A stretch of DNA of 63,977 nucleotides, filler included, from Reclinomonas americana ATCC 50394 (lineage: Eukaryota), in NCBI GenBank assembly GCA_048213135.1. It is 16 parts of 11 records of this genome, joined end to end, with 100 filler letters (N's around TTAATTAATTAA, not from the genome) between each part and the next. Parts side by side here need not be neighbours in the genome. Positions count along the whole stretch, not along the records: positions 9,013 to 16,778 come from PS015863.1; positions 16,879 to 18,112 come from PS015863.1; positions 18,213 to 20,073 come from PS015863.1; positions 20,174 to 22,111 come from PS015864.1; positions 22,212 to 24,045 come from PS015864.1; positions 24,146 to 26,704 come from PS015865.1; positions 26,805 to 28,511 come from PS015865.1; positions 28,612 to 30,743 come from AFZH01015911.1; 8 more parts are not named here. The stretch is one strand, 5' to 3'. The translations under genes and the position numbers were made by a program. Positions 1 to 63,977 of this stretch are shown piece after piece; the stretch's first letter is position 1; the number at the start of each line of letters is the position of its first letter. The notes beneath the pieces were generated by a model that ran no database searches, had not been told where the DNA came from, and worked only from the letters and a program-made list of their open reading frames with translations.

Positions 1-600
1 GGGAGAGAGTGGGGGAAGAGAAGGGGGAAGAGAAGGGGGAAAGAAAAGGGGAAAGAAGAAAAGGGGAAGAGAAAGGGAAGGAAGAAGGGAGCGGGAAGAG
101 AAGGGAAAGAGAAGGGGAAGAGAAGGGGGAAGAGAAGGGGGAAGAGAGGGGGGAGGGAGGGAGAGGGAGAGGGAGAAGAAGACGGAAAACAGAAGACTGA
201 CAGTGGAGGAATGGGGAATAGTGGAGGAAGAGTGGAGGAATGGGGAAGAGTGGAGGAAGAGTGGGGGAGAGTGGAGAAAGTAAGAGTGCGGGGAGAGTGG
301 GAGAAGAAGGGGAGAAGAGTGGGCAGAAAGCTGAAAGGAGGGAAAACGGGAAAAAGGGAAAAAGAAGGGGAAAGAGGAGGTGTGGAGAAGAGTGCGGGAA
401 AGGTGGAGAAAGCCGAAGACGGAAGAGTGGGAGAAGGGAGAAGAAAGGGCGGGGGAAGAGAAGGTAAGACGTAATACGGAAATCGGACGGGAGAAGAGTG
501 GGGGAGAGGGAGAAAATGGGGAGACGATAGTTAATTTAGGGGAGAAAGTGAGGGGAAGAGGATGGTGAGGAGAAAGGGGAATAGATGAGGAGTGGAAGAG
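1..600. repeat. Purine-only (G/A) low-complexity tract, intronic
   Basis: Almost exclusively G and A; it follows the donor GTGAGG of the minus-strand exon ending at ~635. Confidence 0.85.
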
Positions 601-634
601 AGGGAATATCAAGCCCTCGTATTGTCCACCTCAC

Positions 635-2321
635 CTCAAGCGTCGCAACTCCATTCGCCCACACCACCCCACCACCACAGTTGCTCCCCGAATTTCCAGT
701 GCCTTGAAGGTTGCTACCTCCTTTGCAGTTGCCAGAGGCACTATTTCCAATCGCATTGACATTCTGCAACACGTGTGCGCTACTTAGCACGGTCGGAAGC
801 CACACCATGACATCCCACTACGTTATCACAAACCTGCATTGCAACAGACGTGGACGAGGCAGATGACGCAAAGAGAGCCCACACAGCTCCACCGCCGGCT
901 TGCCGACCGCCGGTGGCACTAGCAATGGAACAGGCAGTCGATGGGCATTGAACACCACTGGCACTGTTGGTTATCGAGTTGCCCGCAAGGGAAGAGCCTT
1001 GGAAATCGACATGCAACGCGTTTTTGACAAAGATGCCACCGCCGCCCACGTTGGTGAAACCGTCAGCAGAATTTGTATCACCGTTTCCACATTGGAACAC
1101 CGTGTTGTTCGCCCACACGCCACCCACATCCGACAAAGTGGCCGACGTTGGGTCGGTCACATACACAGCACCGCCGCCAACGTTGCTGTTGGTGAGGTTC
1201 ATCGCCGTGTTGTTGACGAAATGGGTGCCGACTGTGTTGACGATCACCCCACCCGTTCCCGACACAAACACGGCACCACCACCCGCATTGCCTGACGACG
1301 TCGTCGTGTTGCCCGATCCGACAACCGAGTTGCTGGAGAACACGCTGTTTTGGAGGGAAACAGTGGCACCGGCGGCGATGTTGACCAACGACATGGCGGC
1401 TCCAGAGGCATCGTCACCGACCTTGGTGCAAGCGTGCCACGCCGAGCTTGTGACTTGAATGACCGAGAAGGGACCGGAGGCGAGCACGGCAGAGGACATC
1501 GTGCCACGTGCAGCAGCGCGATGGTCCATAAACAGTGTGTTGGTGATGGCGAGGGAGGCGGTGGAGGTGGCGGGTAGGGCAGTGGCATCCAGCCGCAGGG
1601 CGCCCGCCGTGGAGCCAGTGAACAAGCAGGAAGAGATGATGACTTGCGGCGACACGGTGGTGGCCAGGGCGCTCCACGAAACCGCCGGCTGACCGCCCGT
1701 CACAGTGAGGCCGGTCATCTCGAAACGCGGTGAGTCCTGGACGAGGATGGGAAACGCTGATGCTTGCAAGATGGGCGACGACGATGGCGATGTGGACTGG
1801 AGAGTGATGTTGCGACCTGCAAAATGGTGGTGTTAGATTCTTTGTTACCTGCCCGTCCCTTCATCTCCATACCCATGTAGTGTGGCTCTACAAGCTGTTC
1901 TCTGCCCCTTGTTCTCTTGGCTCCTAACCCTTGCTCTGTTGCTTGACCCGTCATCCGATCACCAGGGTACACACCTTGTGACCGGCATTGACGAAAGTCG
2001 AGAAGGGACCAACAGTGGTCGAAAGTGAGAGCGACACATATTCAAAGGTGGTGGTATCAACCAATAGGAGTCTCGAGTGTGCCTTCCAGGAGTTCAGACA
2101 CAATGTGTGCATGTGCGTGTGTGCATCATGTGCGCATGTATGCGTGTCTTTCTAATTCGCGTATCTCTTGGTTGCCAGTCACGCTGCTGTCTCATTTCGA
2201 GCGCGCACTTTCTCATTCTCTCGCTCTCTCTCTCTCTCTTCTCTCTCTTGTGTGCGGCTATGTGTGCGGGTGAGAGAGAGGGAGAGAATGAGCGGAGAGT
2301 GACAGGCGTCAAAGGAACACA

Positions 2322-2359
<38 letters not shown>

Positions 2360-2392
2360 ACGAAGAGAAAGAGCGCGCAGGCGTCAAAGGAA

Positions 2393-2425
<33 letters not shown>

Positions 2426-2895
2426 CTCGAGAGAACGAAGAGAAAGAGCGCGCTCGAAAAACGAGACAGCAGAGTGACCGGAAACAAAAAAAGGAGAAAG
2501 ACACGCATATGCACATACACATACACGCACAGAGAAAAAGAGAGAGAAGGAGACCGAGAGAGAGAAAGAGAGACAGGAGCGCTTGCATCTGGGCATACTT
2601 ACCACCAAGGGAGAGAGGCTCAGTCAAGACAAACGTGTCCGCGGAGAACAGAACTTGCAGACCCCACTCGGTTGATGTGGCTGGATAACCACGCTGAGTA
2701 CACGATGCAGTGATCTGGCTGAGGGCGCAGGGGGTGGTGGTATCACCACAAGGTGTAGTTGAGGAACCGGCGGCCGCGACATTCACTGGCGGACATGAGA
2801 GTATTGATGAGCCACATTGACACACATACAAACACAGATCACTGCGTCACACATCCACACATGCACATATGCACACCCTGAGAGAGTCAGAGAGC

Positions 2896-2932
<37 letters not shown>

Positions 2933-2947
2933 GAGAGAGAGAGAGAG

Positions 2948-2981
<34 letters not shown>

Positions 2982-3007
2982 CGAGAGAGAGAGAGAGAGA
3001 GAGAGAC

Positions 3008-3049
<42 letters not shown>

Positions 3050-3884
3050 GACGAGAGAGAGAGACGANNNNNNNNNNNNNNNNNNNNNNNNNNNNNNNNN
3101 NNNNNNNNNNNNNNNNNNNNNNNNNNNNNNNNNNNNNNNNNNNNNNNNNNNNNNNNNNNNNNNNNNNNNNNNNNNNNNNNNNNNNNNNNNNNNNNNNNNN
3201 NNNNNNNNNNNNNNNNNNNNNNNNNNNNNNNNNNNNNNNNNNNNNNNNNNNNNNNNNNNNNNNNNNNNNNNNNNNNNNNNNNNNNNNNNNNNNNNNNNNN
3301 NNNNNNNNNNNNNNNNNNNNNNNNNNNNNNNNNNNNNNNNNNNNNNNNNNNNNNNNNNNNNNNNNNNNNNNNNNNNNNNNNNNNNNNNNNNNNNNNNNNN
3401 NNNNNNNNNNNNNNNNNNNNNNNNNNNNNNNNNNNNNNNNNNNNNNNNNNNNNNNNNNNNNNNNNNNNNNNNNNNNNNNNNNNNNNNNNNNNNNNNNNNN
3501 NNNNNNNNNNNNNNNNNNNNNNNNNNNNNNNNNNNNNNNNNNNNNNNNNNNNNNNNNNNNNNNNNNNNNNNNNNNNNNNNNNNNNNNNNNNNNNNNNNNN
3601 NAGAGAGAGAGAGAGAGTGAGCACGCACATGCACATTTGTACACACCTGTACAAAGAGACGATGGAGGCGATGCCGTTGAGAAGAATGCGCGCTCAGTCG
3701 TACGCAGAGGAGGGGCGCGAACAGTGTCATGGCGAACGACGGAAGACTGGGCAAATATTTCTGAATTTGGAGCGGACATGTCGTGCGTCCCTTGCTCTCC
3801 ATTCGCCCTCGGTGGCAGAGACGCGAGAGAGAGCAGCAGCACGACCACCACACATGCCGACACGGTGCGGCGGAGGTTCCGCAT
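635..3884 (-). CDS. Secreted right-handed beta-helix protein with GGA(I/V)/FxxN (polymorphic membrane protein-like) repeats; multi-exon, 3' end lies outside the window
   Basis: ATG at 3884 gives a signal peptide MRNLRRTVSACVVVVLLLSLASLPPRANG. Exons ~3884-3647, 2785-2603, 1816-834 and ~763-635 join in frame via GT-AG introns. Repeated FxxN...GGGAVFV/GGGAVYV/GGGGIFV/GGGAVWA motifs. Confidence 0.75.
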
Positions 3885-5209
3885 CGCGCGAAAAGATGCA
3901 GACGATTGCTCAGTTTTGGCCTCGTCTGCACACATGCACACACATTCTGAGATTCAAGAGCACGTGCAAATGGTGAGCATTATATCGCCGCACCACCAGT
4001 CACGCTTTGAAACACACGGCGCGCGCTGTGTGAGTGTGAGTGTACGTCCTGCAGCACAAGGACGATAATTTCCGAGTAGGCGCTGGGAGCACTCAAACAC
4101 GCCGCTCCTGATACTTTCGTACGTGCATCATGCATGCCATGATATGGCTGAGAGCACCAGTCAAACGGAGTGCAGATCACCGGAACTGCAGAGACCGACG
4201 TTCTGAAGGAGAGGCGGAAAGAGGAAGAGAGAGAGAGAGAGAGAGAAGGGAGAGAGAGAGAGAGACGGAGAGAGAGACGGAGAGAGAGAGAGGAGAGGAG
4301 AGGAGAGGAGAGGAGAGGAGAGGAGAGGAGAGGAGAGGAGAGGAGAGGAGAGGAGAGGAGNNNNNNNNNNNNNNNNNNNNNNNNNNNNNNNNNNNNNNNN
4401 NNNNTTAATTAATTAANNNNNNNNNNNNNNNNNNNNNNNNNNNNNNNNNNNNNNNNNNNNACGAACTTGTCGTGCCACGCACGTGCATCTCGACGCCATC
4501 GCGCGGCAGGCAGACATTCTCGGCCTCCTCTCCGTCGCTGTCTGCAAAGAGCACACGGAAGCCGAGTGATTCGCAAAGGGCGATGGAGGCACGGGGAGCA
4601 CGTCGGAAGGGAAGAGAGGCAAGAGAGAGTGTGTGCAGGACACTTTGCTTACTTCTCTTCCGCAATCATGTGCGCGGTGGTTGGCTTCATCGGCATTGGC
4701 GAAATGATGTGTGTGTGCGTGGTGCTGTGGTGGGAGCGTATGCATGTGGCTCACGTTGTGGTGGTGAATAGGGGGCACCGCTGGCGGGGAGAAATGGGAG
4801 AGGTTGTTGTTTTGGAATCGGGCGAAGGAGAAGCCGGCGGTGAGGGGAAGAAGGGGAAGGGTGGAGAGGAGAAGGAGGGGGGAAAGGGGAGAACGGAGAG
4901 AGAGAGAATGCACACATGTTATGTGTGTGTGAGAGAGTGAAAGTGTGGAAGCAGGTGTGTGAAAACAATGGCCTCTCTTTGTGTGCGGGGAGAGCAGATG
5001 TATACGTCGCATTACTTTCCAGCTTGCTTGTGTTGATGAGAAGGGAAAGAGTGACTATCGTGATTTTCCGACGAAGAAGGCGCAGACCAAGAAGCAAGAG
5101 AGCGCAGTGTGCACAAGTCCACGCAGCAGAGAAGAGAATGCCCGTGGTGTGTCAAGAATGCAAGTAGAGACAGCAAGAGAGCAGGGGAGTGAGTCTGTGA
5201 GTGTGGTGA

Positions 5210-5210
<1 letters not shown>

Positions 5211-5246
<36 letters not shown>

Positions 5247-5247
5247 G
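5211..5247 (+). repeat. (TGAGGG)n short tandem array, G-quadruplex-capable
   Basis: About six consecutive TGAGGG units read directly. Confidence 0.85.
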
Positions 5248-5609
5248 ATTTAGGGAAAGGGATGGTGCGTGAGAAATTTTGATGAGTGCGTGTTTTTTGG
5301 GGGGGAGGGGGGAGAGGAAGACTAAGCATTTGAGACTTGTTTCTCTCATACTTATTTCTTCTTTTAGAACGCGGTGCTGAGCTTGTTGATTCTCCCCGTG
5401 AATTTGCCTCAGTTGGTACATTGTCATTACTTGGTCACTCCCGATGTCGCGCTCTCTGATGGTGTGCTTGGCGAGAATGTTGCGTGCTGACTTTGGTTTC
5501 AGACCAGCGAGTGGCTCACCTCTTTGTTTTTGCAGAGCTTGCTTCATGGAGCACGTGCGAACTTTATTCATGTTGACATGAGCACTGGTGTATTAATGCG
5601 AGTTGATGA

Positions 5610-6450
5610 CCTCTCTCAGTCTCTCTCAGTCTCTCTCTCACTCTCTCTCTCAGTCTTTCTCTCAGTCTCTCTCTCAGTCTCTCTCTCAGTCTCTCTCTCT
5701 CTCTCAGTCTCTCTCTCTCTCNNNNNNNNNNNNNNNNNNNNNNNNNNNNNNNNNNNNNNNNNNNNNNNNNNNNNNNNNNNNNNNNNNNNNNNNNNNNNNN
5801 NNNNNNNNNNNNNNNNNNNNNNNNNNNNNNNNNNNNNNNNNNNNNNNNNNNNNNNNNNNNNNNNNNNNNNNNNNNNNNNNNNNNNNNNNNNNNNNNNNNN
5901 NNNNNNNNNNNNNNNNNNNNNNNNNNNNNNNNNNNNNNNNNNNNNNNNNNNNNNNNNNNNNNNNNNNNNNNNNNNNNNNNNNNNNNNNNNNNNNNNNNNN
6001 NNNNNNNNNNNNNNNNNNNNNNNNNNNNNNNNNNNNNNNNNNNNNNNNNNNNNNNNNNNNNNNNNNNNNNNNNNNNNNNNNNNNNNNNNNNNNNNNNNNN
6101 NNNNNNNNNNNNNNNNNNNNNNNNNNNNNNNNNNNNNNNNNNNNNNNNNNNNNNNNNNNNNNNNNNNNNNNNNNNNNNNNNNNNNNNNNNNNNNNNNNNN
6201 NNNNNNNNNNNNNNNNNNNNNNNCTCTCTCTCGTCTCTTCTCAGTCTCTCTCTCAGTCTCTCTCTCAGTCTCTCTCAGTCTCTCTCTCAGTCTCTGTCTC
6301 TCTCAGTCTCTCTCTCTCTCTCAGTCTCTGTCTCTCTCAGTCTCTGTCTCTCTCAGTCTCTGTCTCTCTCAGTCTCTCAGTCTCTCTCAATCTCTCTCAA
6401 TCTCTCTCAATCTCTCTCAGTTTCCCTCATTCTCTCAGTCTCTCTCTCCC
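5610..6450 (+). repeat. Interrupted microsatellite (CTCTCTCAGT)n, spans an N gap
   Basis: Direct reading of CT dinucleotide runs punctuated by CAGT. Confidence 0.9.
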
Positions 6451-6775
6451 GTTCCCTCTCTTCCGTACGTGCCTTTTTTTGCGGAGCAAGCATCGCTGAA
6501 TGTGTTTCTATGTATCAGATCTTCGTCTGCAGTCACTGCCGTCGTGGACATCCCACGCGCGTGTTGCACTCTGCTTCTCTCATCTCCTTGTTCCATATTC
6601 CTCCTCTGTCTCTCCCTCTCAATCTTGGTTGCCTCACCATCTCTCACGCTCAGATTCCACTCTCTCTCTCTCAGTCTCTCAGTCTCTCTCCCTCTTGTCT
6701 CCTTCTTCTCCCTTCCTTTCCCCTCTTTCTGCGCTGACTCCGAGCTCCTCAGTATCGCCGACCACCTCCAAGTCC

Positions 6776-7113
6776 ATGGCGGATTCGTACAACGCAATGG
6801 GTGTGGGTGCACGATACTTCTCCTTGCCCGTGTTTGGGAGGCCAGAGGCCGCCGCCTCCAAGATGCTGGCCACCTTCACCTCGGTACGTACGTGCTCAAG
6901 TGTTCGCTGCTGATATGTTGATATCTGACGAGGCGTGCAGGGTCCACTCGAGATGTTTTGAGACGGTGAAGCCATTCTGGCTGCATTCGCACTCGTGTCG
7001 CAGTTGTGGGCGAGGTGAGTGGGTGAGGGATTGATGGAAGGCTCATGGTGTCGGTACGAGCTTTCCAACATCGTCAAGCTGACTGGCAATTACATGATCA
7101 TTGGGTCCATGTA
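6776..7113 (+). pseudogene. Probable decayed coding sequence, weakly resembling an RPA70-type (DUF223-like) OB fold
   Basis: Exon MADSYNAM...LATFTS, intron GTACGT..GCAG, then GPLEMF*DGEAILAAFALVSQLWAR*VGEGLMEGSWCRYELSNIV with two in-frame TGA codons. The OB-fold resemblance is by eye only. Confidence 0.3.
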
Positions 7114-8136
7114 AGTGATTTCGGAAGGTGAGACTGTCAATCGAACCCTTTGCCTTTGCTGTCACCTTTTTTCTCCTACTCTTGCTTCGCTCTTCATGTG
7201 CCTTGCCCTTGCCATCGCGCTCACATGTTGACGTCGCACACATCCGTGACAATGATCTGTCGCCTTTTTCTCTTTCTGCTCACCATCACACTCCCTTGTC
7301 GCGCCCACATCCACCATCTTGGTCGGTTCCTTTTGCTTCTATGTTCCAGAACCCGCTCTGCCCTTGCCGTCACACTCGTCACACCTGTCGCCTTTCTCTC
7401 TCTCTGCTCCCATGTATACTATCCATTCCATCCCACATGTCGCCTTTCCTCTTGATGCGCTTCGTGTCATCGCACTTTCTTCTTCCCTTCACACAGCCAT
7501 GACCATGGCCGACGCCAATGGCCTCCATCGCGCTTCGATCATTGACACGGTGTTCACTGCGCCGGTGTTCCAGGGCTAGGCGGGGCGCATGACGCGGGAT
7601 CAGTTCAAGCCTCGTGTGGAGTGGTGATGGACGAGGAGTGCTGATTTCCCGTTGTGAAGTGCGGGGTTTGTGGCGCCCTGGGGTTGAAGGACGCGCGGTT
7701 GGTGAAGGAGTTGGAGGAGTAGGGGCGTGGAATATGGAGAAGTCAAGGCAGTGAGCAAGGGAGAAGAGTGGGGTAATGGAGAAGTGAGTTCGCTTCCTGT
7801 TTGCTGCGCAGTCAGATCCTGAGTTGGATTGGTCGGCAATCATCATGCAAGTGCGCGAATCGGTTGGTATTCCACCGATGGCTGAGGAGCTGCTACCGCG
7901 TTAGTGGGAGTGGGATGTTGATGGACGAGAATGAAGATCGCTCGTTGCGATGAAGTGAACGACTGAGGAAACAGTTTACTTTGTCATGAGACGGGGTACG
8001 AAGCAAGGAAGGAACATAAAGTTGCACTATGCGCGTGAACCCAAGGCAATCACAGTGCAATGAGGGCAACATATGGGAAGTGGGGTGATGCTGATATTCA
8101 CAATCCAGACCACCCGGTGCAATGGAAATTATTTAT

Positions 8137-8912
8137 GAGAAAGACTGAGAGAGACTGAGAGAGACTAGTACTGAGAGAGATTGGGAGACTGAGAGAGACT
8201 GAGAGAGACAGAGACTGAGAGAGAAGGAGAGATACTGAGAGAGAGACTGAGAGAGAGGCTGAGAGAGAGACTGAGAGAGAAACTGAGAGAGACTGAGAGA
8301 GAGAGACTGACTGAGAGAGACTGAGAGAGAGAGAGAGACTGAGAGAGAGACTGAGAGAGAGACTGAGAGACAGACTGAGAGAGAGACTGAGAGAAAGACT
8401 GAGAGAGAGACTGAGAGACTGAGAGAGAGAGGCTGAGAGAGAGATTGAGAGACTGAGAGAGAGAGAGAGAGACAGAGAAAGAGATTGAGAGAGAGATTGA
8501 GAGAGAGAGAGAGACTGAGAGAGACAGAGAGAGAGACTCAGAGAGAGAGACTGAGAGAGAGACTGAGAAAGGGAGAGAGAAACTGAGAAAGAGACTGAGA
8601 GAGAGAGAGAGAGAGACTGAGAGAGAGACTGAGAGAGAGACTGAGAGAGACTGAGAGAGAGACTGAGAGAGAGACTGAGAGAGACTGAGAGAGACTAAGC
8701 GAGAGAGACAAAGAGAGACTAAGCGAGAGAGACAAAGAGAGACTGAGAGAGAGACTGAGAGAAAAGAGAGAGAGGGAGACTGAGAGAGACTGAGAGAGAC
8801 TGAGAGAGACTGAGAGAAACTAAGCGAGAGAGACAAAGAGAGACTGAGAGAGAGACTGAGAGAAAAGAGAGAGAGGGAGACTGAGAGAGACTGAGAGAGA
8901 CTGAGAGAGACT
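8137..8912 (+). repeat. Interrupted microsatellite (ACTGAGAGAG)n, reverse complement of the 5610-6450 array
   Basis: Direct reading. Confidence 0.9.
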
Positions 8913-9213
8913 NNNNNNNNNNNNNNNNNNNNNNNNNNNNNNNNNNNNNNNNNNNNTTAATTAATTAANNNNNNNNNNNNNNNNNNNNNNNNNNNNNNNN
9001 NNNNNNNNNNNNGAGAGAGAGAGAGAGAGATAAGAGAGAGAGAGAGAGAGAGAGAAAGGGATGAGAGAGAGAGCAAGAGATGAGAGAGAGCAAGAGATGA
9101 GCTGCTTGTCGGGCATTTCATCGTGTCCTTGTCGCGAACGCCATCACCTCGAGCTCTTGGAGTCTCGTGCTCTCCTCCCGCTCTCCTCACCATTCATGGC
9201 CTCTTTCGCTCAG

Positions 9214-12200
9214 TTCCACCCACCGCCATTCGCGCCAACTGCGCATTGGCGGCCATCGCCTCGCCCTTCGCGGCGGTGGCTGCGGAGCCTCGCGCCCTGT
9301 CCACTCTGCCGATGTGCCACCGGCCTTGAACTACGCTGTGCCACCTGTTTCCGTCCAACCCGTGGCGGCGGCGATTGTGGAACCAGCAGTGGCACCAGCA
9401 GTCTCTCGCATGTCGCCTCTGCAGGTAAAGATTCAAGCTCTTCACGAGGCCAACACCATGAAGACCGTGCTCGAGCTCCCGCTGGCCAACGATCCGAGCA
9501 ACCTCTCCACCCTGGAATGCCTCGTTTCGTTGAATTTGGGAAGGAAAGAATGTGGGTGAAGCCTCTCGTCTGACACGCTCTCCTCCCCCAGGTTCCTCTG
9601 TGGGCCAACCAGACCACAGCTGAGGCTGACTCGGCGGGCGGTCGTGCCACTGCGCAGCTGGCCGACGACATGTTGGTCAAGTTTGTCAGTCGCGAGAAGC
9701 CTACGGATAAGGTACGGCGGTGGACGCTCAGAATGCGCAGGCCTCTTCTGCGTCTTTCTCCATTCTTAACGTACCTTTTCCTCTGTTTTCATCTTCATCG
9801 CTCCCTCTTTCATGTGCCCTCATTTGCAGTTTCTCTCTCTCTCTCTTTTCGTCGCCCATCTCTTTCCAGTTCCTATTTTCTCTCCCTCTCTACTCTCTTC
9901 TATCTCTTATCTCAGTCTCTTCTCTCCCTTTATCTTTCTCTCCTTATTTTCTCTCATTTCTCTCACCTCCCTCTCTTCTCCCTTCTCTCTCCCTTCTCTC
10001 TCACTATCTCTTTCTCTCTCCATTCTCTTCTCCTTCTCTCTCCCTTCTCTCTCCCTTCTCTCTCCCTTCTCTCTCCCTTTTCTCTCCCTTTTCTCTCCCT
10101 TCTCTCTCTCTCTTCTCTCCCCACTCTCTCCCTTCTTTCCCCCTTATCTCTCCCTTCTTTCCCCCTTATCTCTCCCTTCTCTCTCCCTTCTCTCTCTCTT
10201 CTCTCTCCTCTTTCCCCTTACTCTCTCCTTCTCTCTCCTCTCTCTCCTTCTCTCTCCTTCTCTCTCCTTCTCTCTCCTTCTCGTCTCCTTACTGTCTCTT
10301 CTCTTCCNNNNNNNNNNNNNNNNNNNNNNNNNNNNNNNNNNNNNNNNNNNNNNNNNNNNNNNNNNNNNNNNNNNNNNNNNNNNNNNNNNNNNNNNNNNNN
10401 NNNNNNNNNNNNNNNNNNNNNNNNNNNNNNNNNNNNNNNNNNNNNNNNNNNNNNNNNNNNNNNNNNNNNNNNNNNNNNNNNNNNNNNNNNNNNNCTTCGA
10501 CGCATCGGCACCGTTGTGCTGGTGCTCGACGGAGTATGACGAGTGCAGTAAAGCTGCTGTACGGCCAAAGGCGGGATGTACGGTACAGCAGCTTCTTTCC
10601 CCCTTACTCTCTCCCTTCTCTCTCCCTTCTCTCTCTCTTCTCTCTCCCTTCTTTCCCCCTTACTCTCTCCCTTCTCTCTCCCTTCTCTCTCCCTTCTCTC
10701 TCCCTTCTCTCTCCCTTCTCTCTCCCTTCTCTCTCCCTTCTCTTCTCCTTCTCTCTCCCTTGTCTCTCGGTTGTCTCTCCCTTTCTCTCCCTTTTCTCTC
10801 CCTTTTCTCTCCCTTTTCTCTCCCTTCTCTCTCCTCTTCTCTCTCCTCTTCTCTCCCTTCTCTCTCCCTTCTCTCTCCCATTTCTCTCTCCCTATCTCCT
10901 TCTCTCTATCTCTGTTGTTTGCTCCACCTTTCCCTTCTCCCTTCACCCACATCTCTGTCTCTCTTTGTCGTTGGTCGTTTCCTCACCGCCTACTTGTGCC
11001 CCGTTCCACTGTCTTTGATTGCACATGTCTGTCGCTGATCTCGCCTGCGTCCTTCTCATGTACTGCGCTTCAGCTAATGCGTGGACTCTCTTCCAGTCAA
11101 CACCTATGCTGTCTGTGACCTTCCTCTCCAAGTTGTGGGCATGTTTGATGTTTGCATCCTCGTGCGACACTGTGCAATTCCCTTGTGCGCGATGTGTCGT
11201 TCGTCCTCTTCGTCGCTCAGCACTCGCTGGCCATTGTGTGCTTCGCTGAATCACTGCCTTACGGAATGTATGTGTGATCAGGTGCTGGTGGTCGCTGGAT
11301 GGTCGGGCGGTGGCAAGTCCGTGCTGCTGCGCCAGCTCACCACTCGCCTGCATGCGCGCAACGACACGCTGGTGTTGTCGGCTCGTCTTCCCGCCATTCC
11401 TCGTGAAGAAGTGCTGCGCAAGCCCGGAGCGCTGCTGCCTTACCTTCTGCACGAGGCCAACGAGGCCGTGGATGACACGAAGTTGCAGGTGACAGAGGAT
11501 GAGGTGAGTATGTTTGTGGTTGGTTGGCATTCAGATTCGTGGTGGTTTGTGTGGAGCTGGGAGCATGATGTTGAATCTCGAGAAGTTTGCTTGCATGTAT
11601 GTGTCCCTGCACATGCATCTTTCTCTCTCTGTCTACTCACGCATTTCACTTCCTAGTTTTCTCACTCGACATCCAGTCTCCTTTGCTCCTTATCTCTCTA
11701 TGTGGAGTCATCTACCTTGCTCTTTCCCGGATACCGTCACTTTTGCACATTGTTTTTCTATTGTGACTGTGCATGCTCCACCGCTCTCCCCATTTTCTCT
11801 TTGTCTCGCTTTAGGTTGCTCGGTCTCGTTCTCTTTCACATTTTTATCTCTCCCAAAGGTACTGTTTCTGGTCGCTGTGTCCTTTCTCTCCTCCTCTGTT
11901 GAGAATACACTTTCTCTCACTCAGTCTTCTTTCCCCAATGCGCTCCTCTATCGTTCTTGCAAGCATCCCCCTCTCTCATAGTTGCTCTCTCTCCCAGTCT
12001 CTCCCAGTCTCTCTTTCAGTCTCTCTCTCTTTCTCCGTCTCTTTCTCTCTCTCGGCCTCTCTTTCTCAGTCTCACTCTCTCCGTCTTTTTCTCTCTTATG
12101 GTGCGTCTCTCTCTCCCTCCGCCACCACTCGCTTTCTCACTATTTCTGTCAGCGTGTATCTCTTCACATTGATGGTTTCTATGCACGCTCTGTTCCCACT

Positions 12201-15200
12201 TGCCTCACAGTTGTCACACCACACAGCTTCGACGCATCGGCACCGTTGTGCTGGTGCTCGACGGATATGACGAGTGCAGTAAGGCACCCGGCAACTTGTT
12301 TGTCAACCACGAACTCGATGTTGCGTTGCCATGCCAAGTGGTGTGATATGCACACATGCAGTGGAGTGAATCGACTCACTCAATCGCGTAGAGTTGGCCC
12401 AATGTGCTGCTGGTGGTGTCGGTGCGACGCGAGTTCATCAGCCGCCTCGGCAGCTTCTGGGCTGAAGAGCACTTTGTGCCTGTGGACCCGAAGCTGTCGC
12501 GCGCCGAGCGGCTTCGTCAGTCGGAGCGTACGCTTGTACGATGTATGCTGCGTCTGTTCTCCAAGGACGACATTGATCTCTTCTTGCACAAGTTGAGTGC
12601 CACCGCTGCTCTGCCCTAGGCCTGCTTGTTCACTTGGATTACACATTCATTTTTTGTGTGAGCAGGTTTGTGGAGTCACGAGCGGATCACCCTCGCTCAT
12701 GGGAGCAGTACAAGCAGCAGATCGAGCGCACGCCGGGATTGGATGGACTGGCTTCGTCGGTGAGTCGTTGGTGATGGAAGGAAACAGAGTGCGCAATGAT
12801 ATCGACGCGAAGAGTGTTGTACGAGAGCGACAAGAAAAGTGACAGCGCAACAAAAGAATTTCACATGTGCATGCAGTGGCGGCGGTGGTGCTCACTTTCC
12901 TCCTTTTCCTCACTTTCCATAACAGCCCCTGATGTTGAATATGATTGTTCTGGTGATGGAAGATCTGGAACGGATGCAGCACCGCCATGACGGCGCTGGC
13001 GGTGGTACTGCACTCTCCACGAATCGCGTGACTCGTGCACGGTTGTATGAGGCGTTTGCCAAACACAAACTGCGCTGGGAGTTTGAGCATCACCGAGTGC
13101 ACATTCGTCAGGTGTGCCGTTGGCGGTTGTGGATCACAGTGTGGAATACATGCCTTCTCACACAAATCATTCTTGCACAGTTGTATGGCGACGAAGAATC
13201 GGAAGAGGATTTCTGTCTGCGAGTGTGGGATTTTTGCTCGGAGCTTGCTGGAGAGATGATGCAACACTCGTTGGTATCTGTGCGGCAGGGAAAGCTTGAG
13301 GTCTGTACGTTCAACATGAGAATTGTGCTACAATTCCCGTTCCATCTGCGTTTCTTAGCTCACTCTCCTTCATTCATCACAGCACACTCAACAAGCTGTC
13401 GCGGAGCAGCATGTGTGGAACAAGTGGTTTGATCGTGATGATCCGCTGCAGAACTCCCTCGCTCGTGCTGTTGCGTCGTCATAATGTTCCCTCTCTCATG
13501 GCGATGCATTCCCTGCGTTCACATTCGAGATGCAACACAGGCATTGTTGAAGTGGAGTCGACTTGGAGCATCGCAGCAGCGTGTGGAGTTCATGCACAAA
13601 TCGGTGCTGGAGTACTTTGCCGCTCAGTCGTGGCTGGCCGATGTGCGGTTGTTGGCCGATGAGGAGGTGGAGTTGGAGGTGAGGATTGTCGTGCTTCTCT
13701 GATCATTCATCCTGCATGATTGTCAACCTACCTCGGAGCAGGATCGGCTCGACAGACTATGCGCCAGCTTCACTGGCCAGCGGACACTGCTCACATCGGA
13801 TGAAGTGAGTGCATCCTTTCCATCATTCACTCTCGCGACATGCGCTCATCCCTTCTTCGCTGGCTGCAGGGACTTAATTCCATCCTGTCGTTCGTCGCCG
13901 AGCAAGTGCGGGCTGATCCCTCTCTCCATGACGTACTGTGGAAGGCGATTGCTCTTTCACGCACGGAGGAAAGAGTCGCTTCCCTTTCATCGAGTGCGGC
14001 AAGTACACTGTGTCTCGCGGAGGTGTCGTTCAGTGGGCGCGATATGTCGGGTGTACGACTACCCGGTGCGGATTTAAGAGATGCAGTGATGCACAGGACG
14101 GTGTGGAGGGGAGCGGATATGCGAGGGGTGAATGTGTGCTCGGCCTTTGCGAGAGAGGCGGATTTCACGGGGGCGGATATGACGGGTATGAAGTGGCCGA
14201 GAAAACCAATGGTTGGGCATACTGGAGGGGTGAGTGCGGTTGCCGTAACTTCTGATGGCCAGTATGCCGTGAGCGGTAGCGAGGACAGCACGATTCAAGT
14301 GTGGTCGGTGGCAACTGGCGAGGAGGTTCGCCGGCTGGAAGGCCACACAGATGCGGTGAATGCAGTGGCAGTTACACACGATGGCCAGCGTATTGTGAGT
14401 GGCAGTGATGACATGACTGTACGGGTGTGGTCTGTGGCAAGTGGTGAGGAAGTGTGCCGACTGAAAGGCCACACAGAGTCGGTGAATGCAGTGGCAGTGA
14501 CACCCGACGGCCAGCACGTTGTGAGTGGCAGTGAGGACAAGACTGTACGGGTGTGGTCGGTGGCAAGTGACGAGGAGGTGCGCCGACTGGAAGGCCACAC
14601 TGATTGTGTACGGGCTGTGGCAGTGACACCCGATGGCCAGCACATTGTGAGTGGCAGTGATGACAGGACTATACGGGTATGGTCACTTGCAAGTGGCGAG
14701 GAGGTGCGCCGACTGGAAGGCCACCCTCGTGAAGTCAATGCAGTGGCAGTGACACCCGATGGCCAGCACATTGTAAGTGGCAGTGATGACAAGACTGTAC
14801 GGGTATGGTCACTTGCAAGTGGCGAGGAGGTGCGCCGACTGGAAGGCCACCCTAGTGAAGTCAATGCAGTGGCAGTGACACCCGATGGCCACTTCGTTGT
14901 GAGTGGCAATTATGACAAGACTGTACGAATGTGGTCGGTGGCAAGTGGTGAGGAGGTACGCCGACTGGAAGGCCACACGGATGCAGTGTTTGCAGTGGCA
15001 GTGACACCCGACGGTCAGCACGTTGTGAGTGGTTGTGATGATATGACTGTACGAGTGTGGTCGGTGGCAAGTGGCGAAGAAGTGCGCCGACTGAAAGGCC
15101 ACACGATGTCGGTGTCTGCAGTGGCAGTGACACCTGACGGTCACCACACTGTGAGTGGCAGTGAGGACAAGACTGTACGGGTAAGGTCGGTGACAAGCGG

Positions 15201-16125
15201 CGAGGATGTGCGCCGACTGGAAGGCCACACGGGTGAGGTGAACGCAGTGGCAGTGACACCCGATGGCCAGCTCGTTGTGAGTGGCAGTTGGGACGGAACT
15301 GTGCGAGTATGGTCGCTGGCAAGCGGTGATGAGGTGCGCCGACTGGAAGGCCACACGAGTGGGCCGATTGCAGTGGCAGTGACACCCGATGGCCAGCACA
15401 TTGTAAGTGGCAGTTGGGACAAGACTGTACGGGTGTGGTCGGTGGCAAGTGGCGAGGAGGTGCGCCGACTGGAAGGCCATGCGGGTTATGTGCGGGCTGT
15501 GGCAGTGACACCCGATGGCCAGCACGTTGTGAGTGGCAGTGATGACATGACTGTACGGGTGTGGTCAAGGGCAAGTGGCGAGCAGGTGCGCCGACTGGAA
15601 GGTCACTCGGAGTGGGTGATGGCAGTGGCAGTGACCGCCGATGGTCAGCACATTGTGAGTGGCAGTGCAGATAAGACTGCACGGGTGTGGTCGGTTGCCA
15701 GTGGCGAGGAGGTGCGCCGACTGGAAGGCCACACGCGCGCGGTGCTGGCAGTGACAGTGACACCCGATGGTCAGCACATTGTGAGTGGCAGTGCAGATAA
15801 GACTGCACGGGTGTGGTCGGTTGCCAGTGGCGAGGAGGTGCGCCGACTCGAAGGCCACACGGGATGGGTTTCTGCAGTGGCAGTGACACCCGATGGGCAG
15901 CACATTGTGAGTGGCAGTCGAGACAAGACTGTACGAGTGTGGTCGATGTCGAGTGACGAAGGTGTGCGAGGGCTGGAAGGCCACACGGATGGGATGTGTA
16001 CAGAGGTAGATGGACAGCGTGTTCTTCCAAGATGGAAGGACACACCACTTGCACACCGCAACGGAGAGCTACTCCTGCGCATTCTCGGCTCCTTCCTGCC
16101 TGATTTCACCGGCGTGATTTTGTAA
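9214..16125 (+). CDS. STAND/NACHT NTPase - pentapeptide repeats - 14x WD40 (NWD/NLR-like receptor); start codon unresolved
   Basis: Spliced exons give Walker A VLVVAGWSGGGKS (exon from 11282), Walker B TVVLVLDGYDEC (~12227-12319), LASSPLMLNMIVLV, the winged-helix motif EFMHKSVLEYFAA (~13585-13625), pentapeptide repeats FSGRDMSGVRLPGADLRDA...ADFTGADMTGM and 14 WD40 repeats, ending at TAA 16125. Confidence 0.9.
10495..10552 (+). pseudogene. Frameshifted, misplaced duplicate of the Walker B exon of the NACHT gene
   Basis: CTTCGACGCATCGGCACCGTTGTGCTGGTGCTCGACGGAGTATGACGAGTGCAGTAA matches 12227-12282 except for a 1-nt insertion (GGAGTATG vs GGATATG). It lies upstream of the Walker A exon. Confidence 0.7.
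14209..15972 (+). repeat. Coding tandem array of 14 x 126-nt WD40 units with high nucleotide identity
   Basis: 42-aa unit LEGHxxxVxAVAVTPDGQHxVSGSxDxTVRVWSVASGEEVRR repeated 14 times without introns or indels. Confidence 0.97.
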
Positions 16126-16878
16126 CAAGACAAACGGGAGCTCGTCTGGCAACCCTTAAATGTCCGCCGACTTACGGATTATGCAGGCACGCGTGGACCC
16201 TTATCCTGTCGTGCATGCAATATGCGCCAAGCCGAACTATGTGCTCGGCGTTAACAATGTGCAAAATGACCTCAGCGATCGGACGAATCACAGTACAGGT
16301 TGTTTGTCGTCGCCGCTGGCTGCGTCTATTTCTGATGCAGATGATCTTTGGTCCAGCTGCACCCCGGTCAAGGGTTTCGTGTCGTATTCTTCATGGCGAA
16401 GAGATGCCCTCAGTTACCTGAGATATTCGTCGAGAGTACACTCGTCGAGTTCCTGAAGTACATGTACTCCGTTGTTGGCTGGTGAGAGATGTATCTTCGA
16501 TGCAAGAGATGTCGCTGTATTCTAACGAGTTCACCTGCGCAGCGGATAGCGAAGATCACATACCGCAGCATCTCCATGCAGCACCTGTCCATCACTTGGC
16601 GCAGCTGGTTGCTCTCCATGCCCATCTTCTTCGGCGACGTTCGGTGTGCACATGGGAAAAGGGAAGGGAGGGGGGAAAGGAAGGGATAAGTGGAGAAGGA
16701 GGAGACGGGAGGGGAGGAAAAGGGAATGGAGACGTGAGGAGAAGAGAAGCGAGGGGAAGGGAAGGGAGGAGAGGAGAANNNNNNNNNNNNNNNNNNNNNN
16801 NNNNNNNNNNNNNNNNNNNNNNTTAATTAATTAANNNNNNNNNNNNNNNNNNNNNNNNNNNNNNNNNNNNNNNNNNNN

Positions 16879-18975
16879 CCGCGTCGGTTTGTCCGGACAA
16901 GTAGTGGTGCTGACTGTGCCAGTGGCCTCGTTCCCCTTTGCCACGCCGTCATTTACACTGTTCAAGAACGCCGACTGCCGCGGAAATGTGGCCACCATTA
17001 TCAGCGGCTACAACATCGCGTCTGATGGCACGACCTATACCATCACATGGACATTCGACACGACTGGAGAGCCAACACCAACGAAGCAGCAGTTGTGCAC
17101 GTGCCTGTCATCCACTGACCTGGCAGGCTACTTCAGCATGGCGTCTGTATCCATTTGTTGCGTGAATGCGGAAGATTTTTTGCTGTCAAGTTTACTTCTT
17201 TTTCTTCTAACGAGGCGACCGTGCAGATCGTGTCAAGAGCACATCGGCGCCGTCCATATCCCAGGGCATCAAGTCGCAAACTGTTGTTTTGTCGGGTGGT
17301 GACTTCCCGTTGCTGGCTACAAGTGCCGCCAATGGCAGTAATCCAGTCATACCTGGCGGCACACCACTGGCATTCTTCCTGTCACTCGCCACTGACTGTT
17401 CGTCGATGGACTTGCGGGCGGCTGCCTTTGTGTGGTCACTGCTGTGTCGCCGACGCGTATTACGGCTACGGTTTCCACCATTTCTGCGGTCTCTCTCGCC
17501 TCATGTACGCTGGATCCGCCTGGCACGTATCAGATTTGTGGTCGGTGTGTTACGGAGGGAAAGAGGGAAGGGAGGGGAGGGAGAAAGAGAGAGGGAGGAG
17601 GGGGAGGGTGGGAAGGGGAAAGGGTGGAACGACGGTGAAGAAAGAGAGACAGGGGAGAGAGAGCAGTACCGTTGAGAGAGATACGCGTGAGGGGAAATGG
17701 TGATAGAGAAAGGGCGTGAGAGTGGATGGTGTGGGGCAGAAAGAACAAAGCAGTGGGTACCGGGAGGAGAGATGAAGGAAAGCGGGAGAGGCAGGTGCGC
17801 CACGAAGTATATTGTCTGTATGTGCGAGAGACATGGTAGGATGTGACCGAGAGGGTAGCTGCGAGAGGCAAGAGGGCTGAGGAGCAATAGGGAAAATGAG
17901 AGTGAGAGGCTGCAGATGAGCCACGTATTTGTGAGAGATATGTGAGGATGTGAACAAGAGGGCGGTTGCGAGAGGCAAGAGGGCTGAGGAGCAGTAGGAA
18001 AATAATTTACGGGCTGCTGGTGAGCCACGTATGTGCGAGAGAAATGGTAGGATGTGAATGAGATCTAGAGGGTAGCTGCGAGAGGCAAGAGGACAAAAAA
18101 GCAACAGGAGAANNNNNNNNNNNNNNNNNNNNNNNNNNNNNNNNNNNNNNNNNNNNTTAATTAATTAANNNNNNNNNNNNNNNNNNNNNNNNNNNNNNNN
18201 NNNNNNNNNNNNGAATGTGAATGAGAGGGAAGCTGCGAGAGGCAAGAGGGCTGAGGAACAGTAGGCAACTGACAGTGAGAGATTGCGTGCGCGAATGAAT
18301 GGGACTTTTTGTCATTCTCTTTCATGTTCAACGAGAAAAGTGGAAGGATGGAGAGCATGCAATCTAATGGCGCTTCACCACCATCGACTATTCCACTGAC
18401 AAAATATCTGCGCACAGCTTCCAAGACGGCTCATATGTGCCTCTCGGTGTGCAATTGACCATCACCCCCGTCACCGACCCCGATGTTGGCTTCATTTCTC
18501 CAAAGTCGTTGCCTCTCGGTGTGCCAACTACGTTGATGTTGCATTCGCCATCACGCACGCTGTCGAATTGTACTCGTTTCAAGGTGGTCGACGCTGGGTC
18601 CGACTGCAATGGTCCGGCTTCGGGTGAGTGCTGAAAATGAGAAGATTTTGCGCGGGCGGTGGGTGGAGGAGATCTGTACTCACGGTTCACCCTCTTTGTA
18701 TATCTCTCTCTCTCGTCAGCGGCCCTTGCGCTTACGGCCTTCCAAGACGGCGTGTTTGATGCGTCATCATGCTTCTATGGATCTGTTGCTGGCGGCTGTG
18801 GACAGTTCAAGGTGCAGCTCACGAGCTCCAAGGCGGTGTATGCCACATTCTGTGTGGCAACCACTCCAGGGGCGACGTACAAGGCGGTGTCGAACAGCGA
18901 CATTCGTGTTACCTCGGGTATGCTGGTGCAGACGTCGTCGGTGGTGGCCAACCAGGCGGGGACAATCGTTGCGTG
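16879..18975 (+). CDS. Exons of an extracellular Cys/Thr/Ser-rich beta-sandwich repeat protein (partial; apparent frameshift near 17430)
   Basis: Coding-like blocks 16879-17146, 17227-17540, 18418-18623 and 18720-18975 with a recurring pattern (FTLFKNADCRG, FFLSLATDCSS, FKVVDAGSDCNG) and plausible splice sites. Confidence 0.5.
17785..18260 (+). repeat. Degenerate ~110-120 nt intronic tandem repeat (core GCTGCGAGAGGCAAGAGGGCTGAGGA)
   Basis: Core recurs at ~17858, 17966, 18075 and 18232. Confidence 0.75.
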
Positions 18976-20199
18976 GTGAAGAGGGAGGGTTAAAAGGGGA
19001 AGAGGGAAGGCGGGAGAAGAGGGAAGGGGGGTGAAGAGGGAAGGCGGGTGAAGAGGGAAGGAAGGTGCAGAGGGAAGGGGGGTAAAGAGGGAAGGCTGGT
19101 GAAGAGGGAAGGAAGGTGCAGAGGGAAGAAGGTGAAGAGGGAAGGAAGGTGCAGAGGGAAGGGAGAAAAGAGGGAAGGGGGGAAAGAGGGACGGGAGGTG
19201 AAGAGGGAAGGGGGGTAAAGAGGGAAGGGGGTAAAGAGGGAAAGGGGTAAAGATGGTGGGGGAAAAGAGGGAAGGGGAGGAGGGAGTGAAGACAAGGAGT
19301 AGGGAAGATAATGGGCGATGTGGAAGGATGTGAGACGAGGAGAAGAGAGGTTAGTTGGGAAGGGGAGGAGGGAAGTGAGTCGAGGAGAAGGGGGTTTTGA
19401 AGGCATTTTGCATGGAAGAGACAGAGGGTGGAAGTGTGTTGATGAGAAAGCAAGGGAGAGAGAAACAGACTGAAGAATGTCTGTTGAATTTGTGTGCCTT
19501 GCAAGGGAGGAAAGGCAGAAGGGAGAAAGGGAACAGATTAGCTTTGGAAGTGTGTGGATGGGAACGCGTTGGGGAGTGTAACAAAGAGAAGTGTGTCCGT
19601 GGAGTGTTTGTTGCGCAAGAGAGGACCGTCAGGGGATGAATAGGTTGTGGTAGTATGTGAATGGGGATGCAAACGTTTGAGAGAAAGAGAGTGCCAAGAA
19701 TGGAAAGGAGAAGGAGGAATGGAACGGATTGGTTGTGGCAGTGAGTGCGTGGATGGAGATGTGAAGGAGAGAGAGACAGAGAGAAGTGTGTCGGTGGAGA
19801 TTGGATGGCAAGAGAGAATTGTTAAAGGTGGGGGATGTGACGGATTGGTTGTGGTAGATTGTGCGTGCATGGATGCAAGGAAGAGAAAACCAAAGTGAAG
19901 TGAGGTCGAGGAGATTGCGTGTGTCATGCGAAGAAATGCAGAGGGGGGAGGGAAAGGATTCGTCGTGCTAGATACCGTGTGGATGGATGCAAGGGAGAGC
20001 AGAAGAATGTCTGTGGAAATATATGCGTGTGACAGAGAGAATCGACAGAGGAGGGATGGAACGGATTGGTTGCNNNNNNNNNNNNNNNNNNNNNNNNNNN
20101 NNNNNNNNNNNNNNNNNTTAATTAATTAANNNNNNNNNNNNNNNNNNNNNNNNNNNNNNNNNNNNNNNNNNNNGTGTGTGTGGCAAGGGAGGTTCATCA

Positions 20200-20400
20200 G
20201 ACGTGGGAAGGGAAATGATACCTTGTGGCAGTGTGGATGAGAATGCATTGTAGAGATAGTAACAGTAAGAAGTGTGCCGTGGAGGCAGTGCGTGCACGTG
20301 TGGTAAGAGAGGATCGTCAGAGGTGGGAAGGGAATTGATACTTTGTGGCAGTGTGGATGAGAATGCATTGGCGAGATAGTAACAGTAAGAAGTGCACTGT
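20200..20400 (+). repeat. 120-nt tandem duplication
   Basis: TTGTGGCAGTGTGGATGAGAATGCATTG..GAGATAGTAACAGTAAGAAGTG at 20223 and 20343. Confidence 0.85.
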
Positions 20401-21039
20401 GGAGACTGTGTGTGGCAAGTCAGAGGGGGAAAGGGAAAGCATACGTTGTGGTAGTGTGTGGATTGAATGCTATTGAGAGAGTTACAAAGCGAGTTGTCAA
20501 TGGAGGTTGATTCTGTATGCGAGAGAAAGGTTGGAGGGAGAAGAGAGGAAGGACAGTTTGTCAATACTTGTGGTATTGTGTGACGACGGTAAGAAGGAGA
20601 GAGTGAGATAAGAGGAGCGCATCAGTGGGGATTGGTCTTGTCCTACGAGAGTGAGAGACCGACTGCGGGGAGGAAAGGATTAGTTGTTCTCGTGTGTGAT
20701 GTGAATGCAGCGCATGAGGGGACGGGTTGTGGGTGACAGGAGTGGAAGACTTGAGGAGGGGAATGGCTGAGACTTTTGGGAGTGTGTGCTTGGGGATTCA
20801 ACAGATGAGTGACATAGAGGATTGAAGGTCAACTGTGCGTGTCAGGAGAGGAGGTTGGGGACAGAAGGGAAATGTTGAGGTGCTGTTGATGAGAGAAACA
20901 ACAACAAGAGAGTGAGTCAGAGAGTTTATGTGTGAACCAGAGAGGAGTGGTACGGAGGAGCGGGTTGGATAGCATGACATTCTCAATCGCATGGTGTCCG
21001 CGCCGTACTTGCTGACGTTTGCTTCTTGATTGTGCGACA

Positions 21040-22090
21040 GATGAGCACTGGCACTGGCACTCGCTCCGTGGAGATCACACACCGCTTTGTGCAATCGTTC
21101 CCGGCGATTCCCACTGTGCTGTTTGGCATCTCCGCTCTCTCCAATACGATTGAGGGCGACACTGACATTCGCTGCGCGCGACCGTCGGTCACCAAGTTCA
21201 TGCTGACGGTGCAGTGCTCGGCACTCGGCACTGCGCAGTTCGACTCGCTCGTCACAAGTTTCGTGAGATCGACTTTGTTTTCGTGCACACTTGCATGAAA
21301 CTCACGACCTGCGTGGCAGATTTCATTGCCATGTACGCGGACCCTGCCGCGACGTACACACACGACAACGAGTTGCCGCGTCAGAAAGCTGCCAATGAGT
21401 GGCTGAGCCTGGCCACCGACAAGAATTTCACCACGGTTTGTTGATGCAAGCAGACCTGTACATGGTCCCTGAACTCATTCATCGCAACCACGCGGCTGTG
21501 TGAGCAGGAAGTGGTGAATGCCCATGCGTTCGGGTTTGATGAGATTCCGTCGATTGCGCTGGCGCTGACGGGTGTGCGGTCCATTCGACTCGATCCGAGT
21601 GGCACGGCACGCAGCGACAACCTTGAGGTGGCCGTCGGTGAGGCGGCCGCTGCCACCTCGCAGGTGCTGATGACGGTGCGCGGCGATAGTCGCGTGCAGG
21701 CGTTGGAGCTGCGTTCCATGCTGGTGGGATCGCGGCTGGTGCCGCGTGACAATTCCAGTGGCTACGTGATGGTGTCGGGCGGTGAGTTTGACTGCGAAGA
21801 TTTGCCGGCAGTTGTGCACGATTACTGACCTGGATCACCTTCATGTTGCAGAGAGCACGCTGGTGAGCAACACGCCGGTGGTGGTCACCCTCGTTAGCCG
21901 TCAGTCAACCCGCGGGTTGAAACAGACTGATTTCCACACCGTCGCATTCTTGCGCGGATGGAAGACGACCGGCACTGGTGGTGCATCGCAGGTCAATCCG
22001 TCGATTTTGCCGACAGATGTTGTTCCGTCACAAGGCAGCGCGTCGAGTGGAGCGTACGGGCAGCTGACGGTGACGGCGAGTAGTGGGGCG
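21040..22090 (+). CDS. Exons encoding two tandem H-type lectin-like domains (partial gene, possibly continuous with 16879-18975)
   Basis: RSVEITHRFVQSFPAIPTVLFGISAL...FDSLVTNFIAM and HAFGFDEIPSIALALTGV...VQALELRSML fit the H-lectin pattern FxxxPxVxxxlxxl...xxIAx. Exons are joined by GT-AG introns. Confidence 0.6.
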
Positions 22091-22654
22091 AGAAAGGAGA
22101 AGGGAGGGTAANNNNNNNNNNNNNNNNNNNNNNNNNNNNNNNNNNNNNNNNNNNNTTAATTAATTAANNNNNNNNNNNNNNNNNNNNNNNNNNNNNNNNN
22201 NNNNNNNNNNNGGAGGAAGGGGAAGTACACAGGAAAGGAATGAAAACAGAGAACTTATGGGGGCAAGTGGGTGTGGAGGGAAGGGAGGGAGGGTAAGAGA
22301 GAGAGGGAGGAGAGGAGTGGGGGAGGTGTAGAAAAGAGGTATGTATGTGACGTGGGTGGCGATCGGCATCCCGGCGTGAGAGAGGAGAAGAGTGTGGTTT
22401 GTGGAAGGGAAGTTGGTGAGTACACAGGAAAGGAATGAAAACAGAGAGTGGAGGGGGGAGTCAAGGGTGCACGAGAGCGAGTGCTGAGAAGGGAAGCTGG
22501 GGATAAGTTGGGGAGTAAACGGGAAAGGGAGTGAGAGCAGAGGCGTGGATGAGGTAAGTCGACGCGGATGAGGGAATCAAAGGCGAATAGACGGACGAGA
22601 ATAAAGTCAGATGACTGCACGGAAAGCTAATCTGAGTTGAAGATGAGATGACTG

Positions 22655-23090
22655 AATGAGTGAGCGAGTGAAGGAGACGAACTGAAAGGACGAGCCGAGG
22701 TGTGCAAGATGCACAATTGGAGAATGAGATGGGCGAGTGAGTGAGTGACTGGCGAGGATGGTGAGTGAAGGAGACGAACTGAAAGGAAGAGCCGGAGTGG
22801 GCGAGATGCACGATCGCAGACTGAGGTGGGTGAGGGAGTGAGTGACTGGCGAGGATGGTGAGCGAGTGAAGGAGACGAACTGAAAAGAAGAGCCGAGGTG
22901 TGTAAGATGCACGATTGGANNNNNNNNNNNNNNNNNNNNGAATGAGATGGGCGAGTGAGTGAGTGACTGGCGAGGATGGTGAGTGAGTGAAGGAGAAGAA
23001 CTGATAAAACGAGCCGAAGTGGGCGAGATGCGCGATCGGAGAATGAGATGCATATGGGCGAGTGAGTGAGTGAATGGCGAGGATGGTGGA
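22655..23090 (+). repeat. Degenerate tandem repeat ~95-120 nt (GAGTGAGTGACTGGCGAGGATGGTGAG..GAAGGAGACGAACTGAAA)
   Basis: About four copies read directly. Confidence 0.8.
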
Positions 23091-25864
23091 CTGCATGCAC
23101 ATCAGAATTGTAGGTGAGTGGATACTCGGGAAAGGGAATAAGAGAAAAGTATAATGAGGCATGGACTGTGAGGTGTCATGCATGGTGGGCGGAGTGATCA
23201 TCGACAAGGGGGGAGAATGAAGAGTGAATGGGTGGCAAAGTCGGATGAAATGAGAGGGAAAGCAGTGGAAATACAAGGCAGCGAAGACAGTGGTTGGGAT
23301 GATTTGAGTGCGTGTGAGTGCCTCAGCGGGAGAGTCGATGAGGGAGGATCCGGAGGAGGAAGAGAAGGGAGATGGAAGGACAAGGGAGAGGGAGGGAAAA
23401 GAGATGGCAGTCGAGGTGAAGGGTTGGAGAAGAGAGAGGGAAAAGAGCGCAGAGAAAAATGATGCAGGTTGATGAAGGGTGATGTGAGGGCATGGAAGGA
23501 CAAGGGTGTGGGGCAATTGAGCACAAGAGAGAAGACATGGCAGTCGAAGTGGAGGGTTGGAGAAGAGAAAGAGAGGGGGGAAAGAGAGAGAGCACAGAGA
23601 AGTGCTGCAAGTTGATGAAGCGTGAGATGAGGGAGTGACGATGGTGGCAGAAAGCGCGTGAGCGGTGAGTTTATGCGTGGAAGATATGTAAGGTAGGCGA
23701 CATCATGAATGCATTTGTGAGTGAGTGGATGGAGAAGGAGGCGATACGAGACGAGATGCGGTGATGAGGAGGCAGGGAATGTGTTTTGAGATGATTGAGT
23801 GGATGTGTGAGTGGTGAGGACGGTGAAGCGATGCGTAATGGGGAGTGTGATAGGTGGGCGGAAGAGACTAGGAATGAGGAGTGAGATGCAGAAATGAGAG
23901 AGGACAGAGGACAGAGGAGAGACAGTGCGCGATAGGGCGTTCCTTGACGTGTACCTCAGTCCTCCCTCGGAGAATGAGAAGTGGATGAGCATGAGTGAGT
24001 GAGGATGTTTGGTGGAGAGTGGGGGAGAGATGGAGAAGCAGAAGTNNNNNNNNNNNNNNNNNNNNNNNNNNNNNNNNNNNNNNNNNNNNTTAATTAATTA
24101 ANNNNNNNNNNNNNNNNNNNNNNNNNNNNNNNNNNNNNNNNNNNNCAAGTGAGTGGATGAGCATGAGAGTGCCAACTGTGAGTGAGGATGTTTGGTTGAG
24201 AGGGAAAGAGAGATGTAGAAGCAGAAGTGGAGGTGCGGTGCGGGGGAGTTGCTGGTGAATGAGAAGTGAGTGGTCGAGCATGAGATGAGCCAACTGTGAG
24301 TGAGGATGTTTGGTGGAGAGGGAGAGAGTGAGAGAGATGGAGAGACGGAAGTGGAGGTGCGGTGTGGGGATGTTAGGAGTGAATGAGTAGTAAGTGGATG
24401 AGTATGAGAGTGCCAACTGTTGAGTGAAAATGGTGCGCGGAAAGAGACAGTGAAGTGCAAGGTGAGGTGGGAATGCAAGTGGTGTGTAAATGGTGGACGG
24501 AAAGGTGATTCTATACAAGGAGTCAAGAGACGAGATGAAGTGAGTTGATACGAGAGCGGATGCAGCGCTGATGGCGNNNNNNNNNNNNNNNNNNNNNNNN
24601 NNNNNNNNNNNNNNNNNNNNNNNNNNNNNNNNNNNNNNNNNNNNNNNNNNNNNNNNNNNNNNNNNNNNNNNNNNNNNNNNNNNNNNNNNNNNNNNNNNNN
24701 NNNNNNNNNNNNNNNNNNNNNNNNNNNNNNNNNNNNNNNNNNNNNNNNNNNNNNNNNNNNNNNNNNNNNNNNNNNNNNNNNNNNNNNNNNNNNNNNNNNN
24801 NNNNNNNNNNNNNNNNNNNNNNNNNNNNNNNNNNNNNNNNNNNNNNNNNNNNNNNNNNNNNNNNNNNNNNNNNNNNNNNNNNNNNNNNNNNNNNNNNNNN
24901 NNNNNNNNNNNNNNNNNNNNNNNNNNNNNNNNNNNNNNNNNNNNNNNNNNNNNNNNNNNNNNNNNNNNNNNNNNNNNNNNNNNNNNNNNNNNNNNNNNNN
25001 NNNNNNNNNNNNNNNNNNNNNNNNNNNNNNNNNNNNNNNNNNNNNNNNNNNNNNNNNNNNNNNNNNNNNNNNNNNNNNNNNNNNNNNNNNNNNNNNNNNN
25101 NNNNNNNNNNNNNNNNNNNNNNNNNNNNNNNNNNNNNNNNNNNNNNNNNNNNNNNNNNNNNNNNNNNNNNNNNNNNNNNNNNNNNNNNNNNNNNNNNNNN
25201 NNNNNNNNNNNNNNNNNNNNNNNNNNNNNNNNNNNNNNNNNNNNNNNNNNNNNNNNNNNNNNNNNNNNNNNNNNNNNNNNNNNNCGATTGATCGCAAGCA
25301 GAGTGGCTGACAAGAAGGAGAGCAGATTCCCCGAGAATTACAATGAACACCGAGAATTATTATACAATGGTGTGGTTTCCATATACGATAGGCAGTGGTT
25401 TGTACACAGGCACACAGACTGAGCACAACTGCTGGCGTGTGACCACAGCAGCAACGAGGTGCGCTCTCTCTCACTCTTGATGTCATACGTGAGAGCAGTG
25501 CCCGTCGCTAGCAACGAGAGAGCAAACGACAACAGCAACTACAACAACGATCCATGTAAGCGGTGGAGATGGAGATGGAGATGGAGATGGAGAGAGAGAG
25601 AGAGTGAAAGAGAGAGAAACAACAAAGTGAGCCGCTGCCCCTCTATACCGACAAACAAGCAGGTAGAGTGAACCTGGTTGCGGTCGACAGAGCAGTGACG
25701 ATTTTGCACACACTCTCTCTTGATGCCACGATGCCACACCTGCATGGGTGGATGGAAACGCAGTCAGATCCTCATTTTCTCACAAGTACATCTGCTGTGA
25801 ATGCTGATACTCATCGGAGGGAGAGACGACAACCGAGAGATTGGAGGACATTTGGTTGGATAAG

Positions 25865-26704
25865 AAGAGCTCGAGGGAGAGAGAATGGCTGTGCTTTGTC
25901 TGCATGTACTCCCTGTTCGTTATGTCGTTGGTGCGTGCACTTGGTATGCGAGAGCGAGTTGATTCATAAGAGAGGGAGAGGGAGAAGGAGAGAACGGCTG
26001 TGCTCTCTCAGCTTTGTGCTGTCTGTTCATTGTTGAGTTGTTGTGTGTTCTCGGTATGCGAGCGAGTTGATGCACTGAGAGAGGGAGAGAAAGAAGGAGA
26101 GAACGGCTGTGAGATCTGCTTTGTGCTGTCAATGGTTCGTTGTTGTGTTGTTGTGTGTTCTCGGTATGCGAGCGAGTTGATGCAGTAAGAGAGGGAGAGA
26201 GGGAGAAGGAGAGAACCGCTGTGAGACCTGCTTTATGCTGTCTTTCTGTTCGTTGTTGTTATGTTGTTGAGTGTACTTGGTATGCGAAAGCGAGTCGATG
26301 CAGTAAGAGAGAGAGAGAGAGAAGGAGAGAATGGCTGTGCACGTGAGACCTGCTTTGTGCTCCCTGTTCATCGCTGTTGTGTTTTTGTGTGTACTTGGCA
26401 TGCGAGAGCGAGTTGATGCAGTGAGAGAGGGAGACAAGGAGAGAGTGAGAAACAGAGTGTGTGTGCTGTCTTTGTGCTGTCCTTCTGTTTGGTGTTGTGT
26501 TGCAGCAGTATGCGAGAGCGAGTTGATGCAGCGAGAGAGGGAGAGTGAGAAGGAGAGAATGGCTGTGCTCTCTCTGCTTTGTGCTGTCTTTATGTTCGTT
26601 GTTGTGTTGTTGTGTGTTCTCGGTGTGCGAGAACGAGTCGATGCAGTGAGAGAGGGAGAGAGAGAGAAGGAGAGAACGGCTGTGAGATCTGCTTTGTGTT
26701 GTCT
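25865..26704 (+). repeat. Minisatellite of about seven diverged ~115-125 nt units
   Basis: Recurring GGTATGCGAG(AG)CGAGTTGATGCAG..GAGAGAGGGAGA..AGGAGAGAACGGCTGTG. Confidence 0.9.
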
Positions 26705-27737
26705 NNNNNNNNNNNNNNNNNNNNNNNNNNNNNNNNNNNNNNNNNNNNTTAATTAATTAANNNNNNNNNNNNNNNNNNNNNNNNNNNNNNNNNNNNNNNN
26801 NNNNATTGAATGATTGATTTCGGAGTCGGGGTGCAATGCGGTGGGTGGGGCTAGGCAGGCCGAGAAGCTAAAACAAGAGCCTGCATGATCTGTGCGTTTC
26901 AAAGACAAGCGGTGAAAGCCAGAATGAGCCGTGCCTTGATGACGCAAGATGCGAGCAGAGATAATGAAGTGAGCTATTGGCTACTCAACGCAGCGAGAGA
27001 TGCTTTGCAATACTATTTTACATCTGCCTCAAATTATTGCCACAGTTGTCTCGCCATCACAGTGGGTGTTCTCTCGCGCATGCTGCTTGATAAGAAGGCC
27101 AATCCGGGGAGGCGTCTGAGGAGCTCCCTTCTCCGCCAGTAGACAAGATTGCGTCACGATAAATGAACTTCTTCTACTTCTTCTTCTTCTTCTCGCGCAG
27201 CGTAGAGCATGAGATCATGCATGCAGGGGACGTCAGTCCGTACTCAAGTAAGCAAAACGAAAAGAAGAACGAATACAATGTCGACTGCTCGTTCATTAAC
27301 GTTCAGATAACAGCATAAGTAACAAATGATCCGAATCATCTTTTCACATGGTCGCGGACTCTCTTTCTCACACACACAGACTCTCTCTGTCAGCCCACAC
27401 TCCTTTTCTCGCTCACCATGGTATATAATACACGGCAGCCATTCATCAAGCATGGGCTCGCTGGTAATAGAAAGAAAAAACTTGACAGAAGCCGGTCAAT
27501 TCATCGGACGGGGCATTTGGGGAAGGAGGAACAAGGCAGAGAGAATGAAAAGTCTCACATACAGAAGAAATCCGGATTTCCATCACTGTTGGAATATCAC
27601 GGTCTCGTAAGTGAAAAATGCGATCGTCTTTCCTGTTGAGAATCTGATCGTTCACGTCGATACGTGCTGCTGCCTCAAGACTGGTGGTGGTGTTGATGTT
27701 GATGTTTCTGATGTGATTGCTGTTGCCTGCTGGCTGG

Positions 27738-27815
27738 TGAACAACATCAACAAGAACAACAACAACAACAACAACAATAACAACAACAACTGTATTAATC
27801 CAAACAGCAACACAA
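27738..27815 (+). repeat. (AAC)n microsatellite
   Basis: Direct reading. Confidence 0.9.
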
Positions 27816-27899
27816 CCGCATGATGATGATGATCACCATCTTGAGTGAGCACCACAAGGAACTCGGGCATCACAGGAAAAAGCGAGAGGAATTGAGATG

Positions 27900-29585
27900 G
27901 CTACACAAACACAAGGAACCTGCGGCTGCCGCAAGACTGGTGTCTGTGTTGATATTTCGGATGCTATTGAATTTGGTTATCAAGACAGCTGTTACTTGTT
28001 TGTTGGTGAATGAATTTGTTGTGGGAGGGATGGAGAACAGAAGAAGATCGTCTGCAACGACAACTCCTTCATTCACCACCGAGAGACAAGTCCAACCGAT
28101 AACACACAGCGAATTCATTCGTTAACAAGCAAGCAACAGCTGTCTTGATGACCATGAATACAAGCACCAATCACGAAAGGGGGGAGGGAGGGAGAACAGA
28201 AGAAGATCGTCTGCAACTACAACTCTTTCATTCACCACCAAGAAACAAGTCCAACCAACAGCACACAGCGAATTCATTCGCCAACAAACAAGCAACAGCT
28301 GTCTTGATGCCTGTGACATGCCAAAGTTCAACTGTATCCGAATCATGAATACAAGCACCAACCACGAAAGGGGGGAGGGAGGGAGAACAGAAGGAGATCT
28401 TCTGCAGCGACAACTCTTTCATTCACCACCGGGAAACAAGTCCAACCAACAACACACAGCGAATTCATTCACCAACAAACAGGCAACAGCTGTCTCGAGT
28501 CTGTGTTGATGNNNNNNNNNNNNNNNNNNNNNNNNNNNNNNNNNNNNNNNNNNNNTTAATTAATTAANNNNNNNNNNNNNNNNNNNNNNNNNNNNNNNNN
28601 NNNNNNNNNNNGAAGAGCATGTTCAGGAAGAAAGAGCAAGGGAAAATGTTTAAGAGAAGCAATGGAGAGTTTTGTGTGTGAATCAGTGAAGGACACACAC
28701 ACACACAAGGAACCAGCTGCTGCTTCAAGACTGGTATTTGTGTTGATGTTTTGGTAAAGGTTCGATCATCAAGACAGCTGTTTGCTTGTTTGTTGGTGAA
28801 TGAATTTGTTGTTGTTAGCAATGGAGAGTTTTGTGTGTGTAAATCTGTTGGAGAGGTAATTATGTGTTTATATATTCTTGGTGTCCCAAGGTCATTGTCG
28901 GCAAGGGATTTGCGGGCGTTTATCGCATAATCGGAATGTGGTGAATGAAGTGTTTTTTTAAGTGAAGGAGCTCCGAGAACGAACACACACACACAAGGAA
29001 CCTGCTGATGCCTCATGATCAAGACTGGTGCTTGTGTTGATGTTTTGGATATGGTTGAACTTGGTCATCATCAAGACAGCTTTTTGCTTGTTTGTTGGTG
29101 AATGAATTTGTTGTTGCTAGTCTCTATATTTGTGAATATTTTTGTCATTCATTGTTATGTGACAAAGGAGGTCTGTACTGTTGTTAATAGTTCTTTTATT
29201 ATTATAACTATATCTCATATATAAAACCGATCATCAAAGAAACAAACACATGAACAAAACAAAAATGGAAAGAAAAACAATGAGGACAGAAATGACAGCT
29301 TCTATTGTTCAACATCTGCATGAAATCCATGCTCTTTGTAAGTGCCAGAATCAAACCAAGAGAATGACTGGTCATGTGGCGAAGGAGGTTTGTATTGTTG
29401 TTTATATTTCTTTTATTACTGTTATAATGATAACAACAGTTCATATATAAAAACTCATCATCAAAGAAACAAACACATGATCAAACCAGAAAAAAAGATG
29501 GAAAGAAAAACAATGAGGACAGGAATGACAGCTTCAATTATTCAACATCTGCATGAAATCCATGTTTCTTGTAAGTGCCAGCAAT
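27900..29585. repeat. AT-rich repeat cluster with direct (~190 nt) and inverted copies of a ~50 nt motif
   Basis: CAAGACAGCTGTT.CTTGTTTGTTGGTGAATGAATTTG at ~27981, 28770 and 29072; its reverse complement at ~28110, 28270 and 28460; separate duplication 29230-29350 / 29457-29580. Confidence 0.8.
28880..28960 (+). repeat. Dispersed ~80 nt repeat, second copy inverted at 63447-63523
   Basis: CCAAGGTCATTGTCGG(C/T)AAGGGATTTG(C/T)GGGCGTT(T/C)ATCGC..GGAA(T/C)GTGGTGAATGAAGTGTTTT is present at both loci. Confidence 0.85.
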
Positions 29586-30705
29586 AATAAATGAAATCAA
29601 CCACAAAAGAAACGGAACAGAAATGACGATTTCTTTTCGGATTTCACCGTCACGAAATCAAGATCAAAACGAGTCACAAATTCTCATACAATAAGGCAGC
29701 CTCAGTCACTTCGTACTTTTTGGTACTGAAAACGTGATTTCTTGGCTTCAAAGTGTTTACTCAGCGTGGTGATCACCACGCAACATTTGTGCAGACACAC
29801 AGACGAGGAACATGCTGCTGCCGCAAGACTGGTGCCTGTGTTGATGATTTGGATACGGATAAAATCGGCCGTCAACGCGGCTGTTGCTTGTTTGTTGGTG
29901 GATGAATTTGTTGTTGTTGGGTTGGAAATAAATACTAGCCAATGTGCTACTCAAACGAAACAGAGCGAAACAAACACGCATCAAATCGTTCTGTTTCGTT
30001 GTCTGAGAATGTGCACCATCAACTGCAAAGATAGTTGAAAACAGAAGAGTTGGAAAGGAAACTGAACACAAGAATGATGTGGGCACGCAAAGAAGCGGAA
30101 ACGCGCATCGACATGTTTGAAAAAACAATAGCCAAGGAACAGAGCATCAAAGACGGGAACTGATGCAACAGAGCGACGAGCGAGACGACAAACAGCAGCA
30201 TTCATGAACTCAAAAGTAAAATCTACAGCCAGGAAAGAAACCGGACATGGGAAAAACCGAACGAAGAAATACCGGATGTAGTGGTCTCCACACGCATCAA
30301 ATCGTCATGACAAACAGAGAATCTTGAAGCTCGTAAATTTCCGCGTAGGATTCTAACATCAGAATCGGACGGTAAAAAACACGAGAAAGCACCAGGAGGA
30401 GACACAATGGCAGCTGCTCATCGACCACGGAAACAAATGACAAGGCCGAACGAGGGCGCAAAAACTCACGCAACTACACAAAACACAATCAATTGCATCT
30501 CACAAACAGATAATGAGCGCAACGATATACACAGCAGCATTAGAATCGACTGAAACGCACCGAACAAAAGTGAAACCGGCAATATCGGGCGAATGGTGGA
30601 CCAAATCGGCAAGAGTAACAACACATAAGGTAGCGCCCGCAAAGATGCATATAAGTCGCAAGAGAGAAATAAAGGGTCAAGGGCCGGACGAAGGGTTAAA
30701 GGGGT

Positions 30706-30743
30706 GGTCAAGGGTCAAGGGTCAAGGGTCAAGGGTCAAGGGT
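30706..30743 (+). repeat. (GGGTCAA)n heptamer array at a contig end
   Basis: About five units run into the linker gap. Confidence 0.85.
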
Positions 30744-30895
30744 NNNNNNNNNNNNNNNNNNNNNNNNNNNNNNNNNNNNNNNNNNNNTTAATTAATTAAN
30801 NNNNNNNNNNNNNNNNNNNNNNNNNNNNNNNNNNNNNNNNNNNATACAAGGAGAGCGCGCGGAGAGTGTGCGTGCGTGCCATGGTCTCCACTCAC

Positions 30896-31315
30896 CTCAT
30901 CGGCATCGTCCGTGTCCTCGCGCTCAGCCGGCGTTCCCCCAAACGGTGTCTCTGTCACTCCTCCATTGCCACCACCATTCCCACCAAAGGCGACTGGTGG
31001 CGTGGGCGGTGGAGGAGGAGGTGGCAGCGACGAATACATGGCGAGATGATGATGATGAGGATGATCTTTCGGGCCGACTGCTGCAGCTGCACTCGTCACC
31101 AGAAACGCACTGCTGCCGTTGATCACTGGGCGTGGAGAGAGTGGGCCACCACTGGCACCACCTGCAGCAGCGGAAGCAGCAGCGTGACCGTTGCCATTGG
31201 GGAAGAGCGACAGAGGCAGTGGCGATGATGCGGACGATGATGAGGAGGAGGAGGTGGATAGAGAGGACGATGCGCCACCGCCATGGGTGATCACACGCAG
31301 CGGGCCTGCGCTCAT
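30896..31315 (-). CDS. First exon of a hypothetical protein with low-complexity N-terminus (truncated by gap)
   Basis: ATG 31315, open frame MSAGPLRVITHGGG...EDTDDADE followed by donor GTGAGT; head-to-head with the ARM gene. Confidence 0.6.
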
Positions 31316-31407
31316 TCGCCTCCGCTGCCTCTCTTATCTCCCTCACACGCGCGCGCACACTGTCGTTGGCCGAGTGAGTGGATTGTCGATATCGCCGCGT
31401 TGAAGAG

Positions 31408-34400
31408 ATGAGCGACGGAGGGCCACCCGAGTCACCGACTGGGCAGTCATCGCCGTCGGCTGCCACTGCTGCATGTTGCGTGCACGGATCGCTGTTACAC
31501 ACACACACGCGCGCGCCATGGTTTGCACACGCTCACACTCTCACGCGCGCGCGCACACACACAGTGCGACAGTACTTGCTGAGCTTGCTGTGGGAGCACG
31601 CGACTGCGTTGATCGTGGCGAACAGTGAGGCCGCACAGGCGGTGCATTCGCAGCGACGAAAGTCGTCGTCATCGGGAGGCAGTGTGACAAGTGCGGCAGC
31701 GGGCAGTGCTGCGGCTGCTGCTGCGGCGGCAAGTGTGTTGCGACTGGGTGAGGATGATGAGGGCACGCAGTGGCCGCTGGTTTCGTTGCGTTGGTGGTGT
31801 TGATAAGATTTGCCAGCGCGGGCCCGCTGCCTTCGCCTGGGCTCATTCATTGGTGTGTTGTTCGTTCGTCGCAGCATGTTGCGTGTGATTGAGAGTGAGT
31901 GGACGGGCGGTGGTGAGCAGTCGGTGGCGGCGGCGGCGGCGCGGTGTGCGCAGAGTGTGCAGGGCAAGGCGAGGGAACTGGATCAGACCTGTTGCGTGTG
32001 TCGAGTTGTGTTGTGGCATGCGCGTGGTGTGTTGACACGCTGCGGTGCAGTGGATGTCACGCGGCATGCGGTGACGAGGTTAGAGAAGGAGCTGGAGGGC
32101 ATGCGACAGCAGCTGCGGGAGCTGGAGACACGAGTTGCGCTTTTTTTGATCCGTGCCTGGTGGAAGAAATTGGAGTCGTGACGACGCAGCGTGTGCGCAG
32201 CGGTCGTCGTTGAGACATGTCGAAGAGTTTCTGTCGTTTCTCAACAAGCGGTTATCGTCGGAGGAGATTCGCGACCACGTGCAATGCCTGGGCGACGAGT
32301 CGATTCAGTGGCAGATCAGGTGCGTGTGTGAATGTTGGCGGCCACAATCACCACCCATGCACCTGCTCACCACCCCTCCCGCTTGACAGACTGAGTGAGC
32401 TGTTTTGGCTGGCGGAGAATCACCGCTCTGTCGACACGGTGCTGGTGGCGGAGGCTCTCGGCTACCTGTACCGCATGGTGGTGTTGTCGGATTTGGCCAA
32501 TGTGACGCTGTCGTCTTCGGCGAGTGTGCAATCGTCGTCGCCGCCGTCGCAACTCAAGGGCAGTGCGCTGCTGGCATGCGATCCGCTGATTCTATGGCAG
32601 CACGCCGTCAGCAGTGTTCTCAGCATGCTGGCCGCCAGCCGTCCCGACACGCAGCACATGCTGTTGAGTGTGTTGCGGCAACTGCTGCGCAATGCCGAGT
32701 TGAGACGATTCTTCTGGGTGCGCGAGGAGCAGGCGACAAGTGAGACCGCGACGATGCAAGGTGGTGACGGCGTTGGTGCGGCGCCAACGGGTTCGTTTAT
32801 CGCGCGTCTGGTGCGTCTGCTGCACTCGATCAACGACGATGTCAAGATTGAGGGTCTGTCTGCACGCCTCCTCGTTTGTCATGAGTTGCCGAGAGCTCAC
32901 TGAAGGCATTGACAGCCGCACATGTGCTGGGCGATTTGTGCGACTCGACGACTGCCAAGCAGCACTGCTCACAGGCGGGTGCTGTGGCACCATTACTGAC
33001 GGGTGCACGATCGTCCAATACCATGGTGCAAGAGAAGTGTCTGGCCGCGCTGTGGAATCTCTGCTCACTGCCGGAGAACATGGTCAGTACGTGTGTGTAT
33101 CCTCGCCACATGCCCCTCCCCTCCTCCTGTTCACGTTTCGTGGACGCGATGCAGGACGCTGTGCGGGAGATGGGCGGCCTCGACATTTTAGTGCGCTGCG
33201 TGAACTCCAAGTCCGAGGATGTCGTCGAGAATGCCACCATTGCGCTCGGCTACCTTTCGCGAAACGACACTAATAAGGTATGTGTGTATGTGTATGTGTG
33301 GTGTTTGGGGAGGGGAAGGTTGCGACCTCTGACGCGACTCAAAAATTCTCAATGGTTGTCGGTGTAGGTGGTGCTGCGAGAGAACGGTGGCCTGTCGGCG
33401 TTGGTGGGCGTGCTGACCACGGCCATTCTCGGCTTGGATCCGGACGAGGACGGTCGTGGTCCGCGAGTGTCGGAGCCTCTCTCGCCCAGTGTGGTCAGCA
33501 AGGCAGCGGCTGCGCTGTGGAACTGTGCTTCGGTGCCGGAGAATCGCATCACCATTCGCGATGTGGGCGGCCTGCATGCGTTGCTGGCGTTGCTGAGTCA
33601 ATCGTCGTTGCGTGAACTCACTCTGCTCTCCCCCCTTTGTCGACGCCATTCCAAAGTGTGCGCCACCCACAGTGATCCTGCACTTCTCGAGAATGTTACC
33701 GGTGCGTTGTGGAACTTGGTCGTCGACAATCCAAACAAGCAACTCGTACGGTGTGTGCATGCACGCCTTTTTTGTTGTTGGCCTCCACATTCGTGTTTCT
33801 CACCATGACGGCGTATCTCCAGAGAACTCGGTGCCATCCCCGTGTTGGTGGGTCTGCTGCACACCGACAATGTGCCGCTGCTGGAAAACGTGTCTGGCAT
33901 TTTGTGGAACTGTGCATCGGTCGGTGAAAACCGCATCGCCATTCGCAAGGCACAAGGCCTCGCCCCGCTCTTGCACGTGGTTGAGTATGGAACCTCGTGG
34001 AATGCGCGTGAGAATGCGGCTGGTGCGTTGCGCAACTGTGTCATCAACGACACAAACAAGGCGGCGTTTCAACAAGTCGGCGGGTCTGTTTGCATACCAT
34101 TGCTCTTATACGATGTGTAGGTTGTTGACGAAGAATCGCGTGATGTGCGCAGCATTGATGTGGTGTGCCGATTATTGCAAGCAGAGGGCAAGTCGGCGCC
34201 TGCAGGCTTTGTGGAGAAGCTGGTCGGCATCTTGTGGATGGTGTCGATTGCGCAGGAGAACCGCTTGCCGATTGGAGCTGCCGGTGGTGTTCGCATTCTC
34301 CTCGACGTGCTGGCACAGCGTGCGACGAACGACAAGGTGCTGGGCACGCTGCGAAACTGCTGCTCCGAAGGTCTTGCTTTGGTGTGTCTTCTTCGTTTCG

Positions 34401-35685
34401 CCGCTCTCGTCGTGCTCACACCTGCGCACAGATGACAATTGTCGCCAGTTTGTCGCGCACAACGGCATTCCGGTGGTGATTGACGTGCTGCGAAGACACA
34501 ACAACCGATCGCCGTCGCGACCCGGCAGCACAGATGGCATTGGTGTCGCATTGTCGTCCACAGCGCCGCCAGTGCAAACGTATGCCGCAGTGGACTACGC
34601 CGCGGCCATTCTGTGGAGTTGTGCACGTCTCAGTTGCGTGCAGAGATGTCTGCATTCCACTCGTCTTCTGCACGTGCTCATGTTCGTCCTTTTTCGGTTT
34701 CTGTCACAATAGGTGAGAATCAACCGCAACTGCGCGCTGGTGGTGCCGCAGAAGTGCTGGTGTCGCTGCTGGAGTCGGAGACTGTGTCGCTGTTGACGGA
34801 AGAGGAGTTTGGCCACGGAAACGGCAACGGTGTGAGCAGTGCGGATGGTCGCGGACGCAGCAACAGCGCTTCGGCCACACCCGACTCTGCCAGTCATCTG
34901 CGCACCAGTTCGCTGAAGGCCATGAGCAACGCCAGCCTCAACAGCTCGTCGGCGTCGACCGGTGATCCGGAGGTGCTGGCGGCCCGACAGTCTGTGCTGG
35001 AGAATGTCACCGGCGCCCTCATGTGCCTCGCCGCTGATGGTGCGTGCGCACGTGTGCTTGAACGAGTGCATGTCATTGTCTGACTCTGTCAGCACAGAGG
35101 AGAACCGGCACTTGCTGGTTGCACTGTCGGCGTTGCCGCCGACCCTCAGTCTCATGCGAAGCGAGATGGCCAACGAGTTTGTCCGCGAGAATGCGTGTGC
35201 CATTGCCGGCCACTGCCTCAATGTGTCGTCTGTGGTGGAGTGGTTTATCGAGCAGGACCGCATTGGCGTGGTGCTCACACTGCTTCACGACCCACACGAG
35301 GGTGTGGCTCGTGAGGCGCTGGTGTGCATCAAGCGGCTTGCCACTGATCCCACCGCCGGCAGACGAGTCGGTTCGTGTGCTGGTGTTTTTTCTGTCTCTT
35401 GTGGCAAGAATTCATCATAGTTGCGTGCAGGTGAGCTGGGAGGCCTGCCTGTCATTGTCAAGCTACTCGAGAGTGGATCGCCTCATGTGAAGAAACTCGC
35501 CGCCCTCTGCATCAATGCTCTCTCCAAGAATGGTGAGTTCTTCTCGTCCGTCGAAAATCGCAAGCACTCGTCAACTCAACACCGTTGCGTGCGCACTCCC
35601 AGACACTAACCGTGCCCTTCTGGCGAGCATACCGTCGTCAACATCGCCACCACCGCCGTCGTCAGAGTCGTCAGTGGCGGACTGA
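31408..35685 (+). CDS. Armadillo-repeat protein with N-terminal coiled coil, multi-exon
   Basis: Repeated ARM motifs (QEKCLAALWNL, ENATIALGYLS, ENVTGALWNL, ENVSGILWNC, ENAAGALRNC, GGLxxLVxxL). A continuous spliced frame runs from ATG 31408 to TGA 35685. Confidence 0.9.
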
Positions 35686-35759
35686 AAAAAAAACGCACAC
35701 ACTCATGATTGAAAACCAAAAGGATGTGTATTTCTAAACCCTCTATGTCGGGTGTGTTT

Positions 35760-38518
35760 CTATTCGCTACTTGCCGAGGGGCCGTCATCGTCGTCTTCTC
35801 TATATACGCGCAACAGAGGAGAGGGCTTGCGCAGCAGCTTGCGCAACTGTCTATCATCGTCGACCAACTCCAGCTGCATGCCGCTCCACGGGTCAGCAGT
35901 GCGGAAGAATTCGGTGACATCGTCCGACTTGAAAATCGTAATCTGCCCAGACGGCTTGCGGCCACGCTGCGTTCCGTTGTTGTCGAAACGCGCCCGATCA
36001 AGCACCACTCGCAGCACCTTCGGGGAATGTGTATAAGTAAGCGCAGTCATCAGAGCAAAATGAATGACACTCACCAGTCGACAGCAGTGGCGCTGCATGA
36101 TGGCCAGTCCGCCGCGCGACTCGCGTCGCGAACATCCACTGATAAGCGAGTCCTCCAAGCGCACCTCCCACGTGGCGGCATCCGGCAGCAGCTGCCGCTC
36201 GAGTGACAACTGCGGGCACTCTTCGTACTCGGAGTCGACCAGAACGCCTGCATCGCGCGAACCGCGAATCGTGCAGCGGCGAACGGTCAGCGACGAGCCA
36301 ATGCCGCGCACCTGCGACGACGCAAGTGAATGGTATGTTCAGTTGTGTCGACTCGCACACACACATCACACTGACCTGCGCGCCGTGCTGCAAACCATCC
36401 AGCGTACAGTTCTCTACGAGAACGCGCGAGGCATCACGCGCAAGTACCCACGTCTTGGCGGCGTCCTTTGGCGGCTTACGCGGGGCCATTGCGTCGGTGA
36501 GTACCAGATTGCGGAGCGTGACGACCGCCTCACTGCCGCCGACAATGTGGAATCGGCTGCTCACGGGCACTTGCTCTGCCGGGTTGAAGGAGCCCACAAA
36601 GAGCGTGCATGCAATCATGACCAACTCGTGGCGCGAGTCGTCTGTGCGCGGTATGTTTAGCGGCGAGAAGTGGAAAACAAAGGGCGACGATGTTCAAGAC
36701 AAACCTTGCCGAACAAGCACAACGTCGTGCGGACGCCACTCACTCGACGCCTCTTTCAGTGACGGGGCTGTGAGGACACCGTCCATCTTGTCGACACCCG
36801 GCAGTCCGTACGCCTCTAGCGCAGCGTCGAGCTCACTGCGTCCTGGCGCTGCCTCGCTGGCCGGCTGCACCACAAAAATCCGACCACCAGCTCCACTGGC
36901 ACTGGACTCGCCAGCCACGTGAACCACCGAGTCTGTGCACGTGTGTGTGGCGGTTGACTTCAGAGCAGCGCAAGGCAAGGTAGACAAGAGCGGGAGACGA
37001 CAGCGCACCAACAAATTTGTGCAGCAGAGCAAGTCTCAGCTCGCCCGGCAACTCGAACAACTCGCGGAGTGCGCCATCGTGAGCGACAACCTCGGCACGA
37101 CACACGGCCTCCTCGAAACGCAAGTCGGTCACACTGAATGCGGAGAAATCAACTGCACGGTGGAGTCAGGAAAGACGTCCGCGCAAAATGAGCATGCGGC
37201 AATGCACGCAACTCGGCACCGCCTGCCCGTAGAAACAGGAGCGCAGTTGCGTCACAGTTTCGTACATTCGCCGCCCCATCTCCAGCGCCCGTGCCGAGTC
37301 GCGCGATTTGTGTGGCGCTTTCCGGCTGCCACTGCCCCCCGCCTCCTCTTCCTCCTCCCCTTCTTCTTCTTCCTCTGCAGGTCCGTCCGTTTCCATTTCC
37401 TCGTCACCAACAGCATCGTCGTCTTCCTCATAGTCGTCCTCGTCGTCGGCATACGCTGTGACCGCAAGTATGAGAGAATGCGCGCGTGCAATCCACCACC
37501 AGCGGGACGCACCGGTGGGATCACCCACACGCTGGCGGTAGCGCGCCAGCCGCTGCCGAATGCACATGGACAGAGCGAGGGCAGTGGCCATGCTGCGACC
37601 TGTTCGCCATCCACGCACCGTGCGCCAACATCTCTGCACGTCCACCGAGCACCTCATGATGCCCTCATAGTGTTGCACCGATGCATTGAATGCCTCCATG
37701 AACGACGACTCCGGCTCCGCGTAGCACGCCACTACAAGGCGGTTTGTGAGGGAAGGAAAGCCAGCAACGGACGATGCCAGGCGAACACGCACCCCACGGA
37801 GCCCACAACTCATTGTAGAACAGCCTGACCGAGGCAATAACCAGCGCCAAACGCCGCACAGCAGCCAACTTGTCGCCAGCAGTCGCCGAGTCCACCGGAA
37901 ACACGTCCACCAAGTTCACCTTTTTTTGCATCACACCACTTCAGCATTGATCCCTATATATGCACAGACACACGCACGCACGCAGAGTACCTCGTCACGC
38001 GTGAACGGTTGCACGGGTTCACGATTCGGCTTGACAATGACCGCCCGAGCCCCGAAACGCACAGGCAACTCGTACCACATGAGGTCTACAGACACACTCA
38101 GTCAAGACACAAGGAGGACTAACTGTGTGTATAGCAGACACGCAACAGGAACGCCATCGCTCAGTCTCATCGACCGGATCGCGTTCCTCCATCTCCTCAT
38201 CGAGATCGCCCTCGTAGCCATACACAGCCTCCACGCGCAACAGACGACGACTGTCACCACTGATTACACAGAGAGAGATGAATCAGTGTATGCACAACTC
38301 TCACTGTCTATGAGAGAGCGAGAGAGTCACCGTCTGTGCTCGGCAAAGAACGGAAGACACTCGCGGTGTGTGGCCATGGTATCCTGCAGCGCCTGCCACA
38401 GTGTGACGTGCACCGAGTCAAAGCGCACATGTGCTCGTGCGGAGGAGGATGACGCAGGCACGAGTACACTGCGCAGCCACGCAATGCAGTCTTTGCCACT
38501 GTACTCGATCGCGGGCAT
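35760..38518 (-). CDS. SHCBP1/Nessun dorma-like protein with C-terminal pectin lyase-like (PbH1) beta-helix
   Basis: LALVIASVRLFYNELWAPW followed by an acidic stretch resembles the SHCBP1 motif ALAIEHVRFFYQNIWRSWDEEE as I recall it. The C-terminus has beta-helix strands (VTLRNLVLT, VLVENCTLDG, LTVRRCTIRG, VRLEDSLISG). Start codon tentative. Confidence 0.65.
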
Positions 38519-39136
38519 TGTGTTATGTTGGAAAAGAGATAAGAGGACAACAATGAACGTCGCGGTGAGTGGAAAGAAGAAGCACAAGAGGAAGGCAACA
38601 GTGTATGCAACAGAGACGGAGCACTGCTGCAGAGAGAGAGGAAGAAAGTGCCCTTCTTGTTGAACGTCTGAGTGTCCTTCTCATTGTTCCGACTTTTTAT
38701 TTGTGTGTTTGCGTGCGTGTNNNNNNNNNNNNNNNNNNNNNNNNNNNNNNNNNNNNNNNNNNNNNNNNNNNNNNNNNNNNNNNNNNNNNNNNNNNNNNNN
38801 NNNNNNNNNNNNNNNNNNNNNNNNNNNNNNNNNNNNNNNNNNNNNNNNNNNNNNNNNNNNNNNNNNNNNNNNNNNNNNNNNNNNNNNNNNNNNNNNNNNN
38901 NNNNNNNNNNNNNNNNNNNNNNNNNNNNNNNNNNNNNNNNNNNNNNNNNNNNNNNNNNNNNNNNNNNNNNNNNNNNNNNNNNNNNNNNNNNNNNNNNNNN
39001 NNNNNNNNNNNNNNNNNNNNNNNNNNNNNNNNNNNNNNNNNNNNNNNNNNNNNNNNNNNNNNNNNNNNNNNNNNNNNNNNNNNNNNNNNNNNNNNNNNNN
39101 NNNNNNNNNNNNNNNNNNNNNGTGTGTGTTGGCAAA

Positions 39137-39461
39137 ATGCAAGTGCACTGGACTGTTGCTCTTCGCGCGGTGCTTGCCGTGTCACTGTGCGGCTTTGTGA
39201 TGTTTGCGCTGCATGCGGCGCGCTCGGCGTCTTCGTATCAGGTGGCCTTCTCGCCCTCTTATCCTCCTGCTCCTTCATCATCGCAAGAGCAGCAGAGGCA
39301 TGGTGGTGGTGTGAGTGAGAGTGACGAGTCACTGTCGTCCTCATCGTCGGGAGGCTCGTGTGGAGCAGGAAAGGATACGGCGGCGTCCACACTTGGAGAG
39401 AAGGGTGCGAGAACTCACACACTCTCTCTCACACACACTCGCACACTTGTGCTCACTCTGT

Positions 39462-39495
<34 letters not shown>

Positions 39496-40257
39496 TGTGC
39501 AGTTGCCTCCTCACAACTGGCATACTTTGCGCTGGGATGCTTTTGGGGAGGCGAGGCGACCTTCCGTTCACTGNNNNNNNNNNNNNNNNNNNNNNNNNNN
39601 NNNNNNNNNNNNNNNNNTTAATTAATTAANNNNNNNNNNNNNNNNNNNNNNNNNNNNNNNNNNNNNNNNNNNNCATGGTGTACTGGAGACGAGTGTTGGC
39701 TATGCTGGTGGGCACCTCCAGCATCCCACCTACAGACAGGTGTGTGTCTATGTCTCGTCTGCGAGACAGTGATTGATGATTGTTTTGGCGGTTGATCTAA
39801 TCGCATATGTGCAAGGTGTGTGAGGGCGACACGGGGCATGCGGAGACTGTGCGAGTGGAGTTTGACCCGGCGCGCATCTCGTTTGTGGAGCTCGTGGATA
39901 AGTTTCTGGAGGGACACGACCCCTCGCGGTGGCACGCACCCGACAGTCAGTACCGGTATGTTCGCAACGCCGCATGCGCAGATCATGCATGATGCCTTGT
40001 GGCTGACGGTGTGGCTTGTGAAAAAGCTCGTCTGTGTTTGTCACCAGTGACGAGCAGCGCACAATGGCGCAGGATGTGATTGCGCTGCGACGAGCGCGCG
40101 GGGAGACGGTGCGGACATTTATCGAACCATTCGCAACGTATTGGTGCGTCTGTTTGTGTGAGGCTTCCGTCGGCCTCCCTCCTGTTGCCAACATGCACAC
40201 AGGTTGGCGGAGGATTACCATCAGCAGTACCTGGAGAAGCTGAGGCGGAAGGGATGA
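39137..40257 (+). CDS. msrA: Peptide methionine sulfoxide reductase MsrA with N-terminal signal anchor
   Basis: AYFALGCFWG, VGYAGG..HPTYRQVCEGDTGHAE.V.VEFDP, HDP..SQYRS and AEDYHQQYLEK motifs across spliced exons; one linker gap falls between ..FRSL and HGVLET.. Confidence 0.95.
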
Positions 40258-40303
40258 TGTGTGTGTGCGAAACAAGCGATTGTGTTTTATGCACGCCGCC
40301 GCT

Positions 40304-42408
40304 TTACAACATGGCGGTGGGTCGAATCTCGGCCACCGGCATATTTAGGCACTGCCACACCACGAAGGATAATCGATCGACAAGGTGTGAGTCTCTTTGT
40401 CGACGGACCTGGGAGGGACAACACGAACACACACGGACCTCTTCTCGCAATGAACGGTACATGACCGTGCTGAGATCTGTGAAGGGGTTGCGCGTGTTGG
40501 TGAGAGAATGGCGGCGCGCGGGGCAATGGACAGAGAGGCATGCGCGCAACATCGCTCGCCAAACGACGGCACAATGCAGCAGATCAGCTTTCCGGCGTTC
40601 TCCGGTCGATTCGCCACCTCGATCGCGCACTTCACCTGCAGCGAGCGACCAGTCTCAGCCGAGTGTGCCACTGAACGGGAGAGAGAGAGGGCAAGTAACA
40701 GACCGCAGCGCCTGCTGAAATACCCACAAACAGGCCCTCCTCCTTGGCCATTCGGCGAGACATTTGCATGGCTGCGGCAAAAAGATAAGGAAGAAGAGGA
40801 AGATGAACAAATGAGGTGGAGAGGGTAAACGAGAGCAAGCACACCATCTTCCGAGCTGCACGTCATGATCTCGTCCACCACGTCAGCGTCGTACACGTCG
40901 GGAATGAATCCGGCGCCTGTGCCCACAATGTCAATGACGATGCACGCTCACGCGAGTCAGTGCACCAGCGAGCGTACCAATGCCCTCGATAAAATGCTTG
41001 CCGGGAGGCTTGCCTGCTCCAATGATGAGATGAAAGCTCGAGTATGAGCAACTGCAGCACGACGTACCACTGAGCACGGCACTCTCGCTCGGCTCCACGC
41101 CAATGACACGAATGTCGGGGTTCTGTTTCTTGAGGAAGCCGCCGACGCCGCTGACCGTGCCGCCAGTGCCGACTGCTGACACGAAAATGTCGATCTTGCC
41201 CTGCGCAAGCCACGTCAGTTGAGAGCAAAGGTGTGCATTGCCACAGGCCGCTACGCTCACCTCCGTTTGCTCCCAGATCTGCGAATGAGGAGGAGAGCCG
41301 TGAGAAACAGAACAGATGAAGTGCAATCGGAGCTATTCACACGCACCTCTGGGCCAGTGGTGGTCTCGTGAGCACCAGGATTCGCCTGCAGCCACCATCA
41401 GTGCGCACAGCACAGCGACAACAACAACAACCACGTCGGAGAAACAAAACGCACTGGATTCCGGAACTGCTGCGGCATGAACGCATCTAGCGTGGAGCGG
41501 AGAATCTCCTCGGCCTTGGCCAGCGACCCTCGCATGCCGTACTCGGTAGCTGGCCACACAATCAGCAATCTCCCCACCTTCTCCACCTGCACCTCCTATT
41601 GCGCACGCAACGAGTGAGTACAACCTCGGCTCCGAACGCACGCAGCAGCATGCGCTTCTCCAGCGCCACACTCTGCGGCATGGCTGCACATGCAATGAGT
41701 CAGCGCATCGCTCACAAGAGGGCGAACGAGCGTGGACGCACTGACGATCAGCTTGTAACCCCGAGCGGCGGCCACTGCGGAAAGAAACGAAGATCCGACG
41801 AATTATTAACCGGGGGTCGAGGCAATGCATTGACACAGCACAGACACACACACAACGCAACCAAAGGCAAGCCCAATGCCCGTGTTGCTGCAGACACACA
41901 GAGAGAGAGAAGAAGGAGAGTGTGCGTGAGAGAGAGAAATGAGAGAGAGTGAGAAGTTTTCTCTCGCACCCCGATGTCGGCTCCACAAGAGTCGTTTTCC
42001 CGCGAGTGATCAAGCCTGCACGCTCTGCCTCGTCCACCATGTTCTTTGCAGTGCGATCTGCAGTGCATGTCACCACACACAATCGGAGAGAGCGAGAAGA
42101 AAAGAGAGAGAGAGAAGAGAGAGAGATGCACACCTTTCACCGATGAACACGGCTGTGTGTGTGTGCATGGACACAGAGAGAGAGAGACATGAGGGAGAGC
42201 ATGTGTGAGTGCACTGCAGCACACAGTGACTCTTGCATCATGCATGCATGGACACAACCTCCATGCTTTCCATCTTGCAGGCGACCTTGGCCACTGCACC
42301 AGCGGTGAGGCGGTTGAGGTACACCATAGGCGTGTTGCCGACGAGCTCCGTGGCATCATTCGCAATGTATGTCGAGGGTGCAACCGCGGATACAGCGCGT
42401 GCGCTCAT
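40304..42408 (-). CDS. cysK: Cysteine synthase (O-acetylserine thiol-lyase, CysK/OAS-TL type), 16 exons
   Basis: [18 protein letters not shown] (PLP lysine), [59 protein letters not shown] and PSFGERYLST. Complete spliced ORF. Confidence 0.97.
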
Positions 42409-42484
42409 TGGGGGAAAACGAAAGAAAAGTATAGTACAATGTGTTTTGATTGGTCCGTTCGTGTTTTCACTTGTGCGTCTGTGC

Positions 42485-44795
42485 TCACAAGCTGCTGCCG
42501 AGTTCGAGTGGAGTGGAGGGATCAGTGAAGGTCTTGGCTAGCTCGCCGCCAGAGGTGCGGGAGACGCGCGCCACGGGTGAGAATTGTGAACCGCGGGCGA
42601 ATACCGGTGACGGCGTGCGGTTTCGGTCGCGGATGGGATCGTCGGTGTCGCGCCACTCGTCGCGCCAGTTGACAAAGGGCGCTTCGGTGGGTGACCAGCG
42701 GGTGCGCACGGCCACGCGGAATGGAGGGCGCTTGTTCAAGGCCGGCTTGTCGTCGGTTTCCTCGACAGGTGGTTGCTGCACGACAAGACGAAACAATTGA
42801 GAAGCGCGCTCGGGGAGAGAAAGTGAGCGACCAGGCCACGCAACGGGTGACTTGGCACGCTGCTGCACCGATTGGCGCAAGTGCAGGGCCTCCAGTGCAC
42901 GTGAGGCCTCGTTCAGGCTGACCACTCGTTCGCCGGAGAGCGTCACGAAACGCGACTGGCGACTCGGGACGGAAACGGCGGTTCGGAACGCAGCCGGTCG
43001 ACGAGCGAGCGAGCGCGTAAAGTAGTCGTCCTCCAACTGCTTCTCGTGTCGCTCCAACGACCGACGTGCACGCGACAGGCTGAGCAGTTTGGTGGCCGAC
43101 GACACAAAATCCTCCTGCTCCCCAACAATTAAGGAAAATGCATGCGTCTCTCGATCTCACTCTCCACCACAAATCACCTGCAATGGCTTGCCTTCCTGCG
43201 GCGAGGTAAAGGTCGACATGGTGCCGACCAGCGACGACGGTGAGCGACTGTGACCCGGCTCGCCTCCATCCAACTCCGACTCCACTGCCAGCATCATGCC
43301 CTCGCCGCCCTCCGAGACCGTGCGTTGCGATGCAGGTGCCGACAGCTCCACTCGCCCACTCATACCTCCAGCAAAACTCGAGGTGCGTGTCGTGGCTCCA
43401 CTCCGGTTCGTGCGCGTGGCCGAGGGTGGCTGCAGGTGACCTCCGCCACCTCCGCCTCCACCAACAGGACTGCCCGCCAGTGCACGCACTGCTGGCTCGC
43501 GTGCAAACTTGCGTGAGGGTTGTGTCACGCGTCCCGTGTTGTGCTTGGATGGAGTGGTGAGAGAGAGGTCGTCGTCGCCATCCAATGTCAACGCGCCCTT
43601 TTGGTCCATGCTGCGCAACAACGAGGTGAAACCGGGCGGAGCTGGTGGCGCGTCGTCGACCACGCGACGAGCTGGAGAAGAGGGGAGGGCATAAGGGGAA
43701 GGTTCAGTGTGTGAGAGAGAGGGGGGGAGTGTTGACGCAACCCAAGTCACGCTCGTCGGCCAGCGACGAAAAGTGGCGGAGGAACACAGTCTCGCACAGT
43801 GCGTTGTGTGCGGCGGGTGGAACACGGACGCGCAGGCGATCGGTGCCCAGCCATGACAGTCTGTGTGTGTGTGTCTGAGTAAAGAAAAGAGAAGCGGAGA
43901 AAGAGAGAGAGAGAGAAGACGAACCGCACAGTGGGCGACGAGCTGCGAGAGTATCGTGTGTCGCGCGGAGGTCGCAGGTCGCGAGCTACCCGCGTGCTCA
44001 TGAGTGGACGCACGCCGAGTGGTGGAAGAGGGCAGGAGCGCGCTCGACGAGTGAGGGATTGGAGCAGTTAATGATGGGTGTCACATGGTCCATCAATTGA
44101 CTTCCATTGAAACTCCAGGGTCGCAGATGCTTCATGCCGGTCGTGGAGTGGCGTGAGACGCTGCAGGAGCCCGGTTGTTTCTATCGGCGGTCCGCATGCT
44201 GTTTCCGATGCAATCGATCTTGACATCGAGTCGATTACAATGAGTAATCGGCCAGCAGCATGGCCAGCATGAAACGCAGAGACAGGTATGCATGTTGTTC
44301 TGCGCACAGCTAGCACGTGTTGAGACCAAGAGCGCACTGGCCGTTGATGGGAACACAAGCGCTGCGTACCGTTGACAGTCATCATCTGCCCCTCGACAGC
44401 GTCGGCCTTGATGATGGCCTTCACCTCCTTCAACCGACTCGACATGTTCTCCCGCTGTTCGCCATTCAATTGTGCAGGCGTTACCACCTTGTCGCCGACA
44501 GTGTGTGCGCGCGTCAGCTGCTGGATTTCCGTCGCAGTCTGCCTCTCCAGAGCCGTCACTGCAAACACAAGTTCAGAGTCACATCGATACACACACGCCA
44601 CAAGCAAGCACGCAACGAAACTGTAGCAGCCATCCTCGAACTCGTCGTCCTGGGATGCATGCTCGTGAGCTCGAGTACGTGTGCGTGTGCGTGGACGAGA
44701 GACGATTCATGTTTTGCGAGAGCACCAACCTGCTCATCCTCCATCTCGTCGCTCAAGTCGTTGAGAGGCACATCTGCAGCAGGCAATGTCGTCAT
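42485..44795 (-). CDS. Hypothetical multi-exon protein, largely disordered with a short helical segment
   Basis: Coding-like minus-strand blocks bounded by GT/AG ([35 protein letters not shown]...MMTVN; 43178-43760; 42485-43115). No recognisable domain. Confidence 0.5.
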
Positions 44796-44921
44796 TGGCG
44801 TTTCTGCGTGCGTTTCTGTAGAGAGAGTTGTCCTCTTTGTCCGGTTGCCGCTCGTCGAAGTCGGAAGTTTTTTTGTCGTTGGAAGCGTGTGCACTTCCGA
44901 GTCGAATTTGTGTGTCGCCCA

Positions 44922-47900
44922 ATGGCCTCCGACAGTGGTCATGTGGTGGAGGAACGTCTCATGCCCGGACTCGTGCGACTCCGCCGCATAAAACGGTCTT
45001 TTTTCTGTCGAAAAACTCCTTGTCTCTCTCCTCTCTCACTCGCACACATACAGACACGATCGCAGTCGCAGTAACGCAACCGGCACCTCTGCGGGCTCCG
45101 CAGTGCACGTGTGGGTTCGTGTCGCAGTGACCACTTTTGTTGTGTTTTGTGTGTGTGTGTGTGTGTGTTGACGGTTCACACAGGAGGCCGAATCGCTGGC
45201 CGCCTTTCCCGTCACTCTGCGCCTCGACTTTTCGCAATGCCGCAACCTGTCGGTCAACCGCACGTCGTGTGCCGCACCACTCACTGTGCACCTGCCCGCG
45301 GGCGCACTGATTGTGGCGGCCGAGTTGCGGGCGATCAGTAGGCAGGCGGCCACCGTGTTTCACTTGGCTGTCGACTGTCGACCTATGCTGCCGCTGGCAC
45401 TGGAGCGCGTCGGTGGTGGCAATGGCGAGGGAGTCACCACGACGACGACTGCTGGTGGTGAAGGAGAAGTCGATCTGCAGCGTCTGTTTGACATGTCGGT
45501 GGCGTCGCACAAGCGGGCTGCACGTCGTGTGCTCTCGTCGCTTGCGGTGGCGCACATGCCACTGGATGCGCTGCGTGAGGCGGTGCTCTCGGATATGAAT
45601 GGCTTCCCGTTCTTTGATTTGGAGTTTCCGCCGCAGCTGGCGTCGGTGGGTGGCAAGTGGGCGGCGGAGCAGCGGCGAGTCGATGGGGCCAGTGGTGCCA
45701 CGTCTGCAGTGGGCGTCGATCAGGACGCGGTGGTGCTCGACGATGCCGCTCGGGTGTACTGGAGGAGGTGAGTGAAGGAGGACGGGGGCGGTCATGCATG
45801 GCGACAAATGCTCACCGTGGTGGATGCACAGACCGTGGCACCTGATTGGACGACCAAAGCTGGATCACGCCGTGCGCAGCGACAGCATTGTGCTGTTCCA
45901 GTCGCACGGGCCTCTGCTGGCCGATGCCGTGCACGGGAGGACGTCGGCGTTTTTGGTGCGTGAGAGGTCGTGCCGTGGTCGCCGACGGGAGAGCACGCTC
46001 ACTTTCTTCCTCGTGCATCAGTTTGCGGTGGCCACCCTGGTGGACCGACCAGCGCTGCTGCAGCGCATATTTTTGACACGACATGTTGACGACGCGGGCG
46101 TGTACAGGGTACGTTTCTGCGCTCATGAGTGATGCCTGCGTGGCAATTGTGGCTAACGCACTTTGTGCTCCCGCAGCTGGCTCTCGTCGACAATGGTGTG
46201 TGGCGGTGTTTTACGGTGGATGATTACATTCCTTGTTATCGGAGTGGAGAGATGGTGTTTACGGAGCCGCCAGCGAGTGGCGCGTTGTGGGTGTTGCTGT
46301 TGGAAAAGTGAGTGTTGTCTCGTTTGGCCAGTGTGATGTGCATTGCGGCTGGTGATTAATCACTCTGCTTGTCGTCACTGCAGAGCTCTGGCCAAGCTGT
46401 TTGGCTCCTATGCCAAGGTATGTGATGCGCTCTTGTGGAGGTCACGCCGCTGCATTGTCGCTGACAATCCCTGCACAGCTGCACGAGGCCTCGGTGGTGG
46501 ACATTCTGCGAGCGCTCACTGGCCTCCCGGTGGATGAGCTCGAAATCCGCAATGCGACCGTGGGCGACGACGAAGCCACCAAGAGAATATGGAAGACCTT
46601 GCGCAGTGTCGCCGACAGCAAGGACTTTGGCACTGGTGCGCTGTGGACGTGCTTTTGCGATAAGGTTTTCTCCTCTTCCTCCTCATGCATGTGCTTCTCT
46701 TTCGTTTGTTGTGCAGCCATCACACGCGACGCACAAGCGCGTTCACGACGAACGGCCGGTGCATCGGCTGGCAGTCCGGTGCTGGAGAGTGCGTACGGTC
46801 TGGTATGCGGACGACCGTACATGGTTCTGGGTGCGTTTCACGAGTGCGGCACACGTCTGGTGCTCATGCGCAACCCGACTGGTGAAGTCAACTGGTGCGT
46901 CGTGTTGTGTTGTGTGCACGCCGCCCCCGTGAATTTCGTCTCTTGTGTCGCTCACTGTGGTGGTTGTAGGAGGGGCGACTGGTCGCACCGCTCGCACAGG
47001 TGTGATTGCTATTGGTTGACGTGCTGCTGCATGGACTTGTCTCACCTGTGTTGCAGATGGACAGCGCAGTCGCGATCCAAGTTTCGCGAAGCCGACGAGA
47101 AACGGGGCGAGTGGTACATGAGTTTTGCGGATTTCGTCAAGTACTTTGCGCACTGTGCCATCTGTCGGTTTGTTTGCTTGTGCATGGTGTGCGCAGATTC
47201 TGTCATCTCACATACCGCTTCTTTTGTTTGGATTGTAGTTACCGCGATTGGTCGGAAGCGCGCGTAAAAGGCACCTTTACTCTCATGCACCCGGGCAGCG
47301 GGCTCAGCACGCCGGTCACCACCACATCGTACACTCTCAATGTGATGCAGCGCAGCCACGTGGTGGTCTCCATGACGCAATTCGACAGCAGTCAGCCAGC
47401 TGTCGACGCCGGTGTGCTGGTGTTGCGCAAGGGAGACGCGCCGGGCGGACAGCTGACGGTGGTGGCCGAGTCGGGTTTGCGCCGGGCACACGATGCTGCG
47501 CCGGTGGAGGCGATTCTGGAGCCCGGAGCGTACCTCGTGGTTCCCATGTTGCGTGCACGCTCTCGTCTGGTGCTCACCCCACCTTCTCACAAGCGGGGTG
47601 CAGAACTACTGGCTGCCTACTCGGTTCGCGAACATCGAGCGAGGACGATGGAGACGGGGAACCGGCGGCACTGCGTCGCAAGGGCGGAGAGAGTCTGGCG
47701 AGGAGGGCAATAGCCGCGGCTCAGGTACTGCTGTAGTTTTATGTGTGCGTGTGTGTTTTGAGACTGAAGCATGATGCAATCACGCAGGAGATATTCTGGA
47801 CGGCGGACGCCGATAGCAACGAGCAGCTGACGGAACAAGAGTTGGCGACGTTACGAACGCTGTTGGCTGAACGCGGTGGTTCCATGTGCTCGCGCCTGNN

Positions 47901-48573
47901 NNNNNNNNNNNNNNNNNNNNNNNNNNNNNNNNNNNNNNNNNNTTAATTAATTAANNNNNNNNNNNNNNNNNNNNNNNNNNNNNNNNNNNNNNNNNNNNCA
48001 GCGTGGAGGATTCATCGGCTGTTCTCGAGCACGCATGGGTGGCGCTGGTGGCGCAGCGCGGCAGTGACAGCGTGCAAGACGTGCGCATGTATCACTATCA
48101 TTCGCGGTTGGTTTATCGCAACAGCCCTTGTTATCTTCCATCGCCATTCTCATTATTCCTGGTCGCCACAGTGATGCCATTACAAACAGCTATCTGCTGT
48201 GCAACGACTCGAAACACGCCAAGGTGCGGTGGTGTCGGTGTTGAAAAATGGCTCATCTTCCACGCGCTCACTCCACACTGCAGAAAGTCATGGTGGACTA
48301 CTCGCGATCCATCAACGCCATTATCAGTGTCGGCGGGCAAATCAAAGGACCTCACAGTGAGACGCTGGCGCCCGGCGAGCGCAAGCTGATGCCGCACTTG
48401 GCCAAGGTGTGCGGTCGCCTGTCGTTTCATGTTCACTCACCAGCACTGACCACATGAAACAGCGCATCGCTCCCTCGGCGGCCGCGGCAGTCGCCGGTGG
48501 ATTGTATGTGGCGCAAGTAGAGTGCTACGAGGCGTACGGCGACGACGACTTTGAGGAAGACGATGATGATTAA
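44922..48573 (+). CDS. Calpain-like protein (CysPc + domain III + EF-hand + SOL-homology-like tail), predicted catalytically inactive
   Basis: FFDLEFPP, VYWRRP, VDDYIPC, LWVLLLEKALAKLFGSY, LRALTGLP, LMRNPTG, WYMSFADF.KYF, LEPGAYLVVP; EF-hand-like ADADSNEQLTEQE; C-terminal VDYSRSINAI..LAPGERKLM. Confidence 0.88.
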
Positions 48574-59790: not shown

Positions 59791-62498
59791 TCAGGCAAAG
59801 AACATCTCGAATGCGTCGAGGTCGAGCATCAGCGGGCCCTCGAGTACTCCGCTGGTGACCAGGTCGGCTTCGCGGTGCAGGCCAAAGAGGGCGCCGATCT
59901 TGGCCAGCGCGAGCGAGAATTGCGGCTTTTGTGGCTTGTGGCGCTGCTCAAAGTCCTCCTCCGGGTCCTTGCCCGACATGCGCTTCATCGCTTCCTCGAA
60001 TGGCGTGCCGCTCAGTGTGTAGTGCGTCACGCAGCTGTTGCTCTCTTCGACGGCGGACAGGCGCTTGGCTTCGGCAATGGCGTCGCTGAGGCCGCCCAGG
60101 TGATCGACGAGACCATTCTGCGGGTCCGCAGCGTACGCGTGAGTGCATGCACACACACACAAAACACACAAAAGGAGAACTAAGGGCGGCAAGTACCTCG
60201 ACGGCCTGCGCTCCCGTCCACACGCGACCGTGGCACAGTGGCTCAAACTGCGCGTAGGCGATTCCGCGACCGGCCGCCGCCTTTTCCACAAACGAGTGAT
60301 ACACATTGTCCTGCAGCGATGCGTCAGCCCAACGAGGGTGGAGTGGAAGGGAAAGGGAAGGCGTGCCACAATCGCCAAACCAGCACTTGATCGATGCGAG
60401 CAATCTCAGCCGGTGTCCACGGATTCGCATTGTTGTACAGGTCGCTGGTCTCGCCGCGCACAACCGCCACGTCGTCCGTCACTCCCATCCTGTGGACGGC
60501 GTGTGAGCAGCAGAGGAAACGGCGCACCAAACCACCTCGATGCCTTTTTTCACCATTCACGGAGACGCTTGGCGACGAGCTTGCCGAAAATGACACCAAT
60601 GCTGCCAGTCACCGTCGTCGCCTCGGCAAAAATGGTGTCGGCCGCCATGCTGATGTAGTAGCCACCCGAGGCCGCCACGGATCCCATCGAGACCACCACT
60701 GGCTTGCCGGCCTCGCGCAGTGCGACCACCTCGCGCCAAATGGCGTCCGACGCAATCGCGGAGCCGCCGGGCGAGTCGACACGCATGACCACCGCCTTCA
60801 CGTCCTTGTCGTTGCGGATCTTGCGGAGAAGGGCACACATGCTGTNNNNNNNNNNNNNNNNNNNNNNNNNNNNNNNNNNNNNNNNNNNNNNNNNNNNNNN
60901 NNNNNNNNNNNNNNNNNNNNNNNNNNNNNNNNNNNNNNNNNNNNNNNNNNNNNNNNNNNNNNNNNNNNNNNNNNNNNNNNNNNNNNNNNNNNNNNNNNNN
61001 NNNNNNNNNNNNNNNNNNNNNNNNNNNNNNNNNNNNNNNNNNNNNNNNNNNNNNNNNNNNNNNNNNNNNNNNNNNNNNNNNNNNNNNNNNNNNNNNNNNN
61101 NNNNNNNCGCACGCACGCACACACGCACACACAGTCCCGAGTCAGTCGACTGTGCGCAGTGTGGTTTGCGCGCGAGAAACGACGCAACGTCTCTGCGGCG
61201 ATATTTTCGTTGTCGCTAAAGGGCGCCGCCTGCGCACTGCCTCGCTGAATGACGCCATTGGCGTAGACCAGGGCGATCTTGTCCAGGTGGCGAGCTTGCA
61301 CGACACGCACGGCATTCTTGATTGGCGTGTCGTAGCGCTGGGTGCGCATAAACTCGGTCGACATGATGTACTGGCGCAATCCAATGCATCGCTGGTTCTC
61401 GCGATGAACAAACTCGTCGTCCAGTTCGTCACGGTACCTGCGGATAAACAAGTGAGACCCGAGTCTTCTCCCGCACACAACTGCTACGGGTAGCGCACGC
61501 ACCGGAAGCCATCAATCAAGTTGTTCTCCACCGCCTCAATGGCCGTGTAAGGGCCTGTGTGCACACACACGCACACACAGGATCAGCGATTGTCGTTTGT
61601 GGAAAACGATGGGAAGGCGACATCTGTTTACCCTTGTCGATCAGTGAGCGCACCGTGGCCACCGACATGTGGCGCGCCTTGGCAATGTCGGCAATGACGT
61701 GATCAAGCAGCGAGTCCAAGATGCTGCGCGATGTTTGTTGTTCAGCGCAGCAGCAAACGAAGATCGATGAGTGTGTGCATGGACAACGCAACGAGATCGT
61801 GCTCTCGCGATGGGCGTCCGTGAACTTGCGCTCGGTGAGCACTGGGCGGGTCACAGTGTGAGCACACAGGGGAAAGAAGAAGAGGAGCCCCAAGAGACAC
61901 ACCATTAGCGGCGTTCTTGTATTCCTTTCGAGCGAGGAACTGCGGTTCGACTCCAACTGCGCACAGCGAGTGAGATTCCGAGAGAAAAACACCACCAGCG
62001 GGGAAAAGAAGGACCACGAAACTCTTGTCCAACAGTCCACGCAAGAAGAAGCCACGCGCGGTGACTCCCAGCACATTCACATAACCTGCCACAGCGGTGA
62101 GAGAGCATCCTGCCGAAAATAACAACAACGCAAAGCGCACCAGTTGGATTCACAAAGATCTTGTTGCACGCTGCATTCCCCTCGCCAGTGAGACACACAC
62201 ACACATGCTTGGCGGAAAGATCAAGCTCGTGGTAAAAGACACACACCAGTGGCGAGATAGTACGTGCGAAGATTCGCAGAGCCTTCGCCCATGGAATCCG
62301 AGTGGAAGACAACTGGCTTTTTCTCTGCACACTGCTTCAGCGCCCGTCGCATCTCCTACACACGCACACACAGAGTGAGAGGACAGACAGACACAGACAG
62401 AGGCAGCACGAGAGACACAAGCGGACCTCAATGACAGCGAGTCCACCAAGAGTGAGCGGACCCGGGGGAAACTCGGCGTGCACAATGACCTTTTTCAC
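59791..62498 (-). CDS. sppA: Signal peptide peptidase SppA (protease IV, S49), two-domain long form; 5' truncated
   Basis: N-domain [15 protein letters not shown] and EYKNAAN (catalytic Lys); C-domain [40 protein letters not shown] (catalytic Ser), [29 protein letters not shown]. Confidence 0.95.
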
Positions 62499-62760
62499 CT
62501 GCAAACAGTCGCGTGTGTGAGTCGACACAGAAGGAGAAGGAGAGGAGCAAGAATGACAAGGAGCGGAGCAAGAAGAAAAAGAAGAACAACAACAAGGCAA
62601 GGAGAATAGAAGGAGGAGGAGAAGAATAAGGAGAAGGAGAAGGTGAAGGAGGAGGAGGAGNNNNNNNNNNNNNNNNNNNNNNNNNNNNNNNNNNNNNNNN
62701 NNNNTTAATTAATTAANNNNNNNNNNNNNNNNNNNNNNNNNNNNNNNNNNNNNNNNNNNN

Positions 62761-62803
<43 letters not shown>

Positions 62804-63977
62804 TGTGTGGAAGAGAAAGGGTGAGAGAATACACAACACAAGCACACAATGAGAAAGAGCACTCACTCTTCTCTTCTCCTCTCTTCTTTGTGTGTGTGTG
62901 TGTCTCTCTCTCCTCTCTTCTTTGTGTCTCACTCTCTCTCTCTCTCACCGTCCTCGTCGCGATCCTCTCCTCGTCTCCTCGACAGAAGCGGTGTGCCTTC
63001 AGAGTCCGACGTGGTTGCTTGTTGTCAAGGGGGGAAGTGGAAGGCAGAAAGAATGAGGAGAGAGTGAGTGAGCGCGCTTGTGTGTGCGAGGTTCTGTTGT
63101 TGCGTCACGGCGTATTGTCCGCTTCTCTTTTGTCCGGACGTCGAAGTTGGTTCCTTTGCATTGTGTGATCGCTTTCGTTGTTGCGTGTCGGAGAAGGAGG
63201 CCGCACCTTGCGAGTATGAGAGAGAGCAAGAGAAAGGCAGCAATTCGAAGTCGTAAGTCGCAGTATTGTTCCAGAAACAGATATCGAAGCCCACTGCGAG
63301 CTTAGCTGCGAAGCACCCTCGTCAGCAACAGCGCCGTTGCGGACTAGGAGTTCGAGTGTGCATGTGCTTCATTGAAGAAGCAGTCCGTACGCGTGTGGTT
63401 GAATTCGTCGCTGTCTCTCCCCTGCCCTCCCTCTCTCTCTCACAACAAAACACTTCATTCACCACGTTCCAAAAACGCGATGAACGCCCACAAATCCCTT
63501 ACCGACAATGACCTTGGCACCAACAAAATGCAAACACATTACTTCTCCAACATGTACGTATACAGTCATCTTACCTTTCTCTTTATCTCTCTCCCTCCCT
63601 CCTCTCTCTCTCTCGTTCCTTGCTGTACCAGTTAGTAGCTACTCACACACCACGGTGCCTATCATGCACCTGCTGCGTTCTTGCGATTGTTGATGTTTGC
63701 TACCATCGATATCTTCATTCTCTTCACCAAATTGGAAATATTCATCGATACCACCCCTCCACCTCACCTCCCTTTCCCCCCACCCTCCCCCCTTCTCCTC
63801 CCCTCCCCTCCCCCCTTCTCCCCCCTCTCCCCCCTCCTCCCCCCATTTCCCGCCCTCCAACTCCTCAACCTACCATTCACCCACCCTCCGACCACCACTT
63901 CAACGTTCACTCCTCCATTCCCCTCACGCGTCACGCCAACCTCACTCCTCCCCTCTCACTCCCCCTTCTCTCTCTCA

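Follow-up and report, generated by a model that had tools for sequence, protein, structure and literature searches.

NLRs that combine an ATPase with internally conserved repeats (HIC NLRs) are known in fungi, animals, plants, bacteria, and archaea, as set out in the text of two papers (PMC4986451, PMC13449251). The closest described systems to the locus presented here are the NWD/HNWD NLRs of Podospora anserina (HET-D and HET-E, plus HET-R), which, like this gene, join a NACHT ATPase to 126-bp WD40 units of high identity, according to the sections of PMC1805685 and PMC12222747 drawn on here. The text of PMC1805685 reports positive selection at codons 7, 9, 25, and 27 of the Podospora unit, around conserved codons 8 and 26. 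Sharing of NACHT-pentapeptide-WD40 NLRs between fungi and Mycoavidus is described in the part of PMC9815663 used here. In protists, the recognition of pathogens and non-self is largely open. A protist HIC case with both site-level selection and inter-locus exchange was not found in the text of PMC4986451 or PMC13449251, although the figure and supplements of the latter may include protists; literature searches, judged mostly from titles and the starts of abstracts, listed no paper that treats a family of HIC NACHT-WD40 proteins in a protist or an NLR with LRGG-masked acylation. The array described here comes from Reclinomonas americana ATCC 50394 and lies in a window (the whole stretch of DNA analyzed) of 63,977 nucleotides, filler included. 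It is probably the ligand-sensing WD40 part of an NLR-like immune or non-self receptor encoded by a NACHT-pentapeptide-WD40 gene, and the family to which it belongs is a large and tractable set of receptors.

The gene lies on the plus strand of the window, in the part from record PS015863.1. This contig starts at window position 9013, so that further exons may lie upstream. The gene runs in the order LRGG/GCGASR motif (the slash marking the putative cut), NACHT ATPase, pentapeptide repeats, WD40 array, and 50-aa tail. Part of the first recognizable coding exon (9266..9523) reads LRGG/GCGASR in the frame at 9266 (Gly at 9278), continues into a linker rich in Pro and Ala, then into a short segment of conserved sequence, and ends at a GT donor directly after 9523; it is kept across paralogues. 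A predicted exon carrying the pre-NACHT segment follows (9592..9711; GT-AG model), with 100% identity in the paralogues L061 and L105. The predicted Walker A exon of the NACHT (11282..11503) has GWSGGGKS at 11297 and, taken alone, matches Pfam NACHT under the cut-off (E 0.014), while the predicted Walker B exon (12227..12319) has VLVLDGYDE at 12248. At 10495..10552, inside an intron and directly after an N gap, part of the Walker B exon recurs as a frame-shifted copy, either a local duplication or an assembly artefact. The remaining NACHT and helical domains occupy seven predicted exons within 12392..13804 (12392-12591, 12666-12759, 12926-13111, 13181-13300, 13383-13469, 13541-13678, and 13742-13804), with an open frame and GT-AG introns of 63-166 nt; the junction 13469/13541 is the least certain. 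The last exon, 13870-16125, is open over its 2,256 nt and holds the whole array. It starts with a helical segment and pentapeptide repeats (13870..14208, the repeats at ~14029-14193), which were read in translation and where AF2 confidence is low; in the four paralogues scanned, this pentapeptide segment is over the cut-off for Pfam PF00805 in 4/4. The array (14209..15972) is followed by a degenerate 15th half unit and the 50-aa C-terminal tail with its family-wide LLxRIxGSFLPDF motif and stop codon (15973..16125).

In this predicted model, the frame stays open over 1,193 aa when the exons from 9592 onward are joined at their GT-AG introns. It contains two features of an NLR-like STAND receptor, namely the ATPase with its Walker A and Walker B motifs and superstructure-forming C-terminal repeats (the 14 WD40 units). 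The focal protein has 31-34% identity across ~550 aa to single-ORF paralogues, and the Pfam cut-offs for NACHT and pentapeptide are passed by 4/4 of those scanned. Across the pre-array and NACHT exons, dN/dS is 0.12-0.18 and stops are absent in all eight paralogues compared. The NACHT part is thus under purifying selection, and the gene looks functional. A HET domain was not found in the ~125 aa recognizable before the NACHT, the Pfam scan of 9200-9520 giving no family at E<=10, nor did the heads of the largest subfamily (clade A, below) give a HET match in a Pfam scan. The array had been described as HNWD-like, a likeness that holds for the sensor, with its NWD-like selection and exchange, but not for the whole protein; since the HET domain is not seen, the gene is best compared with a fungal NWD-like receptor and not with an HNWD. 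Exons at 6750-7560, which presumably resemble a hydroxyacid dehydrogenase fragment, were ruled out as the N terminus of the focal gene by the stop codons inside them.

TRF places a repeat of period 126 at 14299-15991, with a score of 2069 and 13.4 copies. Read in frame, the units begin at 14209, and 14 of them, each 126 nt long and free of gaps, run to 15972; Pfam WD40 matches 14 stretches of the array. The original prediction of 14 such units in one intronless exon of ~2.25 kb, within a gene otherwise dense in introns, agrees with these results, with the open last exon, and with the predicted upstream exons and their GT-AG introns. The translation bears out every variable residue it listed, whether following GH, at V-x, or at SGS-x-D-x, and over the 14 units the number of distinct residues is 6 at codon 6, 7 at codon 7, 7 at codon 9, 6 at codon 25, and 5 at codon 27. 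Neighboring units do share private variants, as had been claimed: TCACTTGCAAGT is private to units 4 and 5, CACCCT forms the start of units 5 and 6, and SADKTAR is a private variant of units 12 and 13. Two exact tracts at a lag of one unit underlie these, one of 56 nt that starts at 14672 and one of 85 nt that starts at 15638. The description of the scaffold as nearly invariant, in contrast, was overstated. Invariant columns number 15/42 across the 14 units, and units 2-14 have a mean identity of 82% in nucleotides (range 74-91%) and 77% in amino acids. The best 100-aa window in the array reaches exactly 85% identity, unit 1 is diverged (63-70% identity to the others), Arg replaces the WD tryptophan in unit 8, and no two units are identical, the maximum being 91%.

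The last exon was modeled with AF2 (mean pLDDT 78, pTM 0.46), which gives four strands per unit, and the 14 units are predicted to form two 7-bladed propellers. The best Foldseek matches are proteins with two propellers, 2ymu and Apaf-1 among them. In the model, codons 6-7 fall in the d-a loop, strand a begins at codon 9, and codons 25-27 fall in the b-c turn. These are the positions that section 10 of PMC1805685 describes as the top-face platform, and from the strand assignments and that description the variable residues are predicted to lie on the binding (top) face of the propeller.

The array belongs to a large family. A 401-nt query has at least 216 genome matches (from 40/1,647 candidates scored), and a 32-nt motif has 223 against 0 for its control. 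The sample was drawn from stretches around listed matches, as opposed to the whole family, and holds 88 arrays that have five or more units, with 984 units, of which 981 are distinct. Three layouts can be recognized. Clade A, the largest subfamily, is near-intronless, with one long ORF that encodes a head with an invariant RxxxxH, NACHT, pentapeptide, and WD40. Clade B, which includes the focal gene, consists of intron-rich NLR-like genes; across the genome, the focal Walker A exon is matched 46 times, ~28 of them at 66% or more. Class C has a short first exon, 7 units, and a related tail, with no NACHT in view (stand-alone propellers); its units come from the same pool. Identity between clade A and clade B is 35-38% outside the array and ~36% in the NACHT region. 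The modal array length is 14 units among intact non-stand-alone arrays (30/55) and 7 among intact stand-alone ones (14/23). Units fall into a tight type A (n=698) and a looser type B (n=286), and many arrays are a mosaic of both. Two candidates for intronless members, C630 and C20, were rejected for split matches, and an apparent deletion of the WD array at L105 was rejected because an N gap stands in its place. An HSP90 exon of this assembly has best matches of 61-78% identity among the 120 proteins listed, the named ones being from haptophytes, plants, and fish; this fits a protist. The same assembly also has contigs of megabase size whose EF-G and HtpG genes are uninterrupted; these contigs are probably bacterial, so the HSP90 exon may belong to another organism than the focal gene.

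The units of the three gene layouts form one common pool across dozens of genes. Between-locus scaffold distances of type-A units are 0.128 for A-A, 0.140 for A-B, 0.152 for B-B, 0.135 for A-C, and 0.145 for B-C comparisons, and the nearest neighbors of 78 clade-B units are divided into 45.8 in clade A, 8.2 in class C, 7.6 in clade B, and 16.4 in unclassified arrays. Distance within an array (0.126) is hardly under that between loci (0.130). For instance, the closest paralogue, L061, has 93-100% identity in exons, 88-98% in short introns, and 93% in the tail, with a NACHT-exon dS of 0.086, yet its units 2-14 differ from the focal units at the same position by 0.09-0.16 vs 0.127 off position, so that positional match is lost; 45/56 variable residues differ between the two arrays. 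Likewise, L103 has 5' NACHT exons that are 95-99% identical yet carries type-B units at a distance of 0.30, and the clade A locus L031 has its tail (95%) and downstream DNA (94%) in common with the focal gene. No sister of the focal array was found among 84 others (best mean distance 0.077), and exact tracts of up to 71 nt are common to it and other loci. Inside loci, adjacent units are more alike than in 1000/1000 permutations, both members come from a single locus in 13/17 near-identical unit pairs (adjacent in 7), and linkage falls with distance inside the unit (p 0.008). As judged from distances, the units evolve in concert within and between loci, a pattern that fits unequal crossing-over combined with inter-locus conversion. 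The repeat shuffling proposed at the outset thus finds support at the level of the family, in unit distances, the positional loss at L061, and the likeness of neighbors.

Selection was assessed on stop-free type-A units with at least 100/126 matches to the type consensus (586/698), 250 of which entered a custom FEL-like site test; codon numbering was aligned to PMC1805685 by its text and strand positions rather than its figure. Codons 7 (p 3e-8), 9 (0.001), 25 (0.003), and 27 (6e-5) are positive, codons 8 and 26 are purifying, codon 34, which is outside the Podospora sites, is marginal (p 0.037), and codon 6 is positive only under a shared synonymous rate. A tree-free measure gives a piN of 0.58 at codons 7, 9, 25, and 27 vs a scaffold piS of 0.28, a ratio of 2.07 (1.58-2.55), although codon bias could be lowering the scaffold piS. 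At the variable sites, 530 residue combinations occur in the 586 units. Loop codons 15-18 and 35-38 have a piN of only 0.03-0.15, which restricts the diversity to top-face positions. In five disjoint subsets of 110 units (p<0.05), codon 7 was recovered in 5/5, codon 25 in 3/5, codon 9 in 2/5, and codon 27 in 0/5; support is therefore robust for codon 7, moderate for 9 and 25, and weak for 27. Joint omega was 1.4-2.0 in 5/5 of these subsets and exceeded 1 in 0/18 neutral simulations, and 5 of 36 site calls were false in neutral simulations that let units recombine freely. Across the family, nonsynonymous change exceeds synonymous change at codons 7, 9, 25, and 27, as expected from the Podospora positions; in the focal 14-unit array alone, no site is significant with site-specific synonymous rates, and joint omega is 1.0-1.4.

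The ends of these proteins offer clues to how the sensor may be wired. A regex leaving later positions free finds the N-terminal motif in 24 distinct loci, with exact LRGG in 16/24, and after GG/G there is Ser at +5 and Arg/Lys at +6 in 24/24; a DNA pattern for the LRGG/GC motif has 16 genome matches vs 0. LRGG is the C terminus of ubiquitin and G-C-x-x-S-R is of a type compatible with dual acylation; a cut at this place would therefore uncover an anchor for the membrane, and LRGG/GC may be such a cut-to-expose anchor. A ubiquitin fold was not found upstream of the motif. A CaaX-like end occurs in nine other arrays, none of them at LRGG loci. The tail, which we take to resemble the first helix of an F-box or BC-box, has no Pfam family at E<=10 in 8/8 tails scanned, and a co-fold of the 38-aa tail with SKP1, a stand-in from another source, scored 0.23 against a mark of 0.34, which points neither way. 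In the clade A head, the R and H of RxxxxH are invariant in 12/12, which is suggestive of a toxic nuclease. Atlas leads of 0.83-0.85 point to HEPN, and HEPN_Swt1 matches, under cut-off, in two clade A ORFs. The head model has a pLDDT of 44, with no Foldseek match at E<=0.001 and a best VIA-align Z of 5.3, on helical hairpins. A head profile gave 0 matches against 1.84 billion representatives, and a search with HEPN_DZIP3 gave 0 matches where its control was silent too. A HEPN-like head can thus be treated as a lead only, the head model and the fold and profile searches being uninformative.

Taken together, a working scheme for the receptor can be proposed. Unequal crossing-over inside arrays and gene conversion between loci would homogenize the scaffold and reshuffle units, and selection would retain novel residues on the face that binds. 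Engagement of a ligand may then free the NACHT switch and lead to oligomerization. With no recognizable enzymatic effector, the focal gene would signal via partners, possibly the subfamily with the HEPN-like head. A ubiquitin-type protease could cut after LRGG to expose an N terminus of the myristoylation/palmitoylation type, possibly tethering the protein to a membrane. A more speculative extension, which we regard as doubtful, is combinatorial recognition in a unicellular eukaryote: one genome-wide pool of WD40 blades would be shuffled among effector-less sensor NLRs (with an LRGG/GC anchor or CaaX tail), HEPN-nuclease NLRs, and stand-alone decoy or adaptor propellers, possibly diversifying in clonal growth.

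Variable residues need not imply recognition. Following recent amplification under relaxed constraint, loop residues could drift neutrally while structure holds the scaffold, and several results lean this way: the focal array is non-significant by itself, codon 27 fails to replicate in subsets, type-B units have a smaller piN/piS ratio of only 1.27, and fourfold-site diversity is raised at the variable codons (0.31-0.60 vs 0.26). However, the twofold excess of piN over scaffold piS, the recovery of codon 7 in every subset with a joint omega that neutral simulations did not produce, and the low piN kept by loop codons 15-18 and 35-38 make drift a quite unlikely account. The fourfold excess, which at codons 6, 9, 25, and 27 is ~2x the scaffold mean, might also be left by targeted local hypermutation (DGR-like or deaminase-like) making the variable codons. 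Such a process is extremely improbable here: site synonymous rates at codons 7, 9, 25, and 27 are 1.0, 1.4, 2.0, and 0.5 vs a shared 1.0, the flanking codons 8 and 26 are conserved, and first and second positions carry all four bases.

The unit order is that of a gappy assembly. The assembly is in 16,441 contigs, the N's that replace the array in L105 mean that it can fail on these arrays, Illumina assemblies are reported to fail on such domains in the part of PMC12222747 used here, and exact tracts run to 85 nt within the array, and to 71 nt where it matches other loci, so the assembled array might be a short-read mosaic of several paralogues. Against this, which we hold to be very unlikely, all focal units are distinct, as are nearly all sampled ones, the frame is open at the modal 14 units, no sister array exists among the 84 others, and the codon variety cannot arise by mis-joining. 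A genuine array could also serve diversified binding outside NLR-type defense, either in kin or mating recognition or in adaptors that bring proteins to a ubiquitin ligase via the C-terminal helix motif. The NACHT-less 7-unit propellers that draw on the same pool and have a related tail, the presumed likeness of that tail to an F-box/BC-box first helix, and the absence of an enzymatic effector from the focal gene are compatible with this idea, but the tails match no Pfam family, the NACHT is conserved, and the largest subfamily has a head whose invariant RxxxxH is suggestive of a toxic nuclease, so we consider it unlikely.

Read as the sensor of an NLR-like receptor, the array can be placed beside several known proteins. 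Apaf-1 is also a two-propeller WD40 protein; it is encoded by one NB-ARC gene, its blades are divergent, and it carries a CARD, without a repeat pool. 2ymu is a two-propeller WD40 structure titled a highly repetitive propeller, with 42% identity (phmmer). For the NACHT region, among the matches listed (120 of 147), the nearest relatives are in Mortierellaceae, metagenome entries, and a few EukProt eukaryotes (23-32% identity, E down to 6e-52). They have the same NACHT-pentapeptide-WD40 order but different N termini (Arm-like, TIR, or kinase), and an LRGGGC-like motif is found in the first 500 aa of 0/120 of these listed relatives. The LRGG/GC motif suggests a candidate way of unmasking an NLR membrane anchor, as read from sequence. 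With Podospora NWD proteins, as described in the sources cited above, this family has in common positive codons 7, 9, 25, and 27 flanking the conserved codons 8 and 26, units exchanged inside a locus and from one locus to another, and a predicted double propeller. Unlike Podospora HNWD proteins, no HET domain is seen, a pentapeptide segment precedes the array, the N terminus carries LRGG/GC, and the host is not a fungus. The focal array has 14 canonical units where the text on Podospora gives 11 plus cryptic blades; the sample here comprises at least 88 arrays vs ~10 genes and 69 units there, and the pool extends to stand-alone propellers, unlike in Podospora. The family supplies concrete loci for the study of protist receptor diversification. 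Far from Podospora in lineage, it repeats the diversification scheme and the selected codons of that system, over several times as many units and across different protein layouts.

Membrane attachment in this family may be achieved by more than one route. A CaaX-like motif closes the WD40 arrays of eight fetched genome stretches, L043, L051, L063, L092, L093 (two), L094, L097 and L098, and at none of these loci, within the stretch fetched, is the LRGG|GC motif found, the proposed cut-to-expose lipid anchor at the N terminus of the focal gene. From their sequence, these CaaX-like ends hint at alternative membrane anchors.

The 126-nt WD40 unit pool is common to the NLR-like genes and to stand-alone seven-unit genes (L053, L060, L062, L071, L082-L085, L087-L089, L091 and L136), which have a first exon of 4 codons and a conserved tail. 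The arrays of L036, L066, L099 and L107 carry frameshifts or stops, and their units remain near consensus; these are likely pseudogenes or assembly errors.

Around the focal gene, a spliced fragment with in-frame stops (6750-7560, plus strand), which we liken to a hydroxyacid dehydrogenase, lies in a region 91% identical in L135, which adjoins paralogue L105, and the duplicated block therefore reaches further upstream. Copies of a Ser/Thr-rich, surface-protein-like coding stretch (16879-17550) also adjoin paralogues L105 and L038. A second such stretch (783-1832, minus strand) gave no Pfam matches. Elsewhere in the window, Pfam identified Armadillo repeats (32885-33364), a calpain fragment (46356-47264) and a LIN-9-like pairing of Myb with DIRP (54959-56901), all on the plus strand; a minus-strand motif (41336-42136) looks cysteine-synthase-like. 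In the same assembly, megabase contigs G000 C1 and C2 carry uninterrupted EF-G and HtpG genes and are probably co-assembled bacteria.

The NACHT region holds about 10 introns in clade B (in the window, the exons upstream of 13870) but none in clade A. Directly after an N gap in the focal gene, part of the Walker B exon is repeated in frame-shifted form (10495-10552). The clade A head (~200 aa, e.g., L034:1138-1950), with an invariant RxxxxH, had no sequence relatives in a profile search of 1.84 billion representatives; an Atlas match offers a lead that it is HEPN-like.

What the first reader, a model, noticed from the sequence alone, without database searches (positions are those of the whole stretch)
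12320..61792. Abundant register-shifted 5' splice-site class GTTGCGY (T-inserted GTGCGT)
Seen: restoring conserved protein frames calls for donors beginning GTTGCG(T/C) at + strand 12320, 13470, 31475, 31785, 31991, 32134, 33607, 34633 and - strand 37212, 38146, 40550, 41611, 41861, 61188, 61792. That is 15 introns in five unrelated genes, including the first four introns of the ARM gene. Related shifted forms are GTTGAGT (12592), GTTGTGT (42258) and GTTTCGT (9524, 21258, 62022). Each equals an ordinary donor of this genome (GTGCGT, GTGAGT, GTGTGT, GTTCGT) with one extra T, so the normally critical +5G sits at +6. Established: +5G pairs with U1 and the U6 ACAGA box, and shifted or bulged U1 pairing is known as an atypical minority mode in mammals. 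Inference: this lineage uses bulged/shifted recognition routinely, or has variant U1/U6 snRNAs.
Basis: partly seen in the sequence, partly recalled or inferred. Interest (0 to 1): 0.8.

Follow-up and report, generated by a model that had tools for sequence, protein, structure and literature searches.

The report
One-base-shifted second splice donor class
About a quarter of the short introns in this unidentified, intron-rich eukaryote appear to start with GTTGCGT-type sequences, the usual start signal moved by one base, which hints at an unusual way of recognising intron starts.

Summary
GTTGCGY occurs 48 times against 21.5 expected, and 19 of the 48 sites are intron donors in my gene models. 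All 5 related sites are recovered.

Protein-guided spliced alignment that requires only GT..AG supports six shifted donors independently, in cysteine synthase and SppA. A gene finder that knew only GT still ranked GTTGCG as the commonest donor hexamer. An unsupervised two-class mixture split the donors into G|GTgcGt and |GTTgcGt.

In the refined set of 99 short introns, 64 are canonical, 26 shifted and 9 other. GTTGCG is seen 19 times against 0.76 expected if positions +3 to +6 were independent.

New here: shifted donors almost never have G at -1 (2 of 26, against 60 of 64). Both classes therefore fit one 7-base template, G[G/T]TNNGT, cut before its first GT. Branch motif, length and acceptor are the same in both classes.

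The mechanism is inferred, not shown. It is either a one-base shifted U1 register or a variant U1. No RNA data, snRNA genes or relatives were available.

The parts
12320..12391 (+). Shifted-class intron, donor GTTGCGT (NTPase/WD40 gene).
   Evidence: Gene model. Retention would put a stop in frame.
12592..12665 (+). Shifted-class intron, donor GTTGAGT.
   Evidence: Gene model in both the donor-blind and refined runs. Required by the frame.
13470..13540 (+). Shifted-class intron, donor GTTGCGT.
   Evidence: Donor-blind and refined models. Required by the frame.
17157..17226 (+). Shifted-class intron, donor GTTGCGT.
   Evidence: Length is not a multiple of 3.
9524..9591 (+). Shifted-class intron, donor GTTTCGT.
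   Evidence: Required by the frame.
21258..21319 (+). Shifted-class intron, donor GTTTCGT.
   Evidence: Required by the frame.
31475..31564 (+). ARM gene intron 1, donor GTTGCGT.
   Evidence: Refined model. 90 nt with no stop, so not required by the frame. CA-repeat content, CTCAC and CAG are read directly.
31785..31874 (+). ARM gene intron 2, donor GTTGCGT.
   Evidence: Stop in frame if retained.
31991..32050 (+). ARM gene intron 3, donor GTTGCGT.
   Evidence: Not required by the frame.
32134..32200 (+). ARM gene intron 4, donor GTTGCGC.
   Evidence: Required by the frame.
33607..33672 (+). ARM gene intron inside the ARM repeats, donor GTTGCGT.
   Evidence: Not required by the frame.
34633..34712 (+). 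ARM gene intron, donor GTTGCGT.
   Evidence: Required by the frame.
37153..37212 (-). Shifted-class intron, donor GTTGCGT (gene 35760-38518).
   Evidence: Stop if retained.
38086..38146 (-). Shifted-class intron, donor GTTGCGT.
   Evidence: Length is not a multiple of 3.
40477..40550 (-). Cysteine synthase intron 14, donor GTTGCGC.
   Evidence: Chosen with 4 of 5 homologues under GT..AG only. Restores the conserved GERYLS.
41550..41611 (-). Cysteine synthase intron 6, donor GTTGCGT.
   Evidence: 5 of 5 homologues. Required by the frame.
41775..41861 (-). Cysteine synthase intron 4, donor GTTGCGT.
   Evidence: 5 of 5 homologues. Restores LAFVAAAR.
42153..42258 (-). Cysteine synthase intron 1, donor GTTGTGT.
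   Evidence: 4 of 5 homologues. Restores MEPCSSVK.
42776..42844 (-). Shifted-class intron, donor GTTGCGT.
   Evidence: Not required by the frame.
43672..43741 (-). Shifted-class intron, donor GTTGCGT. One of the 2 shifted donors with -1G.
   Evidence: Required by the frame.
44559..44621 (-). Shifted-class intron, donor GTTTCGT, overlapped 5 nt downstream by a second shifted-type motif, GTTGCGT.
47548..47603 (+). Shifted-class intron, donor GTTGCGT (calpain-like gene).
   Evidence: Length is not a multiple of 3.
55938..56000 (+). Shifted-class intron, donor GTTGCGT (DIRP/LIN9-like gene).
   Evidence: Not required by the frame.
56630..56692 (+). Shifted-class intron, donor GTTTCGT.
   Evidence: Not required by the frame.
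58213..58273 (+). Shifted-class intron, donor GTTTCGC.
   Evidence: Required by the frame.
61724..61792 (-). SppA (peptidase S49) intron, donor GTTGCGT.
   Evidence: 4 of 4 homologues under GT..AG only.
61957..62022 (-). SppA intron, donor GTTTCGT.
   Evidence: 4 of 4 homologues.
61182..61188 (-). Claimed GTTGCGT donor, unresolved.
   Evidence: It abuts the N gap at 60846-61107. Homologue alignments end at 61185, 61179 and 61170. The donor-blind model instead placed it inside an 88-nt GTGCGC intron starting at 61237.

Best explanation
These are genuine GT-AG introns of the major (U2-type) spliceosome. They form a second, tightly defined donor class: |GUU(G/U)CG(U/C), mostly |GUUGCGU. The class accounts for roughly a quarter of the short introns in this window.

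Both donor classes fit one 7-base template, G-[G/U]-U-N-N-G-U:
- In ordinary donors the template starts at exon position -1 (G|GUGCGU).
- In the shifted class it starts at intron position +1 (|GUUGCGU).
- Cleavage falls before the first GU that the template contains.

Inferred mechanism: whatever reads the template binds in the same frame on both classes. The most likely reader is the 5' end of U1 snRNA. In the shifted class, +1G would then pair where -1G normally pairs (U1 C9), and +2U would face C8. This is the shifted register shown for a few human sites. U6, U5 and Prp8 would later fix the cut at the only GU available.

Shown: the existence, abundance, exact boundaries and composition of the class, the loss of -1G, and identical 3' signals.
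For: 1. Motif excess. GTTGCGY occurs 48 times against 21.5 expected, and GTTGCGT 31 against 10.45. 19 of the 48 GTTGCGY sites are donors. The other 29 are close to the number expected by chance.
2. Homologue-guided spliced alignment with GT..AG as the only signal picks six shifted donors. In cysteine synthase, 41861 and 41611 are chosen with 5 of 5 homologues, and 42258 and 40550 with 4 of 5. In SppA, 62022 and 61792 are chosen with 4 of 4. Sliding the junction by +1 (TT..) replaces the conserved residues P, V and Y and lowers the scores.
3. A gene finder that knew only GT and AG made GTTGCG the commonest donor hexamer: 9 of 95 introns, against 7 for GTGCGT. An EM mixture on 86 of those donors split them into ..G|GTgcGt (62%) and c..|GTTgcGtg (38%) with no prior hint.
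4. Refined set of 99 short introns:
   - GTTGCG is seen 19 times against 0.76 expected under independence.
   - Among the 38 donors with +3T, 26 have +6G without +5G, 11 have +5G only and 1 has both.
   - Among the 61 donors without +3T, only 1 has +6G without +5G.
5. G at -1:
   - 60 of 64 canonical against 2 of 26 shifted (p = 1.3e-15).
   - 47 of 51 against 2 of 17 among frame-required introns.
   - 31 of 42 against 1 of 16 in the donor-blind set.
   - 58 of 185 against 5 of 48 over all sites in the window, whether or not they are called donors.
   - The 12 canonical donors that have +3T all keep -1G.
6. 3' features are the same in both classes:
   - CTNAY in the last 50 nt: 49 of 64 canonical, 18 of 26 shifted.
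   - Median branch-to-acceptor distance: 18 nt in both.
   - CAG acceptor: 56 of 64 canonical, 22 of 26 shifted.
   - Median length: 69 nt canonical, 68 nt shifted.
7. Forbidding shifted donors costs the models 66 score units. Forbidding GTGCG donors costs 52.
Against: - No RNA evidence for any junction was available (see Tried and rejected).
- The gene models come from my own ad hoc, self-trained finder on about 59 kb. Its refined round used a donor mixture that includes positions -3 to -1, which can sharpen the classes. I therefore also give donor-blind and all-site counts.
- 9 of the 26 shifted introns are not required by the reading frame.
- With the textbook U1 5' end, ViennaRNA finds hardly any stable duplex for shifted donors in any register. 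The mean is -1.36 kcal/mol against -6.65 for canonical donors, and +1G is left unpaired in 15 of 26.
- Exon positions -1 to -3 of shifted donors show no clear complementarity to the next U1 bases.
- The near-invariant C at +5 (25 of 26) is not explained by pairing to a standard U1.
- The snRNAs of this organism were not seen.
Confidence: 0.6

Rival explanations
1. A dedicated variant U1 snRNA reads the shifted class. Its 5' end would differ from the usual one at the position facing +2, so that GUUGCGU pairs as well as GGUGCGU does with the usual U1. The rest of the major spliceosome is shared.
For: - The class is very narrow: +4 is G in 20 and T in 6, +5 is C in 25 of 26, and +7 is T in 23 of 26. 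This resembles a site read by continuous base pairing.
- A textbook U1 gives almost no duplex, mean -1.36 kcal/mol.
- The loss of -1G fits a partner that starts pairing at +1.
- 3' signals are shared, so only the donor reader would differ.
- Human variant U1 genes with altered sequences exist (PMC3561869 and PMC10870369, seen as search-listing abstracts only).
Against: - No snRNA of this organism was seen.
- No organism is known to me, from recall, that serves a large share of its introns with a second U1.
- A narrow consensus is also expected if a weak recognition mode must be compensated at every other position.
Confidence: 0.2
2. Standard U1 pairs in the ordinary frame with one U (+2 or +3) bulged out, the 'bulge +2/+3' register described for rare human sites.
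For: - The sequence equals an ordinary donor plus one U.
- The register is proven in human cells: 68 predicted and 54 curated bulge +2/+3 sites among 201,541 human donors (PMC4856993, passages read).
Against: - In this register U1 C9 remains free for -1G. The weak helix should therefore favour -1G at least as much as canonical donors do. Instead -1G falls from 60 of 64 to 2 of 26, and from 31 of 42 to 1 of 16 in the donor-blind set.
- The predicted duplexes are unstable.
Confidence: 0.1
3. There is no special pairing. In this lineage donor choice depends little on U1 complementarity. The spliceosome, through U6, U5, Prp8 or proteins, accepts GU followed by a GY(G)U element at a flexible distance. 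The class is a compositional or mutational by-product.
For: - Canonical donors are already far from the U1 complement. GTAAGT is seen once among the 102 listed introns. 9 of 99 donors lack both +5G and +6G.
- Duplex energies are modest even for canonical donors.
Against: - Only T is found as the extra base. Just 1 of 61 donors without +3T has +6G without +5G.
- The strict coupling with loss of -1G is not expected from a loose distance rule.
Confidence: 0.07
4. This is an artefact: mis-placed junctions, false introns from permissive open frames in GC-rich DNA, or an assembly error that adds a T.
For: - Gene models are home-made.
- 9 of the 26 shifted introns are not required by the frame.
- The ablated model still finds alternative paths.
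- The assembly is fragmentary.
Against: - Six shifted donors are fixed by homologue alignment and conserved junction residues.
- 17 of 26 are required by the frame.
- The motif excess over shuffles needs no gene model.
- A spurious extra T would leave GTGCGT donors without -1G, unlike the 60 of 64 canonical donors that have it.
Confidence: 0.03

Closest known systems
Shifted-register 5' splice sites of human genes (Roca and Krainer 2009, cited as ref. 10 in PMC4856993; the original paper was not held)
   Same: - The intron starts with GU.
- The bases that normally sit at +3 to +6 lie one position further in.
- +1G is thought to pair with U1 C9.
- The cut is fixed later, not by U1.
- The model oligo in PMC4856993 is ACA/GUCAAGUAUA, which also lacks -1G.
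   Different: - In human this is a rare exception. All validated noncanonical registers together are 1.5% of 201,541 donors. Here the class is about 22-26% of introns.
- The consensus here is a fixed GUUGCGU, not GU(N)AAGU.
- The predicted pairing to a textbook U1 is much weaker, because the pairs are isolated.
- No experimental test exists here.
Bulge +2/+3 register of human 5' splice sites (Roca et al. 2012; Tan et al. 2016, PMC4856993)
   Same: The sequence reads as a normal donor with one extra U after GU.
   Different: The bulge model keeps -1G available for pairing. Here -1G is nearly absent, 2 of 26. Human cases number 54-68 sites.
U12-type (minor spliceosome) introns
   Same: A second donor class with a much tighter consensus than the main class, coexisting in the same genes.
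   Different: The donor is not /RTATCCTT (recalled consensus). The branch motif is the same CTCAY type at the same distance as in canonical introns. So nothing points to a separate branch-site reader.
GTGCGTG donor consensus of Mamiellophyceae (Ostreococcus, PMC2483917; Micromonas AG|GTGCGT, PMC3879977; passages read)
   Same: The main donor class here has the same G|GTGCGT flavour, so GCGT after GT is a known lineage-level preference.
   Different: Those genomes are intron-poor outside the outlier chromosome, and no T-shifted class is mentioned in the passages I read. Here a 338-codon gene holds 15 introns.
Wholesale non-canonical splicing in appendicularian tunicates (PMC13326754, abstract and passages read)
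   Same: A lineage in which donor recognition departs from the textbook for a large share of introns. The authors themselves raise a possible shifted U1 register.
   Different: There, 95% of introns leave the GT/AG rule. Here GT-AG is kept and only the register of the following bases moves.
Introner elements (Micromonas, Aureococcus)
   Same: Many introns share a characteristic donor.
   Different: No shifted intron resembles any other intron beyond the donor. The intron-versus-intron blastn gave 6 hits (3 reciprocal pairs), none involving a shifted intron.

Membership tests
U2-type GT-AG spliceosomal introns | Intron starts with GT and ends with AG at the exact junction. | tested here: met
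   GT..AG junctions restore conserved residues. The +1 shift (TT..) scores lower in 4 of 4 cysteine synthase cases. Alignments agree.
U2-type GT-AG spliceosomal introns | Branch-site motif and pyrimidine-rich 3' end like the bulk of the genome's introns. | tested here: met
   CTNAY in 18 of 26 shifted and 49 of 64 canonical introns. Median distance 18 nt in both. CAG acceptor in 22 of 26 and 56 of 64.
U2-type GT-AG spliceosomal introns | Removal from mRNA is observed. | not testable with these tools
   No RNA run was listed.
Shifted-register 5' splice sites | Bases at +4 to +7 match what canonical donors carry at +3 to +6, and +5 is not G. | tested here: met
   +4 is G in 20 and T in 6; +5 is C in 25 and A in 1; +6 is G in 26; +7 is T in 23 and C in 3. 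The commonest canonical bases at +3 to +6 are G, C, G and T.
Shifted-register 5' splice sites | +1G takes the place of -1G, so -1G is not selected. | tested here: met
   -1G in 2 of 26 shifted against 60 of 64 canonical donors. Bias-free checks agree.
Shifted-register 5' splice sites | The shifted duplex with U1 is clearly more stable than the canonical one. | tested here: inconclusive
   With the textbook U1 5' end, no register gives a stable duplex. The mean is -1.36 kcal/mol, and only 3 of 26 pair +1G with C9. The organism's own U1 is unknown.
Shifted-register 5' splice sites | Rescue by compensatory U1 mutations in the shifted frame only. | not testable with these tools
   This is an experiment.
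Bulge +2/+3 register | U1 pairs in the ordinary frame on both sides of a bulged U, so -1G stays favoured. | tested here: not met
   -1G is depleted, not kept.
U12-type introns | Donor /RTATCCTT and a constrained TCCTTAAC-like branch site (recalled consensus). | tested here: not met
   The donors are GTTGCGT or GTTTCGT. The branch motifs are CTCAC, CTCAT and CTGAC, as in canonical introns.
Introner elements | Sequence similarity between many introns along their length. | tested here: not met
   Zero blastn hits involve shifted introns among the 99 introns compared.

The most novel reading that the evidence does not exclude
This lineage runs its major spliceosome with two U1 snRNAs, or with a U1 whose 5' end differs from the near-universal sequence. 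One reads G|GUNNGU donors. The other, changed at the base that faces intron position +2, reads |GUUGCGU donors and serves about a quarter of all introns. That would be a two-reader system for 5' splice sites inside one spliceosome, distinct from the U11/U12 minor system.
Probability: 0.2. Interest if true: 0.85.

Novelty: new variant of a known kind. Interest (0 to 1): 0.66.

Why it matters
One-base shifted or bulged U1 registers are known only as rare exceptions in mammals. All validated noncanonical registers together cover 1.5% of human donors (PMC4856993).

A genome in which one precise shifted form supplies about a quarter of donors would show that the register of 5' splice-site recognition can become a routine, selected mode. 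The form here is GUUGCGU, with its own rule of no G at -1.

It would also be a natural system for two open questions. One is how the cut site is fixed independently of U1 pairing. The other is whether U1 paralogues can divide introns between them.

There is a practical side too. Gene finders that model donors with a single position matrix will mis-place about one junction in four in this organism.

Tried and rejected
RNA and genome evidence
- RNA evidence: no RNA holder was listed for 31300-41299.
- Whole genome: none is held, so U1, U6 and U11 could not be searched beyond the window.
- Rfam on the window found nothing at gathering thresholds. At E <= 0.1 it found only low-complexity microRNA and UTR look-alikes.

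Identifying the organism and finding relatives
- The cysteine synthase exon search gave at best 77% identity (plants, bacteria) and no self hit.
- The DIRP exon search gave no hits.
- The ARM exon search gave 3 hits, the best a pelagophyte protein (Chrysophaeum taylorii) at 43%.
- The Atlas search of an orphan ORF was uninformative.
- The metagenome scan with the WD40 exon returned only generic WD40 proteins at 52% identity or less.
- The lineage is therefore unknown, and I cannot exclude that a genome paper or a supplement on it already notes these donors.

Literature
- No paper holds GUUGCG together with 'splice site'.
- 8 papers hold GTTGCG with 'splice site' and 'intron'. By title and abstract start, the only parts seen, none concerns a donor class.
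- Searches on shifted base-pairing, shifted register and GTGCGT listed work on human, tunicates and Mamiellophyceae, plus unrelated papers (fungal stwintrons, a mosquito gene, case reports). None describes a T-shifted donor class.
- Roca and Krainer 2009 and Roca et al. 2012 were not held.

Gene finding
- The first gene finder, using codon usage only, broke genes with short exons into pieces.
- A version with an intron-composition score drifted into low-complexity DNA and was dropped.
- The ablation test is only weakly discriminating, because GC-rich frames offer alternative paths.

Hypotheses rejected
- U12-type introns and introner elements.
- An assembly artefact adding a T (by reasoning).
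- TT-start introns.

Full report
WHAT THE WINDOW IS

The window is eukaryotic DNA. It is built from about 16 small contigs joined by 100-base spacers (44 N, TTAATTAATTAA, 44 N), with further N gaps inside some contigs. No whole genome is held, no RNA run was listed, and Rfam finds no snRNA in the window.

Pfam hits on open frames mark these genes:
- an NTPase/WD40 gene at about 11.1-16.1 kb, + strand;
- an armadillo-repeat gene at 31.4-35.7 kb, + strand;
- a cysteine synthase (PALP) gene at 40.3-42.4 kb, - strand;
- a calpain-like gene;
- an ISCU gene;
- a Myb/DIRP gene;
- an S49 (SppA) peptidase gene at 59.8-62.5 kb, - strand.

Introns are short (median 68-69 nt) and very dense. The cysteine synthase gene holds 15 introns in 338 codons, with one exon of 19 nt.

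All claimed sites are in the sequence as stated. Against 100 dinucleotide-preserving shuffles:
- GTTGCGY occurs 48 times against 21.48 +/- 4.40 expected, largest shuffle 31.
- GTTGCGT occurs 31 times against 10.45 +/- 3.43.
- GTTTCGT occurs 16 times against 7.32 +/- 2.58.

To test donor use without assuming any donor motif, I wrote a protein-to-genome spliced aligner whose only splice signals are GT and AG.
- With five cysteine synthase homologues it chose the same 14 donors in 4 of 5 cases.
- The fifth homologue, a long plant model, differed at the 5' end and stopped before the last intron. It agreed on 41861 and 41611.
- Four of the 14 donors are shifted: 42258 GTTGTGT, 41861 and 41611 GTTGCGT, and 40550 GTTGCGC.
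- With four SppA homologues it chose 62022 (GTTTCGT) and 61792 (GTTGCGT) in 4 of 4 cases.

I then slid each cysteine synthase junction by -3 to +3.
- The GT..AG position restores the conserved junction residues: MEP-CSSVK, LAF-V-AAAR and GER-Y-LS.
- The TT.. alternative one base further in scores lower in all four cases.
- In some cases the -1 or -2 shifts give the same mRNA. That is the usual junction ambiguity, and those shifts use non-GT ends.

A self-trained gene finder gave the wider picture.
- The donor-blind version used a periodic Markov coding score, an acceptor matrix and an intron length prior, with donors defined as GT only. It predicted 95 introns. GTTGCG was the commonest donor hexamer (9), ahead of GTGCGT (7).
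- An EM mixture of two position matrices on the 86 donor-blind donors of introns up to 130 nt separated ..G|GTgcGt (62%) from c..|GTTgcGtg (38%) with no prior hint.
- Feeding the learnt mixture back gave 102 introns, of which 99 are 130 nt or shorter.
- These include 14 of the 15 claimed GTTGCGY donors, four of the five related sites, five more GTTGCGT donors and three more GTTTCGY donors. The fifth related site, 42258, comes from the homologue alignment only.
- 61188 is unresolved. It sits next to an assembly gap. The donor-blind model put it inside another intron, and homologue alignments end at it.

Of the 48 GTTGCGY sites, 19 are donors. The other 29 lie as follows:
- 9 outside the models;
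- 9 in sense exons, 6 of them GTTGCGC;
- 6 antisense to exons;
- 4 inside sense introns;
- 1 antisense to an intron.
The 29 non-donor sites are close to the number expected by chance.

Retention would break the frame for 17 of the 26 shifted introns. The other 9 are multiples of three without stops. Two of those 9 (61792 and 62022) are covered by homology.

STATISTICS OF THE CLASS

Among the 99 short introns:
- 64 have +5G (canonical);
- 26 have +3T and +6G without +5G (shifted);
- 9 have neither.

Among frame-required introns only, the split is 51, 17 and 9.

GTTGCG is seen 19 times against 0.76 expected if +3 to +6 were independent.

Only T appears as the extra base. Of the 61 donors without +3T, one has +6G without +5G.

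The shifted class is much narrower than the canonical one. +4 is G in 20 and T in 6, +5 is C in 25 of 26, and +7 is T in 23 and C in 3. In canonical donors +3 and +4 are variable.

A NEW REGULARITY: LOSS OF -1G

Canonical donors have G at -1 in 60 of 64 cases. Shifted donors have it in 2 of 26 (Fisher p = 1.3e-15).

The refined models used positions -3 to -1, so I repeated the count in three ways that avoid that bias:
- frame-required introns only: 47 of 51 against 2 of 17;
- the donor-blind set: 31 of 42 against 1 of 16, p = 3e-6;
- all occurrences in the window, donors or not: GTGCGY 58 of 185 against GTTGCGY 5 of 48, p = 0.003.

The 12 canonical donors that happen to have +3T (GTTGGT, GTTCGT, GTTTGT, GTTTGG) all keep -1G. 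So the loss goes with the register, not with T at +3.

Both classes therefore fit one template, G-[G/T]-T-N-N-G-T, with the cut before its first GT. It reads G|GTGCGT in one class and |GTTGCGT in the other.

SAME SPLICEOSOME?

The two classes match in every other feature I measured:
- Length: median 69 nt canonical, 68 nt shifted.
- GC content: 0.54 in both.
- Branch-type motif CTNAY in the last 50 nt: 49 of 64 and 18 of 26, mostly CTCAC or CTCAT, at a median of 18 nt from the acceptor in both.
- CAG acceptors: 56 of 64 and 22 of 26.

Nothing resembles U12-type signals. No shifted intron is similar to another intron beyond the donor, so these are not introner copies.

Phases differ somewhat. 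Shifted introns are phase 0, 1, 2 = 5, 14, 7. Canonical introns are 30, 20, 14. I have no explanation for this.

MECHANISM

In human cells a few donors are read by U1 in a register shifted by one base, and others with a bulged base. All validated noncanonical registers together make 1.5% of 201,541 donors, and the bulge +2/+3 kind makes 54-68 sites (PMC4856993, passages read).

- The bulged reading of GUUGCGU keeps U1 C9 free for -1G, so it predicts that -1G is kept or enriched. The data show the opposite.
- The shifted reading puts +1G opposite C9, which makes -1G irrelevant. It also aligns every shifted position p with canonical position p-1. In line with this, G is rare both at canonical -2 (8 of 64) and at shifted -1 (2 of 26).
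- I therefore favour a one-base shift of the reading frame of the donor reader. The cut is fixed later at the only GU.

This is an inference, and there is evidence that complicates it.
- With the textbook U1 5' end, ViennaRNA duplexfold gives a mean of -6.65 kcal/mol for canonical donors but -1.36 for shifted ones. It pairs +1G with C9 in only 3 of 26.
- The near-invariant C at +5 is not explained by a standard U1.
- Two readings remain. In one, a weak mode is tolerated only when every other position is optimal. In the other, a second U1, or a lineage-specific U1 5' end, pairs with U at +2.
- By simple reasoning, a U1 with A instead of C opposite +2 would give GUUG the same four stacked pairs that GGUG gets from the normal U1. 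I did not compute this.

WHAT IS KNOWN

- The main consensus G|GTGCGT is known from Mamiellophyceae (PMC2483917, PMC3879977, passages read). Those passages mention no T-shifted class, and those genomes are intron-poor.
- Appendicularian tunicates have left the GT/AG rule for most introns. A possible shifted U1 register is only raised as a question there (PMC13326754).
- Searches for GUUGCG or GTTGCG together with splice terms found nothing relevant.
- I could not identify the organism. The best hints are cysteine synthase at 60% identity to plants and an ARM exon at 43% to a pelagophyte protein. Searches gave nothing further.
- A description in a lineage-specific genome paper or supplement therefore cannot be excluded.

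VERDICT

I rate it a new variant of a known kind, with interest 0.66.

Noticed in passing
4361-4460, 8913-9012, 16779-16878 and 12 more places: The window is a chain of about 16 small contigs joined by identical 100-base spacers (44 N, TTAATTAATTAA, 44 N). The spacer is a six-frame stop linker. Neighbouring pieces need not be adjacent in the genome. Contig ends often fall in GA or GGA microsatellites.
   Followed up: partly
40304-42408, - strand: The cysteine synthase gene is extremely intron-dense: 15 introns of 51-106 nt in 338 codons, including a 19-nt exon (42134-42152). It is about 60% identical to plant enzymes.
   Followed up: yes
44610-44621 (-) and 31780-31791 (+): The same 12-mer, GTTTCGTTGCGT, occurs at two introns. 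It holds two overlapping shifted-type donors 5 nt apart. The models use the first copy at 44621 and the second at 31785.
   Followed up: no
Sense exons: 34027, 47422, 43619, 38241, 35847, 35814 (GTTGCGC); 18968, 31878 (GTTGCGT): GTTGCGY inside predicted exons in the sense direction is not spliced in the models. 6 of the 9 such sites end in C, whereas 17 of the 19 donors end in T. So T at +7 may matter, and the motif alone is not sufficient.
   Followed up: partly
5479-5534, + strand: A further likely shifted intron lies in a contig where no confident gene model was made: GTTGCGT, then CTCAC, then TTTTTGCAG, 56 nt in all.
   Followed up: no
16879-30743: Several contigs are purine-rich on the + strand, with strong GC skew, GA-rich repeats and GC as low as 0.38. 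They have few or no confident genes.
   Followed up: no
All canonical donors: Canonical donors have an unusually strict -1G (60 of 64) and almost never the U1-perfect GTAAGT, which is seen once among the 102 listed introns. GTGCGT is the commonest form.
   Followed up: partly
Shifted against canonical introns: Intron phases differ. Shifted introns are phase 0, 1, 2 = 5, 14, 7. Canonical introns are 30, 20, 14. This is unexplained.
   Followed up: no
11078-16125, + strand: A STAND-type NTPase N-terminus is followed by a 639-codon intron-free WD40 exon with 14 repeats. This architecture is common in fungi and cyanobacteria.
   Followed up: no
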